From contig OZ245002.1 of the NCBI GenBank assembly GCA_965223415.1, positions 5,504,001 through 5,568,000 on the forward strand: a stretch of 64,000 bases of DNA, read 5' to 3'. The notes under the pieces are model-generated. The model did not search any database, was not told the origin of the DNA, and saw only the letters and a program-made list of their open reading frames with translations. Positions 1-64,000 of this stretch are shown here, one piece after another. The number at the start of each line of letters is the position of its first letter. The stretch's first letter is position 1. This DNA comes from Myxococcota bacterium. GTDB taxonomy: Bacteria; Myxococcota_A; UBA9160; UBA6930. The position numbers and the translations under genes were made by a program.

Positions 1-497
1 GATGGTTCGTCGGCGAGGAGCGCATAGGGCAGCCCGGTGCGATGCTCTGGATCGTCCACGCACACGTGCAGCTTGCTCGCGAGCACCACGCGCTCGTCCT
101 CGAGCCCCTCGATGATCCAGAGCTCCCAGAGCGGGCGGCCCGGGTCGAGCGGCGTGGCCGCGATGCGGCCGATGAGGCGCTTCAGCTGGCGCTCGCTCCC
201 GGGGCGGGGAAGCCGGACGTGTCGAACGTGATAGTCGAGGTCCACGTCTTCCGCGTCCACCCAGATCGGCTGGGTCTCGAGAGGAAGCTCGGCGATCACC
301 TGGCGGTAGCGGTGGAGATCCCCGATTCGCGCCGCGACCCGGTCGCGGATGCGGTTCACCGCGACGCTCCCCGTGTCGTTGCGCAGACCGGCGGCGGGAA
401 AGCGCTGCACCCGCAGCACGTGGAGCGGGGCGTCCGGGTGCTCGAGCTTGAGGAAGCCCTGCTCTCTCGCGGTCAGGTGCTCGTAGTCCGCGTGCAT
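1..497 (-). CDS. WS/DGAT (wax ester/triacylglycerol synthase) family O-acyltransferase-like protein, N-terminal part (runs off the window)
   Basis: Not in ORF track. Manual translation from ATG 497: MHADYEHLTAREQGFLKLEHPDAPLHV...PIWVDAEDVDLDYHVRHVRLPRPGSERQL...PLDPGRPLWELWIIEGLE, typical WS/DGAT N-terminus; GGAGG upstream. Confidence 0.85.
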   Translation of the reverse strand, partial: MHADYEHLTAREQGFLKLEHPDAPLHVLRVQRFPAAGLRNDTGSVAVNRIRDRVAARIGDLHRYRQVIAELPLETQPIWVDAEDVDLDYHVRHVRLPRPGSERQLKRLIGRIAATPLDPGRPLWELWIIEGLEDERVVLASKLHVCVDDPEHRTGLPYALLADEP

Positions 498-532
498 CCG
501 CCTTCCACCTCCAACCCGGACGCTACGGTGGG

Positions 533-548
533 AGCAAGACGCATGCCG
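533..548 (-). promoter_or_regulatory. sigma54 -24/-12 promoter motif
   Basis: Minus strand CGGCATGCGTCTTGCT (GG-N10-GC) upstream of the WS/DGAT-like gene. Confidence 0.7.
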
Positions 549-670
549 CGAGGAAGTCGCACCGGCCGCGGCAGATCCACGCCGATGGCCCTTGCTGCCC
601 CCGGCCCCTTCGCCGTGCCCCATCCTGCCCCCTGACGCGATGCCGCAGCGTGTCGTGCGCCCGCCCGATC

Positions 671-686
671 CGGCACGCCGCTTGCG
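671..686 (+). promoter_or_regulatory. sigma54 -24/-12 promoter motif
   Basis: CGGCACGCCGCTTGCG upstream of ATG 728. Confidence 0.75.
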
Positions 687-727
687 TTCCCCACGGCCGA
701 AACTCGGCAGCTTCCACGGGAGGGATC

Positions 728-1735
728 ATGCGTTTCGGACGGTCGAGCTGGCTCGGATGGGGATTGGCCACGGCTCTGGGCCTGGCCATGGGAGGAGGCG
801 TGGCCAGCGCCTCGGCACAGGAAGGGGGGTCCTGCGACGGCTTCCTTCCGGACTTCACCTGCGATCGGTCCGGCCGCTGGGAGGGCTTCCACCGTCCCAT
901 CGTGTCGTTCCCGTTGTTCGAGGACCCGTTCATCACGACGGGGATCTATCCCTACTACGCGTTCCACGAGTTCCCGGATCGCTCGGCCTTGCAGGGCGGC
1001 GAGGCCCACGACGTGTCGGTGCAGGCGCGCATCGCGCTCACCGACCGGCTGGCGTTCATCGCCACCAAGGACGGCTACGTCTGGAAGCGGCCTGACAACC
1101 CGCTCCTCGACGATACGGAGGGCACCCTGAACCTGGCCGGCGGCCTGAAGTACGCCCTCGTCCAGGACGAGGAGGCCGGCTACATCGTGTCCGGCGTGCT
1201 GCGCGTGGAGTTCGACACGGGCAGCTCGGACACCTTCCAGGGCTGGGGCGACGGCATGGTGCTGCCCTCGGTCACCGGCGCCTGGGGGAGCGGCCCGCTC
1301 CACATCATGGCCGACATCGGGGCCCAGATCCCCTTCGACGGCGATGACCAGAGCACGTCGCTCTTCTACCACCTGTATGCCGACTACAACGTGACCCCGA
1401 ACTTCGCGCCCTTCGTGCAGCTGAGCGGCCTCACCTGGATCAGCTCGGGCAACGGCGAGATCCCGGTCAAGCTGAAGCGCGGCATCGTGCCCGGCAGCGA
1501 GCTGCCGCTCGACCTGGTGCAGACCGTGCTCGGCACGGGCGCCTTCGAGGGTGCGGACCTGATGAATCTGGGCTCGCGGAACGTCGACGGTCTCGACCTC
1601 TGGACCTGGGCGATCGGTGCTCACATCCCGCTCACCGACCACATCACGTTCAGCGTCGGCTACGAGCGCCCCTTCAGTCACCACAAGGGGATCTTCAAGC
1701 AGCGGGTGACGAGCGGGCTGACGATCGAGTTCTGA
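728..1735 (+). CDS. Secreted, probable outer-membrane beta-barrel protein
   Basis: Signal peptide (MRFGRSSW...ASA-QE), alternating amphipathic strands, aromatic-rich, C-terminal Phe (GLTIEF). Confidence 0.65.
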   Translation: MRFGRSSWLGWGLATALGLAMGGGVASASAQEGGSCDGFLPDFTCDRSGRWEGFHRPIVSFPLFEDPFITTGIYPYYAFHEFPDRSALQGGEAHDVSVQARIALTDRLAFIATKDGYVWKRPDNPLLDDTEGTLNLAGGLKYALVQDEEAGYIVSGVLRVEFDTGSSDTFQGWGDGMVLPSVTGAWGSGPLHIMADIGAQIPFDGDDQSTSLFYHLYADYNVTPNFAPFVQLSGLTWISSGNGEIPVKLKRGIVPGSELPLDLVQTVLGTGAFEGADLMNLGSRNVDGLDLWTWAIGAHIPLTDHITFSVGYERPFSHHKGIFKQRVTSGLTIEF

Positions 1736-1840
1736 CCGGAGCCTCTGTGGAGCCCGTGCGGCGGTGCGCCGCCACCGGCGAGCTGGCCTCGCCGGGGCGG
1801 ACGTCATCCGCCGCACGTCGCTCCAGGGGGTTTCGCCCGT

Positions 1841-2287
1841 CTAGGCCACCACCGGCCCCGGCCCCTCGTAGCGCTCGCGCAGGATGGCGGCCAGCACGCG
1901 GCAGACGTCGGTGAGGGTGAGGATGCCCGCCAGGCGGTCGTCCTTGGCGACGAGGGCGGTGCCGATCCTTCGCTCGGCCAGCACGTCGAGGACGTCCGCC
2001 AGGGATGCGTCGAGGGAGGCCACGTAGGGATCGGGGGTCATCACCTGCTCGGCGTGGATGCGCTCCCAGCCGTCGGTGGGGAGCGCCGGGTTCACCAGCC
2101 GATCGACGTCGCGCCGGCTGATGACGCCGACCAGCGCGCCGTCGCGCTTCACGGGCACGTGGCGGACGCCGTGGTCGTCCATGAGGCGGCGGACGCGGCC
2201 CAGGGAATCCCCGGCCTCGGCGAAGTAGGGAAACGGCGTCATGACGGCCGCCAACGTGGGCATCCGGTCGTGATCGCGAAGGTGCAT
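1841..2287 (-). CDS. CBS-pair domain protein
   Basis: VMTPFP...RHVPV...LVGVISRRD; VMTPDP...LAGILTLTD. Confidence 0.9.
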   Translation of the reverse strand: MHLRDHDRMPTLAAVMTPFPYFAEAGDSLGRVRRLMDDHGVRHVPVKRDGALVGVISRRDVDRLVNPALPTDGWERIHAEQVMTPDPYVASLDASLADVLDVLAERRIGTALVAKDDRLAGILTLTDVCRVLAAILRERYEGPGPVVA

Positions 2288-2319
2288 GGGACGACTCCCT
2301 CCTCTCGGGACGGCTCAGG

Positions 2320-2335
2320 AGCAAGCAGCGTGCCG
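2320..2335 (-). promoter_or_regulatory. sigma54 -24/-12 promoter motif
   Basis: Minus strand CGGCACGCTGCTTGCT upstream of the CBS gene at 2287. Confidence 0.75.
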
Positions 2336-2438
2336 CATCCCGGCGACCCCTGGCGAGGCGGAGCGCCCCCGATGGGGCGCGCTGGGACAAGGGTGCCTCC
2401 GCTGCCGTCTCCCCCCGCCCGCCGGCGGGCCTTGGCCC

Positions 2439-2454
2439 TGGCACGGATCCTGCG
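2439..2454 (+). promoter_or_regulatory. sigma54 -24/-12 promoter motif
   Basis: TGGCACGGATCCTGCG upstream of the USP gene. Confidence 0.7.
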
Positions 2455-2468
2455 AAACCCGGAGAGAG

Positions 2469-2915
2469 ATGAAGCTCGACCACATCCTCGTGCCCTTCGA
2501 CTTCTCGGCCTGTGCCGGGCGCGCCTTCGACCAGGCCCTCGAACTGGCGGGCCGCTACGGAGGCCGCCTCACCCTGCTCCATGCCTTCCAGCTGAACGAG
2601 CAGGTCTATCCCTACTCGGCAATCCTGACCCACGAGCGGGTGGAGGACGCACGGGAGGCGGCCACCCGGGCCCTGGCCGAGTGGCGCGACCGGGCGGACG
2701 CAGGCGGGGTCGAGGTGGACGTCCGCGTGGCCCCCGGCATGCCCTCGGAGACGATCGTCGCCGTCGCCCAGGAGATCGCCGCGGACCTGATCGTGATGGG
2801 CACCCATGGCCGCACGGGCCTGGGCCACGTGATGCTCGGCAGCGTCGCCGAGCGCACCCTGCGCGCTGCGCCCTGCCCGGTTCTCACGGTGCGGCCGCCG
2901 GACGAGGCCTCGTGA
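2469..2915 (+). CDS. Universal stress protein (single USP domain)
   Basis: ILVPFDFS...ADLIVMGTHGRTGLGHVMLGSVAERTLRAAPCPVLTV. Confidence 0.95.
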   Translation: MKLDHILVPFDFSACAGRAFDQALELAGRYGGRLTLLHAFQLNEQVYPYSAILTHERVEDAREAATRALAEWRDRADAGGVEVDVRVAPGMPSETIVAVAQEIAADLIVMGTHGRTGLGHVMLGSVAERTLRAAPCPVLTVRPPDEAS

Positions 2916-3367
2916 CGGGCGCGACCCTGCCCGACGACCTCGTTGATCGGCTCGTGCGCCGCAACGTGGTGACCGTCTCCCCGGACGCGGTGATCGGCTC
3001 GGTGATCGAGGTGATGCGCCTGGGCCGGCTGCGGGCGCTGCCGGTCGTCGACAAGGGAGAACGGTTGCTGGGCGCCCTGGCCTTCGTCGATTGCTGCGAT
3101 CTCGTCGCCAAGGCCCTGTCGGGCGACGATTCGGATCGGGAGGTCCTGGAGCGGCTCGAGGCCGCCCTGAACGTCCCGGTGCACGTGGTGATGACGCCCG
3201 CCGATCAGCTGGTCGAGGGCGAGGCCAACCTGCGCTCGGCCGTGCGCCAGCTCGGTGACGCGCGCTGGGGGCACCTGTGCGTCGTCCGCAGCACGTCCGA
3301 AGGCCCGCGGCTGCTCGGCCTGCTGACGGAGAACGACGTCCTTCGTCACCTCGTGATCGACGCCTGA
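2912..3367 (+). CDS. CBS-pair domain protein
   Basis: GTG start overlapping the USP stop (GTGA); LPVVD...LLGAL; VMTPA...LLGLLTENDVL. Confidence 0.85.
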   Translation: MTGATLPDDLVDRLVRRNVVTVSPDAVIGSVIEVMRLGRLRALPVVDKGERLLGALAFVDCCDLVAKALSGDDSDREVLERLEAALNVPVHVVMTPADQLVEGEANLRSAVRQLGDARWGHLCVVRSTSEGPRLLGLLTENDVLRHLVIDA

Positions 3368-3792
3368 GCGGGCGAGTCCCCGTAGGCCCCGCGCAGCAGG
3401 TCCGTCTCCGTGACCAGGCCCACCATGTGGTCGCCGTCGTCCACCACCGGCAGGCAGCCGATCCGGTGGGCGAGCATGAGCCGGGCCGCCTCCCGCAGGG
3501 TGGCCTCCGGCGCCACCGTGATGGGCTGGGCGGTCATCACCTCCTGCACGACGACGGAGCGCATGAAGTTCCGCCGCTGGTCGCCCTCGAAGGCCAGGGC
3601 CCTCGAGAGGGAGGCCGCGAGCAGGTCCCGCTGGGAGACGACGCCGATCAGCTGCTCGCCGTCGAGGACCGGCATGTGGCGGATGCGGCCGAGCTGCATG
3701 ACGTCGTCGACGAAGTCGAGCTGGTCCTTGGCCTTCACGGAGACGAAGTCGCTGGCCATGACCGAAGAGACCTGACGTTCGGCGGGATGCAT
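3346..3792 (-). CDS. CBS-pair domain protein
   Basis: MHPAERQVSSVMASD...RHMPVLDGEQLIGVVSQRD...IGCLPVVD...VGLVTETD. Confidence 0.92.
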   Translation of the reverse strand: MHPAERQVSSVMASDFVSVKAKDQLDFVDDVMQLGRIRHMPVLDGEQLIGVVSQRDLLAASLSRALAFEGDQRRNFMRSVVVQEVMTAQPITVAPEATLREAARLMLAHRIGCLPVVDDGDHMVGLVTETDLLRGAYGDSPAQASITR

Positions 3793-3819
3793 GCGGACGA
3801 ATCCTCCTACTCGAATCGA

Positions 3820-3835
3820 AGCAACGGTCGTGCCA
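3820..3835 (-). promoter_or_regulatory. sigma54 -24/-12 promoter motif
   Basis: Minus strand TGGCACGACCGTTGCT, full match to TGGCAC-N5-TTGC. Confidence 0.85.
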
Positions 3836-3873
3836 GCTCCCGGGGCCCACGATCCCGCGCCTGCTCGCCGGGC

Positions 3874-3890
3874 TGGGGCGCTCCACCCCA
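3874..3890. promoter_or_regulatory. Palindromic candidate enhancer/operator TGGGG-N7-CCCCA
   Basis: TGGGGCGCTCCACCCCA about 40 bp upstream of a sigma54 motif; recurs at 7501, 15505, 25196. Confidence 0.5.
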
Positions 3891-3898
3891 ATGTCCGG

Positions 3899-5125
3899 TC
3901 ATCCTGCGACCCTGCGCCAGACTTCGAGCCCGATCAAGACGACGCTCGCGAGGCCACCGACCACCGGGATCCAGCGGGGACAGTGGAAGATCTCGCCGGC
4001 GGGCGGTCGGCGCCTGTGGAGCACCCACAGGGAGGCGTGCATGAGCCCGAAGACGGTCAAGGCCAGGAGGGCCGTCACCCGGGCCAGCCCGGCCAGGGGG
4101 AAGGCCACCGCCAGCACCCAGACGACGGCCGCCACCGCCCAGGTCGCCACCCAGGGCGTGCCGGTCCGCGGCGAGACCCGCCCCAGCGGCGCCGGCAGGA
4201 GCTGCCGCTGGGCGAGCCCGTAGAGCACCCGGGAGGCCATGACCACCTGGATCAGGGCGCCGTTCACCATGGCCAGCACGCCGATCACCACCAGCTCCAC
4301 CGGCTCCCGGCCCACCGCGCGCTCGAAGACCAGGGCGAGGGGCGCGTCGGAGGCGGCCAGCTCCGCCGGCGCCACCCGCGCCACGGCGGCGAAGGCAACG
4401 GCCACGTAGAGCAGGCTCGTCAGGCCGAGCGTCCACAGGATCGCGCGGGGAAGCGCGCGACGGACCTGCTTCACCTCTTCGGCGACGTTGACCATGTCCT
4501 CGAAGCCCAGGAACGCGTAGAAGGCCAGGGTCGCCGCGTTGACGATGCCGGCGATCGGAATGGCTCCGCCGCCGACCCACGCCGCCTCGGGTGCCGCGGG
4601 CGCCTCCGCCACGCTCACCGCGGTGACCACGGCGATGAGCCCGCCCACCTCGAGCAACGTGATCACGGCGGCCACCAGCAGCGACTCCTTCACTCCCCAG
4701 GCCGCGATCGCCCCCAGCGCGAGGGTGAGGCCGCTGATCGCCACGATGGGGGCCGTGGGGACGAGAGCGCTCCAGTAGCCGGCGAAGCCGTTCGCGACAG
4801 CGGCGGCCGAGACGACGCCGGCCAGCACCACCGCCATGCCCACCGCCCACGCCAGCCACGGCGAGGCGAAGGCCTGGCGGACGTACTCGGCCTCGCCGGC
4901 GGCGCGCGGATGGCGGGAGGAGAGCTCGGCGAAGGCCAGCGCCGTGGCTCCGGCCAGGAGCGACGCCAGGCCGAAGGCAGCCGGCGCCCAGGCCCCGGCC
5001 AGGCCGGCCACCTCGCCCACCAGCGCGTAGACGCCGGCGCCCACGGTGGTGCCGAGCCCGTACAGGACGAGCAGCGGAAACGAGACCCGCCGCCGCAGCG
5101 CCGCCTGCGGTGCCGCGCCGGACAT
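3899..5125 (-). CDS. APC-family amino acid permease
   Basis: GLGTTVGAGVY (TM1), FYAFLGFE (TM6), about 12 TM segments. Confidence 0.9.
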   Translation of the reverse strand: MSGAAPQAALRRRVSFPLLVLYGLGTTVGAGVYALVGEVAGLAGAWAPAAFGLASLLAGATALAFAELSSRHPRAAGEAEYVRQAFASPWLAWAVGMAVVLAGVVSAAAVANGFAGYWSALVPTAPIVAISGLTLALGAIAAWGVKESLLVAAVITLLEVGGLIAVVTAVSVAEAPAAPEAAWVGGGAIPIAGIVNAATLAFYAFLGFEDMVNVAEEVKQVRRALPRAILWTLGLTSLLYVAVAFAAVARVAPAELAASDAPLALVFERAVGREPVELVVIGVLAMVNGALIQVVMASRVLYGLAQRQLLPAPLGRVSPRTGTPWVATWAVAAVVWVLAVAFPLAGLARVTALLALTVFGLMHASLWVLHRRRPPAGEIFHCPRWIPVVGGLASVVLIGLEVWRRVAG

Positions 5126-5135
5126 GGAGGCGGTC

Positions 5136-6019
5136 TCAGCCGGCCTTCGGGCGAACCGTCCAGACCGGGCAGGGAGCGCCGCGCAGGGTGCGCTCGGCGA
5201 CGCTGCCCAGGACCATGTGCTTGAGGCCGGTGAGGCCCCGGGAGCCGGTGACGACCAGGTCGGCCTCGTGGTCCGCCGCCGCGTCGATCAGGGCGAAGGA
5301 CGGGGGGGCGCTGCGCACCTCGGTCTTCACCGACATGATGTCGGTGATCCCCTGGGCCATCTCCTCGAGCTTGGACGTCGCCTCGGCGTGGGCCCGCTCG
5401 ATCACGTTGTCGGGCACCGACACCTCGTAGGGCGTGACGAAGGGGATGCGCAGATCGAGCGCATGCACCAGGTGCAGGGCCGCACCGAACTCCTGGGCGA
5501 GGTCGACGGCCGTCTGGAAAGCGGCGGAGGCGCCTTCGGAGAAGTCCACCCCGACGACGATGCGCTTCGGTCCCTCGGAGAGGGCGCCGTCCTTGATCGT
5601 GAGCACCGAGCACGGAGCCAGCTTGACCGTGTGCTCGGCCACGCTGCCCAGCACGACCCGCTTCACGCCCGTCTGGCCGTGGGTTCCGACCACGACGAGA
5701 TCCACGTCGAGCTCGCGCGCGCGATCGGCGACCGCGTAGGCGGCCGGCACCTCGCCCAGGTGGATCGAGCCCTCCAGGCCGGCCTCGCGCCCACGCGCGG
5801 CGGCCTCCTCGAGCTTCTCCTTGGCGGCCGTGCGCGCGGCGCCGAGGGTCGCTTCCGGCACGGCGACCGCGTACGGCTCGAAGATCGGGAGCGGCACCTC
5901 GAGGGCGTGCACCCAATGCAGCTCGGCACCGAAGCGCTTCGCCAGCACGATCGCGGCCGTCTCCGCGGCACTGGCGGCCTCGGAGAAATCGGTGGCGACG
6001 AGCAGCTTGCGGGGACGAC

Positions 6020-6023
<4 letters not shown>
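5136..6023 (-). CDS. Universal stress protein (tandem USP domains)
   Basis: Two repeats of ...DFS...G(T/S)(H/R)G.TG.K..VLGSVAE....APC.V. Confidence 0.95.
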
Positions 6024-7435
<1,412 letters not shown>

Positions 7436-7447
7436 GGCCTTCTCGGA

Positions 7448-7463
7448 AGCACGGGGCGTGCCA
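7448..7463 (-). promoter_or_regulatory. sigma54 -24/-12 promoter motif upstream of the activator gene itself
   Basis: Minus strand TGGCACGCCCCGTGCT. Confidence 0.75.
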
Positions 7464-7500
7464 GACCTTGCGGTCGAGATCGGCTTCCGGGGCGTGAGTG

Positions 7501-7517
7501 TGGGGCAAAATTCCCCA
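7501..7517. promoter_or_regulatory. Palindromic candidate enhancer/operator TGGGG-N7-CCCCA
   Basis: TGGGGCAAAATTCCCCA about 40 bp upstream of the sigma54 motif. Confidence 0.5.
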
Positions 7518-7547
7518 GCACGCTACAGACGACTGGGCCTCGTTGAC

Positions 7548-8789
7548 TCACCCGACGACGGGCAGAAGAAGGCGGAAGTCGGTGCCCCGGGCGTCGGAGC
7601 GAGCCACCTCGATGAGCCCGCCGTGCTCCGTCACGATGCCGTGGGCCACCGCCAGCCCCAGGCCGTGGCCTTCGCCCGCTTCCTTGGTGGTGACGAAGGG
7701 ATCGAAGACCTGCTCCGGGTCTTCCATGCCGATACCGGGGCCGGTGTCCTCGACGTGCACCTCCACCTCGCCCTCGTCCGTCTGGGCCAGGGAGACGCGG
7801 ATCTCGCCGCCATCGGGCATGGCGTCGGCGGCGTTCAGCAGCAGGTTCAGCAGCACCTGCTGCAGCCGCTCGGGATCGCCGGAGACGCTGGCCACGTCGG
7901 CCAGCCTGAGGACCGGTTCGATTCCGCGGCGCGCGAACTTCTCGTTGAGGAAGGCCACCGTGTTCTCGATCAGCGGCCGCAGGTCAACGGGGATGCTGCG
8001 GGAGCGCGACGGACGCGCCATCCCGAGCAGGCTCTCGATGATGCGGGAGATGCGTCCGATCTGCTGCTGGATCGTCTCGAGCCGCCAGCCCGCGTCCTCC
8101 CCCCGCACCGAGGACTCGAGCAGCTTGGCGTGGCCCCGGATCACGCCCATGGGGGTGCCGATCTCGTGGGCGAGCCCCGCGACGAGCACGCCGATCGATG
8201 CCAACCGCTCGGCGGCCCGGGCGCGCTCGGTCGTCTGCCTCAGCTCGACTCCGGTGCTCTCCAGGTCCCGGGCCAGCTGGCGGCCCGCGTTCGAGAGCTC
8301 TTCGTTCAGGTGCTGCAGGTCCCGCTCGCGGCGCGCGATGTAGCGATCCATGGCGATGTGCATGTCGAACATCATCAGCTTCTGGAGGGCGACCAGGGTC
8401 CGCTCACCCCGCACCAGGTCGCCGTGGGTGTGCTCCCAGACGAGCGGCGTGAGCAGCCCGAAGTAGAGGCTGTAGGCGCCGATGTACCAGCGCGGATCGA
8501 GGCCGATGCGCTCGTGGGCCTCGCCGATGCGCCGCCGCTCCCGGACGTAGGCCTCGTCGATCTCGGGCCCGGCCAGGCTCATCAGGTAGCGGCGCTGCTC
8601 ATCCAGCAACCGCTTCGTCACCTCGGGCTCTCGCAGGTGCCGCTGCGTGTCCGGGAAGGAGAGCAAGTGGCGGTAGAAGGCCGAGACGAGCCGCTCCGCG
8701 TGCTGCTCGAGGATCGGCTTCAGGTCGCGCAGCGCCTCCCGATCGGCCTCGCCGTACTCGAAGAACGCGATCTCGTCGGAGACGTCCAT
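7548..8789 (-). CDS. Soluble globin-coupled sensor histidine kinase (protoglobin + HisKA + HATPase)
   Basis: Globin: LVSAFYRHL, RRRIGEAHERIGLDPRWYIGAY; H-box LAHEIGTP; N-box LNLLLNAADA; DTGPGI, FDPFVTTK, GHGLGL; no TM helix. Confidence 0.92.
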   Translation of the reverse strand: MDVSDEIAFFEYGEADREALRDLKPILEQHAERLVSAFYRHLLSFPDTQRHLREPEVTKRLLDEQRRYLMSLAGPEIDEAYVRERRRIGEAHERIGLDPRWYIGAYSLYFGLLTPLVWEHTHGDLVRGERTLVALQKLMMFDMHIAMDRYIARRERDLQHLNEELSNAGRQLARDLESTGVELRQTTERARAAERLASIGVLVAGLAHEIGTPMGVIRGHAKLLESSVRGEDAGWRLETIQQQIGRISRIIESLLGMARPSRSRSIPVDLRPLIENTVAFLNEKFARRGIEPVLRLADVASVSGDPERLQQVLLNLLLNAADAMPDGGEIRVSLAQTDEGEVEVHVEDTGPGIGMEDPEQVFDPFVTTKEAGEGHGLGLAVAHGIVTEHGGLIEVARSDARGTDFRLLLPVVG

Positions 8790-8797
8790 CCGGCTAG

Positions 8798-8826
8798 ACG
8801 ATTGACGCCAGAGTGGGCGCTGTCAA
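8798..8826 (-). promoter_or_regulatory. Putative sigma70-type promoter of the kinase gene
   Basis: Minus strand TTGACA-17 nt-AATCGT, 8 nt before ATG 8789. Confidence 0.45.
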
Positions 8827-8842
8827 GCCGGCGGAGACGTCG

Positions 8843-9289
8843 TCAGATCGGCCCGCTGGCCTTCTCGCCCTGCACCGCCCGGCGCAGCGCCTTGAGGATG
8901 TCGCACCGCGCGATCATGCCCACCACCTCGTGGTCGTCGACGACGGGGAAGCTCTTCGTGCGCAGCTCGACCATCCGCTCGAGGGCGCGAGTGAGCGGCA
9001 TGCGCGGTGTCACCGTGGTGACGTCCGTGACCATCACATCGGAAACGGGGCCGGCCATGATCTGCTCGTAGGGGGGCAGCATGGAATCCTGGCTGAAGCG
9101 GAAGGCCTTGAGGATGTCGAGCTGGGTCACGAAGCCCAGGAGACGCCCGTCCGGGCCCAGGACCGGCAAGCCGTTCCAGTTCTTCTCCTCGAGGATCTTC
9201 TCCACCTCGGCCAGGGAAGTCTCGGGGCCGAGACCGACGGGCTCGCGGGTCATCGCGTCGAGGACCCGGTAGTCGAGGAACTCGTACAT
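8843..9289 (-). CDS. CBS-pair domain protein
   Basis: AMTREPV...NGLPVLG...LLGFVTQLD; VMVTD...FPVVD...VVGMIARCD. Confidence 0.92.
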   Translation of the reverse strand: MYEFLDYRVLDAMTREPVGLGPETSLAEVEKILEEKNWNGLPVLGPDGRLLGFVTQLDILKAFRFSQDSMLPPYEQIMAGPVSDVMVTDVTTVTPRMPLTRALERMVELRTKSFPVVDDHEVVGMIARCDILKALRRAVQGEKASGPI

Positions 9290-9302
9290 GCCAAGGGCCC
9301 TT

Positions 9303-9566
9303 CTAGAGGCGGCTGCGCAGGTGCTGGAACCCCTTGCGCAGCTCCTCGCCGAGGATCTTCGCGGCCTCGCGGATCTCGGCGGCGTCCTCCTGGGCGCCCT
9401 CCCGGATCAGCTTCACCTTGCCCTCGAGCTCGCCCCAGCGGTGCTCCAGCTCCTGCCACTGATCCCGCAGCTCCATGCTGCCGAGCTCGCTCTGCACGCG
9501 CAGCTCGTCGCGCAGCTGGTGGAGTCCCTCCATCTCCTCCTCGAAGAAGTCAGTCCACTTCGACAT
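9303..9566 (-). CDS. Small acidic coiled-coil hypothetical protein (87 aa)
   Basis: GGAG SD, typical codon usage, helical heptads (LRDELRVQSELGSMELRDQWQELE), own sigma54 motif upstream. Confidence 0.8.
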   Translation of the reverse strand: MSKWTDFFEEEMEGLHQLRDELRVQSELGSMELRDQWQELEHRWGELEGKVKLIREGAQEDAAEIREAAKILGEELRKGFQHLRSRL

Positions 9567-11217
9567 CGCGGTCTCCTTGGCGCTTGCGGTTCTCCATTAG
9601 GCTAAGCACATGCCGTGCCACGTCCAACGCCCCGCGTCGCCAGGCAGGCCGATCCGTGCGCAGGGCGAAGCGGGCGCGACGCGGCCATTCGAAGGGTGGC
9701 TCGAAGCTCCGTATCGAGTGATCGAGGAACTCGGGGCCCGCATCGGAGAGGCTCCTGCCGAGGCGCCGGCGGCGCGCGAGCCGGCGCCGCGCCACCGCGC
9801 GCCCGACGCGCACCTCGATGAGCAGGGCGGGACTGCCGGTCGCGTCGGCCAGGGCCCGGGCGGCTTCCCGCTCTCGCCGCGAGGCGAAAGTGGCGTCGAG
9901 CAGCGTGGGCCGGCCCGCGTCCAGGGGCGCCCGGGCGCGCCGCAGCACCGCGCGGTAGACGGCGTGGCGCTTTGCGGGCGCATAGCGTCCACGATCGGCC
10001 GCCGCCGGCCCGGACACGCCACGCTGGCCGGCCGCCACGGGCCCGGAGCCGCCGCCCACCTTGCGCACGCGGTCCGTCGCCACGACCACGCCTCCCACCG
10101 CCCGGGCGATCTCCCGCGCCACACTGCTCTTGCCGCTGCCGACGGTTCCGCACATCACCAGCAGGGGCGCCGGCGGGCGGGGCGCGAGCAGCCGTTGGGC
10201 GAGGGCCGCGTGTCGCAGGGCGCTCTCCCGCGCCGCCGCCCGCTGGGCCTCGGGCAGACCGGCGTCTCCCGCCGCGATCGCCGCGACCTTGCCGCGGACC
10301 GCCGCCCGGTAGCTCATGAAGAGATCGACCACGTCGTAGAGCCCGTAGTCGTCGGCGCGCTCGGCGTAGCGGGCGAGGAAGCCCTCGGCGAGGGCCCCGT
10401 GGTCCCTGTAGCGCAGGTCCATCGCCAGAAACGCCACCTCCGAGGCGGCGTCGATATGTCGCAGCTCTTCGGAGAACTCGAGACCGTCGATCACCCGCGG
10501 CGCGTCCGGCCCGGCCTCGAACCACACGTGCTGCAGGTGGAGGTCGCCGTGGCCGTCGACCGCCCGGCCCTCCCGACGCCGGCGCTCGAGGGCGGGGGCG
10601 GCGGCCGCGAGCGCCGCCTCGGTGGCGTCCCGTAGCCCCTTCAGCGCGTCCGGGCCGAGCACCTCCTCCAGGATGTCCAGGTTGTCGCGGATCGGTGCCG
10701 CCACCCGCTCCTGCCAGGCCTCCGGCGGCCAGGGAGCCGGCGTGCCGAGGCCGTGGTGGCGGTGGAACGCCGCCATGCGGTCGGCCACCGCATTGAGGTG
10801 GGCGGAGGTCAGCGCCCCCCGCTCGAGCAGCGAGAGCGCGTCGCGCCCCTCCGCGAGCCGCCGCATCACCACGACGTGCTCGGCCTCCGGATCCTCCACC
10901 CGCGGGCCGACATCTCCCACGCGCACGCCGCCCGAGCCCGGGAGGACCGGTGCCAGTCCGAGGTACACGTCCGGCGAGAGGCGCCGGTTCACCGCCAGCT
11001 CGCGCTCGCAATCCCGGTTGCGCGCGGCGCGCAGGGAGAAGTCGACGAAGCCCAGGGCGACGGACTTGCGCAGCTTGAAGACCCTCCGGCCGGCCAGGAA
11101 GACGTGGGACAAATGGGTCTGAACCCACTCCACGGGCCCAAGGGCGTCCTGGAGCCCCCGGTAGGCCTCCGGACGCGCCAGACCCTCGGCGAGGCGATCG
11201 ATCGGACTCGTCGTCAC
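9550..11217 (-). CDS. Rv2004c-like APH/phosphotransferase + P-loop (AAA_33, gluconate kinase-like) fusion
   Basis: QTHLSHVFL, VFKLRK, GHGDLHLQHV, IDGLEF, EVAFLAMDL, YRAAVRGKV, Walker A GTVGSGKS, LLDATF; GTG start with AGGAGG. Confidence 0.9.
   Translation of the reverse strand: MTTSPIDRLAEGLARPEAYRGLQDALGPVEWVQTHLSHVFLAGRRVFKLRKSVALGFVDFSLRAARNRDCERELAVNRRLSPDVYLGLAPVLPGSGGVRVGDVGPRVEDPEAEHVVVMRRLAEGRDALSLLERGALTSAHLNAVADRMAAFHRHHGLGTPAPWPPEAWQERVAAPIRDNLDILEEVLGPDALKGLRDATEAALAAAAPALERRRREGRAVDGHGDLHLQHVWFEAGPDAPRVIDGLEFSEELRHIDAASEVAFLAMDLRYRDHGALAEGFLARYAERADDYGLYDVVDLFMSYRAAVRGKVAAIAAGDAGLPEAQRAAARESALRHAALAQRLLAPRPPAPLLVMCGTVGSGKSSVAREIARAVGGVVVATDRVRKVGGGSGPVAAGQRGVSGPAAADRGRYAPAKRHAVYRAVLRRARAPLDAGRPTLLDATFASRREREAARALADATGSPALLIEVRVGRAVARRRLARRRRLGRSLSDAGPEFLDHSIRSFEPPFEWPRRARFALRTDRPAWRRGALDVARHVLSLMENRKRQGDRDVEVD
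9605..9620 (-). promoter_or_regulatory. sigma54 -24/-12 promoter motif (inside 3' end of upstream gene)
   Basis: Minus strand TGGCACGGCATGTGCT upstream of the 87-aa gene. Confidence 0.7.
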
Positions 11218-11229
11218 GGGATCCTCCTG

Positions 11230-11245
11230 TGCAGGGCCGGTGCCA
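11230..11245 (-). promoter_or_regulatory. sigma54 -24/-12 promoter motif
   Basis: Minus strand TGGCACCGGCCCTGCA; back-to-back with the plus-strand motif at 11255. Confidence 0.6.
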
Positions 11246-11254
11246 AGGCCGGGC

Positions 11255-11270
11255 TGGCACGCGCCGTGCA
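11255..11270 (+). promoter_or_regulatory. sigma54 -24/-12 promoter motif
   Basis: TGGCACGCGCCGTGCA upstream of the CBS gene at 11309. Confidence 0.7.
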
Positions 11271-11308
11271 CTCCCACCGGGCTGTCGGACACGACGAGGA
11301 GGACGATC

Positions 11309-11782
11309 ATGCACTCGGCGCAGAACGTGATGACGAATCCGGTGGTGGCGGTGAGCCCCGCAATGAGCCTGGCCGACGCCCATCGCCTGTTCGTCGAAGA
11401 GGGCATCCACGGGGCGCCGGTGCTCGATGACGATGGATCGATCGTCGGCGTCGTCACCAGCAGCGATCTGCTGCGCGCCGTCCACGACGAGCACGACAGC
11501 GTCACCCGCTCCAGCGACTACCTCCGGGACCTGCTGGAGTTCTCCGCGCCGGATTGGGCCGGAGAGACCTCCGACTTCCAGGACCGGCTGGGGGAGCGCT
11601 CGGTCGAGGAAGTGATGACCCCCACGGCCGTGACGGTGCGCCCGGACGCCCCCATCTCCGAGGTGGCCCGCGCTCTGCGGGAGAACCGGATCCACCGGGT
11701 CTGGGTGGAAGAAGACGGTAAGCTTCGCGGCGTGATCTCAACCTTCGATCTGCTCCCCATCCTGGAGGAGCTGGCCGGATGA
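11309..11782 (+). CDS. CBS-pair domain protein
   Basis: GAGGAGG SD; VMTNPVV...IHGAPVLD...VGVVTSSD; VMTPT...IHRVWV...GVISTFD. Confidence 0.92.
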   Translation: MHSAQNVMTNPVVAVSPAMSLADAHRLFVEEGIHGAPVLDDDGSIVGVVTSSDLLRAVHDEHDSVTRSSDYLRDLLEFSAPDWAGETSDFQDRLGERSVEEVMTPTAVTVRPDAPISEVARALRENRIHRVWVEEDGKLRGVISTFDLLPILEELAG

Positions 11783-12945
11783 ACGCCCTCCGCCGCTGGG
11801 GCCACGTGCCCCAGCTCGGGATCGTCTTCGGGGCGCTTCTCCTCGGCTGCGGGCATCGTCCGGAGCCGGTTCCGGAGCCGCCGGAGACCCGCGCGACCAT
11901 GGCCGAGATCGTCGCGGCCCTCCAGGTGGCCCTGCCCCTCAGCCTGAGCGAGGAGGCCTTCCACGCGCCGGAGAACCGCGTGGCCCTGGACGAGGCCTTG
12001 GCCCAGCTCAGCCGCAGCGCCGGGGCGCTCGAAGCTCACGGCCAGGGCCGCGACGCGGGCTTCGCCCACATGAGCCACGCCCTCTCCCGCGACGCGGCAG
12101 AGATCGAGTGGCGCCTCCGCCAGGGCCGCTCGGAGGAGGCGCGCTTCCTGCTGGGCGAGCTGGTCGGCGATTGCGTGACCTGCCACTCGCGCCTGCCCGC
12201 CGAGGGCTCGGACCTGGGCCGCTCCCTCTACGAATCCGTCGACGCGAACGCCCTGCCCCGCGCCGAGCGCGTGCGTCTCGAAATCGCCACCCGCCAGTTC
12301 GACCTGGCGCTCACCACCCTCGAGGCGTTGATCGCCGACGAGACGGTGAGCCCGTCCCAGCTCGACCTGGGCGGCTTCCTCTCGGACTACCTACGCGTGA
12401 GCATCCGCGTCCGGGCGGATCTGGCCCGACCGCGCACGACCCTCGACGCGTGGCGTCAGCGCGCCGAGCTGCCGGCCTACCTCGATCACATCACGGCCAG
12501 CTGGGTCGACGCCCTCGGGAGCCTGCGCGTCGACGCGGAGCCCGGTGCCGAGCTGGCAGAGGCGCGCACCGTGGCCGACCAGGCGACGGCCCTGCGGCGC
12601 TTCCCCGCGGATCGCGGCACCCTCGTCCACGACCTGGTGGTGTCGAGCCTGCTCCACCGGGCGCTGGCGCGGCAGACCCTCGCGCCGGACGACGCCTCCG
12701 AGGCGTACTTCCTGCTCGGCCTCGCGGAGCTGCGGGTCGCCCACTCCTACTGGCTCGCGGCGCCGGAGGCCTACCTGGAAGCGGCGATCCGCTCCGCGCC
12801 GGGCTCGCGCTTCGCGCGGGAGGCCTACCTGGTGCTCGAAGAGGAGACGATCGCCGGCTACACGGGCTCGGGAGGCACCCAGCTTCCGGCGGCCGTGGCG
12901 AGCTGGCTGGAAGAGCTGCGGGGGCTGGCGCTCACGGAGCCCTAG
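11779..12945 (+). CDS. Lipoprotein with a single c-type heme motif and a helical-repeat C-terminus
   Basis: Lipobox LLLG-C; CVTCH after a four-helix region; ATGA overlap with the CBS gene. Confidence 0.75.
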   Translation: MNALRRWGHVPQLGIVFGALLLGCGHRPEPVPEPPETRATMAEIVAALQVALPLSLSEEAFHAPENRVALDEALAQLSRSAGALEAHGQGRDAGFAHMSHALSRDAAEIEWRLRQGRSEEARFLLGELVGDCVTCHSRLPAEGSDLGRSLYESVDANALPRAERVRLEIATRQFDLALTTLEALIADETVSPSQLDLGGFLSDYLRVSIRVRADLARPRTTLDAWRQRAELPAYLDHITASWVDALGSLRVDAEPGAELAEARTVADQATALRRFPADRGTLVHDLVVSSLLHRALARQTLAPDDASEAYFLLGLAELRVAHSYWLAAPEAYLEAAIRSAPGSRFAREAYLVLEEETIAGYTGSGGTQLPAAVASWLEELRGLALTEP

Positions 12946-13071
12946 ACCGGGATGCGTCCCAGCCCTCTCCTCCGACGCGCCGGCAGTGAGCCCGCAGCGC
13001 TTCCGCCGTCGGTCGCTCCCCGGGTTCCAGGAGCGCGTGACCGCCGCGTGCGACGGCGATGTGCACGCCGC

Positions 13072-14427
13072 CTACCCGAGACCGTGCTCCTCGAGCACGG
13101 TCGCGAGCACCGCCTCGAGCCCCGGCGTGTCGAGGTCCTGGTAGCCGTAACGAGCCCGCACGACGGGAAGATCCAGCTCGAGGAGGGACGCCAGGTCGAC
13201 CGGCGTTCCGGCCACCACCACCTCGGCCCCGGAAGCCTCGATGGTCTGCCGGAGCGCCGCGCGCTGGGCCGCGTCGTAGCCCATGGCGGGGAGGATCGGC
13301 CCGAGGTGCGGAAACGCCGCGAACACCTCGGCGATGGGCGGCGCGGCCTTCGCGCGCGGATCGACGATCTCGGCGGCTCCCGCGCCGGTGGCGGCGACGT
13401 AGCCGGCACCGTGGGGCATGCCGCCGTGGGTGGTCGTCGGTCCATCCTCGACCACGAGGACCCGCCGTCCGCGAACCTGCTCCGGCGCGTCGAGGACCAC
13501 CGGCGAGGCGGCACGCAGCACGGGCACATCCGGCCGCAGGCGACGAACGCCGGCCACGGCCTGCTCGCCGCCCGCCTCGCCAGCGCTGTCCACTTTGTTG
13601 ACCACCACCACGTCGGCCATGCGCAGCACCGTTTCGCCCGGGTGGTGCGTATCGATCTGATCCGGCCGCAGGGCATCGACGACCACGACGTGGAGGTCCG
13701 GCCGCAGGAACGGGAAGTCGTTGTTCCCGCCGTCCCAGACGATCACCTGGGCCTCCTTCTCGGCCGCCGCCAGGATCGCGGCGTAGTCGACGCCGGCGAA
13801 TACGACGGCGCCGGCCTCCAGGTACGCCTCGTACTCCTCCCGCTCCTCGGCGGTGCAGTCGTGGGCTCGCAGGTCCGCGCGCTCGGCGAAGCGCTGCACC
13901 CGCTGGCGGGCGAGATCGCCGTAGGGCATGGGATGGCGCATCGCGACGGCGCGCAGCCCCCGCGCGTGCAGATGAGCGACGATCCAACGCGCGGTCTGCG
14001 ACTTGCCACAGCCGGTGCGAACGGCGGACACGGCGATCACGGGCAGCATGGACGTCAGCATCGTGCGGCGCGGCCCGAGCAGCTCGAAGTCCGCGCCGGC
14101 GGCCAGGGCCCGGGAGGCGAGATGCATGACGTGCTCGTGGGAGACGTCGCTGTAGGCGAACACCACGTCGTGGACGTCCCGCTCGGCGCAGATCTCCTCG
14201 AGGTCTGCCTCCGGGAGGATCGGAATCCCCTGTGGATGGTGCGGGCCGGACAGCTCCCGCGGATAGCGGCGGCCGTCGATCCCGGGGATCTGGGCGGCGG
14301 TGAAGGCCACCACCTCGTGGCGAGGGTCTTCCCGGTAGACCGTGTTGAAGCAGTGGAAGTCACGGCCGGCCGCGCCCAGGATCAGGACGCGGCGTCGCGG
14401 CGGCCCTCCTTCCGTCGGCGATACCAT
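13072..14427 (-). CDS. COG2403-type P-loop NTPase (arginine synthetase ArcE / cyclic-DPG synthetase-like family)
   Basis: LGAAGRDFH.FN, VVAFTAAQIPGI, AVRTGCGKSQ, RHPMPYGDL, EEREEYE, WDGGNNDFPF, VEDGPTTTHGGM. Confidence 0.85.
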   Translation of the reverse strand: MVSPTEGGPPRRRVLILGAAGRDFHCFNTVYREDPRHEVVAFTAAQIPGIDGRRYPRELSGPHHPQGIPILPEADLEEICAERDVHDVVFAYSDVSHEHVMHLASRALAAGADFELLGPRRTMLTSMLPVIAVSAVRTGCGKSQTARWIVAHLHARGLRAVAMRHPMPYGDLARQRVQRFAERADLRAHDCTAEEREEYEAYLEAGAVVFAGVDYAAILAAAEKEAQVIVWDGGNNDFPFLRPDLHVVVVDALRPDQIDTHHPGETVLRMADVVVVNKVDSAGEAGGEQAVAGVRRLRPDVPVLRAASPVVLDAPEQVRGRRVLVVEDGPTTTHGGMPHGAGYVAATGAGAAEIVDPRAKAAPPIAEVFAAFPHLGPILPAMGYDAAQRAALRQTIEASGAEVVVAGTPVDLASLLELDLPVVRARYGYQDLDTPGLEAVLATVLEEHGLG

Positions 14428-14873
14428 CAGCGCGGGACCTGGATCGACTCCAGGTACTCGACCAGGGTCTCGATGCGACCACGGACGATCGCGTCCCCCA
14501 GCTCGTCCTGGGGCAGGCCCTCGAGGAAACGGGTGCCCCAGACCGGCATCTCGCGGGTACCGTGGGCCTGCACCTCGAAGCGCCCATCGATCACGTAGGC
14601 GACGTCGAGGCGGGGGAAGTGGCCGTCGCGGCGCGCGGCGATCCGGGTGAGATCGGCCGGCGGCGTGGCGAGGGCCGTCCCGGCCGGGCCGTCACCCTGG
14701 CCGCCCGCACCGTGACAGGAGGCGCAATGGCGGGCGAACTCCCGGGCGCCCTCGTCCGCCAGGAAGGCGTTGGCCCGGCGCGGCTCCGGCCCGGGCGCGG
14801 CGCAGGCCCCCACCAGGGAGGCGGCTGCGGCGAGGAGGAGGGGGCGGCGGAGCGATCGGACGTGGTGACGCAT
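14427..14873 (-). CDS. Monoheme cytochrome c lipoprotein
   Basis: Signal/lipobox LVGA-C; CASCHG..G.GDGP, PADLT, AHGTREMPVWG, LVEYLESIQ. Confidence 0.9.
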   Translation of the reverse strand: MRHHVRSLRRPLLLAAAASLVGACAAPGPEPRRANAFLADEGAREFARHCASCHGAGGQGDGPAGTALATPPADLTRIAARRDGHFPRLDVAYVIDGRFEVQAHGTREMPVWGTRFLEGLPQDELGDAIVRGRIETLVEYLESIQVPR

Positions 14874-14885
14874 GGCCCAGGCTCT

Positions 14886-14901
14886 AGCAAGACGTGGGCC
14901 C
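14886..14901 (-). promoter_or_regulatory. sigma54 -24/-12 promoter motif (weaker)
   Basis: Minus strand GGGCCCACGTCTTGCT (GG-N10-GC) upstream of the cytochrome c gene. Confidence 0.5.
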
Positions 14902-14911
14902 AGCGGCCCGG

Positions 14912-15484
14912 CTACTCGCTGCTCTCGGCCACGTCGGCGCGCTGGCGGACCGCGACGCGGTGCTCGTCCGTCTCGGAGAGATCGATGTCCACCCGGATCG
15001 CGCCAGCCTCCCGCTCGGATTCCTCCTCGTAGCCGACCTTCTGGAAGACATCGAGCATGCGCCGATTGGTCGGGAGCACGTGGGCCACGAAACGCTCGAT
15101 GCCGTGGGGTCGCGCCGCCTCCGCCAGGCCCTCGAACAGCAGGGTGGCCAGCCCGCGGCCCTGGTGGGCATCGGCCACCTCGAAGGCCACCTCCGCCTCG
15201 CCGGCCACCTGGACGCGCTGGTAGCAGCCGTGGGCCACGATCTCGCCGTCGATCCATGCGGCCAGGCCCAGGTGGCGGCCCGGGTCCGGGTGCGTGTAGC
15301 GATGCAGCTCCTGGGCGGGCAGCTTCGGCCGCGCCGTGAAGTAGCGCAGGTAACGCGTCTCCGGGGAGAGGGCCGCGTGGAAGCGCTCGAAGGCTTCCAG
15401 GTCACCGGGGACGAGGGGCCGCATCCGGGCCTCCCCGCCGTCCTTGAGCCGGACGATCCGCGCCTCGTCCTCCGCGTCGTTCAT
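14912..15484 (-). CDS. Stand-alone GNAT acetyltransferase (similar to the GNAT domain of Pat-type protein lysine acetyltransferases)
   Basis: LKDG...RPLVPGD...LSPETRYLRYF, AEVAFEVADAHQGRGLATLL, VLPTNRRMLDVF. Confidence 0.88.
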   Translation of the reverse strand: MNDAEDEARIVRLKDGGEARMRPLVPGDLEAFERFHAALSPETRYLRYFTARPKLPAQELHRYTHPDPGRHLGLAAWIDGEIVAHGCYQRVQVAGEAEVAFEVADAHQGRGLATLLFEGLAEAARPHGIERFVAHVLPTNRRMLDVFQKVGYEEESEREAGAIRVDIDLSETDEHRVAVRQRADVAESSE

Positions 15485-15504
15485 GCCTCCGAGGCTAGCC
15501 AGGC

Positions 15505-15521
15505 TGGGGCGGAACGTCCCA
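15505..15521. promoter_or_regulatory. Palindromic candidate enhancer/operator (1 mismatch)
   Basis: TGGGGCGGAACGTCCCA about 60 bp upstream of the sigma54 motif at 15581. Confidence 0.45.
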
Positions 15522-15580
15522 GGGTGGGGCACAAGGAAACCGGCGTCGGCGTTGCGCGCCATCCGAGCTCGCCGGGAGGG

Positions 15581-15596
15581 CGGCATGCCGGTTGCT
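15581..15596 (+). promoter_or_regulatory. sigma54 -24/-12 promoter motif
   Basis: CGGCATGCCGGTTGCT upstream of the HPF-diiron operon. Confidence 0.7.
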
Positions 15597-15608
15597 TCCC
15601 ATGCGGTC

Positions 15609-15950
15609 ATGGAGATCCATTGGCGAAACCCCGGTGAGCTGGACGAGGCGGAACGCGACCAGGCGGAGGAGCGGCTCGCGCGCCTCGCCGACGGACACAA
15701 CGACCTGATCGACGTGTGGGTCGACGTGGAGAGCGAGAGCGGCCACCACCGCAACGGGCCGCGCCGGGTCGCCATCCGCTGCCAGGCTCGGCGGGCCGAG
15801 CTGGTCGCCCATGGCGAGGCGGACGAGCCCGCCACCGCCCTCCACCACGCCCTCGAGACCTTCTCCCGCGAAGTCCACCGTCTCCGCGACAAGCGCCGCG
15901 AGAGACGTGCGCGCACCGCCCCACGCATTCCCGAGGAGGAAGCACCGTGA
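15609..15950 (+). CDS. HPF/RaiA-like ribosome hibernation protein (short form)
   Basis: Beta-alpha-beta-beta-beta-alpha pattern; EERLARL, SGHHRNG, ELVAH, ALHHALETFSREVHRLRDKRR. Confidence 0.75.
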   Translation: MEIHWRNPGELDEAERDQAEERLARLADGHNDLIDVWVDVESESGHHRNGPRRVAIRCQARRAELVAHGEADEPATALHHALETFSREVHRLRDKRRERRARTAPRIPEEEAP

Positions 15951-16831
15951 CCGATTTCCTGAAGGGCTACGACATCCAGTACTGGCTCGAATCCGCTCCC
16001 CAGGGCTACCTGCAGGACACGGAGTACGGCCACCGGGTGGGCGAGAAGGAGCCGGACCTGCTGATGGAGGAGGCGACCCTCCGCGAGCAGGCCATCGACA
16101 CCACGGTGCAGCTCGTCGTCGGCGAGCGCTGCGCGCTCGCGGCGTCCTCGGGCCTGATCAACGCCGCCCCGGACGAGGCCAGCAAGCGCTTCCTCGCCAC
16201 CCAGACCCTCGACGAGGCCCGCCATGTCGAGATCTTCACCCATCGGCTCTTCGACCTCGGCGTGAAGCCGAAGGAGCTCGAGGACGTGATCTCCCAGCGG
16301 GCCAACCCGCATCTGGTGAGCTTCGCCGAGCTGCTGCTGGACAAAGTCGACAAGAAGGACTTCGTCGCCGGCGTGGTGGGGCAGAACGTGGTGCTCGAGG
16401 GCATGGCGTTCCGCGTCTTCGAGATGCTCCACGAGGGCAACGCGAAGACCAACCCCAAGTTCGCCCACATCCTCTCGGGCACGATCGCCGACGAGCGTCG
16501 CCACGTAGGCTTCGGCGAGAACCGCATCGGCTCGCTCATCCGCGAGCATCCCGATCGCAAGGGCGACGTGGAGCAGCTGCAGAAGGAGATGTCCTACCAC
16601 ATGCTCGCCACCTTCGGCGCCCAGTTCCGCAAGGGCCCGAGCCCGGCCGAGATGCAGCAGATCATGGAGGACCGCGGCGTGCAGCGAGACGAGGCCGAGT
16701 GGCAGGGCGTGAAGCTCGGTCAGGCCTCTCCGGAAGAGCTCGAAGAGGTGCTCGGCGACACGATCCTGAAGGAGTTCAAGCTCCGGCTCGAGCGGATCGG
16801 CGTCGAGTACCAGACGCCGATCCGGCCCTAG
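15947..16831 (+). CDS. Ferritin-like diiron-carboxylate protein A
   Basis: GAGGAGG SD, GTG start; ligand pattern E(GERCA)...DEARH...E(LEGMA)...DERRH. Confidence 0.88.
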   Translation: MTDFLKGYDIQYWLESAPQGYLQDTEYGHRVGEKEPDLLMEEATLREQAIDTTVQLVVGERCALAASSGLINAAPDEASKRFLATQTLDEARHVEIFTHRLFDLGVKPKELEDVISQRANPHLVSFAELLLDKVDKKDFVAGVVGQNVVLEGMAFRVFEMLHEGNAKTNPKFAHILSGTIADERRHVGFGENRIGSLIREHPDRKGDVEQLQKEMSYHMLATFGAQFRKGPSPAEMQQIMEDRGVQRDEAEWQGVKLGQASPEELEEVLGDTILKEFKLRLERIGVEYQTPIRP

Positions 16832-16832
16832 C

Positions 16833-17618
16833 ATGGCAACCCGCGAGCCGGGGGCAGGCGAGCTGCACGATCTGCCCCCGGACCTCTTCCACGAGCACGT
16901 CCACTCCTTCGAGCACTGGCTGGGCTCGGTCCACGGCTACCTCGAGGACCGTCCCTGGGGCCATCGGGAGGATCTCGCCACCGGGGAGCTCTCCGCCGCC
17001 GAGCGCGACCGACTGGTGTCGACCCTCTGCAACTACTGCGTCGGGGAGACCGCCGCCCTCGAGGGCGCCGGCGGCCTGATCCGCGTGGCCCCGAACCGCC
17101 CCCTCAAGGTGTTCGTCGCCACCCAGGCCGCCGACGAGGCGCGGCACCTCGAGGTGCTGATCCACCGCCTGCGCGAGCTCGGCGTGGACGATCCCGAGGC
17201 GGAGATCACCCGCCGCGCCCACCCGGGCCTGCTGCGCTTCAAGCAAGAGCTCCTCGGCCTGGTCGGCGACGGCGACTGGCTGCGCGCGCTGTTCGCCCAG
17301 AACGTCATTCTCGAGGCGATGGAGTTCACCGTCTTCCGCTACCACGCTCGCGAGGCCGATCCGGTGACGAAGGACCTGCTGGTCGGCATCATCAAGGACG
17401 AGCGCCGTCACATCGGCTTCGGCGAGAACGAGCTGGGCCGCCAGCTCAAGCAGGACGCCGATGCGGCCGCCCGCCTGGCCGCGGTGCGGGAGCGCCTCGA
17501 CCCCCTCGTCCTCCAGAGCTTCGAGCAGGCCCTCGAAGAGCTGGCCGTGCCGGCCGGCGAGCGCCACGAGCTGGGCCGCGACTACCTCGCCGCCGTCGGG
17601 AGGCTCGGGATCGTATGA
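16833..17618 (+). CDS. Ferritin-like diiron-carboxylate protein B (paralog of A)
   Basis: E(GETAA)...DEARH...QNVILE...DERRHIGFGEN. Confidence 0.88.
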   Translation: MATREPGAGELHDLPPDLFHEHVHSFEHWLGSVHGYLEDRPWGHREDLATGELSAAERDRLVSTLCNYCVGETAALEGAGGLIRVAPNRPLKVFVATQAADEARHLEVLIHRLRELGVDDPEAEITRRAHPGLLRFKQELLGLVGDGDWLRALFAQNVILEAMEFTVFRYHAREADPVTKDLLVGIIKDERRHIGFGENELGRQLKQDADAAARLAAVRERLDPLVLQSFEQALEELAVPAGERHELGRDYLAAVGRLGIV

Positions 17619-17881
17619 GTCTCGACGAACCCCGCCAGCGGTTCGACCTCGACGATCGGGGCTTCGACGAGGTGCCCCGCAAGTACCGCAAGTACTACCG
17701 GCGCTGGGAGGGGCCCGACGACGAGCTCGGCCCCAACGAGATCCTGTGCCCGGTCTGCAAGATCGTGGTCCGATCCAATCGCGAGCTGCGCCCGGGCGAT
17801 CGGATGTACTGTATGGCGTGTCTGACGAGGCTGCGGATCACCGAGGCCGAGGGCCGATTGGAGGCCGAGGTCGAGTACTGA
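17615..17881 (+). CDS. Small 4-Cys metal-binding protein (zinc ribbon/rubredoxin-like), 88 aa
   Basis: CPVC-x17-CMAC; ATGA overlap with protein B. Confidence 0.8.
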   Translation: MSLDEPRQRFDLDDRGFDEVPRKYRKYYRRWEGPDDELGPNEILCPVCKIVVRSNRELRPGDRMYCMACLTRLRITEAEGRLEAEVEY

Positions 17882-18330
17882 TGCGCACCTCCTGGACATG
17901 GGAGCCCCGAGACACCATGGACCAGCCCGGTGCGCACAAGCGGATGAGCCTCGAAGCCCGGCGCATCTCCTCCCAGCACCGCAAGCTCAACATGCTCCAC
18001 CGCGTGGTGGTCGACGCCATCAACCGCGCCCGCCCCGCCGAGTGCATCACCGCCTTCAAGCGCTTCCGGGAGGCCCTCGACTCCCACTTCTCCCTGGAGG
18101 ACGAACTCTACTTCCCGGCCCTCCACGGCCTGCGCCGCGACCTGTCCGCCACCCTCGAACGGCTGAGCCAGGAGCACGCCGCCCTGCGAAGCCGCCTGGC
18201 GGAGCTGGAGGCGGCGTTCGTCGAGGCCCGGCTGGACGAGTGCGCGCGGCTCCTCGATACCGTGGGCGCGGCGATCGCCGACCACGAGAGCCGGGAAGAG
18301 CAGGTGCTGCGGGCGTTCCGCGATTCCTAG
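17881..18330 (+). CDS. Hemerythrin-like (HHE) domain protein
   Basis: QHRKL, HFSLEDELYFPAL, QEH, HESREE; start at 17881 (TGATG overlap) or 17917. Confidence 0.85.
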   Translation: MRTSWTWEPRDTMDQPGAHKRMSLEARRISSQHRKLNMLHRVVVDAINRARPAECITAFKRFREALDSHFSLEDELYFPALHGLRRDLSATLERLSQEHAALRSRLAELEAAFVEARLDECARLLDTVGAAIADHESREEQVLRAFRDS

Positions 18331-18523
18331 TCCCGGCCGGTGGGTCGAGATCCGAAAACCCCTCGCTCTCGCGCTCCGGGCAGGCGTCGTCGTCGTAGAC
18401 GTGCCGGAACGAAGGCCCCTCCCAGTCCTCGAACTGGCCCTCCCGGGCCGCCCGGAGCACCAGGGCCAGGAGCAGGGCCGCGAGCAGCAGCGAGACCGGC
18501 AGGGTCACGGCGAGGAAGCTCAT
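18056..18523 (-). CDS. ccoS: cbb3-type oxidase assembly protein CcoS/FixS (conserved part about 18380-18523; ORF reads through to 18056)
   Basis: MSFLAVTLPVSLLL...AAREGQFEDWEGPSFRHVYDD directly after ccoI. Confidence 0.8.
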   Translation of the reverse strand: MSFLAVTLPVSLLLAALLLALVLRAAREGQFEDWEGPSFRHVYDDDACPERESEGFSDLDPPAGTRNRGTPAAPALPGSRGRRSPRPRYRGAARTRPAGPRRTPPPAPPGGFAGRRAPGSAVRGWRTGRGAGRGGPGSRVRPPGRSGSRGPPGSA

Positions 18524-20700
18524 GCGTCGGGGCTCCAGCGCAGCAGCCGGATCGCGTTGCCGGTCACCACGAGAGACGACGCGCTCATGGCGATCGCTGC
18601 GTGGAGGGGCTCGAGCCAGCCGGCCACCGCGAGCGGAACGGCCACCAGGTTGTAGAGCAGCGCGAAGCCCAGGTTCTCGCGGATGCGGGCCACGCAGGCC
18701 CGGGCCAGGCCCAGGGTCGTCGGGAGCGCCGTGAGACGAGGCGAGCGGATCACCAGATCGGCCGCGTGGAGGGTGACGTCGGAGCCGCGGTGCATGGCGA
18801 GGCCGACGTCGGCGGCTCCGAGGGCGGCGGCGTCGTTGATGCCGTCGCCGGCCACGAGCACACGGCGGCCGGCCCGTCGCAGGGTGCGCACCTGGGCGAC
18901 CTTCTCCTCCGGCGACTGCTCGGCGTGGACCACCGGCACGCCCGCAGCGGCGGCGGCCAGACGGGCGGCCGTAGGGTGGTCGCCGGTCACGAGGGAGGCG
19001 GCGACGCCCTGGCGCTGCAACGCCTCCACGGCCAGGCCGGCGTCCTCCCGCGGCGGATCCCAGAGAGCGAGCAGGCCCAGAACCTCCTCGTCCCGTGAGA
19101 CGGCGACGAGGCTCAGGCCCGCCGCGGCGGCCTTGTCCGCGGCCTCGCGGAGCGGCGCGGGCAGCGCGGCCCCCGCCTCCTCCAGCCAGCGCGGAGAGCC
19201 CGCGCGCAAGAGCGCATCTCCCGCCCGCGCCTCGACGCCAGCACCGGGCCAGGTGCGCCGCTCCGTGAGCTCGGGCAGCACGGCGTCGGCGGCGGCCTCG
19301 CGCAGGGCCTCGGCCACGGGATGGGTCGAGGCGCCTTCGACGGCGGCGGCCCAGAGCCGGAGCTCCTGCTCGCTCACGCCGGGCGCGGTGTGCAGCTCGC
19401 GCACGGCGAAGCGCCCCTCGGTGAGGGTGCCGGTCTTGTCCAGGGCCACCGCGTCGACCCCGGCGCAGCGCTCCAGCGCCTCGCCGCTCTTCACCAGGAT
19501 GCCGAGGGACGCGGCGCGGCCGACGGCGGCGGTGATCGCCGCGGGCGTGGCGAGACCGAGAGCGCAGGGACAGGCCACGATCAGCACGGCGGCGGTGGCG
19601 AGCGCCACGTCCAGGGGCGCGGCCCCCTTCCACAGCCAGAAGCCGGCGGTGGCGGTGGCGATGGCCAGCACCGCCGGCGCGAAGACCGAGGCCACCCGGT
19701 CCGCCAGCCGTTGGATGCGGGGCCGCTCGGCCTGGGCGCGCTCGAGGAGCGCCGCCATCTTGGCGAGGGTGCCCTCGGCGGGCCGAGCCACGACCTCGAT
19801 CTCCGCTTCCACCAGCAGGTTGCGGCTGCCGCCGATCAGGAGCTCGCCGGGCTCCCGCAGGACCGGGCGCGCCTCGCCCGTGAACGGCGCCTCGTCCACC
19901 TCGGTGGCGCCGGAGCACAGGCGCCCGTCGGCGGGCACGGCCTGGCCGGCGGGGACGAGGACGCGGTCGCCTACCGCGAGACTCGCGGCGTCCACCTCGA
20001 CGGGGCCCTCGGGCGTGCACAGGAGCGCCTTCGGCGGCGCCAGGGCGGCCAGGCGATCGACCGCCGAGCGTGCCTTGCCCCGCGCGCCGCGCTCGAGGGT
20101 GCGGCCGAGGAGCACCAGGAAGACGATCATGGCCGCCGAGTCCATGTAGAGGTGCGACGTGCCGGCGAGAGTACCGGCCACGCCGACCCCGAAGGCGGTC
20201 GTGATGCCGGCGACGATGGGCACGTCGACGGAGAGCTCGCCGCAGCGCAGTCCGCTCCAGGCCCCGCGCCAGAAGGGTGCCGCACACCAGGTGATCGCCG
20301 GCACCGTGAGCACCAGCGTGAGCCAGCGCAGGACCTGGCGCACGGCCGGATCCATGCCCTGGTAGCTGCCGGAGTAGAGAGCGACCGAGAGCCACATCAC
20401 GTTGCCGGCCAGGAAGGCCGCCACCAGCAGGCGCACGAGGGCGGCGCGCTGGCTGCCGGCGGCCGGCCGATCCAGCACCTCCGGGTCGAAGGGGGTCGCG
20501 TCGTAGCCGAGCTCGCGCACCACCCCGACGAGGGCGTCGGCGGAGCTGCGCTCCGGGTCGATGCGCACCAGGGCCCGGTGGCTGGTGTAGTTCACGGCGG
20601 CCTCGTCCACGCCGTCGGCAGCGCGCAGGGCCCGCTCCACCCGGTTCACACAGCCGGCGCAGTGGAGCCCGTCCAGGAAGAGGCCGACGTCCGCGGTCAT
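18520..20700 (-). CDS. ccoI: Cu-translocating P1B-type ATPase CcoI/FixI
   Basis: HMA GLHCAGC, TGE, CPCALGLA, DKTGTLT, HP, GDGIND, YN, MSASS. Confidence 0.93.
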   Translation of the reverse strand: MTADVGLFLDGLHCAGCVNRVERALRAADGVDEAAVNYTSHRALVRIDPERSSADALVGVVRELGYDATPFDPEVLDRPAAGSQRAALVRLLVAAFLAGNVMWLSVALYSGSYQGMDPAVRQVLRWLTLVLTVPAITWCAAPFWRGAWSGLRCGELSVDVPIVAGITTAFGVGVAGTLAGTSHLYMDSAAMIVFLVLLGRTLERGARGKARSAVDRLAALAPPKALLCTPEGPVEVDAASLAVGDRVLVPAGQAVPADGRLCSGATEVDEAPFTGEARPVLREPGELLIGGSRNLLVEAEIEVVARPAEGTLAKMAALLERAQAERPRIQRLADRVASVFAPAVLAIATATAGFWLWKGAAPLDVALATAAVLIVACPCALGLATPAAITAAVGRAASLGILVKSGEALERCAGVDAVALDKTGTLTEGRFAVRELHTAPGVSEQELRLWAAAVEGASTHPVAEALREAAADAVLPELTERRTWPGAGVEARAGDALLRAGSPRWLEEAGAALPAPLREAADKAAAAGLSLVAVSRDEEVLGLLALWDPPREDAGLAVEALQRQGVAASLVTGDHPTAARLAAAAAGVPVVHAEQSPEEKVAQVRTLRRAGRRVLVAGDGINDAAALGAADVGLAMHRGSDVTLHAADLVIRSPRLTALPTTLGLARACVARIRENLGFALLYNLVAVPLAVAGWLEPLHAAIAMSASSLVVTGNAIRLLRWSPDA

Positions 20701-20897
20701 CCCTGCGCCTCCACCTCCCGCGGGTGGAAGCCGCTGCGTCCGCCGTCGGCTTCGAAGGCCTCGTCCACGATGACCGGGTCCGGCGTGCGGTAGGCAACGA
20801 CGGCGAAGCCGATCGACACCAGCATCATCAGGGCGAGCATCGAGGCGAGGATCCAGGGCCAGGGCTCGGTGCGGCGCTCCGTCGGGTCAGCCTGCAT
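20697..20897 (-). CDS. ccoH: Short CcoH/FixH-like membrane protein (66 aa)
   Basis: EPWPW + single TM + PDPVI between ccoG and ccoI, with overlapping start/stop codons. Confidence 0.65.
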   Translation of the reverse strand: MQADPTERRTEPWPWILASMLALMMLVSIGFAVVAYRTPDPVIVDEAFEADGGRSGFHPREVEAQG

Positions 20898-22203
20898 CGC
20901 GGATCTCCGGTGTGAGGAAGTGGGTCGGCCGCACGAGGGGGCGATCGCCCCCCTCGACCGGCTCGAGCACGAAGCGCAGCTCCTTGCGGGTTCCGTCGGG
21001 CTCCCAGCCGAGCGGCGCCATCACGAAGACGCGGGCCTCCACCGCGTCGGTCGGCCCGACGGGGATCGGGTTCTGGCCGGCGATCAGGGCGAAGTCGGTA
21101 CCCGTGGCCTCGACGCGGATCCGGTAGGCGTGCTCGACCCGATCGCGGTTCTCGAGGCGGAGGGTGAAGGCGTTGCCATAGCGCCCGTCCGCGGCGCGAC
21201 CGAACAGGGCCTGGCGGTTGTGCATGACCGTGAAGTCCATCGGCACGCGCACCATGAGCAGCGCGGCAAAGGCCACGCCGGCAGCGACGAGCATGCCGCC
21301 GTAGACGACCACCCGGGGCCGCAGGACCCGGGCCGGCCGGGTGCCCTCGAGGGCCGAGAGCGCGCGGTATCCGATCAGCTCGGGCTCCCGGCCAGTGCGG
21401 GCCATCACCCCGTTGCAGGCGTCGATGCACTGGGTGCAGGTGATGCATTCGAGCTGCAGGCCGTCGCGGATGTCGATCTCGGTGGGGCAGACCTGCACGC
21501 AGAGGCCGCAATCGACACAGTCGCCTGCGACGGTCCCGCGCTTGCCCCGCGGCTCGCCGCGGGCCCGGTCGTAGCTGATGACGAGGGTGTCGCGGTCGAA
21601 CAGCACGCCCTGGAAGCGGGCGTAGGGGCAGAGATAGCGACAGAAGGTCTGCTTCACGACGACGAAGTCGAGGTAGGAGAGGACGGCCATCACCACGAGG
21701 AAGCCGAAGGCGGCGCCGTAGGGGCCGCCGGACTGGAGGCGTTCCAGCAGCTGGTAGGGCGAGGCGAAGTAGGCCACGAGGTGGAAGCCGATCACGAGGG
21801 AGAGTCCCATCCACACGAGGTGGGTGAGCAGGATCCGCCAGGCCGCGACCCGCTCGGGCGGCCGCGGCCCCTTCCAGCCCTGGAGGAAGCGCGCCACCAC
21901 GGCGAAGACATCGGTGAAGACGGTCTGCGGGCAGGCCCAGCCGCACCAGACGCGCCCGAGGAGGGCCGTGAAGAAGAAGAGCGCCAGGGCCAGCGCTGCC
22001 AGGATCAGCCACAGGAAGTAGAGCTCCTGGGGCGCGATCACGAGGCCCAGCACGTGGAACTCGCGGGCCGGGATGTCGAGCTGCACCAGGGGCTCGCCGC
22101 CGATCCGGATCCACGGGATCCCGAACAGGACGGCGATGAGCGCCACGTCGGCCCAGGCGCGCAGCGTACGGAACCGGCCGCTCACCGCGCGAGCGGAGAG
22201 CAC
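20887..22203 (-). CDS. ccoG: Cytochrome c oxidase accessory protein CcoG/FixG
   Basis: GRVWCGWACPQT, FCRYLCPYARFQ, DCVDCGLCVQVCPT, ECITCTQCIDAC. Confidence 0.96.
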   Translation of the reverse strand: MLSARAVSGRFRTLRAWADVALIAVLFGIPWIRIGGEPLVQLDIPAREFHVLGLVIAPQELYFLWLILAALALALFFFTALLGRVWCGWACPQTVFTDVFAVVARFLQGWKGPRPPERVAAWRILLTHLVWMGLSLVIGFHLVAYFASPYQLLERLQSGGPYGAAFGFLVVMAVLSYLDFVVVKQTFCRYLCPYARFQGVLFDRDTLVISYDRARGEPRGKRGTVAGDCVDCGLCVQVCPTEIDIRDGLQLECITCTQCIDACNGVMARTGREPELIGYRALSALEGTRPARVLRPRVVVYGGMLVAAGVAFAALLMVRVPMDFTVMHNRQALFGRAADGRYGNAFTLRLENRDRVEHAYRIRVEATGTDFALIAGQNPIPVGPTDAVEARVFVMAPLGWEPDGTRKELRFVLEPVEGGDRPLVRPTHFLTPEIRDAG

Positions 22204-22206
22204 GCC

Positions 22207-22782
22207 CTACCCCCCTGCGCCCTGCTGGGCCTGGGCCGCGTCGTGCTCCGGCGAGCCCACGCCGGGCTCGTCGGTGCGCTCGAGGGTCTCCATGTAGGCG
22301 AGCACCTTCCAGATCTTCTCGTTGCCGAGCTGGGGGCCCCAGGGCGGCATGCCGAGGGGCCGGCCGGCGTTCACCGTCTCGAAGAGCGCGGCGTCGCTGT
22401 CGCCGTACTTCCAGTAGGGATCGATCACGCTCGGACCCACGAGCCCCCGCCCGTCGGGCAGGTGGCAGGCGACGCAGATCTGGGTCCACACCTCCTGGCC
22501 CTGGGCGATCGCGGCGCTGTCGCCGCGGTACGGATTCGTGTCCGGGAGGGCCTCGCGCACGGAGGCGAAGGCGGCTTCCGCCTCGGCGACCTCGGCCTGC
22601 CAGCGCTCCGCCTGGGAGTGCGGCGCCATGGCGCCGTAGAAGAAGATGTAGCCGAGCCCGTAGAGGATCAGCCCATAGAAGCCCAGGTTGAACCAGGCCG
22701 GGATCGCGTTGTCCTCTTCGCCGATGCCGTCCCGCTCGGGCTCGTCCACCAGCGGCCGCTCGGGAATCTGCTCCGAGCTCAT
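22207..22782 (-). CDS. ccoP: cbb3-type cytochrome c oxidase subunit III (monoheme)
   Basis: DGIGEEDNAIPAWF N-terminus, TM, single CVACH, GMPPWG. Confidence 0.9.
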   Translation of the reverse strand: MSSEQIPERPLVDEPERDGIGEEDNAIPAWFNLGFYGLILYGLGYIFFYGAMAPHSQAERWQAEVAEAEAAFASVREALPDTNPYRGDSAAIAQGQEVWTQICVACHLPDGRGLVGPSVIDPYWKYGDSDAALFETVNAGRPLGMPPWGPQLGNEKIWKVLAYMETLERTDEPGVGSPEHDAAQAQQGAGG

Positions 22783-22931
22783 TCTCCGTCCTCCTCGAGC
22801 ATGCGGTGGGCAGGCGCTTCGAAGCGCGCCCTCTGGCCGGGCCGGAAGAGCCACACGCCGATACCGACCAGAACCAGGGCCAGGAACGCCAGACGGCCCA
22901 GCTTGTAGAGGGCGACCCACTCCTCGCTCAT
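22779..22931 (-). CDS. ccoQ: cbb3-type cytochrome c oxidase subunit IV
   Basis: 50 aa, TM followed by WLFRPGQRARFEAPAHRMLED; between ccoO and ccoP. Confidence 0.85.
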   Translation of the reverse strand: MSEEWVALYKLGRLAFLALVLVGIGVWLFRPGQRARFEAPAHRMLEEDGE

Positions 22932-23611
22932 CGGGCCGCTCCCTTCACCGAGGTCCCCAGGGACTGCAGGTAGGCGATCAGCGCCACGGTCTCGCTGCGG
23001 GCCTGGGCTTCGCTCAGCTCGATGCGATCGCGCCGGAGCTCCGCTGCGATGGCGTCGGCCTGAGCCAGGGCGTCCCGCCCCGCGTTCGCCACCTCGGCGT
23101 CCTCGTAGGGCGCGCCCAGCATGCGGAGCACCTCCAGCTTGCGAGGGAGCGTCGAGGTATCGATCGGTCTCGACGAGAGGAAGGAGAAGCTCGGCATGTT
23201 CGAGCGCGGCTCGATCTTCTGCGGGTCCTCGAAGTGCAGCCAGTGCCAGGAGTGTGGGTAGCGCCCGCCGACCCGCGCCAGGTCCGGCCCCGTGCGGCGG
23301 GAGCCGAACAGGAAGGGCCGGTCGTAGACCGACTCGCCGGCCAGGGAGTACGGCCCGTAGCGGTCGGTCTCGGTCTTGAAGGGCCGCACCTGCTGGCTGT
23401 GGCAGGTGTTGCAGCCCTCGCGCACGTAGATGTCCCGGCCCTCCTGCTCGAGGGCGGTGTAGGGCCGGTGGCCCTCGATCGTCTCCACCGTGCCCTGGAG
23501 GTAGAAGGGAGGGATCAGCAGGACGAGGCCGCCGACCACGATGCACAGCAGGGTGAGCCCGGTCAGGGACAGCCACTTCCGCTCCAGGGGGCGATGCCAC
23601 TCGTACGCCAT
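22928..23611 (-). CDS. ccoO: cbb3-type cytochrome c oxidase subunit II
   Basis: GRDIYVREGCNTCHSQQVRP, GSRRTGPDLARVG, SNMP. Confidence 0.96.
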   Translation of the reverse strand: MAYEWHRPLERKWLSLTGLTLLCIVVGGLVLLIPPFYLQGTVETIEGHRPYTALEQEGRDIYVREGCNTCHSQQVRPFKTETDRYGPYSLAGESVYDRPFLFGSRRTGPDLARVGGRYPHSWHWLHFEDPQKIEPRSNMPSFSFLSSRPIDTSTLPRKLEVLRMLGAPYEDAEVANAGRDALAQADAIAAELRRDRIELSEAQARSETVALIAYLQSLGTSVKGAAR

Positions 23612-23612
23612 C

Positions 23613-25070
23613 TCAGCGCCCTCCCGCCACGGCGGCCGCGGCGCCGGCCGGGGGCGCGTCGGCCTCCGGGACCTCCACCGAGCCCTGCTGGATCGTCTTC
23701 CAGACGTTGTAGACCATCACCAGGGCGCCTCCGAGGAAGAAGACGCCGCCCACCACGCGGATCACGTCGTAGATACGAATGGCAGAGACGGTCTCGATGA
23801 AGGTGTAGGTGAGGCTCCCGTCCGGGTTGACCGCCCGCCACATGAGGCCCTGGGTCACGCCGGACACCCACATCGGCGTCACGTAGAGCACGATGCCGAG
23901 GGTGGCGACCCAGAAGTGCACCTCGGCCAGGCGCTGGCTGTAGAGCTTCGTGTGCCACAGCCGCGGCACCATGTAGTAGAGGGTGGCGAAGCAGGTGAGC
24001 GCCACCCAGCCGAGGGCGCCGGAGTGGACGTGGCCGATCGTCCAGTTGGTGAAGTGGGAGAGCGAGTTCACCGAGCGGAGCGACATCATCGGCCCCTCGA
24101 AGGTGCTCATCCCGTAGAAGGTCAGCCCCACCGCGAACATCTTGAGCAGCGGATCCGTGCGCACCTTGTGCCAGGCGCCGCGGAGGGTGAGCAGCCCGTT
24201 CAGCATCCCGCCCCAGGAGGGGAAGATCAGCATGATCGAGAAGGCGGCACCGAAGGTCTGTGCCCAATCCGGCAGCGGCGAGTAGATCAGGTGATGCGGC
24301 CCGGCCCAGATGTAGATGAAGATCAGCGACCAGAAGTGCAGGATCGAGAGCCGGTGGGAGAAGATCGGCCGCCCCGCCTGCTTCGGCAGGAAGTAGTACA
24401 TGAGGCCCAGGATCGGCGTGGTGAGCAGGAAGCCCACCGCGTTGTGGCCGTACCACCACTGGATGTTCGCATCGTAGACGCCGGAGTAGGCCGAGTAGGA
24501 CTTCATCCACGAGACCGGCCAGGCCATGCTGTTCGTGATGTGCAGCATGGCGATGGTCAGCACCGTCGCGACCCAGAACCAGATGGCCGCGTACATCGCC
24601 TTCTCCCGCCGCTTGGCGAGAGTGCCGAAGACATTGATCGCGTAGACCACCCACACGACGGCGATGGCGATGTCGATGGGCCACTCGAGCTCGGCGTACT
24701 CCTTGGCGGTGGAGTAGCCCCCGAGCAGACTCACGGCGGCGGCGACGATGATGCCGTTCCACAGCCACAGGTTGATCCGCGAGAGCGTGTCGCTGAACAT
24801 CCGCACGCGGCACAGGCGCTGGAGCCCGTAGTAGGTGCCCGCAAAGACCACGCCCAGCGTGAAGCCGAAGATCACCGCGTTCGTATGGACCGGGCGCACG
24901 CGCCCGAAATGCAGGTACGGCCCCCAGTTCCATTCCGGCCAGGCCAGCTGGATCGCAGCCAGCAGTCCCACCAGCATGCCCACCACACCCCACAGCAGCG
25001 CTGACAGGGAAAACCCCCGCACCACCGCCATGTCGTAGAGGACGGGCTCGGCGTTCGTTCGTGTGCTCAC
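23613..25070 (-). CDS. ccoN: cbb3-type cytochrome c oxidase subunit I
   Basis: RPVHTN, KEYAELEW, QWWYGHNAVGF, WAGPHHL, STFEGP, WTIGHVHSGALGW; GTG start 25070. Confidence 0.97.
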   Translation of the reverse strand: MSTRTNAEPVLYDMAVVRGFSLSALLWGVVGMLVGLLAAIQLAWPEWNWGPYLHFGRVRPVHTNAVIFGFTLGVVFAGTYYGLQRLCRVRMFSDTLSRINLWLWNGIIVAAAVSLLGGYSTAKEYAELEWPIDIAIAVVWVVYAINVFGTLAKRREKAMYAAIWFWVATVLTIAMLHITNSMAWPVSWMKSYSAYSGVYDANIQWWYGHNAVGFLLTTPILGLMYYFLPKQAGRPIFSHRLSILHFWSLIFIYIWAGPHHLIYSPLPDWAQTFGAAFSIMLIFPSWGGMLNGLLTLRGAWHKVRTDPLLKMFAVGLTFYGMSTFEGPMMSLRSVNSLSHFTNWTIGHVHSGALGWVALTCFATLYYMVPRLWHTKLYSQRLAEVHFWVATLGIVLYVTPMWVSGVTQGLMWRAVNPDGSLTYTFIETVSAIRIYDVIRVVGGVFFLGGALVMVYNVWKTIQQGSVEVPEADAPPAGAAAAVAGGR

Positions 25071-25109
25071 GCAAAGGCCCCCTTCCGCGCCGGACGTCGT
25101 GCAGGAGAG

Positions 25110-25125
25110 ATGCCAACGCAGGGCG
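25110..25125 (-). promoter_or_regulatory. sigma54 -24/-12 promoter motif for the cco operon
   Basis: Minus strand (T)TGGCATCTCTCCTGCA. Confidence 0.7.
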
Positions 25126-25195
25126 GCATGAAACGGGCTCTCCGCGGGAAGGCGGCCCAATGCCTCCCCAACCCTGGCCTCACATTGGGGCTCGG

Positions 25196-25212
25196 CGCCG
25201 CAGAATCGAGGG
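25196..25212. promoter_or_regulatory. Palindromic candidate enhancer/operator (1 mismatch)
   Basis: TGGGGCTCGGCGCCGCA about 70 bp upstream of the cco sigma54 motif. Confidence 0.35.
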
Positions 25213-25344
25213 CCGGCCCGGAGCCGCTGCGACGCGGTGCGTTGAGGGGAAGCCGCGAGACCACCCGAACGAACCGAACCCAAGCCCGCACCGCCCCGTT
25301 GCCCGCAAGCGCACCCCGCTCTCGCCCCGGGCCCCGCGCCCCCT

Positions 25345-25957
25345 GGTGCCGCCGAATCCAGACCGACCCGGGCCGCCGGGTCTCCGGGTCGTAGGCCGCG
25401 AAGGCGGCGCGGAAGCGCTCGCGGTGGTGGGTGTCGAGCCAGCTGCCGGGCCCGGGGCTGGGTAGGGCTCGATCGAGGTCAGGCCCGCCGCCGGCGCGCC
25501 CTTGTGCTGGTTGCGCGCGAGCGTCGCCGCGATGGTCCGCGTGGAGTGGCCCCGCCCACCTCGATCACCTGCCTCGGCCGGTAGCGGCGGAGGATTGCGA
25601 AGAGCGCGGCCGCGTCGGCGCCGCCGAAGGCACCGTGGAGGGGATCGAAGGCGTGGCGGCCGGGCTCCTGGGTAGCGGCCGCCTCCAGGAGCTCGGCGGC
25701 GAGGCCACCCTCCAGGGCCGCCAGCAGCTCGAGCTGCCCCGGCTCGTTCATGTCGAGGCCGGCGAGCCCCGAGGGCGCTCCCACAGCTCGGGGCCCAGCT
25801 CACGGGTATCCGGAATGGGCGAGTAGAAGTGGACCCGGCTGGCGTGGACGCCCCGCTGCTGGAAGCGCTCGAAGAAGCGACGATCGGTCAGCAGGCCCGG
25901 TGGAAGCCGCGCGACGGCCTCTGCCAACAGGCCGCGCACGAGTTCGCGGAGGCTCAA
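25345..25957 (-). pseudogene. Class I SAM-dependent methyltransferase (Methyltransf_24-like), frameshifted and internally deleted
   Basis: Family motifs split by frameshifts: HFYSPIPD / [10 protein letters not shown]...DAAALFAILRRYRPRQVIEVG / GHST...SIEPYP / AFAAYDP...PGSVWIRR; central part missing. Confidence 0.75.
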
Positions 25958-25974
25958 GGCAGCTCGCCCGGCGG

Positions 25975-28452
<2,478 letters not shown>

Positions 28453-28473
28453 GCGCTCTCCTGGCGGACGGCC

Positions 28474-29720
<1,247 letters not shown>

Positions 29721-29724
<4 letters not shown>

Positions 29725-30380
29725 GAGCTCGCCTCCCCACCGTTCGCCGGGTTCGACGCCGCCGGTGCACCGCCGTTCGCCCCGTTCGCGCCCGGCCGCG
29801 TGCGTTCCGCGGCCACCACGTCGACCAGGCCGTACTCGCGCGCCTCCTCTCCGGAGAGATAGTAGTCACGCTCGGTATCCCTGGCGATCTCGTCCAGGCT
29901 GCGTCCCGTGTGGCGCGCCAGGATCTCGTTGAGCTGGTCGCGCATGCGCAGCAGCTCCTTCGCCTGGATGTCGATGTCGGAGGCCTGGCCCTGGGCGCCG
30001 CCCCAGGGTTGGTGGATCATCACCCGCGCGTTGGGCAGCGCGTGGCGCTTGCCCTTCTCGCCGGCGGCCAGCAGCACCGCGCCCATCGAGGCGGCGAGAC
30101 CGACGCAGAAGGTCGAGACCGCCGGGCGGATGTACTGCATGGTGTCGTAGATCGCGAGGCCGGCGGAGACCGCGCCACCGGGCGAGTTGATGTAGAGGTT
30201 GACGTCCGCCTCGGGATCCTCGGACTCGAGGTAGAGCAGCTGGGCCACCACGACATTGGCCATCTCGTCGTGGATCTGGCCTCCGAGGAAGATCACCCGA
30301 TCGCGCAGCAGCCTCGAGTAGATGTCGTAGGCCCGCTCTCCGCGGTGGTCCTGCTCGACGACGATCGGGATCAGCGGCAT
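29721..30380 (-). CDS. clpP: ClpP proteolytic subunit
   Basis: [10 protein letters not shown]...[28 protein letters not shown]. Confidence 0.97.
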
Positions 30381-30420
30381 GGCTCGTCCTGCACGGGGAT
30401 CGGGATCAGCGGCATGGCTC
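30363..30420. repeat. 23-bp direct repeat duplicating the clpP start region
   Basis: GATCGGGATCAGCGGCATGGCTC at 30363-30385 and 30398-30420. Confidence 0.9.
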
Positions 30421-30553
30421 TCCACCCCCTCCACCCCGGAGGGGTTACTGAGGTTCCAGTCTAACGAGGGCGCGGCCGGCGCGGGTCCCCCCCAAGAACC
30501 CGCGGACCGTTCGGAGCACGCTCACAGGCCGCCGCGAGGCGGCAAATGCGGGG

Positions 30554-31879
30554 CTAACTCCCCGCAATCTCTTCGACTTTAGCCCCAGCCAGGAGGAATT
30601 CAAGCGCCTTGTCCGAGCGGATCTGGGCCTTGAGCGCCTCTGCCATCCCCTGCTGCTCGTAGATCTGGCGGAGGCGATCCGGGTCGATCCCCTGATCCCG
30701 CGCCATGGTCTCGAGCTTCGCGTCCACCTCGGCGTCGTCGCTCTCGATCTCCTGCTGGTCCGCCACGGCGTCGAGCAGCAGGTGCTCGCGCACGTCGCGC
30801 TCGGCCTCCGGCCGCCAGCTCTCGGCCCACTCGCTGAGGCGCCGGTGGAGCTCTTCGTGGCCCATCGACTGGGCCAGCTGGTCGTGGGCGCGGCGCAGCT
30901 GCTGGTCCAGCCGCCGCTCGATCATGCCGGGCGGCACGTCGAACTCGGTGCGCTCGATGAGCGCATCCATCACGCTGCGCTGGAGCGCCTCCTTGGCCTG
31001 GCCCTCGCGGGCTTCCGTCATGTCCGTGCGCAGCTTGTCGCGCAGGGCATCGAGCCCGTCGAGCTCCTCGTCGACCTCCGAGGCGAAGGCATCGTCGAGG
31101 TCCGGCACCACCTTGCGCTGGACCTTGCTGACCGTGACGTCGAAGGTCGCGTCCTTGCCGGCCACGTCCTCGGAGGGGTAGTCCTCCGGGAAGGTCAGGG
31201 AGATGGTCCGCTCCTGGCCCGCGGCCAGGCCCTCCAGCTGGTCCTCGAAGCCCGGGATCATGCGCCCGGAGCCGAGCTCGATGGTCGCGCCTTCGGCGGC
31301 GCCGCCCTCGAAGGGCTCGCCGTCGATCTTGCCCAGGTAGTCCAGGGTGAGGAAGGAGCCCGGCCCGGACTCGCTGCCCTCGGGCTCGTCCTCGAAGCGG
31401 GCGCGGCGCTGGCGCAGGGCCTCGAGCTCGCTCTCGAGCTCCTCGTCGGTCACGTCCACCGGCGGCCGCTGGCCCGGCAGGCCCTGGAGCTCCGGCAGCT
31501 CGATCGCAGGCCGCACCTCGACGGTGGCCGTGTAGGCGAAGGCCTCGCCCTCCACCGGGGCACTCGCCTCGACCTGCGGCTCTGCCACCGGCTCGACCCC
31601 CGCCACCTCGATGGCGGTGCCGAGGCTCTCGCGAACGAGCTGCTGCTCGAGCTCCTCGCCCAGGCCGGCCCCGTACATCTTCTGCAGCACCGCCTTCGGC
31701 ACCTTGCCCGGCCGGAAGCCCTTCACCCGGACGTTGCGGCCCAGCTCCTTGTAGGCCTTGTCGAAGGCCTTGCGCACGCGCTTCGCGTCCAGCTCGATGC
31801 GCAGGGTGCGCAGGACCGGACTCGTCTCGGTGGTCTCCACCGCCGGGGGCGGCGGGGTCTGGCTCTCGCTCTCGCTCAT
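30554..31879 (-). CDS. tig: Trigger factor
   Basis: GFRPGKVP, FKBP domain FEGG...MIPGFE, FPEDY. Confidence 0.97.
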   Translation of the reverse strand: MSESESQTPPPPAVETTETSPVLRTLRIELDAKRVRKAFDKAYKELGRNVRVKGFRPGKVPKAVLQKMYGAGLGEELEQQLVRESLGTAIEVAGVEPVAEPQVEASAPVEGEAFAYTATVEVRPAIELPELQGLPGQRPPVDVTDEELESELEALRQRRARFEDEPEGSESGPGSFLTLDYLGKIDGEPFEGGAAEGATIELGSGRMIPGFEDQLEGLAAGQERTISLTFPEDYPSEDVAGKDATFDVTVSKVQRKVVPDLDDAFASEVDEELDGLDALRDKLRTDMTEAREGQAKEALQRSVMDALIERTEFDVPPGMIERRLDQQLRRAHDQLAQSMGHEELHRRLSEWAESWRPEAERDVREHLLLDAVADQQEIESDDAEVDAKLETMARDQGIDPDRLRQIYEQQGMAEALKAQIRSDKALEFLLAGAKVEEIAGS

Positions 31880-31935
31880 GGGGATCCCTTGGATAGGAGG
31901 GGGTGCCGGGATGCTTCCGGGGAAGGACTGACGGG

Positions 31936-32018
31936 TGCCGGGGACAGGACTCGAACCTGCACGTCCAACGGACGGTGGCTCCTAAGGCCACTGCGTCTAC
32001 CGATTCCGCCACCCCGGC
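31936..32018 (-). tRNA. tRNA-Leu (anticodon TAG)
   Basis: GCCGGGGTGGCGGAATCGGTAGACGCAGTGGCCTTAGGAGCCAC...GGTTCGAGTCC; long variable arm; CCA not encoded. Confidence 0.95.
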
Positions 32019-32160
32019 CAGGCCCGTCCGCCGGGCACGTCTGGGCCCCGGAGGTCGGGCGCAGCGGCGCAACATAGCGGAAGGAGGGGCTTTCGCGCGC
32101 CAGGGAGGACCTCCGTGGCGTTGCGCCCCCTCGCAAGGGTGCGTACGTTCCGCCTCTCGT

Positions 32161-32236
32161 GGGCGCGTAGCTCAGTTGGCAGAGCAGCGGACTCTTAATC
32201 CGCCGGTCGAAGGTTCGAGCCCTTCCGCGCTCACCA
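32161..32236 (+). tRNA. tRNA-Lys (anticodon CTT)
   Basis: GGGCGCGTAGCTCAGTTGG...GCGGACTCTTAATCCGC...GGTTCGAGCC...ACCA, 76 nt. Confidence 0.96.
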
Positions 32237-32246
32237 CCAGCCCGTC

Positions 32247-32644
32247 GTGTTCGTCGTGAAGTGTGCCTCTCCCCTCCTCCTCCTGGTCGCGCTCGCGGCC
32301 TGCACCACCACCCTCGGTGGCGGCGCCCCTGCGCGCTCCCTGCCCGAGGCGGTGAGCGTGTACGAGATGATGTCGGGGACGAAGGCCATGGCCCTGGCGG
32401 TGACCCCCGAGGGCCGGCGTACCTGGGGCGTGGCTTCGGCGCAGCTCCAGTCGAGCGCCAGCAAGCGCGCGATCGAGACCTGCGAGGAGAACGTCGCGCG
32501 CCTCGGCCTGCTCGCGGATTGCCACCTCCTCGCCGAGGGCAACGCACCGGCCCAGGCGACCGAGGCCGCCTGCTTCGCCGGCACCCTGCCGGAGCAGCGC
32601 TGCCAGGCCCAGCGCGAGTTTGCCCCGGGCCGCACCAACACGCC

Positions 32645-32648
<4 letters not shown>
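32247..32648 (+). CDS. Hypothetical lipoprotein, Cys-rich
   Basis: Lipobox ALAA-C; four more Cys; start uncertain (32247 or 32256). Confidence 0.65.
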
Positions 32649-36229
<3,581 letters not shown>

Positions 36230-36333
36230 CTTCGGCTCGCTGCGCGCCCCGGCAGGGCTTGCGGCGGACCCGGCTCGCGGCTTCGCCGCTCGCTCGCCTG
36301 CCGAGACGATCGGCTTCTCGGCGCCACCCGGGA

Positions 36334-38256
36334 TCAGCTCTCGCCGTAGAGCGCGGCGCGGAGATCGACGGCGAGGGAGCGGCCGTCGAGCCGGAGGTGA
36401 CGGCGATTGAAGCCGTCCTTGGAGATGGAGAGGACGAGCTGGTCCGAGGGAACGTCGCTCGGCACGCCGAAGCCGTAGACGCCGCCGGGACCGGTGGTGC
36501 CGGCGACGAGCTCCCGGGGCTCGTGGCCTTCCTCGTGCAGGGCGATCACCACCCGCGCGCCCTCGGCCGGAGGCCGCTCGCCGGAGGGCAGCGGGTCGTT
36601 CTCGAACACAAAGACGCGACCGGTGCGCCCGTCCGGTGCGCGCTCGACGCGGACCGCCAGGTCGTGCAGCCAGATCATCGGCTCCGCCACGGTGGCGGCC
36701 ATGCCGATCCGGTCGACGTGCCAGGCGGGGTTGGCGTTCAGGCTCACGTCCTGGGGTGCCATGCCGTGGTCCGACGTGACGACGAACAGGAACTCGTCCG
36801 TGAGCCCGGCCTCCTCGATCACGTCGAGCACGCGGCCGACCCGCCGGTCCGTCTCGTCCAGGGCGTCGCGCAGGCCCTCCGAGTGGGGGCCGTAGTCGTG
36901 GCCCACCCCGTCCGTGAGCACCAGCTCGTGGAAGACGAAGGACGGCGCCGGCGCGTCGTCGCGGGTGAACAGCTCGAGCACCTGGGCGACGCCACGCGTA
37001 TCGAGCACCGATTCGTCTTCGATGCCCGGAAGGTCCTCCCGCGCCCAACGCTCGTTGCGGTCGACCATGCACATCTCGGTGAGCGGGCGGAGGCGCCGCC
37101 GGTCGGCGGTGTTGCGGTCTTCCAGGGCCGCGTGCTTGGCCGAGCGGCCGAAGGGCGCGTAGATCGCGGCGGTCATGCAGTCGGCGCCGTACGCCCGGTG
37201 GAAGGCCTCGGCCAGGCTCTCGACGTCCGGCGACGAGAAGCCCTCGGTCTTCACCTGCTGGCCCTGGGGCGAGACGCTCTCGCGCTTGTCGCGCAGGTAG
37301 TAGGTGGGGTTCACGACGTCGTGGTGGCCGCACCAGGCGCCGGTGCCGATCGTCGTGTGGCTCGGCCAGGTGATCGAGGGGAAGTTCACGATCTGGCCTG
37401 AGGCCACCACCGCCGCCCGCTCGCGCAGGCGGCGCAGGTGCGGGAGCGCGCCGGGGGCATTCGCCAGGCGGTCCTCCAGCTCGGTCTGGTGGAGGCCGTC
37501 GAGGAGGAAGACATAGAGGCGTTTCGGGGGGTTGGGCGTCTCTTCGAGGATCTCCTCGAGGACCCGGCCGTCCTGGCGGCGGAGCAGGAGGTCGTGCCGG
37601 AGCTGGCCCGTGGCATCCCGGCCGCTGGTCGCGGGGAAGCGGAGCGCGGCCAGGCAGGTGGGTGCGATGTCCACGGAGCAGGCGACGGTCTCGTGCATCC
37701 CCGGCGTGACGCCTTCTCCCGCGAGCCAGAGCGGCCCGCGGGACTGGCGGACGTTCAGGGCGCCGTGGGTGGCCGGCTGGGTGCCCTGGCACCAATCCCG
37801 CGGCGACACGGCCAGGTCCGGAGCGTTCGGCGAGTCGAAGAGCTGGGCCACGCGCTCGTAGGCGAAGGGGTAGCTCTGGTGCTCGGGGGCGATGAAGCGG
37901 CGGCCCGGGTCGTCGGCGTCGAAGCCAGAGGCAGCCGCCGCCTCCTTCTCCTGGGCCACGGTGCGAAGGGCGGCCGGATCCTGGTTCGCGAGGGGGTTCT
38001 CGCCGACCACCTCCAGCACCTCGAACTCGAGACGTCCGTCGTCCCGGCGGTGGCGCTGGAAGCGCACCAGGCCGCGGGCCGACCAGGCTTCGTAGGCACC
38101 GGCCTCGTCGTCTCCAGCCCGCCAGGTGAGGACCAGGTCCGTCTGCGAGGCCACCGGGGCGTCGGCCAGCAACGCGAGGATGGCCCGGTTGCCGCTCTCC
38201 TCCTGCTCCCGGTCGAGGCCCTGCCCGCCGAGCCGCTCGGGTCCGTGGATCGCCAT
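36334..38256 (-). CDS. Alkaline phosphatase superfamily / type I phosphodiesterase (NPP-like), motif order permuted
   Basis: [24 protein letters not shown], with THG...VDIAPT placed N-terminal to them. Confidence 0.85.
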
Positions 38257-38268
38257 GGGGCGAGCGTA

Positions 38269-39828
38269 TCACTGGCCGCGTCCGCGGCGCAGGCGGGAGG
38301 CGACGTTGCCGAGCTCGTCGCGGAGTACGCTGTCACCCAGGAGCCGCGCCGCGAGCAGGCCGATCGCCGCGAAGACGGCGCCACGCACGAGCAACGTGAG
38401 GAGGGCGCCGAATGCGCCCTCACGGACGTCTGGCACCTGGGAGGCGAGGGCCGCCGCCACGAAGCTGGCCAGGGCCGCGCGGAGGAGCCCCACCGCGAGG
38501 GTGCCGAGGGGCGGCGCCCCGTGCAACCAGCGGGCCATGACGAGGGTCGCCGTGGCATTGACCGACACGGCGATCACCCCGGCCAGGGCGAGCCCCTTGG
38601 CGCCCAGCGGCGGCCCGAGGGCCCGGTACAGCGGAATCGCCAGCAGGGCGACGGCGGTGCCGAGCAGCATGGGGCGCCACATGTCCCCTCGCGCGTAGAA
38701 GGGGCGCACCGCCAGCATCTGCAGCACCCAGCCCGGGACGGCCAGGCAGAAGACGAGCAGCACCTCCGCGACCGGCGTGGCGTCCGCCGACGCGAACGCC
38801 CCGCGCACGTAGACCAGGGTCACGAGGGGTTGGGCCACTGCCGCGAGCCCGCCGGCAGCAAGGCAAGCGAGGCCACCGCTCGCCTGCAGCACGCGCTGCA
38901 CCAGCCCATTGAGCTGGTCGTGCCGTCCTTCGGCGTGCAGCCGCGAGAGGGTCGGCAGGGCCGCCGTCGCGACGGCGCCGCCGGCCAGGGAGACCGGCAC
39001 CTGCATCAACCTCCGGGCGAAGACCAGCGTCGCGATCGTGCCGGTGCCGAGCAGCCCGCCGAACCAGCGGTCGTACCACTCGTCCACCGTGAGCAGGGTG
39101 ACGCCCAGCATGAGGGGCGCGGCCAGCACCAGGTAGCGCGCGAAGTCCGGATCCCAGGGTGCAAAGCGCACGCGCACGCGCAGCTGCCGCGTCGCGTCCC
39201 ACAGGGCCAGACCGAAGGGACCCAGGGCGGCGCCGAAGAGCGCCCCCCATGCGAAGCCCTCGACCCCGATCTGCGGCGCCGCGAACAGGCCGCCGGCAAT
39301 GATCGCGAGGTTGTAGACGAGCGGGGCCGCGGCCTGGACGGCGAAGCGGTCCTCGGCCATCAGGGCCGCCCGGAGCACGCCGCCCACCACGAAGAAGACC
39401 TGGGCGGGCAGCACGATCCGGGTCAGCCGGACGGTGAGCGCGTGCTGCTCCGGGTCGAAGCGCGGGAACTGGAGACTGATCAAGGCATCGGCGAAGAGCC
39501 AGATCACCCCGGTGACGACGATCGCGATCACCGCCACGGTGCCGAGCACGGTCGCCAGCAGCCGCTCGGCCGCTGGGGATCCCCCGGCCTGCCGGGCCGC
39601 GTGGTAGAGCGGGATGAAGGCGATCGAGAGGGCCGCACCCGCCAGCAGGTAGTTCAGCAGGTCCGGGAGCTGGAAGGCGGCCTGATAGGCGTCGGTGGCC
39701 GCCCCCCGCCCGACGCGGAGCGCCAGCACCGCCTCGCGAACGAAGCCCAGCAGCCGCGAGACCAGGACGCTCCCTGCCAGCAGCGCCGCCACGCCGGCCA
39801 CGCGTCCGGCTCGCACCCCCTCCGCCAT
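38269..39828 (-). CDS. murJ: Lipid II flippase MurJ (MviN)
   Basis: SRLLGFVRE, TDAY..AF.LPD, AFIP, about 14 TM, FYARGD. Confidence 0.93.
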   Translation of the reverse strand: MAEGVRAGRVAGVAALLAGSVLVSRLLGFVREAVLALRVGRGAATDAYQAAFQLPDLLNYLLAGAALSIAFIPLYHAARQAGGSPAAERLLATVLGTVAVIAIVVTGVIWLFADALISLQFPRFDPEQHALTVRLTRIVLPAQVFFVVGGVLRAALMAEDRFAVQAAAPLVYNLAIIAGGLFAAPQIGVEGFAWGALFGAALGPFGLALWDATRQLRVRVRFAPWDPDFARYLVLAAPLMLGVTLLTVDEWYDRWFGGLLGTGTIATLVFARRLMQVPVSLAGGAVATAALPTLSRLHAEGRHDQLNGLVQRVLQASGGLACLAAGGLAAVAQPLVTLVYVRGAFASADATPVAEVLLVFCLAVPGWVLQMLAVRPFYARGDMWRPMLLGTAVALLAIPLYRALGPPLGAKGLALAGVIAVSVNATATLVMARWLHGAPPLGTLAVGLLRAALASFVAAALASQVPDVREGAFGALLTLLVRGAVFAAIGLLAARLLGDSVLRDELGNVASRLRRGRGQ

Positions 39829-39845
39829 GGCGCGGAGCATAGGAA

Positions 39846-39939
39846 GTGAGACAAGGGGACGTTCCTGACTGTCTCACTCCTCCCGGCGGGCGGGCCGCCC
39901 GGGTGGGGGTGAGACAATCAGGAACGTCCCCTTGTCTCA
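39846..39939. repeat. REP-like doublet: two ~32-bp units in inverted orientation
   Basis: GTGAGACAAGGGGACGTTCCTGACTGTCTCAC (39846-39877) and its reverse complement with 1 mismatch (39909-39939); each unit is bounded by TGAGACA/TGTCTCA. Confidence 0.85.
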
Positions 39940-41009
39940 GGCGGATTCGGCTCGCGCCAGCGTTGGCCGTTCCAGGCCTCGACCTCCACCACGTCCCCGT
40001 CGCGGCCGCGAAGGGCGCTGCGCTGGAGGGGGACCTTGCCGTGAGGGGTGTCGAGCACGTAGAGCGGGATGGCGTAGCCGCTGGTGCGGCCGCGCAGGGC
40101 TTCGAAGAGATCGAGGCCCCGCTCGATGGGGACGCGGAAATGGGCGGTGCCTTCGAGGAGCTGGGCCTGGTAGCAGTAGTAGGGCCGCACGCGCATGCGC
40201 ACGAGGCCCTCGCACAGGGCCTTCATCGTCGCGACGTCGTCGTTGATCCCAGCCAGCAGCACGCTCTGGTTGCCCACGGGAAGGCCGGCCCGGGTGAGGC
40301 GGTCGCAGGCTTCCGCGGCTTCCGGGGTGAGCTCCCGGGGGTGGTTGAAGTGGGTGTTCAGCCAGATCGGGTGGTAGCGCTCGAGCATCCGGCACAGCCC
40401 GTCGGTCACCCGGAACGGCAGGGTCACGGGGAGCCGCGTGCCGAGGCGGATGATCTCGATGTGAGGAATGGCGCGGAGCTCGGCGACGAGCCACTCGAGG
40501 CGGTCGTCGGCGAAGACCAGCGGATCGCCGCCGGTCAGCAGGACATCGCGGATCTCCGGCGTCCGGCGGAGCCAGTCGATGGCCGCGGCAAGCTCGCGCC
40601 GCTTCATCGTCCAGTCCTCGTCGCCGACCATGCGCTTGCGCAGGCAGTAGCGGCAGTAGAGGGCGCACTCGTTGTTGACGCAGAAGGCCACCCGGTCCGG
40701 GTAGACCCGCACCAGGTTCTTGACCGGCGAGTGGGCGACCTCGTCGAGGGGATCCGCCAGGCCGGCCGGATCGTCCAGCTCCACCAGCCGCGGCACGACC
40801 TGCCGGCGGATCGGGCACTCCGGGTCGTCCGGGTCGATCAACGACGCGTAGTAGGGCGTGATCACGAAGCGGAAGCGATCGCCCAGGGCCGCGATGGCCG
40901 CGGCCTCCTCGTCGCTCGGAGGGACGACGCGGGCCAGCTCTTCGGCGCGGCGGATGCGATGGCGCATCTGCCAGCCCCAGTCGCGCCAGCCGTCGGGCGT
41001 GGCGCTCAC
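39918..41009 (-). CDS. KamA-family radical SAM/PLP 2,3-aminomutase
   Basis: CALYCRYC.RKR, LLTGGDPL, GTRLPV, HFNHP, NQSVLL, TSGYAIP, GKVP. Confidence 0.93.
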   Translation of the reverse strand: MSATPDGWRDWGWQMRHRIRRAEELARVVPPSDEEAAAIAALGDRFRFVITPYYASLIDPDDPECPIRRQVVPRLVELDDPAGLADPLDEVAHSPVKNLVRVYPDRVAFCVNNECALYCRYCLRKRMVGDEDWTMKRRELAAAIDWLRRTPEIRDVLLTGGDPLVFADDRLEWLVAELRAIPHIEIIRLGTRLPVTLPFRVTDGLCRMLERYHPIWLNTHFNHPRELTPEAAEACDRLTRAGLPVGNQSVLLAGINDDVATMKALCEGLVRMRVRPYYCYQAQLLEGTAHFRVPIERGLDLFEALRGRTSGYAIPLYVLDTPHGKVPLQRSALRGRDGDVVEVEAWNGQRWREPNPPETRGRS

Positions 41010-42004
41010 CGGAGCCCGAGCCTCGCGAGGCCGCCCCCGAAGACATCACCGAGCAGCGCCTCCACCGGCCGGCCTTCGAGCTCGGCGAGGACTCCGAAGG
41101 AGCCGCCCGGCGCGAAGGTGGGCAGCGGGTTGATCTCCAGGAAGCGCGGCTCCCCCGCGGCGTCGAGGCGGAAGTCGATGCGGGCGAAATCGCGGCAGCG
41201 GAGCGCGTCGAAGGCGGCGAGAGCGTGGCAGGCGAGCGAGGCCTCCAGGGCCGGGTCGAGCTCGCCGGGCGTGTGGTGGAGCCAGCCGCCTGCGGGCGCG
41301 GGCACGGAGGCGCGATCGAGGGCATGGAGCCCGATGCCGCTCCTCAGCTCGAGCGCCCGCTGGAGCACCGGAAGCGCCCGGGGCGGGGCGTGGCCAACGA
41401 CGGTGACCGTGTACTCCGCCCCGGGCAGGAAGGGCTCCACCAGGGCCGGCTGGTCATAGAGGCGCACCACCCGCTCCACGGCCGCCGCCAGCTCGTCCCG
41501 ATCGTGGACCTTCGAGGCCGGGATGATGCCCTTGGCCGTCCCTTCCCACCGGGGTTTCACGAACAGGGGGTAAGACCCCGGAAGCCGGGCTTTTTCCAGC
41601 TCGCCGGCGGATCCGATCGAGGCCTGGCCGGCGACCGGGACGCCGGCGGCCGCCACCACGTCCTTGGCCCAGGCCTTGTCCAGGGAGAGCGAGAGGGTGA
41701 GCGCGTCCGAGCCCAGACACGGCACGCCGGCCATCTCCAGGAGCACCGGTGCCCAGGCCTCCCGGTTCCGGCCGCCCTCCCCCTCCGCGATGTTGAGGAC
41801 CGCGTCGACGTCCGGACGGCGGGCCAGCAAGGCCCGGGGGCCGCCGAGCCGCACCGGCTCGGCGCCCGCTGCACGAAGCGCCGCCTCCAGCAGGGCAATC
41901 GTCTCCTCGGGCTCGTACTCGGCGTCGGCGTCCGGCGCGGGGCCGCGCGCGAGCGTCTCGCCGAGCTCCTCGAAGACGATTCCGACGCGCAGGGGCCTGC
42001 TCAC
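41006..42004 (-). CDS. ATP-grasp ligase, D-Ala-D-Ala ligase-like (non-canonical)
   Basis: NIAEG...RE, GSD...LDK, FVKPRWEG, EPFLPGAE, ARIDFR, LEINPLP; GTGA overlap with the aminomutase gene. Confidence 0.88.
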   Translation of the reverse strand: MSRPLRVGIVFEELGETLARGPAPDADAEYEPEETIALLEAALRAAGAEPVRLGGPRALLARRPDVDAVLNIAEGEGGRNREAWAPVLLEMAGVPCLGSDALTLSLSLDKAWAKDVVAAAGVPVAGQASIGSAGELEKARLPGSYPLFVKPRWEGTAKGIIPASKVHDRDELAAAVERVVRLYDQPALVEPFLPGAEYTVTVVGHAPPRALPVLQRALELRSGIGLHALDRASVPAPAGGWLHHTPGELDPALEASLACHALAAFDALRCRDFARIDFRLDAAGEPRFLEINPLPTFAPGGSFGVLAELEGRPVEALLGDVFGGGLARLGLR

Positions 42005-42042
42005 CGCCGCAGGGTGGCCAACCCACTAACCTCCCGCCAACC

Positions 42043-43668
42043 ATGAGCGCCCTGGACCGCATCGAGCGCCTCGGCAACGCCCTGCCCGACCCGGCCACCC
42101 TGTTCGTGATCGGCGCGCTGCTGGTGATGGTGGCCTCCCAGCTCGCCGTGGGCCTCGACTGGCAGGTGGAGAAGACCGTCACCCGCGACGTCACGGTGCC
42201 GGTGCTGGACGCGGCGGGCGAACCCGTCGTGGACCCGGCGAGCGGCGAGCCGTTGCGCGCGGCGGCCGTCGATCCGGCCACCGGCGAGCCCCGCCGCGAG
42301 AAGGTGCAGGTGCCCGTGCGCCCGCGCAGCCTGCTCGACAGCGACGGCCTGTACTGGGCCGTGTCCCACCTGGTCGACAACTTCAAGAACTTCCCGCCGC
42401 TGGCGATCGTGCTGGTCGGGATGCTGGGCATCGGGCTGGCGGACAAGAGCGGCTTCATCGGAGCGCTGCTGAAGGCGATCCTGGTGGCCGTTCCCGCCCG
42501 CTTCCTCACGCCAACGGTCTTCTTCGTGGGCGTGCTCTCCTCGGTGGGTCTCGACGCGGGCTACGTCGTCCTGCCGCCGGTCGCCGCGGCGCTGTTCGCC
42601 GCGGTGGGGCGCTCGCCGCTCGTCGGCCTGGCGGCGGTCTTCGCCGGCGTGTCCGCGGGCTTCAGCGCGAACCTCGTGGTGACGAGCCTGGACGTGATCC
42701 TGGCGGGCTTCTCCACCTCCGGCGCCCAGTTCCTGGACGCCGCCTACCAGGTGCCGGCCACCGCCAACCTCACTTTCCTGCGGGTCTCGACCGTGCTGCT
42801 GGTTGCCGTGGGCTGGGCCACCACCGCCTGGTGGGTGGAGCCGCGCTACGCCCGCAGGCACGCCGAGGACGGCGGCGCCGGCGAGGCGGATCCGGAGGCC
42901 CTGCGGCTGGCGGCGGACGAGAAGCGGGGCCTGCGCGCGGGCGGCCTGACCCTGGCGCTGGTGCTGGCGGTGCTGATGCTCGCCACCTGGATCCCCGGCG
43001 CGCCGCTGCACGGCGACGACGGGCGCTTCCCCCGCTGGGTGGCGGCGATCGTGCCGCTGATCTTCCTGGCCTTCCTGCTGCCGGGCCTGGCCTACGGCCT
43101 CCGCACGGGCAGCCTGCGCAGCGATCGCGACGTGGCGCGCATGCTCGGCGAGGTGATGGCGGGCATGGGCCCCTACATCGTCCTGGCCTTCTTCGCGGCC
43201 CAGTTCGTCGAGTTCTTCCGCTACTCGGGCCTGGGGGAGATGTCCGCCATCGCCGGCGGAGGCCTGCTCGCACGGGCGGACCTGCCGGCCCCGGTGCTGA
43301 TGGTCGCCTTCGTCGCGGTGGTCGCCCTGGCCAACCTCTTCATCGGCTCCATGTCCGCCAAGTACGCCTTCTTCGCGCCGGTCTTCGTGCCCATGTTCAT
43401 GCAGGTCGGCATCAGCCCGGAGCTCACCCAGGCGGCCTACCGGGTCGGCGACTCCATCACCAACGTGGTCACGCCCCTCAACCCCTACGTCGTCATCATC
43501 CTCGTCTTCATGCAGCGCTACGTGCCGCGGGCGGGCATCGGCACCCTGGTGGCCCTGATGATCCCCTACGCCGTCAGCTTCTTCGCGGCCTGGTCCCTGC
43601 TGCTCGTCGCCTGGATCCTGCTGGGCGCCCCCCTCGGCGCCGGCGGCCCCCTCGAGTACACGCCGTGA
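42043..43668 (+). CDS. AbgT-family transporter
   Basis: ERLGNALPDPATLF, NFPPL, AGVSAGFSAN, AYRVGDSITN..TP. Confidence 0.93.
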   Translation: MSALDRIERLGNALPDPATLFVIGALLVMVASQLAVGLDWQVEKTVTRDVTVPVLDAAGEPVVDPASGEPLRAAAVDPATGEPRREKVQVPVRPRSLLDSDGLYWAVSHLVDNFKNFPPLAIVLVGMLGIGLADKSGFIGALLKAILVAVPARFLTPTVFFVGVLSSVGLDAGYVVLPPVAAALFAAVGRSPLVGLAAVFAGVSAGFSANLVVTSLDVILAGFSTSGAQFLDAAYQVPATANLTFLRVSTVLLVAVGWATTAWWVEPRYARRHAEDGGAGEADPEALRLAADEKRGLRAGGLTLALVLAVLMLATWIPGAPLHGDDGRFPRWVAAIVPLIFLAFLLPGLAYGLRTGSLRSDRDVARMLGEVMAGMGPYIVLAFFAAQFVEFFRYSGLGEMSAIAGGGLLARADLPAPVLMVAFVAVVALANLFIGSMSAKYAFFAPVFVPMFMQVGISPELTQAAYRVGDSITNVVTPLNPYVVIILVFMQRYVPRAGIGTLVALMIPYAVSFFAAWSLLLVAWILLGAPLGAGGPLEYTP

Positions 43669-43745
43669 AGAAACGGGGCCAGAGTTAAGAATTCAGTTCC
43701 GCCCCGAAGGGGAGGAACTGAATTCTTAACTCTGGCCCCGTTTCT
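43669..43745. repeat. Perfect 32-bp inverted repeat (REP/MITE-like hairpin)
   Basis: AGAAACGGGGCCAGAGTTAAGAATTCAGTTCC (43669-43700) pairs exactly with 43714-43745. Confidence 0.9.
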
Positions 43746-43768
43746 GTACCCTGCCGTTGGAGGATCCC

Positions 43769-45451
43769 TTGAACGCCGCGCTGCTCGCCCTGGGTGTCTT
43801 CGTCCTGTTCGCGGTGGGCTATCGCTTCTACTCGGGCTTCCTCGCCCGCCGGATCTTCGCCCTGGCCGAGGACGAACCGGTGCCGGCCCGCGAGCTCGAG
43901 GACGGCGTCGACTACGTCCCCACCCGCAAGGACGTGCTCTGGGGCCACCACTTCACCTCGATCGCCGGTGCGGCGCCGATCGTCGGGCCCGCGATCGCGG
44001 TCATCTGGGGCTGGGTGCCGGCGCTGCTCTGGGTGGCCATCGGCACGGTGATGATGGGCGCCGTCCACGACTTCTCGGCCCTGGTCATCAGCTTGCGCAA
44101 CCGGGGCCGCTCGATCGGCGAGATCGCCGGCCACGTGATCAGCCCACGCGTGCGCACCCTCTTCCTGCTGATCGTCTCCTTCCTGATCTGGATCGTGCTG
44201 GCGGTCTTCGCCTTCATCATCGGCACCCTCTTCACCCAGTACCCGGGCTCGATCTTCCCGATCAACGTGCAGATCGCGGTGGCGATGGGGCTGGGCTGGC
44301 TCGTCTACCGCCGCGGCTACCGGATCCTCTCGCCGTCCATCGTGGCCTACGCCGTGCTGCTCGCCGCGGTCTTCTACGGCAACGCCTTCGCCGAGGCGGT
44401 GCCGGCGGTGAAGAGCATCACGGTCACCGGCTGGGTCTGGATCCTGTTGATCTACTCCTTCGTCGCCTCGGTGCTTCCGGTCTGGCTCCTCCTCCAGCCG
44501 CGGGACTACCTGAACGCCCACCAGCTCGTCACGGGCCTCACGCTCCTTACCCTGGGGCTCATCGTGCTCCAGCCCGCGGTGGTCGCTCCGGCGATCAACC
44601 CGAGCCCGGAGGGGGCGCCGCCGATGATCCCCTTCCTGTTCATCACCATTGCCTGCGGGGCCATCTCCGGCTTCCACGGCCTGGTGTCGTCGGGCACCAC
44701 CTCGAAGCAGGTCGGCTGCGCCACCGACGCGCGGATGATCGGCTACGGCGGCATGCTGGGAGAGGGCTCCCTCGGCATGCTCGCGGTGCTGGCCTCCACC
44801 GCCGGCTTCGTCTCCTTCCAGGACTGGTCGACCCACTACGCGAGCTGGGGCGCGGCCAACGGCCTCGGCGCCAAGCTCTCGGCCTTCGTGGACGGGGGGG
44901 CGCGCTTCGTCGCGTCCCTCGGCATCCCCGCCGAGACCGCGGCCACCTTCATCGCCGTGATGGTGATCGCCTTCGCGGCGACCTCTCTCGACACGGGCGC
45001 CCGCATCCAGCGCCTCGTGATCAGCGAGCTGGCCGAGGCCTACGGCTGGACCGCGCTCCGCAACCGCTTCGCGGCCGGCGCCCTGGGGATCAGCGCGGCG
45101 CTGCTCCTCGCGGTCACCCAGGCCGGCGGCCAGGGCGGACTGATCCTCTGGCCGCTGTTCGGGACGACGAACCAGCTCGTGGCCGGCGTGACGCTCCTCG
45201 TCGTCTCGGTGTGGCTGCGCAAGCAGGGCAAGCCCGTCGTCTACACCCTGGTGCCGATGCTCCTGGTCGGCCTCGCGACGGTGGTCGCGATGACCGGCGA
45301 GGTGATCGGCTACTACCAGGCCTTCTCGGAGCGCTGGCTGCTGGCGCTCTCCGGGAGCGTCATCCTGGTGCTCGACGTGTGGGTGCTGCTCGAAGGCACG
45401 AAGGTGCTCCTCGGCGCTCGGCCGGAGCACCCCGCGACCCAGGCCGCATAG
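43769..45451 (+). CDS. cstA: Carbon starvation protein A family transporter
   Basis: DGVDYVP, GHHFTSIAGAAPIVGP, LPVWLLLQPRDY, ACGAISGFH, WPLFGTTNQL; TTG start with GGAGG. Confidence 0.93.
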   Translation: MNAALLALGVFVLFAVGYRFYSGFLARRIFALAEDEPVPARELEDGVDYVPTRKDVLWGHHFTSIAGAAPIVGPAIAVIWGWVPALLWVAIGTVMMGAVHDFSALVISLRNRGRSIGEIAGHVISPRVRTLFLLIVSFLIWIVLAVFAFIIGTLFTQYPGSIFPINVQIAVAMGLGWLVYRRGYRILSPSIVAYAVLLAAVFYGNAFAEAVPAVKSITVTGWVWILLIYSFVASVLPVWLLLQPRDYLNAHQLVTGLTLLTLGLIVLQPAVVAPAINPSPEGAPPMIPFLFITIACGAISGFHGLVSSGTTSKQVGCATDARMIGYGGMLGEGSLGMLAVLASTAGFVSFQDWSTHYASWGAANGLGAKLSAFVDGGARFVASLGIPAETAATFIAVMVIAFAATSLDTGARIQRLVISELAEAYGWTALRNRFAAGALGISAALLLAVTQAGGQGGLILWPLFGTTNQLVAGVTLLVVSVWLRKQGKPVVYTLVPMLLVGLATVVAMTGEVIGYYQAFSERWLLALSGSVILVLDVWVLLEGTKVLLGARPEHPATQAA

Positions 45452-45461
45452 GGAGATCGCC

Positions 45462-46304
45462 GTGGACGTACGCAACCTCGCGGGAAAGACCGCCCTCGTG
45501 ACCGGCGCCGCCAGCGGCATCGGGCGGGCCAGCGCCCTGGCCTTCGGGAGACGCGGCGCCGACCTGGTGATCTGCGACCTCGACGAAGCCGGCCTGGCCG
45601 AGACGGAGAAGGAGCTCACCGCCCAGGGGCGATCGGTCCTGGCCCGCCGGGTCGACGTCGCCGACCAGGAGGCGATGGGCGCCTTCGCGGAAGAGGTGGG
45701 GGACGCCTGCGGCGCGGTCGACTTGCTGATGAACAACGCGGGCGTCGGACTGGGCGCCCGCTTCCTCGACACCAGCCTCGAGGATTGGGACTGGATCCTG
45801 GGCATCAACCTGCGCGGCGTGGTCCACGGCTGCCACTTCTTCGTGCCGAAGATGGTGGAGGCGGGCCGCGGCGGGCACGTGGTGAACGTGTCGTCGGCGG
45901 CGGGCTACCTGCCGGGAAGCGTGCTCAGCGCCTACGTGACCACGAAGTACGCCGTGCTCGGGCTCTCCGAAGCCCTCTCCCTCGAGCTGGCGCCCCACCG
46001 CATCGGCGTCACGGCCCTGTGTCCCGGGATCATCGACACGCCGATCACGCGCTCGTCGCCCCTGCGCGGCGCGCTGGAGCGCCAGGGCATGCGGGACGAG
46101 ATGGTGGAGCGCTATCGCCGGCGCGGCTACGGGCCCGAGCGGGTGGCCGAGGGCCTGCTGAAGGCGATCCAGAAGAACCGCACGGTGGCGCCGGTGAGCC
46201 CGGAAGCCTGGATCGGCTACGGGCTGAAGCGCCTGGCGCCGGGCCTGGTGCGCTGGCTCGGGGCCCGGGCGGAGCGGAGCGCCCTGGCAGAGACCGACGC
46301 ATGA
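45462..46304 (+). CDS. Short-chain dehydrogenase/reductase
   Basis: TGAASGIG, NNAG, YVTTK. Confidence 0.95.
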   Translation: MDVRNLAGKTALVTGAASGIGRASALAFGRRGADLVICDLDEAGLAETEKELTAQGRSVLARRVDVADQEAMGAFAEEVGDACGAVDLLMNNAGVGLGARFLDTSLEDWDWILGINLRGVVHGCHFFVPKMVEAGRGGHVVNVSSAAGYLPGSVLSAYVTTKYAVLGLSEALSLELAPHRIGVTALCPGIIDTPITRSSPLRGALERQGMRDEMVERYRRRGYGPERVAEGLLKAIQKNRTVAPVSPEAWIGYGLKRLAPGLVRWLGARAERSALAETDA

Positions 46305-48073
46305 GCGAGCCGGTCCTCCTGCCGCGACCGAGGGAGCTCGAGCGCTTCGAGGGTGCGGGCGCCCCGGTGGACGCCACCGTGTTCGAGGCGGAGGAGCGCG
46401 GGCTCCCGCCCCAAGCCTACCGGCTGCGGACCGTGGGAGGACGGATTTCGTTGGCCTACGCGGACGAGGCCGGCCGCCGCTACGCCCACGCCACCCTCGA
46501 GCAGCTGAAACGGAGCGCGGTGGACGGCCAGCTCCCGCCCTACAACGTCCGGGACTGGCCGGACTTCCCGGTCCGCGGCCTCATGCTCGACGTCAGCCGC
46601 GATCGCGTGCCCACCCGCGACACCCTGGCGCGGCTCGTGGACGTCCTCGACCTGCTGCGGCTGAACCACCTCCAGCTCTATACGGAGCACACCTTCGCCT
46701 ACACCGGTCACGAGGCGGTGTGGCAGCACGCGTCGCCGATGACCCGCGACGACGTGGAGTGGCTCGACGCCCTGTGCGCCGAACGCGGCATCGAGCTGGC
46801 CGCGAACCAGAACACCTTCGGTCACATGGCGCGTTGGCTGCGGCATCCGGCCTATCGCGACCTCGCCGAGGCGCCGGAGGGCTTCACCACGAAGTTCGGC
46901 GTCCACCTGCCCGCCGGGGTGCTCGCCCCGACCCAGGAGAACGCGGACTTCGCCCTCGGGCTGTGCCGGGAGCTCCTCGCCCACCACCGGAGCCGGCGGA
47001 TCAACATCGGCTGCGACGAGACCTTCGAGCTGGGCCAGGGCCGGAGCGCCGCGGAGGTGGAAGCCCGGGGGAAGGAGCGGGTGTACCTGGAGCACCTGCT
47101 GCGGCTGGTGCGCGGGCTCCAGGCCGACGGCCGCGAGGTGCTCTTCTGGGGCGACATCCTGCGCGGGCATCCGGAGCTGGCCGCCGAGCTTCCGAAGAAG
47201 GACCTGGTGGCCCTCGCCTGGCACTACGAGGCGCCGATGGACCCGAGCGCCCTGCCCGACTCGCTCTTCGAGGTCCTCTCGGATTTCGGGGTCACCCGGG
47301 ATGCGCTGCGCGGCTTCGAGGGACACGTCGAGGGCTTCGCTCGGGCGGGGGTGCCCTTCTGGGTGTGCCCCGGCACGTCCACCTGGAACACCCTGATCGG
47401 CCGCTTGCGCAACGCACGAGGCAACCTGCTCGACGCGGCCGAGGTCGGTCTCGCGCGGGGCGCCGCCGGCTATCTGGTCACGGACTGGGGAGACAACGGC
47501 CACATGCAGCCGCTCTCGGTGAGCTGGCCGCCGCTCGCCTACGGGGCCGCGGTGAGCTGGTGCGCCTTGACGAATCGCGACGTCGATGTGACGCCGGCCC
47601 TCGACGCCTACGTCTTCGAAGACGAGGCCGGAGTGCTCGGCGGCCTGCTCGAGCGTGCCGGCAACCTCTACGACGCCACGGGCAAGACCGCCATGAACGG
47701 CAGCCCCCTCTTCACGGATCTGCTCACCGGCGGCGGCCTGCTGGGCTCGATGGGAGAGGCCGACCCGGAGCGGACCGCGGCGACCGTCGACGCCCTCGAC
47801 GCCTGCCTGGGAAGCCTCGCCGAGAGCGCCCCGGGGGCGGTGGACGGCGCGGTGGTCCGCCAGGAGCTCGAGGCCGCCCTGCGCCTGGCCCGCCACGGCG
47901 CCTGGCGCATCGCCCGCCTGGCCGGCTTCCCCGGGCGCCCCGGCGACGCGGCGCTCGCCGAAGACCTCCGCGAAGCCATCACCCTTCAACGCGAAGCCTG
48001 GCTCGCCCGCTCCCGGCCCGGCGGTCTCCCCGACAGCCTCGCCCGCCTCGAAGCCACGCTCGCCACGTACTGA
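46301..48073 (+). CDS. Glycoside hydrolase family 20 (beta-N-acetylhexosaminidase-like)
   Basis: DWPDFPVRGLMLDVSR, LQLYTEHTF, FGHM, NIGCDET, WGD, TDWGD. Confidence 0.88.
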   Translation: MSEPVLLPRPRELERFEGAGAPVDATVFEAEERGLPPQAYRLRTVGGRISLAYADEAGRRYAHATLEQLKRSAVDGQLPPYNVRDWPDFPVRGLMLDVSRDRVPTRDTLARLVDVLDLLRLNHLQLYTEHTFAYTGHEAVWQHASPMTRDDVEWLDALCAERGIELAANQNTFGHMARWLRHPAYRDLAEAPEGFTTKFGVHLPAGVLAPTQENADFALGLCRELLAHHRSRRINIGCDETFELGQGRSAAEVEARGKERVYLEHLLRLVRGLQADGREVLFWGDILRGHPELAAELPKKDLVALAWHYEAPMDPSALPDSLFEVLSDFGVTRDALRGFEGHVEGFARAGVPFWVCPGTSTWNTLIGRLRNARGNLLDAAEVGLARGAAGYLVTDWGDNGHMQPLSVSWPPLAYGAAVSWCALTNRDVDVTPALDAYVFEDEAGVLGGLLERAGNLYDATGKTAMNGSPLFTDLLTGGGLLGSMGEADPERTAATVDALDACLGSLAESAPGAVDGAVVRQELEAALRLARHGAWRIARLAGFPGRPGDAALAEDLREAITLQREAWLARSRPGGLPDSLARLEATLATY

Positions 48074-48093
48074 ACGCCGCGAGGGTGGACCCA

Positions 48094-48131
48094 CCTGAAC
48101 GCACCCCAGGTGCGCGCTCAGGAGCGTCCCC
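48094..48131. repeat. Imperfect hairpin between convergent genes, related to the 39.9 kb repeat
   Basis: CCTGAACGCACC-CCA-GGTGCGCGCTCAGG; TCAGGAGCGTCCCC matches TCAGGAACGTCCCC at 13 of 14 positions. Confidence 0.45.
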
Positions 48132-48135
48132 GCTG

Positions 48136-49551
48136 TTATGTGCGGAACTTGGACAGGAGCGGAGGGGCGGCTTCGAGCAGAGTGGCGCGGAGGTGGGCGA
48201 CGAGGCGCTCGCGGGATTCGCGGCGGCCGATCGGGACGAGGTGGCTGCCGGGGGTCCAGTGGATGGCGGGGCGGTCCCAGTGCTCCCAGAGGGCGTGGGC
48301 CTGCGCGGGCGGGCAGATGCGGTCGGCCCGGGCGGCGATGATGAGCCGCGCCTCCGGCGCGACCCGGGGCGTGTGGGTCAAGGGGGAATGGGGCGCCCAG
48401 GCGTCGCGCCAGACATCGGCGCCCACGCCCGCCGCCTCTCGCGCCCGCCGCGCGGCGGCGCCCTGATCCTGCTCGAGCAGATCGTGCAGCGCGACCAGCG
48501 GAATGGACGGCACGGCACAGGCCAGCCCCGCGTCGAGCGACGCCCACAGGGCGGCCAGGTAACCTCCGAGGCTCATGCCGTAGACACCGACGGCGGGCGC
48601 GCCCTGCTGGCGCAGCCAACCGGACAGCCGTCGCAGCTCCCAGATCGCCTGGCCGAAGGCGGCGTTCGTCTCCAGCGGGTGCGCATCCAGGAAGCCGGCA
48701 CCGGAGCGACGACCGCTGGCCCGGGGGCCATGCAGGGGCAACGTCGGCACCGCCACGTCCAGCCCGAGCTCCCGGTGGAGGCGCTCCACCTCGAAGGCAC
48801 GGGCGTCCCAGGCGATCCGACCCATGCCGTAGCCGTGCAGGCAGACGAGCGTCGGCCGCGGCCGATCGCCGTGACGCCACAGGTGGACGTGGGCCGTCCG
48901 ATTCGCCGCCGCAGCGAGGTAGCGATCGCGGATCTCCGGATCCCGCGGCACGTACTCGCTCTCGAAGCGCAGGCACTCGGCCTGTCCGGCGCCCCACACC
49001 CGCGCCGGCGCGAGGGTGGCCTTCTCCAGGGCCGGGGGCCGCGGGTGCCCGAGGGCCGGATCGTCGACGGTGCCGTCGGCGCGATGGCGCAGGGCGGCGG
49101 CCTGCAGGTCCTCGGCCACAAGGTCCGGAGCCGGCGGCGGCGAGGCCAGGGCCGTGACCGCCCACAGGAGCCGGAGGCCCTCGTCGGTCGCCACCGCGGC
49201 CTGGGTCGCCAGGGACAGGGGATCGGGCAGCTCGACGCCTTCCGGCAGGGGCTCGTGGAAGAGGGACGCCTGGGCCCCGGTTCCGATCACCACCAGCCCG
49301 AGCAGCCCCACGAGCGCACCGGCGGCCAGGGACCCGGCCACTGCCCAGGCGACGCCGAGGAGCAACATCGCCCCGCCCGCGGCGAGGATCCAAGGCGGCA
49401 GCCGCCGGCCCTCGCCCTGGGCGAGCCGCGCCGCCAGCACCACGAGCCCGAGCGAGAGCGCACAGGCCGCGGCACCCGCGACGGCTCCCAGGGTGAGTCC
49501 GGTCGTCGCGAGGACGGCCGCGACGCCGGCCAGGATCCAGGCTCGCATCAT
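48136..49551 (-). CDS. Membrane-anchored alpha/beta hydrolase
   Basis: Four N-terminal TM helices; LHGY, LPLHGPR, GMSLGG, ADRI, GSH. Confidence 0.85.
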   Translation of the reverse strand: MMRAWILAGVAAVLATTGLTLGAVAGAAACALSLGLVVLAARLAQGEGRRLPPWILAAGGAMLLLGVAWAVAGSLAAGALVGLLGLVVIGTGAQASLFHEPLPEGVELPDPLSLATQAAVATDEGLRLLWAVTALASPPPAPDLVAEDLQAAALRHRADGTVDDPALGHPRPPALEKATLAPARVWGAGQAECLRFESEYVPRDPEIRDRYLAAAANRTAHVHLWRHGDRPRPTLVCLHGYGMGRIAWDARAFEVERLHRELGLDVAVPTLPLHGPRASGRRSGAGFLDAHPLETNAAFGQAIWELRRLSGWLRQQGAPAVGVYGMSLGGYLAALWASLDAGLACAVPSIPLVALHDLLEQDQGAAARRAREAAGVGADVWRDAWAPHSPLTHTPRVAPEARLIIAARADRICPPAQAHALWEHWDRPAIHWTPGSHLVPIGRRESRERLVAHLRATLLEAAPPLLSKFRT

Positions 49552-50150
49552 CAGAGCGGTCCCCCCGCGTCGGCCGCCGCGGAGGATGCCGTGGCGAGCT
49601 CGCCGGGCGCGGCGCTCCCCTCGATCTCCGTCCCCTCGAGCAGCCGCGCCTCTGCGTTGGCCAAGGTGATCCCGGGAACCAACGCGCGAAGGACGCCCAT
49701 GTGCGTCACCACCCCGAGCAGCCCGCTGGAACAGCGGGCCCGTGCCCGCGCGAGCGCCGCGAGGGCCCGCGCGCGCACCTCGCGACGGGTCTCGCCGCCA
49801 CCGGGGCGAACGTCCCAGTCGCCGCCGCGCACCCGCTCCACCAGATCCGGATGAAGGGCGAGCAGCTCGGCGTGCGGGCGAGCGCTCCAGCTGCCCACGT
49901 CCATCTCGCGCAGATCCGGCTCGAGCCAGGGCGTGAGCCCGAGCCGCTCCGCCAGGATGTCGGCGGTCTGCCGAGCGCGAGCCAGGTCGCTCGTCACGAG
50001 CGCGGCGACGCCGCGCCCCGCGAGCGCATCAGCCAGCCGTTGCGCCTGCTCCCGACCCCGCGGCGTCAGCGGCGCATCGGCCTGGCCCTGCCACACGCGG
50101 GCGGCGTTCATCGTGGATTCACCGTGACGGATCGCGAGCAGGGGCTCCAT
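49551..50150 (-). CDS. Histidine phosphatase (phosphoglycerate mutase family)
   Basis: IRHGES..N, SDLARARQT, LREMDVG.W, GGET, VTHMG. Confidence 0.92.
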   Translation of the reverse strand: MEPLLAIRHGESTMNAARVWQGQADAPLTPRGREQAQRLADALAGRGVAALVTSDLARARQTADILAERLGLTPWLEPDLREMDVGSWSARPHAELLALHPDLVERVRGGDWDVRPGGGETRREVRARALAALARARARCSSGLLGVVTHMGVLRALVPGITLANAEARLLEGTEIEGSAAPGELATASSAAADAGGPL

Positions 50151-50213
50151 GCGCGCCCGAGGGTAGCGGCTCGCGACGCAGGGGTAGGCCTCGCGCCGGG
50201 CGCGGCCCACCGC

Positions 50214-51512
50214 TCACTTCGCCGGCGCGCGCTCCCGGATCCGGTCCGCCGTCGCGCGCACATCGGGATGGCCGGCGAGCCAGGCCTCGAGGTCCGGATA
50301 GTGACGTACCGGCGCGCGCCCGAGGAGCCAGCGACGCCCCGCCTCCTCCAATCCGCGCTCCACCAGCACCCGCGAACCGTTGCGTGCGACGCTCACGCCC
50401 GGCGCGAGCCGCGCCTCCGCGCGCTCCCGCAGCGCGGGCTCGAGGGCGCCGGCAGCTTCGGGGCTTCGCAGCAGGAAGAGCCAAGCCCACACGTCGCCCT
50501 GGGGACAGGCCAGCAACCAGGCCCGATCGGCCCGCCATGCGCCGGCGGCGTCCGCGGCGCGTGGCGTGCCGTCGAACCAGGCCTCGAGGCCAATCGCTCC
50601 GAAGCTGCTGCTCGAGCGCGTGCGGCAGTCCGCATCCGGAGCGAAGGCGCCCTCGGGAGCCTCGATCTCATCGCGCCCGGCGAGGCCGCGCTCCGGGTGG
50701 AGGAGTGCAACGCTGGTGAGGGGCGGCTCGCGCAGCAGCCTTGCGCGGCCCGCATCGCCTTGCGCGTCCTGCACCCCGCTCACCCAGCGATAGCCGAGCG
50801 GATACGGCCGCAGGAACATGGCGCGCAGCCAGGGGGAGCCCTCCGGCAGCGCAGCCTCCACGTCGATCTCGAAGTGCCGCGCCCAGACCTCCGCGTCGGG
50901 CATGGGGGTGCCGCGGCTCCGCTCCGCGTCGCGGTGCTCGGTCCAGAGGGCGTCGCCCTCGAGGACCGCGGACCATGCGAAGGCGACGTCGTCGAAGCCC
51001 TCCAGCCCCAGGCTCAGGTCGGGAAGCGGGGAGTGGGCGGCCTGGAAGGCGTGGGCCAGCTCGTGGACCAGCACCCGGGCGACGGCCGGCCGGGCCAGCG
51101 CCGCGGCCTTGCGCCCGCCGCCCCGGGCCACCACGTAGAGTCGTCGATCGATCGCGGTGAAGTAGCCCGCGACCGAGTGGGCCTGCAGCTCGAGCAGCTG
51201 GGTCCAGGGATCGGCGTCCGGCGCGATCAGGCCCAGGGCCCGCAGGAGCGCCGTGGTCGCCTCCCGTTGCTCCGGCGCCACCACCCGGTCCATCTCCCAC
51301 TCGATGCGCCCGCGCACGGCGGCCGGCGCGAGGAGCCGCACCTCGACGGCCGGGGCGCGCTCGACCCCGCGCGCCCGCCGGACCCGTTCCAGGTAGGGCG
51401 CGAGGACGTCCGGGGACAGCAGACCCGGCGTCGCGCAGGCCGCCAGCAGGAAGCACGCGACGAGCGCGGCCCGCCGGCCGCGCGCGCGCCCCCCCCTGCC
51501 CCGCTCCCCCAT
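50214..51512 (-). CDS. Lipoprotein with zincin-like HExxH motif
   Basis: Lipobox LLAA-C; VAGYF, LVHELAHAFQ, LEGDA, PY..G. Confidence 0.75.
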   Translation of the reverse strand: MGERGRGGRARGRRAALVACFLLAACATPGLLSPDVLAPYLERVRRARGVERAPAVEVRLLAPAAVRGRIEWEMDRVVAPEQREATTALLRALGLIAPDADPWTQLLELQAHSVAGYFTAIDRRLYVVARGGGRKAAALARPAVARVLVHELAHAFQAAHSPLPDLSLGLEGFDDVAFAWSAVLEGDALWTEHRDAERSRGTPMPDAEVWARHFEIDVEAALPEGSPWLRAMFLRPYPLGYRWVSGVQDAQGDAGRARLLREPPLTSVALLHPERGLAGRDEIEAPEGAFAPDADCRTRSSSSFGAIGLEAWFDGTPRAADAAGAWRADRAWLLACPQGDVWAWLFLLRSPEAAGALEPALRERAEARLAPGVSVARNGSRVLVERGLEEAGRRWLLGRAPVRHYPDLEAWLAGHPDVRATADRIRERAPAK

Positions 51513-51611
51513 CGCGCAACCGTGACAAATCTCCCCTCGAGGCGCCCGGCAGCGGGCCGGCCGGGAGAACCCGTGCCACGTCGCCGGACGCGCCGCCACT
51601 TCCTCTGACGG

Positions 51612-51914
51612 ATGCGATCCCCCCTCCCGAAGCGGCGCGCCTTCGACCACCTCCACGTCGAGCTCTCGGTGGCGACGGGCGTGGCCCTGCCCCGCTACGA
51701 CCTCTGGCTCTGCCTGCGCGAGGCCGGGCGCGACCCGGAGCTGCTCTCCCGGCGCGAGCTGCTCGCCGCCGTGGACGGCGAGATCGCGGGCTTCCTGGGC
51801 GAACGGGGCCTCGACCTCCCTCCCCGCCGGAACCGGGTCCTTCGCCGGCGCCTGCGACGCTACGACCCGGAGCTGCCGTCGCCGGAGGAGCGGCTCGCCG
51901 CCTGGCTGGAGTAG
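51612..51914 (+). CDS. Hypothetical protein (100 aa)
   Basis: Fills the intergenic gap with typical GC3-rich codon usage. Confidence 0.65.
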   Translation: MRSPLPKRRAFDHLHVELSVATGVALPRYDLWLCLREAGRDPELLSRRELLAAVDGEIAGFLGERGLDLPPRRNRVLRRRLRRYDPELPSPEERLAAWLE

Positions 51915-52071
51915 GCCACCGCCGGAGCCCGAGCTGCCCGAGGAACGTCGGGCGCGTCGACCGACCGTTGCACCCGGACGATGGCAGGCCGCCGGTTTGC
52001 TGCCGGTCGCGGCGGCTCACTTTCCCGACACCGTTTCGTGGGCCGCGGCCACTCCCTAGCGAGGAGGAGCC

Positions 52072-52809
52072 GTGGACCCCGTCGCCCGCGACCCCGTCAT
52101 CCTGCGCGAGGATCCCCTGTCCCCGGCCGTCTCGGGCCTGGGCGAGCGGCTCGAGCGGCTCGGCTTCGCGCTGGCGCGGGTGTCCGAGGAGGCCGAGCTG
52201 CGGACCCAGCTCGCGCGATGCCAGGGGCCCCAGGCCCTGCTCCTGAACACCTCGCTCTCGGCCGCGGAGATCGCCGATTCCCTCGCTGTCGCCTCCGGAG
52301 CGCTGCGCAGCGGCCGGGTGACGGCCCTGGCCGTGGGCCAGGATCCGGCCGTCGCCACGCGCGAGGCCCTCCAGGGCGGCGGCGTCACCCTCGCGGCCCT
52401 GGGCCCGGTCGACGATTCCACCCTTCGCTTCCAGGTGAACCGCGCCTTCCTCGGCGCGCGCGAGGCGGGCCAGGCCCGCGTGGAGGTGCGCGCGCCCTGG
52501 GACGCTCCGGTGAGGCTGCGCAGCCAGGGAGGAGAGCACGCCGCCCGGCTCTACAACCTCTCGCAACACGGAGCCTTCCTCGAGCTCGTGCGCCCCCTGG
52601 CCGAGAGCAGCCCGGTGGACCTCGAGCTGCCGCTCGAATCGGGGCCCACCCGGATTCCCGGCCAGGTGGTGCGCCGAAACGCTCCTGGCTACCAGCGGCA
52701 GCGCCGGGCTCCGATCGGCATCGGAGTGCACTTCGACCCACTCCCGGAGGAGGTCCAGGCCGAGCTGGACGCGGCCGTCGCGAGCCGCAGCGAGCGCCTG
52801 CTCCTCTAG
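52072..52809 (+). CDS. PilZ-domain protein with degenerate receiver-like N-terminus
   Basis: GAGGAGG SD; RVEVR (RxxxR) and NLSQHG (D/NxSxxG); GQVVR...GIGVHF. Confidence 0.85.
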   Translation: MDPVARDPVILREDPLSPAVSGLGERLERLGFALARVSEEAELRTQLARCQGPQALLLNTSLSAAEIADSLAVASGALRSGRVTALAVGQDPAVATREALQGGGVTLAALGPVDDSTLRFQVNRAFLGAREAGQARVEVRAPWDAPVRLRSQGGEHAARLYNLSQHGAFLELVRPLAESSPVDLELPLESGPTRIPGQVVRRNAPGYQRQRRAPIGIGVHFDPLPEEVQAELDAAVASRSERLLL

Positions 52810-52856
52810 GCCGGGGGCCGCGAAGACCTCCTCCGCGAGGCAGCGGGAGGCCGAGC

Positions 52857-53450
52857 CTAGAGCCGCGCCAGCGCCGGCCCCAGGCCCCGCAGCGCCCGAC
52901 CCCGGTGGGAGAGCGCGTGCTTCGCCGCGGGCTCGAGCTCGGCCAGGCTCACCGCGTGGCCGTCGGGCTGGAAGACGGGGTCGTAGCCGAAGCCGCCGCT
53001 GCCGCGCGGCGCCTCGAGGATGACCCCCGGGCACTCGCCGCGGCGCACCTCGCAGCCGCCACCGGGCCGGGCGAGCGCCGCCACGCAGACGAAACGGGCC
53101 CGCCGCGACGCGCCGGACCGGGCCGCCAGGGCATCGAGCAGCGCCCGGAACCGGCCCGCATCGTCGAGCTCGGGTCCGCCGAAGCGGGCAGAGAGAGGAC
53201 CCGGTGCGCCGTCCAGGCCCTCGACCTCGAGGCCCGAGTCGTCCGCCAACGCGGGCAGGCCGGCGACCCGCGCCACGGTCTCGGCCTTGGCCCGGGCGTT
53301 GGCCTCGTAGTCGGTCCCTTCCTCGGGAAGGGCGCGAAGCTCGTCGGCGGTGGCGATGCGCAGCACCACCGGCACCTCGCTCAGCAGCGCCTCGAACTCG
53401 CGGAGCTTTCCCGGATTGCCGCTGGCGAGCACCACCGCGGGACAGGCCAC
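52857..53450 (-). CDS. rdgB: Non-canonical purine NTP pyrophosphatase (RdgB/Ham1)
   Basis: ASGNPGKLRE, NARAKA, ADDSGL, GFGYDPVF, SHRGRA; downstream of rph. Confidence 0.95.
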   Translation of the reverse strand: MACPAVVLASGNPGKLREFEALLSEVPVVLRIATADELRALPEEGTDYEANARAKAETVARVAGLPALADDSGLEVEGLDGAPGPLSARFGGPELDDAGRFRALLDALAARSGASRRARFVCVAALARPGGGCEVRRGECPGVILEAPRGSGGFGYDPVFQPDGHAVSLAELEPAAKHALSHRGRALRGLGPALARL

Positions 53451-53455
53451 GGCGA

Positions 53456-54196
53456 CTAGCCCTCCTTCACGCCCGCCGCCTCCAGAGCCTCGCGCTGGCG
53501 AAGGGCGAGCTCGGCGATCCCGCGGAGGGCGAGATCGGTCAGCTGGTCCAGCTCCTCCCGGCTGAAGGTGGTGCCCTCGCCGGTGCCCTGCACCTCCGCG
53601 AGGCGGCCGCTTCCGGTGGCCACGACGTTCATGTCGACCTCCGCCCGGGCGTCTTCCTCGTAGGGGAGGTCGAGCAGCACGCGGCCGTCGACCAGGCCGA
53701 CCGAGACCGCGGCGATCGAGTCCAGGAGCGGGCTCCGATCCACCGCACCCCGTCGCTGCAGGCGGTGACAGGCCAGGGCCAGGGCCGTGTAGGCGCCGGT
53801 GATCGACGCCGTGCGGGTGCCGCCATCGGCCTGGAGCACGTCGCAGTCGACCCACAGGGTGCGTTCGCCCAGGGCCTTGGTGTCCACCACCGAGCGCAGG
53901 CTGCGACCGATCAGTCGCTGGATTTCGAGGGTGCGGCCGCCCTGCTTGCCCTTCGCCGCCTCGCGGTCGGTTCGCGTATCGGTCGAGCCCGGGAGCAGCG
54001 AGTACTCGGCGGTCACCCAACCCTTTCCGACCCCCTTGAGGAAGCGGGGCACGGTCTCTTCGCTGCAGACGGTGCACAACACCTTGGTCGCACCGAACTC
54101 GCACAGCACCGAGGCCAGCGGGTTCTGCGTGAAATCGGTGATCAGTCGGACGGGACGGAGCTCGTCCGCCGCGCGTCCGTCCATGCGCTTGGCCAT
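53456..54196 (-). CDS. rph: Ribonuclease PH
   Basis: RMDGR...[42 protein letters not shown]. Confidence 0.97.
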
Positions 54197-54248
54197 GCTA
54201 CCCCCCGCCTACCCTTGGTGGCTTCCGACGGCCGGGTCGGCGTCCCCG

Positions 54249-55049
54249 CTACCGGATGCGGCGCTCGCTCTCGCTTCGGGCGACGCCGCGCCGCGCATCG
54301 TAGCGCGCCCGGTAGGCGGCGACGGCCTCGGCGATCCCGCGGGCCAGGCGCTCGCGTTCGTCCTCGGCCTGGAGGGCCCGCTCGTCGGCCGGATGGGTGA
54401 GGAAGCCGATCTCCACCAGCACCGCGGGCATACGCACGCCCATCAGCACGACGAAGGGAGCCTGCTTCACGCCGCGGGAGCGCGCGGCCTCGGCGGTGGC
54501 GATGTTGTGCTGGGTGAGCCGCGCGAACTCCTGGGAGAGGGTGAGCTGCTCGGTGGCGGCCATGTCGCCGAGGATGGCGAGCACCGGATCGTCGGCGGCC
54601 GGCGGCGTGGCGTCCTCCCCGAAGGCCAGGTTCTCGGCCCGGGCCAGCTCGAGCGCGGCCTGGTCGGTCGCCTCCGGGGAGGCAAAAAAGGTCTCGATGC
54701 CCCGCGCGCCCCTGTAGGCGGAGGCATTGGCGTGGATCGAGATGAAGAGATCGGCCTCCGCCCCATTGGCGCGCTCGGTCCGGCCCTCCAAGGGGACGAA
54801 GCGATCCTGCTCGCGGGTCATCACCACCTGGAGGCCGTCGGCGCGCAGGCGCCGCTCCACCCGCTTCGCCACGTCGAGCACCACGTCCTTCTCGACCAGG
54901 CCCCCGCGGCCGCGGGCGCCGTGATCGTCGCCTCCGTGACCGGCGTCGACGACCACCACGTCGAACCGGTCCGCCTCCGCGGCGAAGCCCGGGCACGCCA
55001 GCGCGGCGGCCCACAGCAACGCGCACCCGATGCGCATCCACCTCGACAC
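54249..55049 (-). CDS. N-acetylmuramoyl-L-alanine amidase (Amidase_3, AmiC-like catalytic domain)
   Basis: Signal peptide; DAGHGG, EK, FISIHAN, LVEIGF. Confidence 0.92.
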   Translation of the reverse strand: MSRWMRIGCALLWAAALACPGFAAEADRFDVVVVDAGHGGDDHGARGRGGLVEKDVVLDVAKRVERRLRADGLQVVMTREQDRFVPLEGRTERANGAEADLFISIHANASAYRGARGIETFFASPEATDQAALELARAENLAFGEDATPPAADDPVLAILGDMAATEQLTLSQEFARLTQHNIATAEAARSRGVKQAPFVVLMGVRMPAVLVEIGFLTHPADERALQAEDERERLARGIAEAVAAYRARYDARRGVARSESERRIR

Positions 55050-55181
55050 GAAACACCCCCTGGGCCGCGAACGTATCAAAGGCGGCGCGGGCAGCGAGTC
55101 AGGCCCGACCGAGCGCCCTGGCGGCGACGAGAGAGGACCTCCAGCATGCCGGTCACGGGTCGCTTCCGTACTCTCGATCCG

Positions 55182-57284
55182 ATGCGCCCCCGACCCGCCC
55201 CCCTCCTCGCCGTCCTGGGTCTCGCCTTGGCGGCCGCCTCGCCGACCGGGGCGGCGCCGGCGGTCGCCCGACCGATGACCTCGGCGTCGGTGCCCGCGGG
55301 CGGCGGGGGCACGGCCTTCTTCCTGCGAGCCGGCGACGGCGAGACCGTCGCCGTGACCACGGCCCACCACTTCGACCTCGGCAGTCTCGGCCGGGCGGGC
55401 GAGGTGGAGTTCGTGCTCGGCCGCAGCCGCGCCCGGGTCACCGCGTCGACGCGCCTGTTCGCGGCGCCCGGCCGGCCCTTCTCGGAGCCCGGCGCGACCC
55501 TGGCCGAGGACTACCTGGTGTTCGCCTTGGACGCCCCGCCCCAGGGCGCCCGGGTGCTGGAGCCGGACAGCGGCGCCCCGGACGATCTGGTCGACCAGCG
55601 GGTGCGGATCCTGGGCGTGCCGGCCACCCGGCCCCAGGACGAGGACGACCTCTACGGCACCGTCCGCGAGAGCAGCCCGGGCCGGCTCGAGGTGGAGCTG
55701 GACGTCCCCGCGGATCTGCGCGGCTGGGGGGGCGCGCCGGTGCTGCGCCAGCCGGAAGGAACGGTGGTCGGCATCCTCCAGGCCCAGTGGCCGGAGGGCG
55801 ACACCCTGCGGCTGGGGGTGGGCCCGATCTCCGGCGTCCTTCGGGCCCTCGCAACACCGGCCGAAGGGGGCCTGGGGCTGCCCCTCACGTCCTTCCGTTC
55901 GTCCGAGGAAGACACCCCGGAGGAGGACGACGCGGGGGACCGCTCGGTCTCCGAGCAGCTCGCCATGGGCACCCAGCCACGAGAGCTCCCGGGCGAGGGC
56001 CCACTCCTGGGGCGTGCGGGCGTCCTCTCCACCCAGATCCGCCTCGAGATCGAGGAGCCGCCGGACGGCGCCGTCGTCGGCGAGGCGACCGGTGCCTTCG
56101 TGGCGGGGCGGGCCCTGGCGCTCCTCGGCGAATTCCGCCGCTTCGACGTGGTGCTGGTGCTCGACACCTCCGGGTCGACATCGGAGGCCAGTGGCGCGGA
56201 CATCAACGAGAACGGCATCGTGGGGAAGAACCGATGGGGCCTCTTCTCCTCCACGGATCCGGGCGATTCGGTGCTTGCCGCGGAGATCGCCGCCGCACGC
56301 CAGGTGATCCAGGGCCTCGACCCGCGGAACACCCGGGTGGGTCTCGTCACCTTCGCCGGCCATAGCGAGGACCTGCGCGATCCCCGCGCGGGGGGCAGCA
56401 TCGTGATCGGTCCGGCCACCGGCCCCGCAGCCCTCACCGAGGAGGCCCTCACCACCGATTTCGAGCGCGTCCACAAGGCGCTCCAGCACGTGATGGAGCG
56501 CGGGCCGACGGGCGGAACCAACATGGGCGCCGGCCTGCGCCAGGCGATCCGCGAGCTCAAGGGCTTTCGCGGCGGCCTCTCGACGCCGGACCCGGAGAGC
56601 GAGAAGGTGGTGCTGTTCTTCACGGACGGCGAGCCCACTGCCCCCTACGACCCCAGCGACGTGCGCGGAAACACGCGCACGGTGCTGCGCGCCGCCGATG
56701 CGGCCGCGCGCGCCCACGTGCGCATCCACTCCTTTGCGATCGGTCAGAAGGCGCTGAATCGGCCGGTGGCGGCGGTGGAGATGGCCTCGCGCACCGGGGG
56801 CTTCTTCACGCCGGTGCGGTCGCCGGGCGATCTGGTCGAGGTGATCGAAAACGTCAGCTTCGCGAACATCGAGACCATCGAGGTCACGAACCTCACCACG
56901 GGCCAGCCCGCCAGCGAGCTCCGCATCCAGGCCGACGGAAGCTACGGCGCCCTCGTCCCGGTGGAGACGGGGCTCAATCGCATCCGCGTGCTCGCCCGGG
57001 CCAGCGACGGCAGTGAAGCCACCGCCGACGTCTCCGTCGGACACGCCGAGGGCGTGAAGCCCGTGCGGCTTCCCCGCGAGCTCGTCGCACTGCGCAACCA
57101 GCTCCTCCAGGAGCGCCTCATCAACCTGAAGCGCGGCCGCGTCGCCGCCGAGCGCGAAGAGGCCGAACGCACCCGCAAGGAGCTGCTCCTCGACATCCAG
57201 GAAGAGCGCACCCGGGCCCAGGAACGCGCGGCCCGCCAGACGAAGGAGCTCGAGCTCGAGGTCGAGCCCATCGAGCCCGAGTAG
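55182..57284 (+). CDS. Secreted protein: trypsin-like domain + Ig-like + VWA domain + coiled coil
   Basis: Signal peptide; TTAHH, EDY, RGWGGAPV; MIDAS DTSGS, GGTN, FTDG. Confidence 0.8.
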   Translation: MRPRPAPLLAVLGLALAAASPTGAAPAVARPMTSASVPAGGGGTAFFLRAGDGETVAVTTAHHFDLGSLGRAGEVEFVLGRSRARVTASTRLFAAPGRPFSEPGATLAEDYLVFALDAPPQGARVLEPDSGAPDDLVDQRVRILGVPATRPQDEDDLYGTVRESSPGRLEVELDVPADLRGWGGAPVLRQPEGTVVGILQAQWPEGDTLRLGVGPISGVLRALATPAEGGLGLPLTSFRSSEEDTPEEDDAGDRSVSEQLAMGTQPRELPGEGPLLGRAGVLSTQIRLEIEEPPDGAVVGEATGAFVAGRALALLGEFRRFDVVLVLDTSGSTSEASGADINENGIVGKNRWGLFSSTDPGDSVLAAEIAAARQVIQGLDPRNTRVGLVTFAGHSEDLRDPRAGGSIVIGPATGPAALTEEALTTDFERVHKALQHVMERGPTGGTNMGAGLRQAIRELKGFRGGLSTPDPESEKVVLFFTDGEPTAPYDPSDVRGNTRTVLRAADAAARAHVRIHSFAIGQKALNRPVAAVEMASRTGGFFTPVRSPGDLVEVIENVSFANIETIEVTNLTTGQPASELRIQADGSYGALVPVETGLNRIRVLARASDGSEATADVSVGHAEGVKPVRLPRELVALRNQLLQERLINLKRGRVAAEREEAERTRKELLLDIQEERTRAQERAARQTKELELEVEPIEPE

Positions 57285-57391
57285 CCCGGCCGAATCGAAG
57301 GCGGCCGGCTGGGGCCTGACCCGAGACTGGGTGCGCCGGCTGGGCGTCGAGGCGCCGCGTCGACAAGGCGCGCGAGTCTCGGGTCGGGCTC

Positions 57392-58471
57392 CTACGGCCG
57401 AACCTCGTAGAAGGCGTTCACCGGGTGATCGATGTCGAGGCGCCGGAAGCGGGTGAAGCCGGCTTCGTTCACCATCGCCTCGCAGCGGGCCGGGTGCAGG
57501 CCCAGGGTGCCGAGGCCCGCTCCGTCCGGCTCCGAGAGAGCGGAGGACATGCAGGTCAGCACCGAGAAGCCGTACATCAGCGAGGCCATCGGGTTGCGCT
57601 CGGCGTTCTCGGCGAAGGTCGCGTGGGCCTTGATGTCCGCGATCATCCACACGCCGTCGTCTCGGATGGCGCGGCGGATCTGGCCGATCACCTGCTCCGG
57701 GTGGGCCATGTCGTGGAGGCAATCGAAGGTGAGCACGAGGTCGAAGCGGCCGTCCTCCGGCAGCGGGTCCTTGCGCGCGTCGTGGAAGGCCGCGTTCTCG
57801 GTGGCGGCCCTCGCGCGGTTCTCCTCCGCCCGCCACAGCGCGTGCTCGGAGATGTCGAAGCCGTGGAACTCGCTCTTCGGAAACGCCTCGGCCAGCTTCA
57901 GGATCGCGGCGCCGGAGCCGCAGCCCACGTCCGCCACCCGGACGCCCGCCTCGAGGGTCTCGCGCAGACCTTCGATGGCACCGACGCCGACCGGAACGAG
58001 GAAGTGCTTCACCCACGGAGCGAAGCCCCGCTCGACGCCGCGGGCACCGTCGGGACCGAAGGCGTCGTAGGGCAGGCCGAGGCCCGTCTGAAAGGACTCG
58101 CGCAGGCGCTCCGCCACCGCGAGCTGGGTCGGGAGCTGGGTGAACATGCCGGCTCCGAAGGCCGGGTGGTCCTCGTCGGCCAGGACCGCCGCCGCCTCGG
58201 GCGTGAGCCCGAAGCGCCCGCCCTCGTGCTCGACCAGGGCGGCTGCAGCCTGGTTGTGCAGCCACTCGCGCACCCAGCGCTCGTGGAGACCGGTGGCGGC
58301 CGCGAGGCCGGCGGAATCCGTCGGACCGTGCTCCGCCAGGGCACGGTAGAGGCCGAGCTCGTCGCCCAGGTAGACGAGCGCGGAGGTGACCGCGCCGTTC
58401 AGGAGGCCGAAGACGTGCTTCGCGGTCTCGCCGAGGCGCTCGGGATCGATCGGTCGGGGGGCCTTGGTCAT
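57392..58471 (-). CDS. Class I SAM methyltransferase with N-terminal wHTH (Rv2258c-like)
   Basis: LGDELGLY, ERWVREWL, DVGCGSG, FDCLHDMAHP. Confidence 0.9.
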   Translation of the reverse strand: MTKAPRPIDPERLGETAKHVFGLLNGAVTSALVYLGDELGLYRALAEHGPTDSAGLAAATGLHERWVREWLHNQAAAALVEHEGGRFGLTPEAAAVLADEDHPAFGAGMFTQLPTQLAVAERLRESFQTGLGLPYDAFGPDGARGVERGFAPWVKHFLVPVGVGAIEGLRETLEAGVRVADVGCGSGAAILKLAEAFPKSEFHGFDISEHALWRAEENRARAATENAAFHDARKDPLPEDGRFDLVLTFDCLHDMAHPEQVIGQIRRAIRDDGVWMIADIKAHATFAENAERNPMASLMYGFSVLTCMSSALSEPDGAGLGTLGLHPARCEAMVNEAGFTRFRRLDIDHPVNAFYEVRP

Positions 58472-58496
58472 GGGCGGAGGATACCCCGCCCGGCCG

Positions 58497-59003
58497 CTAG
58501 CCCGGCGGGGAAGCGGCGTCGGCGGGGGGCCCGGGCAGGTCCGTGATCTTCGGTTTCACCCGCTGGAGCTCCACCTCCTCCCCCCTGCGGCGCTTCTTCG
58601 CCAGGTAGGCCTGGAACTTCTTGAAGGCCTTGGGGCGCTTGCGCTCGAACCACTCCATGAAGGGGTCGACCTCGCTCCACACCCACTTGTCCGGCGCCTC
58701 GTCCTTCACGTGCTGCTCGCACTCGCGCCAGTCGAACTCCTTGCAGATGACCGGCCGGGTCTCGTAGATGTTGCACAGCCCCTCCGCCGAGAGCTGCTTG
58801 CAGCGCGCCTCGAAGCGGATGTACCAGCTGTTCTCCCAGTCGACGAAGACCGACACGCCCTGGTGCAGCAGGTACCAGATGACGTAGTCGTATTCCTTGT
58901 TCGTCGTCGGCTCGTCGATCTCGACGGCTACGTAGGTGCAGCACTTCGTGCAGTCGAAGCACGGATGCTCCGACTCTTTCACGATCGGCAGCAGGTCGTC
59001 CAC
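58497..59003 (-). CDS. YkgJ-family CxxCxxCC Fe-S/Zn protein
   Basis: CFDCTKCC, RCKQL...CNIYETRPVICKEF. Confidence 0.9.
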   Translation of the reverse strand: MDDLLPIVKESEHPCFDCTKCCTYVAVEIDEPTTNKEYDYVIWYLLHQGVSVFVDWENSWYIRFEARCKQLSAEGLCNIYETRPVICKEFDWRECEQHVKDEAPDKWVWSEVDPFMEWFERKRPKAFKKFQAYLAKKRRRGEEVELQRVKPKITDLPGPPADAASPPG

Positions 59004-59065
59004 CGGCCCCCCCTTGCTCGCCGGCGAGAGTAACGTGCCGGGGCGCCGAGGTACACTCCGCCGCC

Positions 59066-59866
59066 ATGAACGACGGCCTTCCCTACGACTACGTGGACTC
59101 GGCGCTGCACGAGCGCCGGGAGCGGGTGTACCTCGTCCTGGCGGGCCTCTTCCTGGGCTCGATGACGATGCTGAACATCCTGGGCGTCTCGCGCTTCCTC
59201 GATCTCTCCTTCGAGCTCGGCCCGTGGACGATTCCCCTGCCCCTCGCCGTCGGCGTGCTCCCGTACCCGGTCACCTTCCTGTGCACGGATTTCATCTCGG
59301 AGCTCTACGGCCGCAAGCGCGCCAGCCACGTCGTGTGGGTGGGCCTCGGACTGAACCTGTGGGTGGTCTTGTTCCTGTGGCTGGGCGGCGTGCTGCCGCC
59401 GGAGACGGTCTTCGAGCCCACCTCCGGCCTGCCCGCCGCCGATGCTCACGACTTCGCCTTCTACCGGATTCGCCAGCTCACCATGGGCGCCGTGCTGGCT
59501 TCGATGGTGGCCTACCTGGCCGCCCAGCTCGTCGACGTCTACCTCTTCCACTTCTGGAAGCGCCTCACTCGGGGCAGGCACCTGTGGCTCCGCAACAACG
59601 GCTCCACCCTGGTGAGTCAGCTCGTGGACACAGTCTGCGTCATCACGATCACCCATTACTGGGCGCGGGGGCTGCCGATCGACGAAGCCCAGGCGATCTG
59701 GCCCCAGCTCGGGGTGTTCATCGCCTCCGGCTACGTGTTCAAGCTCGTCGTGGCGCTCGTCGACACGGTCCCCTTCTACCTGGGGACCGCCTGGCTCTCG
59801 CGCTACCTGCGGATCGACCCCCACGCCGAGCACCGGCTGTGGGAGGAGCGGGACGAGCAGGCCTAA
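59066..59866 (+). CDS. Queuosine precursor transporter (YhhQ/VUT family)
   Basis: YPVTFLCTDFISELYG, ASMVAYLAAQLVD, LWLRNNGSTLVSQLVDT. Confidence 0.93.
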   Translation: MNDGLPYDYVDSALHERRERVYLVLAGLFLGSMTMLNILGVSRFLDLSFELGPWTIPLPLAVGVLPYPVTFLCTDFISELYGRKRASHVVWVGLGLNLWVVLFLWLGGVLPPETVFEPTSGLPAADAHDFAFYRIRQLTMGAVLASMVAYLAAQLVDVYLFHFWKRLTRGRHLWLRNNGSTLVSQLVDTVCVITITHYWARGLPIDEAQAIWPQLGVFIASGYVFKLVVALVDTVPFYLGTAWLSRYLRIDPHAEHRLWEERDEQA

Positions 59867-60534
59867 CGAGAGGCGAAAGCCAGGCTCGGCCGGACGCTGA
59901 ACTCGGAGGTCTCGCTGAAGACCTTCAGCGGCACCCAGCCGGCCACCTCGGACATGCGCGGCATGCCGCGGGTCATCGCGCCGGTCGGGTCGATCACCCA
60001 GGGATCGTCGGGTCGGTCGAACCAGAGGGTGACCATGTGGTGCTGGCCGTCGGAGGGCCGCACGACGATGGCGCGGAAGACGCGATCGTCCCCGAAGCCG
60101 AGGTCGCGCAGGGCGTGGTAGACGAGGAGCTCGAGGCCATCGCAATCGTCGCCACCCTTGGCCAGCGTGTCCTCGAGGGTCGCCCAGTGATCGATCGGCC
60201 CGTCGGGCACGTAGTGGGCCCGGGCCTGCTTCTGGATCCAGCGCGCCACGCCCGCGGCGACGTGGTGCCGGTCCACCGAGGCGCGCCGCTGCTGCTCCCG
60301 GAACCGCAGGTACTTGCCGCGGAGGTCGTGGGCGGGCACCGCGGCGACCGCCGGGACCGGCCGCTGCTCGCGCACCTGCCAGCCGGCGATCTTCGGGCTC
60401 CAGGGATCCCGGGCGTTCGGCGCCGAGAAGTAGTCGTAGGGCTGGACGGGCTCGGCGGCCGGAGCGGTGGCACAGGCCAGGCCGAGGGAGGCAGCCAGCG
60501 CGAGCACGGCGATGCGGTACGACGTGAGGGGCAT
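59863..60534 (-). CDS. Transglutaminase-like cysteine peptidase lipoprotein (BTLCP/LapG-like)
   Basis: Lipobox GLA-C; DHWAT..DT...GDDCDG, HHMV, VIDP (Cys-His-Asp). Confidence 0.8.
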   Translation of the reverse strand: MPLTSYRIAVLALAASLGLACATAPAAEPVQPYDYFSAPNARDPWSPKIAGWQVREQRPVPAVAAVPAHDLRGKYLRFREQQRRASVDRHHVAAGVARWIQKQARAHYVPDGPIDHWATLEDTLAKGGDDCDGLELLVYHALRDLGFGDDRVFRAIVVRPSDGQHHMVTLWFDRPDDPWVIDPTGAMTRGMPRMSEVAGWVPLKVFSETSEFSVRPSLAFASR

Positions 60535-60696
60535 TGCCCACACTCATCGTCCGCGGGTGCCGGGAGGTTTAGCCTAAGTGTTTGTTTTTGAAACGCTTAT
60601 GGCTGAGCCGGGGCGTTTTGGACCCGTCCCGTTTAGGGATGCAGATCACAGCTGCCGATTCTTGGAGCGGCAGCCAGCCGGCAGGCAGAGGGCAGC

Positions 60697-60834
60697 CTAG
60701 GCCGGGATCTCGGGGAAGACGTTCACCAGGGCGAAGAGGATCACGACGAACCCCACGATCGCGGGGATGCCGCCCAGGATGTAGAGCACGCTCACCAGGT
60801 CGACGGTTCCCTTGTCTTCGTTCTCTTCTTCCAT
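60697..60834 (-). CDS. Small single-pass membrane protein (45 aa)
   Basis: Not in ORF track; GGGAGG SD; MEEENEDKGTVDLVSVLYILGGIPAIVGFVVILFALVNVFPEIPA; GC3-rich codons. Confidence 0.7.
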   Translation of the reverse strand: MEEENEDKGTVDLVSVLYILGGIPAIVGFVVILFALVNVFPEIPA

Positions 60835-60933
60835 GGAGCCTCCCGAAGTGGGCGCACACTAGCGGCCCCCCGTTCCAGCGTCGAGTCACGGAGGAGCGGC
60901 CGGGTATGCTCCGGCCTCGAGAGTGGGGGGGCC

Positions 60934-62115
60934 GTGGGGCGCAGGCGCGTGCTCGCCATCGTGGCGGGCGTCTACGTGGTGGAAGGGTTCCCGATGGGGC
61001 TCTTCTCCGACCTGCTGCCCGTGTACTGGACGCAGGTCGGCATTCCCCTCGCGACGATCGGCCAGCTCTCGGGGCTCTCCCTGGCCTGGGCGGCCAAGCC
61101 GCTCTGGTCCCCGCTGGTGCAGCGCTTCGGCGAGCACCGGGCCTGGATCAGCGGCTCGATGGCCGTCGTGGCGGCGGCGCTCTTCCTGGGCGGGAGCGAG
61201 CGGCCGGAGGTGTGGAGCCTGTGGCTCGCCACCGGCCTCCTGTGCGCCGCGTCAGCGACCCAGGACATCGCGATCGACGCGTACACGATCGGCCTGGTGC
61301 GCCGCGGCGACGAGGGCCGGGCGAACGCGGTGCGGATCACGACGTACCGCGTCGGCGTCATCCTCGCGGGCACGCTTCCGCTGCTGCTCGCCGGCCCCTT
61401 CGGCTGGCGCGTCGCCCATCTCGTCGGCGGCGCCCTGGCCGCGGCCATGGCCCTCGCCGCGTGGCTGGCGCCGCGGGTCCAGGCTGCCGAGGCGGCACAC
61501 GCCCCTCCTCTTCGACTCGCGTTCCGCACCTGGCTGGCGCGGGGCTCGCTGGCCCGGGTGCTCGTCTTCGTCCTGCTCTACCGGGTGGGCGACCTGGCGA
61601 TGGCGCCGATGCTGAAGCCATTCTGGGTCGAGCGCGGCCTCTCGAACGAGGAGATCGCGCTGGTGTCGACGACCCTCGGCACCCTCGCGACGGTCGCAGG
61701 CGCGGCGGTCGGCGGCTGGGCGGTGAGCCGCCTCGGGATCGGCCGTTCGCTCCTGTGGCTCGGCCTGTTCGCCCTCGGCTCGAACCTCGGCTACGCCGCG
61801 GCCGCCCAGCCCGGCATGCCTCGCGAGGCCGTGTACGCGGCGTCCCTCGTCGAGTCCTTCTGCAGCGGCCTGGCCGCGTCGGGCTTCCTCGCGTTCCTGA
61901 TGCGCATCTCCGAGCGCGAGTACGCCGCCGTCCAGTACGCGGTGCTCACCGGCGCCTACGCAGCCCTGGGCCGTCTCGCCGGCATGGGATCCGGCTGGGC
62001 CACCGAGCAGCTCGGCTTCGCCCTCTTCTTCGCCGCCACCGCCGCAATGGCCCTGCCCGCCTTCGCCTTCCTCCCCCAGGCCGCCCGCTGGATCGACCTC
62101 ATCCCCGAGGAGTGA
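60934..62115 (+). CDS. ampG: AmpG-like MFS muropeptide permease
   Basis: EGFPMG, WAAKPLWSPLV, SATQDIAIDAY, LYRVGD, AVQYA. Confidence 0.85.
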   Translation: MGRRRVLAIVAGVYVVEGFPMGLFSDLLPVYWTQVGIPLATIGQLSGLSLAWAAKPLWSPLVQRFGEHRAWISGSMAVVAAALFLGGSERPEVWSLWLATGLLCAASATQDIAIDAYTIGLVRRGDEGRANAVRITTYRVGVILAGTLPLLLAGPFGWRVAHLVGGALAAAMALAAWLAPRVQAAEAAHAPPLRLAFRTWLARGSLARVLVFVLLYRVGDLAMAPMLKPFWVERGLSNEEIALVSTTLGTLATVAGAAVGGWAVSRLGIGRSLLWLGLFALGSNLGYAAAAQPGMPREAVYAASLVESFCSGLAASGFLAFLMRISEREYAAVQYAVLTGAYAALGRLAGMGSGWATEQLGFALFFAATAAMALPAFAFLPQAARWIDLIPEE

Positions 62116-62133
62116 ACGTCGCCGGTGGGGCGG

Positions 62134-62598
62134 CTAGCTGCGCCAATCGGCGGGGACGGAGGCGAGGTCGGCTTCGACCTGGAGCTCGAGGAGACGGTTC
62201 TCGAGGCGCTCGATCTCGCTTCGGTGGCGGCGGATCTCCTGGCGGAGCTGGAAGTCGAGGGGGGCTTCGGCGGTGGTCACACCGGGCAGCGGCGGGGCTA
62301 CCTGCCAGGGCTCGGTGGCGGCGGCCATCTCCTCGAGCTCCCGCTCGGCCTTGGCCAGGGCCTCGCGTTCGCCCGCCAGGGCCTCGCGCACCTCGTCGAA
62401 GCGGCGGCGCCACTCGGACTCGGTCCGGCCCCCCTTCTTCTCGATCTCGTAGGTCCGGCCGCCGGGCAGCTCCAGGAGCCGATCGAGGCGCACCTTGGGC
62501 GCCGCCGGGGGCTCCTCCTCCTCCGCTGCCGCCGGCGCGGCCAGGCCCCAGACGAGAAGGGCGCTCAGCAGGGCGCGACGCTTGGGGGGCGAGGCCAT
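62134..62598 (-). CDS. Secreted coiled-coil hypothetical protein
   Basis: Signal peptide (ALLVWGLAAPAAA-EE), helical hairpin, C-terminal VPADWR. Confidence 0.75.
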   Translation of the reverse strand: MASPPKRRALLSALLVWGLAAPAAAEEEEPPAAPKVRLDRLLELPGGRTYEIEKKGGRTESEWRRRFDEVREALAGEREALAKAERELEEMAAATEPWQVAPPLPGVTTAEAPLDFQLRQEIRRHRSEIERLENRLLELQVEADLASVPADWRS

Positions 62599-62753
62599 GG
62601 GGGGCCCAGGATAGCGGTCGCTGGGACGGGGCGGGCACCCCGTCCCGGGGGGTCTCGGCCGCGGGATCGAGGTCAAGCGCCCCGGGGATCCGCCGATACG
62701 GGGAGATGCCCCACGGTCCCTCCAGGGCCGCCCGGGAGCCTCGAGGAAGCGAG

Positions 62754-63899
62754 ATGGAACGGGAGACGCTGTACCGGCTGCTCCGGCTCGGAATCGAGAA
62801 GGGCGCGTCGGACATCCACTTCCAGGTGGGAAACCTCCCGCTGTATCGCTTCAACGGAAACCTCGTCGAGCTCCGCTACAAGGTGCTGGAGCCCGAGGAC
62901 ACGGAAGCCATCGCCCGCATGCTGCTGGAGGACGACCCCCACGGCGAGACGATGGACTTCAACGAGCTCGACCTCGCCTACGAGCTGCCCGAGGAGGGCC
63001 GCTTCCGGGTCAACATCTCCCGGCAGCGCCGCCACTTCAACATCGTCCTGCGGGTGATCCCGCTGCAGATCCAGACCTTCGAGGAGCTGAACCTCCCCGG
63101 CGTGCTGAAGGACATCGCCCAGGTGCGGCGCGGCTACGTGCTCGTCACCGGTGCCACGGGCATGGGCAAGTCCACGACCCTCGCCGCCATGCTGAACGAG
63201 GTGAACCGCCAGCGGAAGGCCAAGATCATCACGGTCGAGGACCCGATCGAGTTCGTCTTCACCCACGACAAGTCCATCATCACGCAGCGCGAGATCGGCA
63301 CCGATACCGAGTCCTTCCCCGCCGCCCTGCGCGCGGCCCTGCGCCAGGACCCCGACGTGATCATGGTGGGCGAGATGCGCGACCTCGAAACGGTCGACAC
63401 CTCGATGAAGGCCGCCGAGACCGGGCACCTGGTCTTCTCCACGATCCACACCGCGGACGTCGCCTCGACCATCAACCGTCTCGTCTCGTTCTTCCCGCCG
63501 GAAGAGCACATGAACGTGCGGGCCCGGCTGGCGGACAACCTGAAGGCGATCGTGTCGCTGCGGCTCCTGGTCAACAAGAAGGAAGACGGGCGCGTGCCGG
63601 CGGTCGAGGTACTGCGGATGACCCGCACGATGCAGGAGTGCATCCGGGACCCCGCCAAGACCACCGAGCTCACCGACTACATCGCCCGCGGGCGCTCGGA
63701 GAAGATGCAGACCTTCGACCAGCACCTGCTCGACCTGCTCAAGGCGAACAAGATCTACGTCGAGACCGCGCTGGCGGCGGCGTCGAACCCGACCGACTTC
63801 CAGACGACCCTCTCGCTCGAGGGCCACGGCGAGGACGACGGCGAGGACGACGTGAAGCCGCCGGACCCCCTCGAGATCGAGTCGGACGGCAGGTTCTAG
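62754..63899 (+). CDS. pilT: PilT/PilU-family type IV pilus retraction ATPase
   Basis: GASDIH, RFRVN, GATGMGKST, EDPIE, ALRQDPD, AETGHLVFSTIHT, MQTFDQ. Confidence 0.93.
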   Translation: MERETLYRLLRLGIEKGASDIHFQVGNLPLYRFNGNLVELRYKVLEPEDTEAIARMLLEDDPHGETMDFNELDLAYELPEEGRFRVNISRQRRHFNIVLRVIPLQIQTFEELNLPGVLKDIAQVRRGYVLVTGATGMGKSTTLAAMLNEVNRQRKAKIITVEDPIEFVFTHDKSIITQREIGTDTESFPAALRAALRQDPDVIMVGEMRDLETVDTSMKAAETGHLVFSTIHTADVASTINRLVSFFPPEEHMNVRARLADNLKAIVSLRLLVNKKEDGRVPAVEVLRMTRTMQECIRDPAKTTELTDYIARGRSEKMQTFDQHLLDLLKANKIYVETALAAASNPTDFQTTLSLEGHGEDDGEDDVKPPDPLEIESDGRF

Positions 63900-64000
63900 A
63901 TGGCCGCCGGCGTGGAGGGGAGCCCCGACCGGACCCTGGCGGCCGCCCTGGGCCGCGCCGCGGCCCGGGCCGCGGAGCAGATGCCCGGCGCCGCCGCGCT
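63900..64000 (+). CDS. Start of an unidentified CDS (runs off the window)
   Basis: ATG immediately after the pilT stop; open to the window end (MAAGVEGSPDRTLAAALG...). Confidence 0.4.
   Translation, partial: MAAGVEGSPDRTLAAALGRAAARAAEQMPGAAA

Follow-up and report, generated by a model that had tools for sequence, protein, structure and literature searches.

Approximately 30 genes occupy positions 1–25,212 of the window, the 64,000-nucleotide stretch of an uncultured myxobacterium analysed here. Are they switched on together, by which regulator, and in answer to what signal? Profile searches against Pfam and NCBIfam showed that the genes for a heme-based gas sensor and a sigma-54 activator adjoin about 27 genes related to stress, storage, and respiration, in an island of about 26 kb. 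An earlier note had listed a globin kinase, a sigma-54 activator, five CBS proteins, two universal stress proteins (USPs), and WS/DGAT-like, HPF, hemerythrin, cytochrome, and cbb3 oxidase genes among the 30, and the family matches agreed with this inventory. The sensor, regulator, promoters, and most of the outputs were indeed located in one locus, but the description "self-contained" proved too strong: the island overruns the left edge of the window by about 1.4 kb, one transcription unit lacks the promoter motif, and three loci elsewhere in the genome carry the same promoter and half-site signature. A flavin monooxygenase outside the island was also noted as a candidate regulon member.

The globin-coupled histidine kinase (7548..8789, minus strand), with the domain order Protoglobin–HisKA–HATPase_c (Protoglobin, 121 bits), is encoded by the genome's single protoglobin gene. 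In alignment, its distal Tyr39 and proximal His92 coincide with the Tyr and His in HemAT, GsGCS, and AfGcHK, and both residues, together with the phospho-accepting His208, were invariant in 11 orthologs. The kinase core was closest to ZraS in the PDB (135 bits) and to AtoS/ZraS in NCBIfam; the partners of ZraS and AtoS are NtrC-family regulators. The activator (6020..7435, minus strand; REC–Sigma54_activat–HTH_8) has the receiver Asp56 and an AAA+ domain with GAFTGA and Walker motifs. No other histidine kinase or REC gene was found in the island, which thus encodes one of each among its approximately 30 genes, and the genome as a whole has one rpoN copy and about 22 sigma-54 activators. Clustering in relatives, on which the earlier reading depended, was checked and found: among the 37 orthologous loci with enough sequence, 35 had the activator gene after the kinase gene, at a distance of ≤1.2 kb, and the kinase-then-activator order was seen in 10 of 10 cases in the first set of relatives examined. 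Throughout an order of Myxococcota, the accompanying gene families recurred in varying arrangement.

Motifs of the −24/−12 type (YGGCAY-N5-NTGC) occurred 11 times in positions 1–26,000, and all 11 faced a start codon 13–42 nt downstream; ten were intergenic, and one (9606) overlapped the upstream gene, ≤60 nt from its end. The motif preceded 11 of the 12 transcription units, in line with the earlier claim of nearly every unit. The exception was the unit running from 15484 down to 13072 on the minus strand, which comprises a GNAT acetyltransferase (14912..15484), a cytochrome c (14427..14900), and a 451-aa P-loop protein (13072..14427). The stricter form YGGCAY-N5-YTGC was found 152 times in the 5.83-Mb genome, a mean of 0.65 per 25 kb, and its eight matches in the island were the maximum of any 25.3-kb stretch. 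When TGGCAC-N5-YTGC was searched with ≤1 mismatch, the whole window contained 16 matches against 9.9 expected (2 of 100 shuffles reached 16), 11 of which were within the first 25.2 kb. A start codon exactly 13 nt past the motif formed a sharp peak (31 of 171 motifs in the window and relatives).

Promoter conservation in the relatives was scored as a motif within 170 nt upstream of the ortholog. Such motifs preceded 37 of 39 activator orthologs, 9 of 12 ccoN genes, 32 of 47 CBS genes of the g06 type, all three HPF-like genes, 8 of 17 ferritin-like genes (g20), and 7 of 15 genes for the 87-aa protein, whereas the background was 231 of 11,800 random windows (2%); these counts are not independent because the relatives are kin. 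No motif was found before the internal genes ccoO, ccoP, and ccoG (0 of 28) or before Lon and ClpX (0 of 8). In this sequence comparison, the kinase–activator pair and the predicted sigma-54 motifs before orthologous genes are kept across an order of Myxococcota.

In terms of the individual units, P1 (CGGCATGCGTCTTGC, 534..548, minus strand), which was kept in G004 and G005, is 36 nt before the WS/DGAT acyltransferase start. The window holds only the N-terminal 165 aa of this edge-cut gene (3..497, minus strand; PF03007, 130 bits), which encodes 476 aa at full length and is followed, to the left of the window, by a second hemerythrin of 183 aa. P2 (CGGCACGCCGCTTGC, 671..685, plus strand) is 42 nt before the gene for a 335-aa protein with an N-terminal hydrophobic stretch (728..1735, plus strand), which had no Pfam or NCBIfam match, had seven orthologs among the relatives, and recurred there beside cco genes. 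P3 (CGGCACGCTGCTTGC, 2321..2335, minus strand) lies beside a CBS-pair gene (1841..2287, minus strand; PF00571, 80 bits). P4 (TGGCACGGATCCTGC, 2439..2453, plus strand) is 15 nt before the start of a single-domain USP (2469..2915, plus strand; PF00582, 130 bits), the operon of which includes the fifth CBS-pair protein (2912..3367, plus strand; PF00571, 58.9 bits). P5 (TGGCACGACCGTTGC, 3821..3835, minus strand) lies beside another CBS-pair gene (3346..3792, minus strand; PF00571, 101 bits).

P6 (TGGCACGCCCCGTGC, 7449..7463, minus strand) is 13 nt before the activator start, a position that suggests autoregulation. The activator operon also includes a tandem USP (5136..6023, minus strand; PF00582, 193 bits over two stretches) and is closed by an amino-acid permease (3899..5125, minus strand; PF13520, 123 bits). 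P7 (TGGCACGGCATGTGC, 9606..9620, minus strand) is the motif that overlaps the AAA_33 gene at its 3′ end. The sensor operon opens with an 87-aa protein (9303..9566, minus strand) and contains a CBS-pair protein (8843..9289, minus strand; PF00571, 102 bits). The 87-aa protein had no Pfam match; it belongs to a widespread unnamed family, seen as atlas clusters of 87–88 aa with no assigned family and as orthologs in 15 relatives. P8 (TGGCACCGGCCCTGC, 11231..11245, minus strand) is 13 nt before a GTG and back to back with P9 (TGGCACGCGCCGTGC, 11255..11269, plus strand). On either side are a 555-aa protein with a C-terminal AAA_33 P-loop kinase domain (9550..11217, minus strand), the family name of which is bifunctional aminoglycoside phosphotransferase/ATP-binding protein, and a CBS-pair protein (11309..11782, plus strand; PF00571, 112 bits). 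A 388-aa protein (11779..12945, plus strand) was assigned no Pfam or NCBIfam family; its N-terminus, judged by eye alone, resembles a lipoprotein signal (LLGCG).

P10 (CGGCATGCCGGTTGC, 15581..15595, plus strand) is 13 nt before the ATG of an HPF/YfiA-like protein (15609..15950, plus strand), which is a weak match to Ribosomal_S30AE (PF02482, 28.6 bits, cut-off 23.7; TIGR00741, 26.4 bits, below its cut-off of 40.9). Next come two ferritin-like di-iron paralogs (15947..16831 and 16833..17618, plus strand), with weak Phenol_Hydrox, MiaE_2, Ald_deCOase, and R2lox-like matches, and then an 88-aa protein (17615..17881, plus strand) and a hemerythrin-domain protein (17917..18330, plus strand; PF01814, 56 bits). 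The trio of the di-iron proteins and the 88-aa protein (15947..17881) was found again in relatives. P11 (TGGCATCTCTCCTGC, 25101..25115, minus strand) precedes ccoN, the first gene of the cbb3 oxidase and maturation operon ccoN-ccoO-ccoP-ccoG-fixH-ccoI-ccoS (25070 down to 18344, minus strand), with COX1 (398 bits), FixO (282 bits), FixP_N and Cytochrome_CBB3, Fer4_18 and FixG_C, FixH, E1-E2_ATPase and HMA, and FixS domains. Two other COX1-family genes and no cytochrome bd were found in the genome, and the island therefore carries its only cbb3 oxidase.

A second element, the dyad TGGGG-N7-CCCCA, was first spotted by eye, and the statistics were applied afterwards. The window has three exact copies, whereas 0.16 would be expected and none of 100 shuffles reached three; three of the ten copies in the genome are in the island. 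With ≤1 mismatch, the window count of five is that expected by chance (4.7), and only the position and the exact matches stand out: all five are in the island, and four sit 37–70 nt upstream of P5, P6, P10, and P11. These are TGGGGCGCTCCACCCCA (3874..3890), 38 nt upstream of P5; TGGGGCAAAATTCCCCA (7501..7517), 37 nt upstream of P6, a position that also has a dyad in relatives; TGGGGCGGAACGTCCCA (15505..15521, one mismatch), 59 nt upstream of P10, followed by TGGGGCAC and conserved in G004 and G003; and TGGGGCTCGGCGCCGCA (25186..25202, one mismatch), 70 nt upstream of P11. The fifth, TGGGGCCACGTGCCCCA (11797..11813), lies in the first codons of the 388-aa gene, and its arms were conserved in G004 and G005 although its centre was variable. 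Between −130 and −20 of the 11 promoters, the half-site TGGGGC exceeded expectation 8.8-fold, a value that counts P1/P2 and P3/P4 twice because each pair shares its intergenic DNA. Upstream of sigma-54 motifs in the relatives, TGGGGCA was seen 35 times against 3.2 expected (11-fold), whereas control hexamers were at 0.6–1.2-fold. P1/P2 and P3/P4 have half-sites only, and no TGGGGC was found within 130 nt of P7, P8, or P9. We regard the dyad as a candidate binding site of the activator.

Taken together, the island is probably a sigma-54-dependent regulon under its own two-component pair, with O2 limitation the likeliest trigger. The heme of the N-terminal globin would bind O2 or another diatomic gas, and its ligand state would govern autophosphorylation at His208. 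The phosphoryl group would then pass to Asp56 of the adjacent activator, which would assemble at TGGGGCA-type sites, either dyads or half-sites, that precede the promoters by a few helical turns and would spend ATP to open sigma-54 RNA polymerase complexes. The 11 promoters would drive approximately 27 genes, and the location of both regulators behind such promoters would give positive feedback. The predicted output includes the high-affinity cbb3 oxidase together with its maturation genes, the hemerythrins and ferritin-like di-iron proteins as iron proteins that bind or activate O2, the CBS and USP proteins as nucleotide sensors, the HPF-like ribosome factor, the WS/DGAT storage-lipid enzyme, and the APH/AAA_33 kinase. 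Such an output would combine microaerobic respiration with a metabolic down-shift. The sign of the response (low rather than high O2) and a role in dormancy are what we infer.

The same circuit could have the opposite sign, with the kinase active in O2 and the arrival of oxygen inducing a programme of oxygen exposure or oxidative protection. In the excerpts of PMC6211767 and PMC11841059, AfGcHK and NmpU, globin-coupled kinases that have been characterised, are active in the O2-bound form, and a second Myxococcus xanthus kinase, NmpS, inverts the NmpU signal (PMC6211767). No NmpS-type inverter was found in the island, and hypoxia induction would therefore need an opposite sensor polarity or phosphatase control. 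Several outputs (the hemerythrins, the di-iron proteins, and, as a candidate member outside, the flavin monooxygenase) also bind or use O2. Nevertheless, cbb3 oxidases are typically induced by low O2, as with FixLJ, FNR, and NmpR, and the analogous M. xanthus regulon is induced by hypoxia (both in the excerpt of PMC11841059). Another COX1-family oxidase is encoded outside the island, and the HPF-like, USP, and WS/DGAT genes suit growth arrest better than oxygen arrival. We consider this reversal unlikely.

Less likely still, the pair may control only the promoters with a dyad (its own operon, one CBS gene, the HPF-like/di-iron operon, and cco), while the others answer to different activators, for example in starvation or nitrogen control, a reading that makes the island a cluster for general stress rather than one regulon. 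The many activators of the genome would allow this, as would the four promoters with half-sites only and the three with none. However, neither the island nor, in the relatives examined, its flanks contained a second activator gene, the pair is accompanied by the same gene families, and the conserved dyad at 11797 could serve P8 and P9 from 550 bp. A nitrosative or redox stress regulon, with NO, CO, or redox state rather than O2 as the signal read by the heme, is improbable. The ligand cannot be fixed from sequence, and DosS/DosT-type heme sensors respond to NO and CO as well (excerpt of PMC11203133), but the distal Tyr and proximal His match O2-binding globin-coupled sensors, cbb3 and hemerythrin place O2 use at the core of the output, and the annotated island genes include none for NO detoxification. 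The modest excess in the one-mismatch search might suggest chance motifs in GC-rich DNA and stress genes clustered without common control; the uniform orientation of the motifs, their genome-wide maximum density, the fixed 13-nt spacing, and their frequency before activator orthologs relative to background make this extremely improbable. The O2-limitation regulon remains our preferred reading, and we compared it with known systems.

DosR control in Mycobacterium tuberculosis uses GAF-heme sensors and a NarL-type regulator with sigma-70-type promoters, whereas the island uses a globin and an AAA+ sigma-54 activator, and we know of no cbb3 oxidase in the DosR regulon. Rv0079 is presumably an S30AE-type ribosome-associated factor, and the APH and AAA_33 make-up of Rv2004c is likewise assumed. 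The excerpt of PMC11203133 lists both as members, together with USPs, the CBS-pair protein Rv2626c, and the WS/DGAT tgs1, and DosS/DosT share with the island a heme-based gas sensor kinase. The earlier parallel with DosR stands for the output families (WS/DGAT, USP, CBS pair, S30AE/HPF-like, and APH + AAA_33 kinase) and may extend to low-O2 induction and dormancy; the phyla differ, and the likeness is not one of descent of the control parts.

The FixL sensor is a PAS-heme rather than a globin protein, and its regulators are FixJ (NarL/FixJ-type) and the FNR-like FixK; to our knowledge, the fixNOQP genes of rhizobia do not depend directly on sigma-54. The resemblance is that a heme sensor kinase switches on cbb3 genes (fixNOQP, fixGHIS) at low O2 (excerpt of PMC11841059). 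AfGcHK of Anaeromyxobacter sp. Fw109-5 (PDB 5OHE) has the same globin–HisKA–HATPase_c order and Tyr/His heme residues, but its partner is a two-receiver-domain NmpT homolog (excerpt of PMC6211767), unlike the NtrC-type activator here. ZraS/ZraR and AtoS/AtoC resemble the island in that the kinase gene adjoins the sigma-54 activator gene, the transmitter core is nearest ZraS/AtoS, and the regulator is nearest NtrC/AtoC. Their sensors are periplasmic or PAS-based and answer metals or acetoacetate, and we know of none with a heme globin.

The closest precedent is the NmpRSTU system of M. xanthus, from the same phylum, and wiring of this type is already documented. According to the excerpts of PMC6211767 and PMC11841059, it joins a protoglobin kinase to an NtrC-like sigma-54 regulator with autoregulated regulator genes: NmpU passes phosphate to a hybrid kinase, NmpS, and to a sink, NmpT, and NmpR is phosphorylated by NmpS. 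Its regulon, with CBS, USP, P-type ATPase plus cbb3, and hemN-hemerythrin genes induced under hypoxia, resembles the island output, and its authors already cite the dormancy USPs of M. tuberculosis (PMC11841059). Whereas Nmp is a four-protein relay with seven promoters scattered over the genome, the island has its globin kinase gene directly before the activator gene and 11 promoters within 26 kb. The NmpR box GCGCA-N5-TGCGC showed no enrichment here, with eight occurrences against 12.5 expected and none near the promoters, and the island globin is only distantly similar to that of the NmpU homolog AfGcHK (50 bits). The output is also wider, with the WS/DGAT, HPF-like, APH/AAA_33 kinase, and di-iron proteins. 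The island thus appears, from its genes and sites, to be a direct two-component, physically clustered variant of the NmpRSTU kind that differs in its site and has a broader output, a compact cousin of an oxygen-limitation regulon already shown in M. xanthus.

The first 25 kb of the window held a cluster of sensor, regulator, and output genes (hereafter, the island); the window spans positions 5,504,001–5,568,000 of a genome assembled as a single contig of 5.83 Mb. Because the G+C content of the window was 70–76%, plain ORF lists were full of shadow ORFs; genes were called from third-position G+C, and start codons were set from the sequence beside each promoter motif. Nearly all the families named in the earlier note were recovered with Pfam and NCBIfam. 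From left to right, the island comprised a WS/DGAT gene cut by the window edge (3–497, reverse strand), a 335-amino-acid (aa) protein with no assigned family (728–1735, forward), a CBS protein (1841–2287, reverse), a USP with the fifth CBS protein (2469–2915 and 2912–3367, forward), and another CBS protein (3346–3792, reverse). These were followed by an operon of an NtrC-type activator (6020–7435), a tandem USP (5136–6023), and a permease (3899–5125; all reverse), an operon of an 87-aa protein (9303–9566), a CBS protein (8843–9289), and a globin kinase (7548–8789; all reverse), a 555-aa AAA_33 protein (9550–11217, reverse), and a CBS protein with a 388-aa protein of no assigned family (11309–11782 and 11779–12945, forward). 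Beyond a reverse-strand unit encoding GNAT, cytochrome c, and a 451-aa P-loop protein (15484 down to 13072), a forward operon ran from an HPF-like gene (15609–15950; S30AE, 28.6 bits, cut-off 23.7) through two ferritin-like di-iron paralogs and an 88-aa protein to a hemerythrin (17917–18330, 56 bits). The last element, ccoN-O-P-G-fixH-ccoI-ccoS (25070 down to 18344, reverse), was a cbb3 oxidase cluster complete in Pfam for ccoN/O/P and the maturation genes ccoG/H/I/S (COX1, 398 bits; FixO, 282; FixS, 43.5; also FixP_N, FixG_C, and E1-E2_ATPase with HMA), with a FixH match of 21.8 bits, slightly below its cut-off. The genes lon, clpX, clpP, and tig started at 25,975, with unrelated genes beyond; the caller placed no gene in the 3.7 kb at 32,650–36,330. 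Past the left edge of the window, the WS/DGAT gene reaches its full 476 aa and a second hemerythrin gene comes after it, so that the cluster itself stands but is approximately 26.7 kb long rather than the 25.2 kb first claimed.

The two ferritin-like proteins and the 88-aa protein form a di-iron trio (15947–17881) that adjoins the sensor pair in many relatives. The paralogs weakly matched R2lox-like, Phenol_Hydrox, MiaE_2, and aldehyde-decarbonylase proteins, and the trio is possibly an O2-activating or O2-scavenging enzyme.

The kinase, the only Protoglobin gene product of the genome, carried an N-terminal sensor globin (PF11563, 120.6 bits, residues 6–154) with PDB matches to GsGCS, HemAT, and AfGcHK. 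In alignments with 2W31, 1OR4, and 5OHE, its Tyr39 and His92 fell on the distal Tyr (B10) and the proximal His (F8) of the heme pocket. A HisKA domain (47.6 bits), with the H-box His208 in HEIGTP, and a HATPase_c domain (98.6 bits) followed, and Tyr39, His92, and His208 were invariant across 11 orthologs. By these features the protein has the makeup of a globin-coupled sensor histidine kinase, with predicted heme binding and ligand-dependent autophosphorylation. Its transmitter was closest to those of ZraS and AtoS, both of which have NtrC-family regulators as partners. The activator had the domains REC (PF00072, 109 bits), AAA+ (PF00158, 238.5 bits), and HTH_8 (PF02954, 35.7 bits); its translation included the acceptor Asp56, the GAFTGA motif, and Walker A and B motifs, and its best PDB match was an NtrC-family regulator (343 bits).

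The genome encoded one RpoN (one Sigma54_DBD gene) and about 22 full sigma-54 activators. With one mismatch allowed, TGGCAC-N5-YTGC matched 16 times in the 64 kb, against 9.9 expected, and 11 of these matches lay within the first 25.2 kb. The form YGGCAY-N5-NTGC matched 11 times in the island (at 534, 2321, 3821, 7449, 9606, 11231, and 25101 on the reverse strand and at 671, 2439, 11255, and 15581 on the forward strand), and every one of them faced a ribosome-binding site and a start codon 13–42 nt downstream. Ten were intergenic, and the motif at 9606 fell in the AAA_33 gene, within 60 nt of its 3′ end. Across the whole genome, YGGCAY-N5-YTGC occurred 152 times, or 0.65 times per 25 kb; eight of these matches were in the island, the densest 25.3-kb stretch of the genome for this motif. 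The GG and GC elements, at 10-nt spacing just upstream of genes at positions kept in relatives, mark 11 predicted promoters. The claim that nearly every transcription unit has a −24/−12 motif was thus borne out, for 11 of 12 units and approximately 27 of 30 genes. The exception, the unit that opens with the GNAT gene (14912–15484), had no such motif in this genome, and a same-genus relative has one there. The best NCBIfam match of this GNAT protein was the GNAT part of the mycobacterial protein acetyltransferase Pat, at 89.8 bits against a cut-off of 460. De novo k-mer counts in the 11 upstream regions returned only GC-rich words without clear meaning.

Transcripts from sigma-54 promoters are expected to start approximately 12 nt downstream of the GC element and to depend on both sigma-54 and an activator. 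Among 171 motifs in the window and in the relatives' loci, the start codon lay exactly 13 nt after the TGC in 31 and 14–17 nt after it in 31 more. Fixed spacing of this kind was seen in the island at 7449–7435, 11231–11215, 15581–15611, and 2439–2471, and in relatives at L113–L118, L033, and other loci; same-genus relatives keep the 13-nt distance ahead of the genes for the activator, the HPF-like protein, and the AAA_33 kinase. If transcription does start there, the 5′ leaders of these mRNAs would be only 0–5 nt long, that is, sigma-54 would produce leaderless transcripts. The motifs at 11231 and 11255 (spanning 11231–11269) point away from each other on opposite strands, with 9 nt between them, so that the upstream region of each is the leader and coding start of the other gene; four same-genus relatives share this layout.

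A dyad, TGGGG-N7-CCCCA, was first spotted by eye upstream of the motifs at 3821 and 7449 and was tested afterwards. The window contained three exact copies, against 0.16 expected, a number reached in none of 100 shuffles; all three were in the island, out of 10 in the genome. With one mismatch, the number in the window (five) equaled chance (4.7), and all five were within the island. Four one-mismatch-or-better dyads lay 37, 38, 59, and 70 nt upstream of the motifs at 7449, 3821, 15581, and 25101, respectively. The fifth, an exact copy at 11797–11813, fell inside the putative signal-peptide region, in the first codons of the 388-aa gene; in two same-genus genomes (G004 and G005), its arms were kept, whereas its center and the residues encoded between the arms varied, which suggests a constraint at the DNA level approximately 550 bp from the motifs at 11231 and 11255. 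A dyad of the form TGkGnCA-WWW-TGnCmCA preceded the activator promoter in relatives, at a distance of 36–39 or about 59 nt. Between −130 and −20 of the 11 promoters, the half-site TGGGGC showed an 8.8-fold enrichment, with two intergenic regions counted twice; its frequency was 0.82 per promoter in the island, against 0.12 at the other 334 sigma-54-like matches of the genome. Upstream of sigma-54 motifs in relatives, TGGGGCA was found 35 times against 3.2 expected (11-fold), whereas control hexamers gave 0.6–1.2-fold. No half-site was found near the motifs at 9606, 11231, and 11255. A weight matrix built from 12 dyads upstream of the activator gene in relatives recovered no island site other than that of the activator itself, because the AT-rich center dominated the score, and it was dropped in favor of the arm pattern. 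We offer the dyad as a reasoned proposal for the activator's binding site, not as a demonstration.

The sensor, the activator, the promoters, and most outputs are in the island, but the regulon is not wholly self-contained: at three outside loci, a sigma-54 motif and two or more half-sites accompany the start of a gene. These are, at 4.68 Mb, a paralog that shares 70% identity with the first di-iron gene and has its own sigma-54 motif (genome positions 4,680,962–4,681,852, L124); at 1.00 Mb, a 140-aa gene that lies ahead of a DUF455-like ferritin-like gene; and at 1.57 Mb, a flavin monooxygenase gene with the one-mismatch dyad TGGGACGATCGGCCCCA. In tblastn searches, the sole ccoN of the genome was that of the island, and no copy of the 87-aa, AAA_33, HPF-like, 335-aa, or 388-aa genes was detectable outside it. 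At genome positions 431,258–434,196, a second tandem-USP gene and a CBS gene lay close together; they resemble their island counterparts weakly, at 26% and 35% identity.

In public records, the relatives are metagenome-assembled genomes of uncultured Myxococcota or 'Deltaproteobacteria'. Of 40 relatives at the genus, family, and order levels, 27 carried a full-length kinase ortholog (E ≤ 1e-110). The activator gene came next after the kinase gene in all 10 family- and order-level relatives examined and in the four same-genus contigs long enough to show it. Across the Myxococcota loci fetched, the sequence continued for 1.7 kb or more downstream of 37 kinase orthologs; the activator was within 1.2 kb on the same strand in 35 of these, the other two being L042 and L043. 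Around the pair, the tandem USP, CBS, 87-aa, AAA_33 kinase, and 335-aa and 388-aa genes, the WS/DGAT gene, the di-iron trio, and the cco cluster recurred in shuffled order. Clustering is thus conserved in relatives, contrary to one of the outcomes that the earlier note named as refuting it. Same-genus islands were collinear with this one, with no cco in the fetched contigs (L114, L115, L117, and L118), and directly adjoined lon-clpX, whereas in this genome the 6.7-kb ccoNOPGHIS operon stands between the hemerythrin and lon (18344–25283 compared) and in other genera cco lies beside the kinase–activator pair. This difference in placement among genera indicates that the cco cluster moves in and out of the island.

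Promoter conservation was scored as a sigma-54 motif no more than 170 nt upstream of orthologous first genes. Motifs preceded the activator in 37 of 39 cases, ccoN in 9 of 12, the CBS gene of the 3346–3792 type in 32 of 47, the HPF-like gene in 3 of 3, the first di-iron gene in 8 of 17, and the 87-aa gene in 7 of 15; they preceded none of 28 internal ccoO, ccoP, and ccoG genes and none of eight Lon and ClpX genes, against a background of 231 of 11,800 random windows (2%). These counts are not independent because the genomes are kin; despite this kinship, promoter conservation across the relatives mirrors the operon structure read in the window. In a phylum sample of 81 genomes (80 relatives and this one), two further Myxococcota lineages (G052 and G084) had direct Protoglobin-kinase and activator pairs, with just 28% (kinase) and 43% (activator) identity to the island pair. 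In Nitrospira, four full-length kinase homologs (L061–L063 and L106; 39–43% identity over kinase residues 9–411) adjoin sigma-54 activator genes, and most Nitrospira matches cover the transmitter half alone.

The earlier note presented the underlying principle as new, but it is already published for NmpRSTU of Myxococcus xanthus (PMC6211767, PMC11841059). There is little new in principle because in Nmp, as these papers describe it, a globin kinase and an NtrC-like activator working with sigma-54 already connect CBS, USP, cbb3, and hemerythrin genes to hypoxia. In that relay, the protoglobin kinase NmpU, the hybrid kinase NmpS, and the NtrC-like regulator NmpR act with NmpT as a phosphate sink (PMC6211767). 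The NmpR operon genes are mxan_4236-4243. The NmpR box is GCGCA-N5-TGCGC, and the regulon has seven promoters driving 23 genes; besides the nmp genes, these encode a CBS protein, a USP, a P-type ATPase along with cbb3 oxidase, and hemN-hemerythrin, and NmpR-dependent induction in sealed tubes was 6.5-fold (PMC11841059). Both systems have a protoglobin kinase on top and an NtrC-like regulator as output, and the CBS, USP, P-type ATPase with cbb3, and hemerythrin outputs of Nmp (PMC11841059) recur in the island together with predicted autoregulation; hemN was not seen there. Unlike Nmp, the island has neither an NmpS-type hybrid REC-kinase nor an NmpT-type two-receiver sink, and no further HisKA, HATPase_c, or Response_reg proteins were found among its genes; it is a direct two-gene sensor–activator pair with physically tight clustering. 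The NmpR box was not enriched (eight matches with at most one mismatch in the window, against 12.5 expected), and its island matches at 2852, 5448, and 13951 were not upstream of promoters; the candidate site is instead TGGGG-N7-CCCCA. The island also adds WS/DGAT, the HPF-like protein, the APH/AAA_33 kinase family, the di-iron trio, and several unassigned proteins. In the phylum sample, a globin match in a 9.4-Mb genome was considered as an Nmp-type locus and rejected, since the protein is 1110 aa long and its gene cluster is of another type. Full-text literature searches found no description of a direct globin-kinase/NtrC pair with a clustered regulon.

The sign of the signal can be read in two ways. 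High-affinity cbb3 oxidases are elsewhere low-O2 enzymes. Beyond the one in the island, two COX1-family genes were present elsewhere and cytochrome bd was absent from the genome, which thus looks like that of an aerobe with an additional high-affinity oxidase; this extra oxidase, together with the HPF-like, USP, and WS/DGAT outputs, favors induction by O2 limitation. On the other hand, AfGcHK and NmpU, the globin kinases studied to date, are on in the O2-bound state, and M. xanthus requires the second kinase NmpS to invert the signal (PMC6211767). No such inverter was found among the island genes, so either the polarity of this sensor is opposite or the regulon is induced by O2. Weighing the outputs against the precedents, we regard induction by hypoxia as probable. 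The fuller reading, in which an inverter-free, deoxy-active globin kinase drives a hypoxia program, the island is a reshuffled counterpart convergent with the DosR dormancy regulon of Mycobacterium tuberculosis, and sigma-54 makes leaderless mRNAs, is tentative, and we consider it rather unlikely to hold in all its parts. If it did, the kinase would have a polarity opposite to that of every globin-coupled kinase characterized so far, and many transcripts would begin at, or no more than approximately 3 nt from, the start codon. An uncultured myxobacterial order would then possess a compact 'low-oxygen hibernation island' whose outputs (storage lipid, ribosome hibernation, USP, CBS, and the APH/AAA_33 kinase) converged on those of DosR, with a cbb3 oxidase and a di-iron enzyme trio added.

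One stretch of DNA displays a sensor, an activator, 11 promoters, a candidate site, and approximately 27 outputs, and the arrangement recurs in dozens of uncultured Myxococcota; a circuit so readable and recurrent offers a clean test bed for three questions. One is how the sign of a globin sensor is set, given that M. xanthus uses an extra inverting kinase and the island has none. Another is whether a 'low-oxygen survival kit' of USP, CBS, WS/DGAT, HPF-like, and APH/AAA_33 kinase proteins was assembled independently in distant phyla under unrelated regulators. The third is the role in O2 stress of the conserved 87-aa protein, the putatively exported 335-aa and 388-aa proteins, and the ferritin-like pair with its 88-aa partner.

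The observation in the earlier note was confirmed and its interpretation partly supported. As for the parallel with DosR, the likeness extends to the output families and not to the control parts, which are unrelated. The regulator is a REC-AAA+-HTH_8 protein rather than NarL-type, and the sensor is a globin rather than the GAF-heme DosS/DosT. Members of the DosR regulon named in PMC11203133 include tgs1, Rv2004c, Rv2626c, Rv0079 (a translation inhibitor), and USPs. By Pfam family alone, the island has a USP, a CBS pair, WS/DGAT, an S30AE-type factor, and an AAA_33 kinase; the 555-aa protein belongs to the family 'bifunctional aminoglycoside phosphotransferase/ATP-binding protein', which has Actinomycetota clusters, and the available text of PMC5483032 gave no domain description of Rv2004c. 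The Nmp authors explicitly set their regulon beside the dormancy USPs of M. tuberculosis (PMC11841059); in the island, the parallel with DosR appears to reach beyond those USPs, to a wider set of output families placed under unrelated control.

What the first reader, a model, noticed from the sequence alone, without database searches (positions are those of the whole stretch)
15609..18330. Uncharacterised operon: HPF + two paralogous diiron proteins + 4-Cys protein + hemerythrin
Seen: five tightly coupled genes (GTGA, 1-nt gap, ATGA, TGATG junctions) behind a sigma54 motif. Both ferritin-like proteins keep the full E...ExxH...E...ExxH ligand set and share unusual strings (GLI..AP, F.ATQ..DEARH, QNV.LE.M.F.VF, DERRH.GFGEN), so they are diverged paralogs. 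Known: heterodimeric diiron enzymes (PaaA/PaaC, BMM alpha/beta) normally have one degenerate subunit and a flavin/ferredoxin reductase; neither applies here. Inference: a new heteromeric O2/NO-handling diiron enzyme (oxidase, oxygenase or desaturase) with a rubredoxin-like electron donor and a hemerythrin O2 supplier, expressed with cbb3 oxidase. This is the best candidate for an undescribed system in the window.
Basis: partly seen in the sequence, partly recalled or inferred. Interest (0 to 1): 0.85.

Follow-up and report, generated by a model that had tools for sequence, protein, structure and literature searches.

The report
Low-oxygen three-gene diiron enzyme operon
Two related iron-binding enzymes and a small metal-binding partner travel together through many uncultured bacteria, usually behind a switch of the kind that turns genes on when oxygen runs low, and what they do there is not yet known.

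Summary
The five genes, junctions, ligand sets and sigma54 site are as described. The conserved unit is only three genes: diiron paralogs A and B plus 4-Cys protein C (65 of 80 GTDB loci); HPF (1/80) and hemerythrin (8/80) are local additions. A is a full-length distant relative of azoxy synthase VlmB (TM 0.82, 23% identity) without vlm partner genes, and meets no NCBIfam cut-off. All six ligands are invariant in both A and B. C has a LysW-type zinc-ribbon fold, not rubredoxin, and lacks LysW's carrier tail. New here: the operon sits behind a DosR box in 13/14 Actinobacteria, an FNR box in 5/7 Proteobacteria and a sigma54 site in 44/59 others, beside CBS, USP, HemN, cbb3, NnrS and protoglobin-kinase genes. 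So it belongs to low-oxygen/NO regulons in three lineages. Best reading: an O2-activating oxidase/oxygenase acting on a common cellular substrate under microoxia (0.42); NO/N-oxide turnover is the main rival (0.25). Substrate, metal and complex formation are untested. The scan noted the same trio earlier in another genome (e1-5045731). I found no paper describing it.

The parts
15581..15595 (+). sigma54-type promoter (-24/-12), 28 nt before the HPF ATG, so the HPF message is probably leaderless
   Evidence: same spacing in a same-genus genome (L175); directly upstream of A in same-family genomes L174, L176
15609..15950 (+). HPF/S30AE-like ribosome hibernation protein, 113 aa; local addition, not core
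   Evidence: Pfam 28.6 bits > 23.7; 1 of 80 GTDB loci; coding substitution pattern
15947..16831 (+). Core subunit A, 294 aa, ferritin-like (R2-type) diiron protein, full-length distant relative of VlmB; Phe97 at the radical-Tyr position
16833..17618 (+). Core subunit B, 261 aa, paralog of A with intact ligand set, an invariant extra Glu164, and without A's C-terminal VlmB-like insert
17615..17881 (+). Core subunit C, 88 aa, basic; CxxC-x17-CxxC LysW-type zinc ribbon (res. 40-88) with a conserved basic/aromatic N-terminal part and C-terminal Tyr; no LysW carrier tail
17881..18330 (+). HHE-type hemerythrin-like protein D (H33, H69xxxE73, H99, H135xxxE139); frequent neighbour, not core
6020..8789 (-). 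Context: protoglobin-coupled histidine kinase (7548-8789) and NtrC-type sigma54 activator (6020-7435), the likely regulator (inferred)
   Evidence: Pfam; same pair near A-B-C in several relatives
18520..25115 (-). Context: ccoNO(Q)P-ccoG-ccoI-ccoS cbb3 oxidase cluster with a weaker sigma54-like site (TGGCAT-N5-CTGC, about 25101-25115)
   Evidence: Pfam; TIGR00780 over cut-off; upstream sequence printed

Best explanation
A-B-C is a three-protein ferritin-like diiron oxidase/oxygenase system switched on when oxygen falls. SHOWN: A has the R2/VlmB-type fold; both A and B keep all six metal ligands; C is a LysW-fold 4-Cys protein; the three genes co-occur and carry lineage-specific low-O2/NO regulator sites. 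INFERRED: A (which can occur alone or with C only, and keeps VlmB's C-terminal insert) is the VlmB-like catalytic core; B is a second, differently tuned diiron subunit; basic C docks on acidic A/B as small subunit or one-electron shuttle. The reduced Fe(II)Fe(II) (or Mn/Fe) site binds O2 and oxidises or oxygenates a small, common cellular substrate, as VlmB, ADO and PaaA do for theirs, so that an O2-dependent step keeps running, or a harmful reduced metabolite is removed, under microoxia. Electrons come from the substrate (as in VlmB's first step) or from general cell carriers, since no reductase travels with the operon. The substrate is unidentified; the repeated hemN linkage (haem pathway) and a small N-containing molecule are the leads.
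For: Fold: VlmB is the top structure (Foldseek TM 0.82; VIA Z 28.1 vs 23.4 for R2lox; profile E 1.6e-27 over residues 8-285); the next matches are O2-activating enzymes (R2lox, ADO, BMM, PaaA, BoxB, AurF/CmlI). Ligands invariant. Trio in 65 of 80 GTDB loci; B lies directly before C in 72 of 73 C-anchored metagenome loci with flank (71 counted plus L095 by inspection). Regulator boxes: DosR core 13/14 Actinobacteria (shuffle mean 0.4), FNR 5/7 Proteobacteria (0.7), sigma54 44/59 others (5.8), each nearly confined to its lineage. 30 of 80 loci hold a CBS, HHE, USP, CcoI, HemN, CcoN or NnrS gene against 3.6 expected, while SDR and acyl-CoA dehydrogenase controls are at background. The island content matches the hypoxia-induced NmpR regulon of M. 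xanthus (PMC11841059). VlmB mechanism from review passages (PMC13755311). Charge: A, B median pI about 5, C about 9.
Against: No substrate-pathway gene recurs in 159 loci, which also fits a gas as substrate. Inducing an O2-consuming enzyme when O2 is scarce is not the obvious design. Pocket residues differ from VlmB (Q146/N147 for F/T), so VlmB's chemistry cannot simply be transferred. DosR and FNR-type boxes also answer to NO. The M. xanthus NmpR enhancer is not enriched (8 of 43 vs 10.1 shuffled), so the sigma54 link to oxygen sensing rests on neighbourhood. Several loci are close kin (L053/55/57/59/68) and the background came from one genome.
Confidence: 0.42

Rival explanations
1. A nitrosative-stress enzyme: the diiron sites bind or turn over NO or another N-oxide (2 NO to N2O, NO oxidation, or clearing iron-nitrosyls), working alongside NnrS and an HHE hemerythrin.
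For: In the host's class NnrS is in 18 of 22 C-positive and 8 of 26 C-negative genomes, and in the four genera with both kinds all 12 genomes agree (5 both, 7 neither), although nnrS is usually on another contig. NnrS (4), NnrU (2) and a globin (1) are among 150 nearest neighbours; NosZ recurs in 3 loci. nnrS is a core member of NO regulons (PMC1274295 passages; PMC11526790 passages). The closest enzyme, VlmB, does N-N/N-O chemistry. No partner pathway is needed for a gas.
Against: Only 8 of 23 C-positive genomes have NirK, and 6 of those 8 also have a qNor-type domain, so it does not fill a missing-Nor gap; the host has no NirK, qNor or NarG match. A review says NO reductase activity of sMMO, R2 and YtfE is negligible (PMC9268430). 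NnrS is in 105 of 251 phylum genomes, most without the trio. C-positive genomes are larger in two of the four mixed genera.
Confidence: 0.25
2. A split rubrerythrin-like scavenger that reduces O2 or H2O2 to water to protect dormant cells on re-oxygenation, with C as rubredoxin substitute.
For: Diiron site plus 4-Cys partner is the rubrerythrin logic (established knowledge); stand-alone operon in a dormancy-type island with USP, CBS, HPF and WS/DGAT.
Against: Fold is the large R2/VlmB type, not the four-helix type (rubrerythrin Pfam E 0.08 and 0.014; small ferritin-like proteins Z about 12). C is LysW-like and lacks the CxxCG knuckles. Rubrerythrin is in 14 of 23 C-positive and 10 of 20 C-negative genomes, so no replacement pattern.
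Confidence: 0.12
3. A non-catalytic iron holder or donor (RIC/YtfE-like role) feeding haem and Fe-S synthesis or repair under low O2.
For: hemN is next to the operon in 5 of 80 GTDB loci and follows it in the same direction in L174, L177 and, for a 49% A homolog, L182; YtfE precedent (PMC9268430 passages).
Against: Buried R2-type sites with a conserved Trp/Asp/His setting are typical of catalysis (inference); hemN clusters with this regulon anyway; no hemN among the nearest neighbours scanned in actinobacterial loci.
Confidence: 0.1
4. A VlmB-type azoxy synthase of a natural-product pathway, with C as LysW-like amino-group carrier.
For: VlmB is the closest characterised protein; C has the LysW fold.
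Against: No VlmO- or VlmH-like match in the host genome and no VlmA/H/O/R match in any of the 88 loci searched; VlmB forms its own long-branch clade (SH-aLRT 100, quick tree); C stops at the residue where LysW's tail begins and ends in Tyr/Phe/His, never Glu.
Confidence: 0.04
5. An alternative class I ribonucleotide reductase radical subunit (R2c-like Mn/Fe).
For: Weak matches to Chlamydia NrdB; Phe at the radical-Tyr position as in R2c/R2lox.
Against: NrdB model 17 bits vs cut-off 237; no NrdA among 150 nearest neighbours or recurrent clusters; R2 ranks below VlmB, R2lox and ADO by structure.
Confidence: 0.02

Closest known systems
VlmB azoxy synthase (PDB 8WVR/6D9F, Kitasatospora setae) and VlmB-like proteins
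   Same: Same fold over the whole chain (TM 0.82, Z 28.1), same E-ExxH-E-ExxH set, shared N-terminal 'YWL...QG.L' segment and, in A, the C-terminal 'W.G..L....PE' insert.
   Different: 23-31% identity; single gene in vlm clusters with VlmH/O/R/A and SerRS, none of which accompany A-B-C; two paralogs plus a zinc-ribbon partner; hypoxia-regulator boxes; different pocket residues.
R2lox and aldehyde-deformylating oxygenase
   Same: Next-best structures (Z 23.4, 23.1), same ligand pattern, Phe at the radical-Tyr site; A shares Gly before the first Glu and Asn four before the third Glu with R2lox.
   Different: Far below family cut-offs (27.7 vs 194; 31.2 vs 222.65 bits); Gln146 replaces the R2lox cross-link Tyr position; no acyl-ACP reductase neighbour seen.
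Heteromeric diiron oxygenases (BMM alpha/beta, PaaA/PaaC)
   Same: Two paralogous ferritin-like genes plus a small subunit in one operon; fold matches Z 17-22.
   Different: Both paralogs keep all ligands, where BMM beta and PaaC do not (established knowledge); no reductase or ferredoxin recurs; 9-16% structural identity.
LysW amino-group carrier
   Same: C residues 40-88 superpose on LysW 1-48, rmsd 1.6-1.8 A.
   Different: No acidic C-terminal carrier tail, basic instead of acidic, 39-residue conserved N-terminal extension; no LysX/ArgX among recurrent neighbours.
NmpRSTU regulon (M. xanthus), DosR and FNR/DNR regulons
   Same: Protoglobin kinase + NtrC activator + CBS, USP, cbb3, HemN, hemerythrin in the island (PMC11841059 section 22); DosR and FNR boxes in other lineages.
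   Different: The NmpR enhancer GCGCA-N5-TGCGC is not enriched; 'ferritin' does not occur in that paper's main text.

Membership tests
Ferritin-like diiron oxidases/oxygenases (R2-type fold) | R2-type helical bundle | tested here: met
   A model pLDDT 90; B by 41% identity, not folded alone
Ferritin-like diiron oxidases/oxygenases (R2-type fold) | E...ExxH...E...ExxH ligands | tested here: met
   invariant in 79/79 A and 65/65 B
Ferritin-like diiron oxidases/oxygenases (R2-type fold) | Dimetal centre that activates O2 | not testable with these tools
   needs metal analysis and spectroscopy
VlmB azoxy synthases | Full-length homology to VlmB | tested here: met
   profile E 1.6e-27, residues 8-285; only 23-31% identity
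VlmB azoxy synthases | Falls inside the VlmB clade | tested here: not met
   VlmB-like proteins form a separate clade, SH-aLRT 100, in a quick tree; order of A, B, VlmB branches unresolved
VlmB azoxy synthases | Clustered with VlmO/VlmA/VlmH/VlmR | tested here: not met
   0 tblastn hits in 88 loci; no VlmO or VlmH hit in the host genome (queries from one Streptomyces cluster)
Class I RNR R2 | Family score, radical Tyr or R2c context with NrdA | tested here: not met
   17 vs 237 bits; Phe97 in 78/79; no NrdA neighbour
R2lox | Family score and cross-link Tyr | tested here: not met
   27.7 vs 194 bits; Gln146 at the Tyr position
Aldehyde-deformylating oxygenase | TIGR04059 cut-off | tested here: not met
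   B 31.2 vs 222.65; B passes loose Pfam cut-offs of three different ferritin-like families at once, which is not diagnostic
BMM / PaaAC | One metal-free paralog and a dedicated reductase | tested here: not met
AurF/CmlI N-oxygenases | Extra His ligand before the last ExxH (position recalled) | tested here: not met
   no His there in A (Thr179) or B (Ile186); Z 16
Rubredoxin (protein C) | Rubredoxin fold with CxxCG knuckles | tested here: inconclusive
   no rubredoxin listed; best matches are LysW; Gly after second Cys absent; bound metal untested
LysW carrier (protein C) | Zinc-ribbon fold | tested here: met
   (E 0.014; Z 5.1, modest but clear of the rest), atlas lead 0.88
LysW carrier (protein C) | C-terminal Glu carrier tail | tested here: not met
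   column 88 is Y 65, F 4, H 1 of 70
O2-carrier bacteriohemerythrin (protein D) | Family score and five-His motif (motif recalled) | tested here: not met
   23.4 vs 84 bits; four conserved His with two HxxxE
NmpR regulon | GCGCA-N5-TGCGC enhancer | tested here: not met
   0 of 43 at <=1 mismatch; 8 of 43 at <=2 vs 10.1 shuffled

The most novel reading that the evidence does not exclude
A-B-C is a soluble heteromer with two working diiron sites of different tuning and a LysW-fold redox or radical partner, recruited independently into DosR, FNR/DNR and sigma54 regulons, that turns over NO or another N-oxide (for example N-N coupling to N2O) or performs an unrecognised O2-dependent step of microoxic survival: a new gas-handling enzyme class in abundant soil and sediment bacteria.
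Probability: 0.22. Interest if true: 0.88.

Novelty: new variant of a known kind. Interest (0 to 1): 0.64.

Why it matters
It is a strongly conserved (mean identity A 70%, B 58%, C 66% across 65 trios), widespread enzyme system outside every curated family tested, in uncultured Myxococcota, Binatia, Acidimicrobiia and Proteobacteria. Heteromeric diiron enzymes normally silence one subunit; here both sites are kept. Three unrelated oxygen/NO regulators appear to have been wired to the same operon, which marks it as a core part of low-oxygen survival and tells experimenters under which condition to look. It also shows that the natural-product enzyme VlmB has housekeeping-type relatives. If it turns over NO, it bears on N2O budgets of soils and sediments.

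Tried and rejected
Complex prediction of A+B+C with C as partner gave no verdict (score 0.73, one control 0.76) and is not used either way. No RNA holder was listed for the stretch, so expression is untested; read laying was not used. Searches for longer forms of C and B returned 4 and 2 proteins; all six looked like frameshifted read-throughs of the same operon, so no real fusion was found (weak search). PDB sequence search with the C profile found only chance zinc fingers; Foldseek against viral structures gave only R2 proteins; rubredoxin was not listed. NmpR enhancer not enriched; a de novo palindrome scan gave only weak leads. 'Missing NO reductase' idea rejected; rubrerythrin-replacement idea rejected; NarG in 2 of 43 genomes. 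Cluster look-up of 10 distant homologs gave no informative names. Plasmid search found only VlmB-like and weak ferritin-like matches, 18 records. The careful tree did not finish; the quick tree is reported. A/B/C distance correlations (0.43-0.57) reflect kinship and are not evidence of binding. My NnrS profile missed the host's own nnrS (found), so that row's expectation is slightly low. Literature: searches returned no description of this trio; the primary VlmB papers were not seen (only review passages), one hemerythrin review was not held, and no supplements were read, where regulon or homolog tables could list these genes.
Full report
Observation. The five ORFs, their GTGA, 1-nt, ATGA and TGATG junctions, and the sigma54-type site at 15581-15595 are in the sequence as described. 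A (294 aa) and B (261 aa) are 41% identical over 193 aa and carry the four quoted strings. The window has 5 exact NGGYAY-N5-TTGC sites against 1.3 expected from the genome-wide rate, all before genes of one island. HPF is coding and passes Pfam but not TIGR00741; D passes Pfam Hemerythrin. The host is a 5.8-Mb genome whose closest named relatives are Myxococcota/'Deltaproteobacteria' MAGs.

The conserved unit. A search with A gave 2024 proteins at E<=1e-10 and 485 confirmed GTDB stretches, of which the best 80 were kept. Of those 80 loci, 65 hold A, B and C (one with B-C divergent, two with a frameshifted B), 4 hold A and C only, 7 hold A alone, and 4 are cut by a contig end; HPF is found in 1, a D relative in 8, directly after C in 2. 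From the other side, of 79 C-anchored metagenome loci, 73 had enough upstream DNA and B lay directly before C in 71 by the script, 72 with L095 by inspection; 32 of 38 with longer flank had A and B; D followed within 700 nt in 14 of 52. Record titles span Myxococcota, Binatia, Acidimicrobiia, Gamma- and Alphaproteobacteria, all MAG-type records. In a sample of 251 genomes of the host's phylum C was found in 23, of which 22 in the host's class of 48. An A/B match was found in 22 of 23 C-positive and 1 of 20 C-negative genomes. So the system is A-B-C; HPF and hemerythrin are local additions.

What A and B are. No NCBIfam cut-off is met. The best PDB sequence for A is 6D9F/8WVR, the VlmB azoxy synthase (E 1.5e-15; profile E 1.6e-27 over residues 8-285). 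The A model (pLDDT 90) matches VlmB at TM 0.82 and 23-24% identity, VIA Z 28.1 against 23.4 for R2lox and 23.1 for ADO. All six ligands are invariant in 79 of 79 A and 65 of 65 B sequences (rows with stops or short length were dropped, 3 for A and 3 for B), although B averages only 58% identity, so B's site is under selection. The radical-Tyr position is Phe in 78 of 79 A. B lacks about 30 C-terminal residues that A shares with VlmB and has an invariant Glu164 where A has Ala154, so the two pockets differ. In a quick tree of 75 rows B and the VlmB-like proteins each form a clade (SH-aLRT 100) and A with some environmental relatives another (94); their order is unresolved. VlmB genes sit in vlm clusters; no VlmA/H/O/R match lies in any of 88 loci, and the host has no VlmO or VlmH match. 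Review passages say VlmB is a non-haem diiron enzyme whose hydrazine substrate reduces the diferric site and whose azoxy oxygen comes from O2 (PMC13755311; PMC11705231); I did not see the primary papers.

What C and D are. The C model (pLDDT 91) has LysW as its top four Foldseek matches (best E 0.014, rmsd 1.6 A) and VIA Z 5.1 and 4.7 against 2.6 for the next; the atlas gave LysW as a lead at 0.88. These scores are modest but agree. C ends where LysW's carrier tail would begin, in Tyr in 65 of 70, and is basic (median pI 9) while A and B are acidic (about 5). It is therefore neither a LysW-type carrier nor a recognisable rubredoxin; its metal is untested. D has four conserved His with two HxxxE motifs, scores 23.4 against a cut-off of 84 for bacteriohemerythrin, and weakly resembles the M. 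kansasii HHE protein 6Q09 (E 0.0087), reported to have catalase activity and react with NO (PMC6993866 passages). The five-His O2-carrier motif is recalled.

Regulation, the main new result. In the 250 nt before A, a DosR core (consensus from PMC2275270 passages; <=3 mismatches) occurs in 13 of 14 actinobacterial loci (shuffle mean 0.4, max 2), an FNR-type box (<=2) in 5 of 7 proteobacterial loci (0.7, max 2), and a sigma54 site (<=2) in 44 of 59 other loci (5.8, max 10; exact relaxed motif 34 of 59 against 0.13). Each motif is at background in the other two groups. FNR and sigma54 consensus are recalled; shuffles were mononucleotide; several loci are close kin; lineage labels come from record titles. 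Neighbours agree: 30 of 80 loci hold a CBS, HHE, USP, CcoI, HemN, CcoN or NnrS gene against 3.6 expected from random windows of the host genome, while SDR (12 vs 17.7) and acyl-CoA dehydrogenase (10 vs 9.2) are at background and P450 is about twofold up (15 vs 8.0). Among 159 loci the commonest neighbour clusters are CBS (34), D-like (25), regulators typified by an NtrC activator (24) and kinases typified by a protoglobin kinase (21); no reductase, ferredoxin or pathway enzyme recurs (clusters in 3 or more loci; part of them scanned with Pfam). This content matches the hypoxia-induced NmpR regulon of M. xanthus (PMC11841059, abstract, passages and section 22), but the NmpR enhancer itself is not enriched. 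In G222 exact sigma54 sites precede both A and ccoN; in the window ccoN has a weaker one.

O2 or NO. Among 23 C-positive and 20 C-negative genomes: cbb3 13 vs 4, protoglobin 20 vs 8, NnrS 19 vs 5, NirK 8 vs 3, qNor-type domain 6 vs 1, NarG 2 vs 0, rubrerythrin 14 vs 10. Over the whole class NnrS is in 18 of 22 vs 8 of 26, and in four genera with both kinds all 12 genomes agree. That is the best hint of an NO role, since nnrS belongs to NO regulons (PMC1274295, PMC11526790 passages). Against it: most carriers, and the host, show no NirK or qNor; NnrS is in 105 of 251 phylum genomes; genome size is a confounder; and a review calls NO reduction by sMMO, R2 and YtfE negligible (PMC9268430 passages).

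Mechanism. Shown: fold of A, ligand conservation, LysW fold of C, co-occurrence, regulator motifs, neighbourhood. Inferred: a complex of A, B and C; a dimetal centre in each large subunit; reduction by substrate or general carriers, perhaps through C and the conserved N-terminal Trp and the Asp before the last ExxH (an R2-like relay, recalled and not checked on coordinates); reaction with O2. Because every close structural relative activates O2 on an organic substrate, I put an oxidase/oxygenase acting on a common cellular molecule under microoxia first (0.42), NO/N-oxide turnover second (0.25), then O2/H2O2 scavenging (0.12), iron donation (0.10), azoxy synthesis (0.04) and RNR (0.02). That it is a real, uncharacterised, low-O2/NO-regulated diiron module I hold at about 0.85.

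Novelty. It works like a ferritin-like diiron oxygenase and belongs to that superfamily, but fails the membership tests for VlmB, R2, R2lox, ADO, BMM/PaaAC and AurF. Six literature searches found no description of the trio; subscription papers and supplements were not seen. The scan noted the same trio in another genome (e1-5045731; an unchecked AI note that agrees, and is not independent evidence); the few lines shown do not mention the regulatory convergence or the NnrS link. Verdict: new variant of a known kind, interest 0.64.

Noticed in passing
G000:C1:4680965-4681852 (-), loci L002/L089: Second copy of A in the host genome (71% identical) without B or C, behind a perfect TGGCAC-N5-TTGC site, next to a mobile-looking region with a transposase-like ORF. 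Extra A copies without B or C also occur in G067, G152 and G182.
   Followed up: partly
window:1-25115: The whole left part of the window is a dormancy/low-oxygen island: WS/DGAT, CBS and USP proteins, NtrC activator, protoglobin kinase, AAA_33 kinase-like protein, cytochromes c, GNAT, cbb3 cluster; another hemerythrin-like ORF lies just left of the window.
   Followed up: partly
window:728-1732 (+): 335-aa secreted or outer-membrane-looking protein with no Pfam match, behind a sigma54 site at 671; relatives recur in 13 of 159 A-B-C loci (cluster 11). A second uncharacterised member of this regulon.
   Followed up: no
window:9303-9566 (-): 87-aa helical protein with no family match that recurs in 6 of 159 loci (cluster 21).
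   Followed up: no
L049:1394-3326; L064:3531-5927; L017, L023, L061, L075, L181: Variants of the operon: tandem A-A-B-C; B-C divergent from A; A-C without B.
   Followed up: partly
L182 (G072:C29): A 49%-identical A homolog without B or C sits directly before hemN and near nosZ and the protoglobin kinase, behind a sigma54 site: a sister subfamily in the same regulon.
   Followed up: partly
P0222: 773-aa protein that fuses an acyl-CoA-dehydrogenase-like (VlmH-like) N-terminal part to a VlmB-clade C-terminal domain; one Logan contig.
   Followed up: no
upstream of A in L002, L016, L024, L032, L033, L051: Palindrome CCGACCGATCGGTCGG or close variants near the sigma54 site, possibly a repressor operator; seen by eye, not tested.
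   Followed up: no
G000 genome: The host has 10 matches to A at E<=0.001; five examined ones form a separate ferritin-like clade far from A, B and VlmB.
   Followed up: partly
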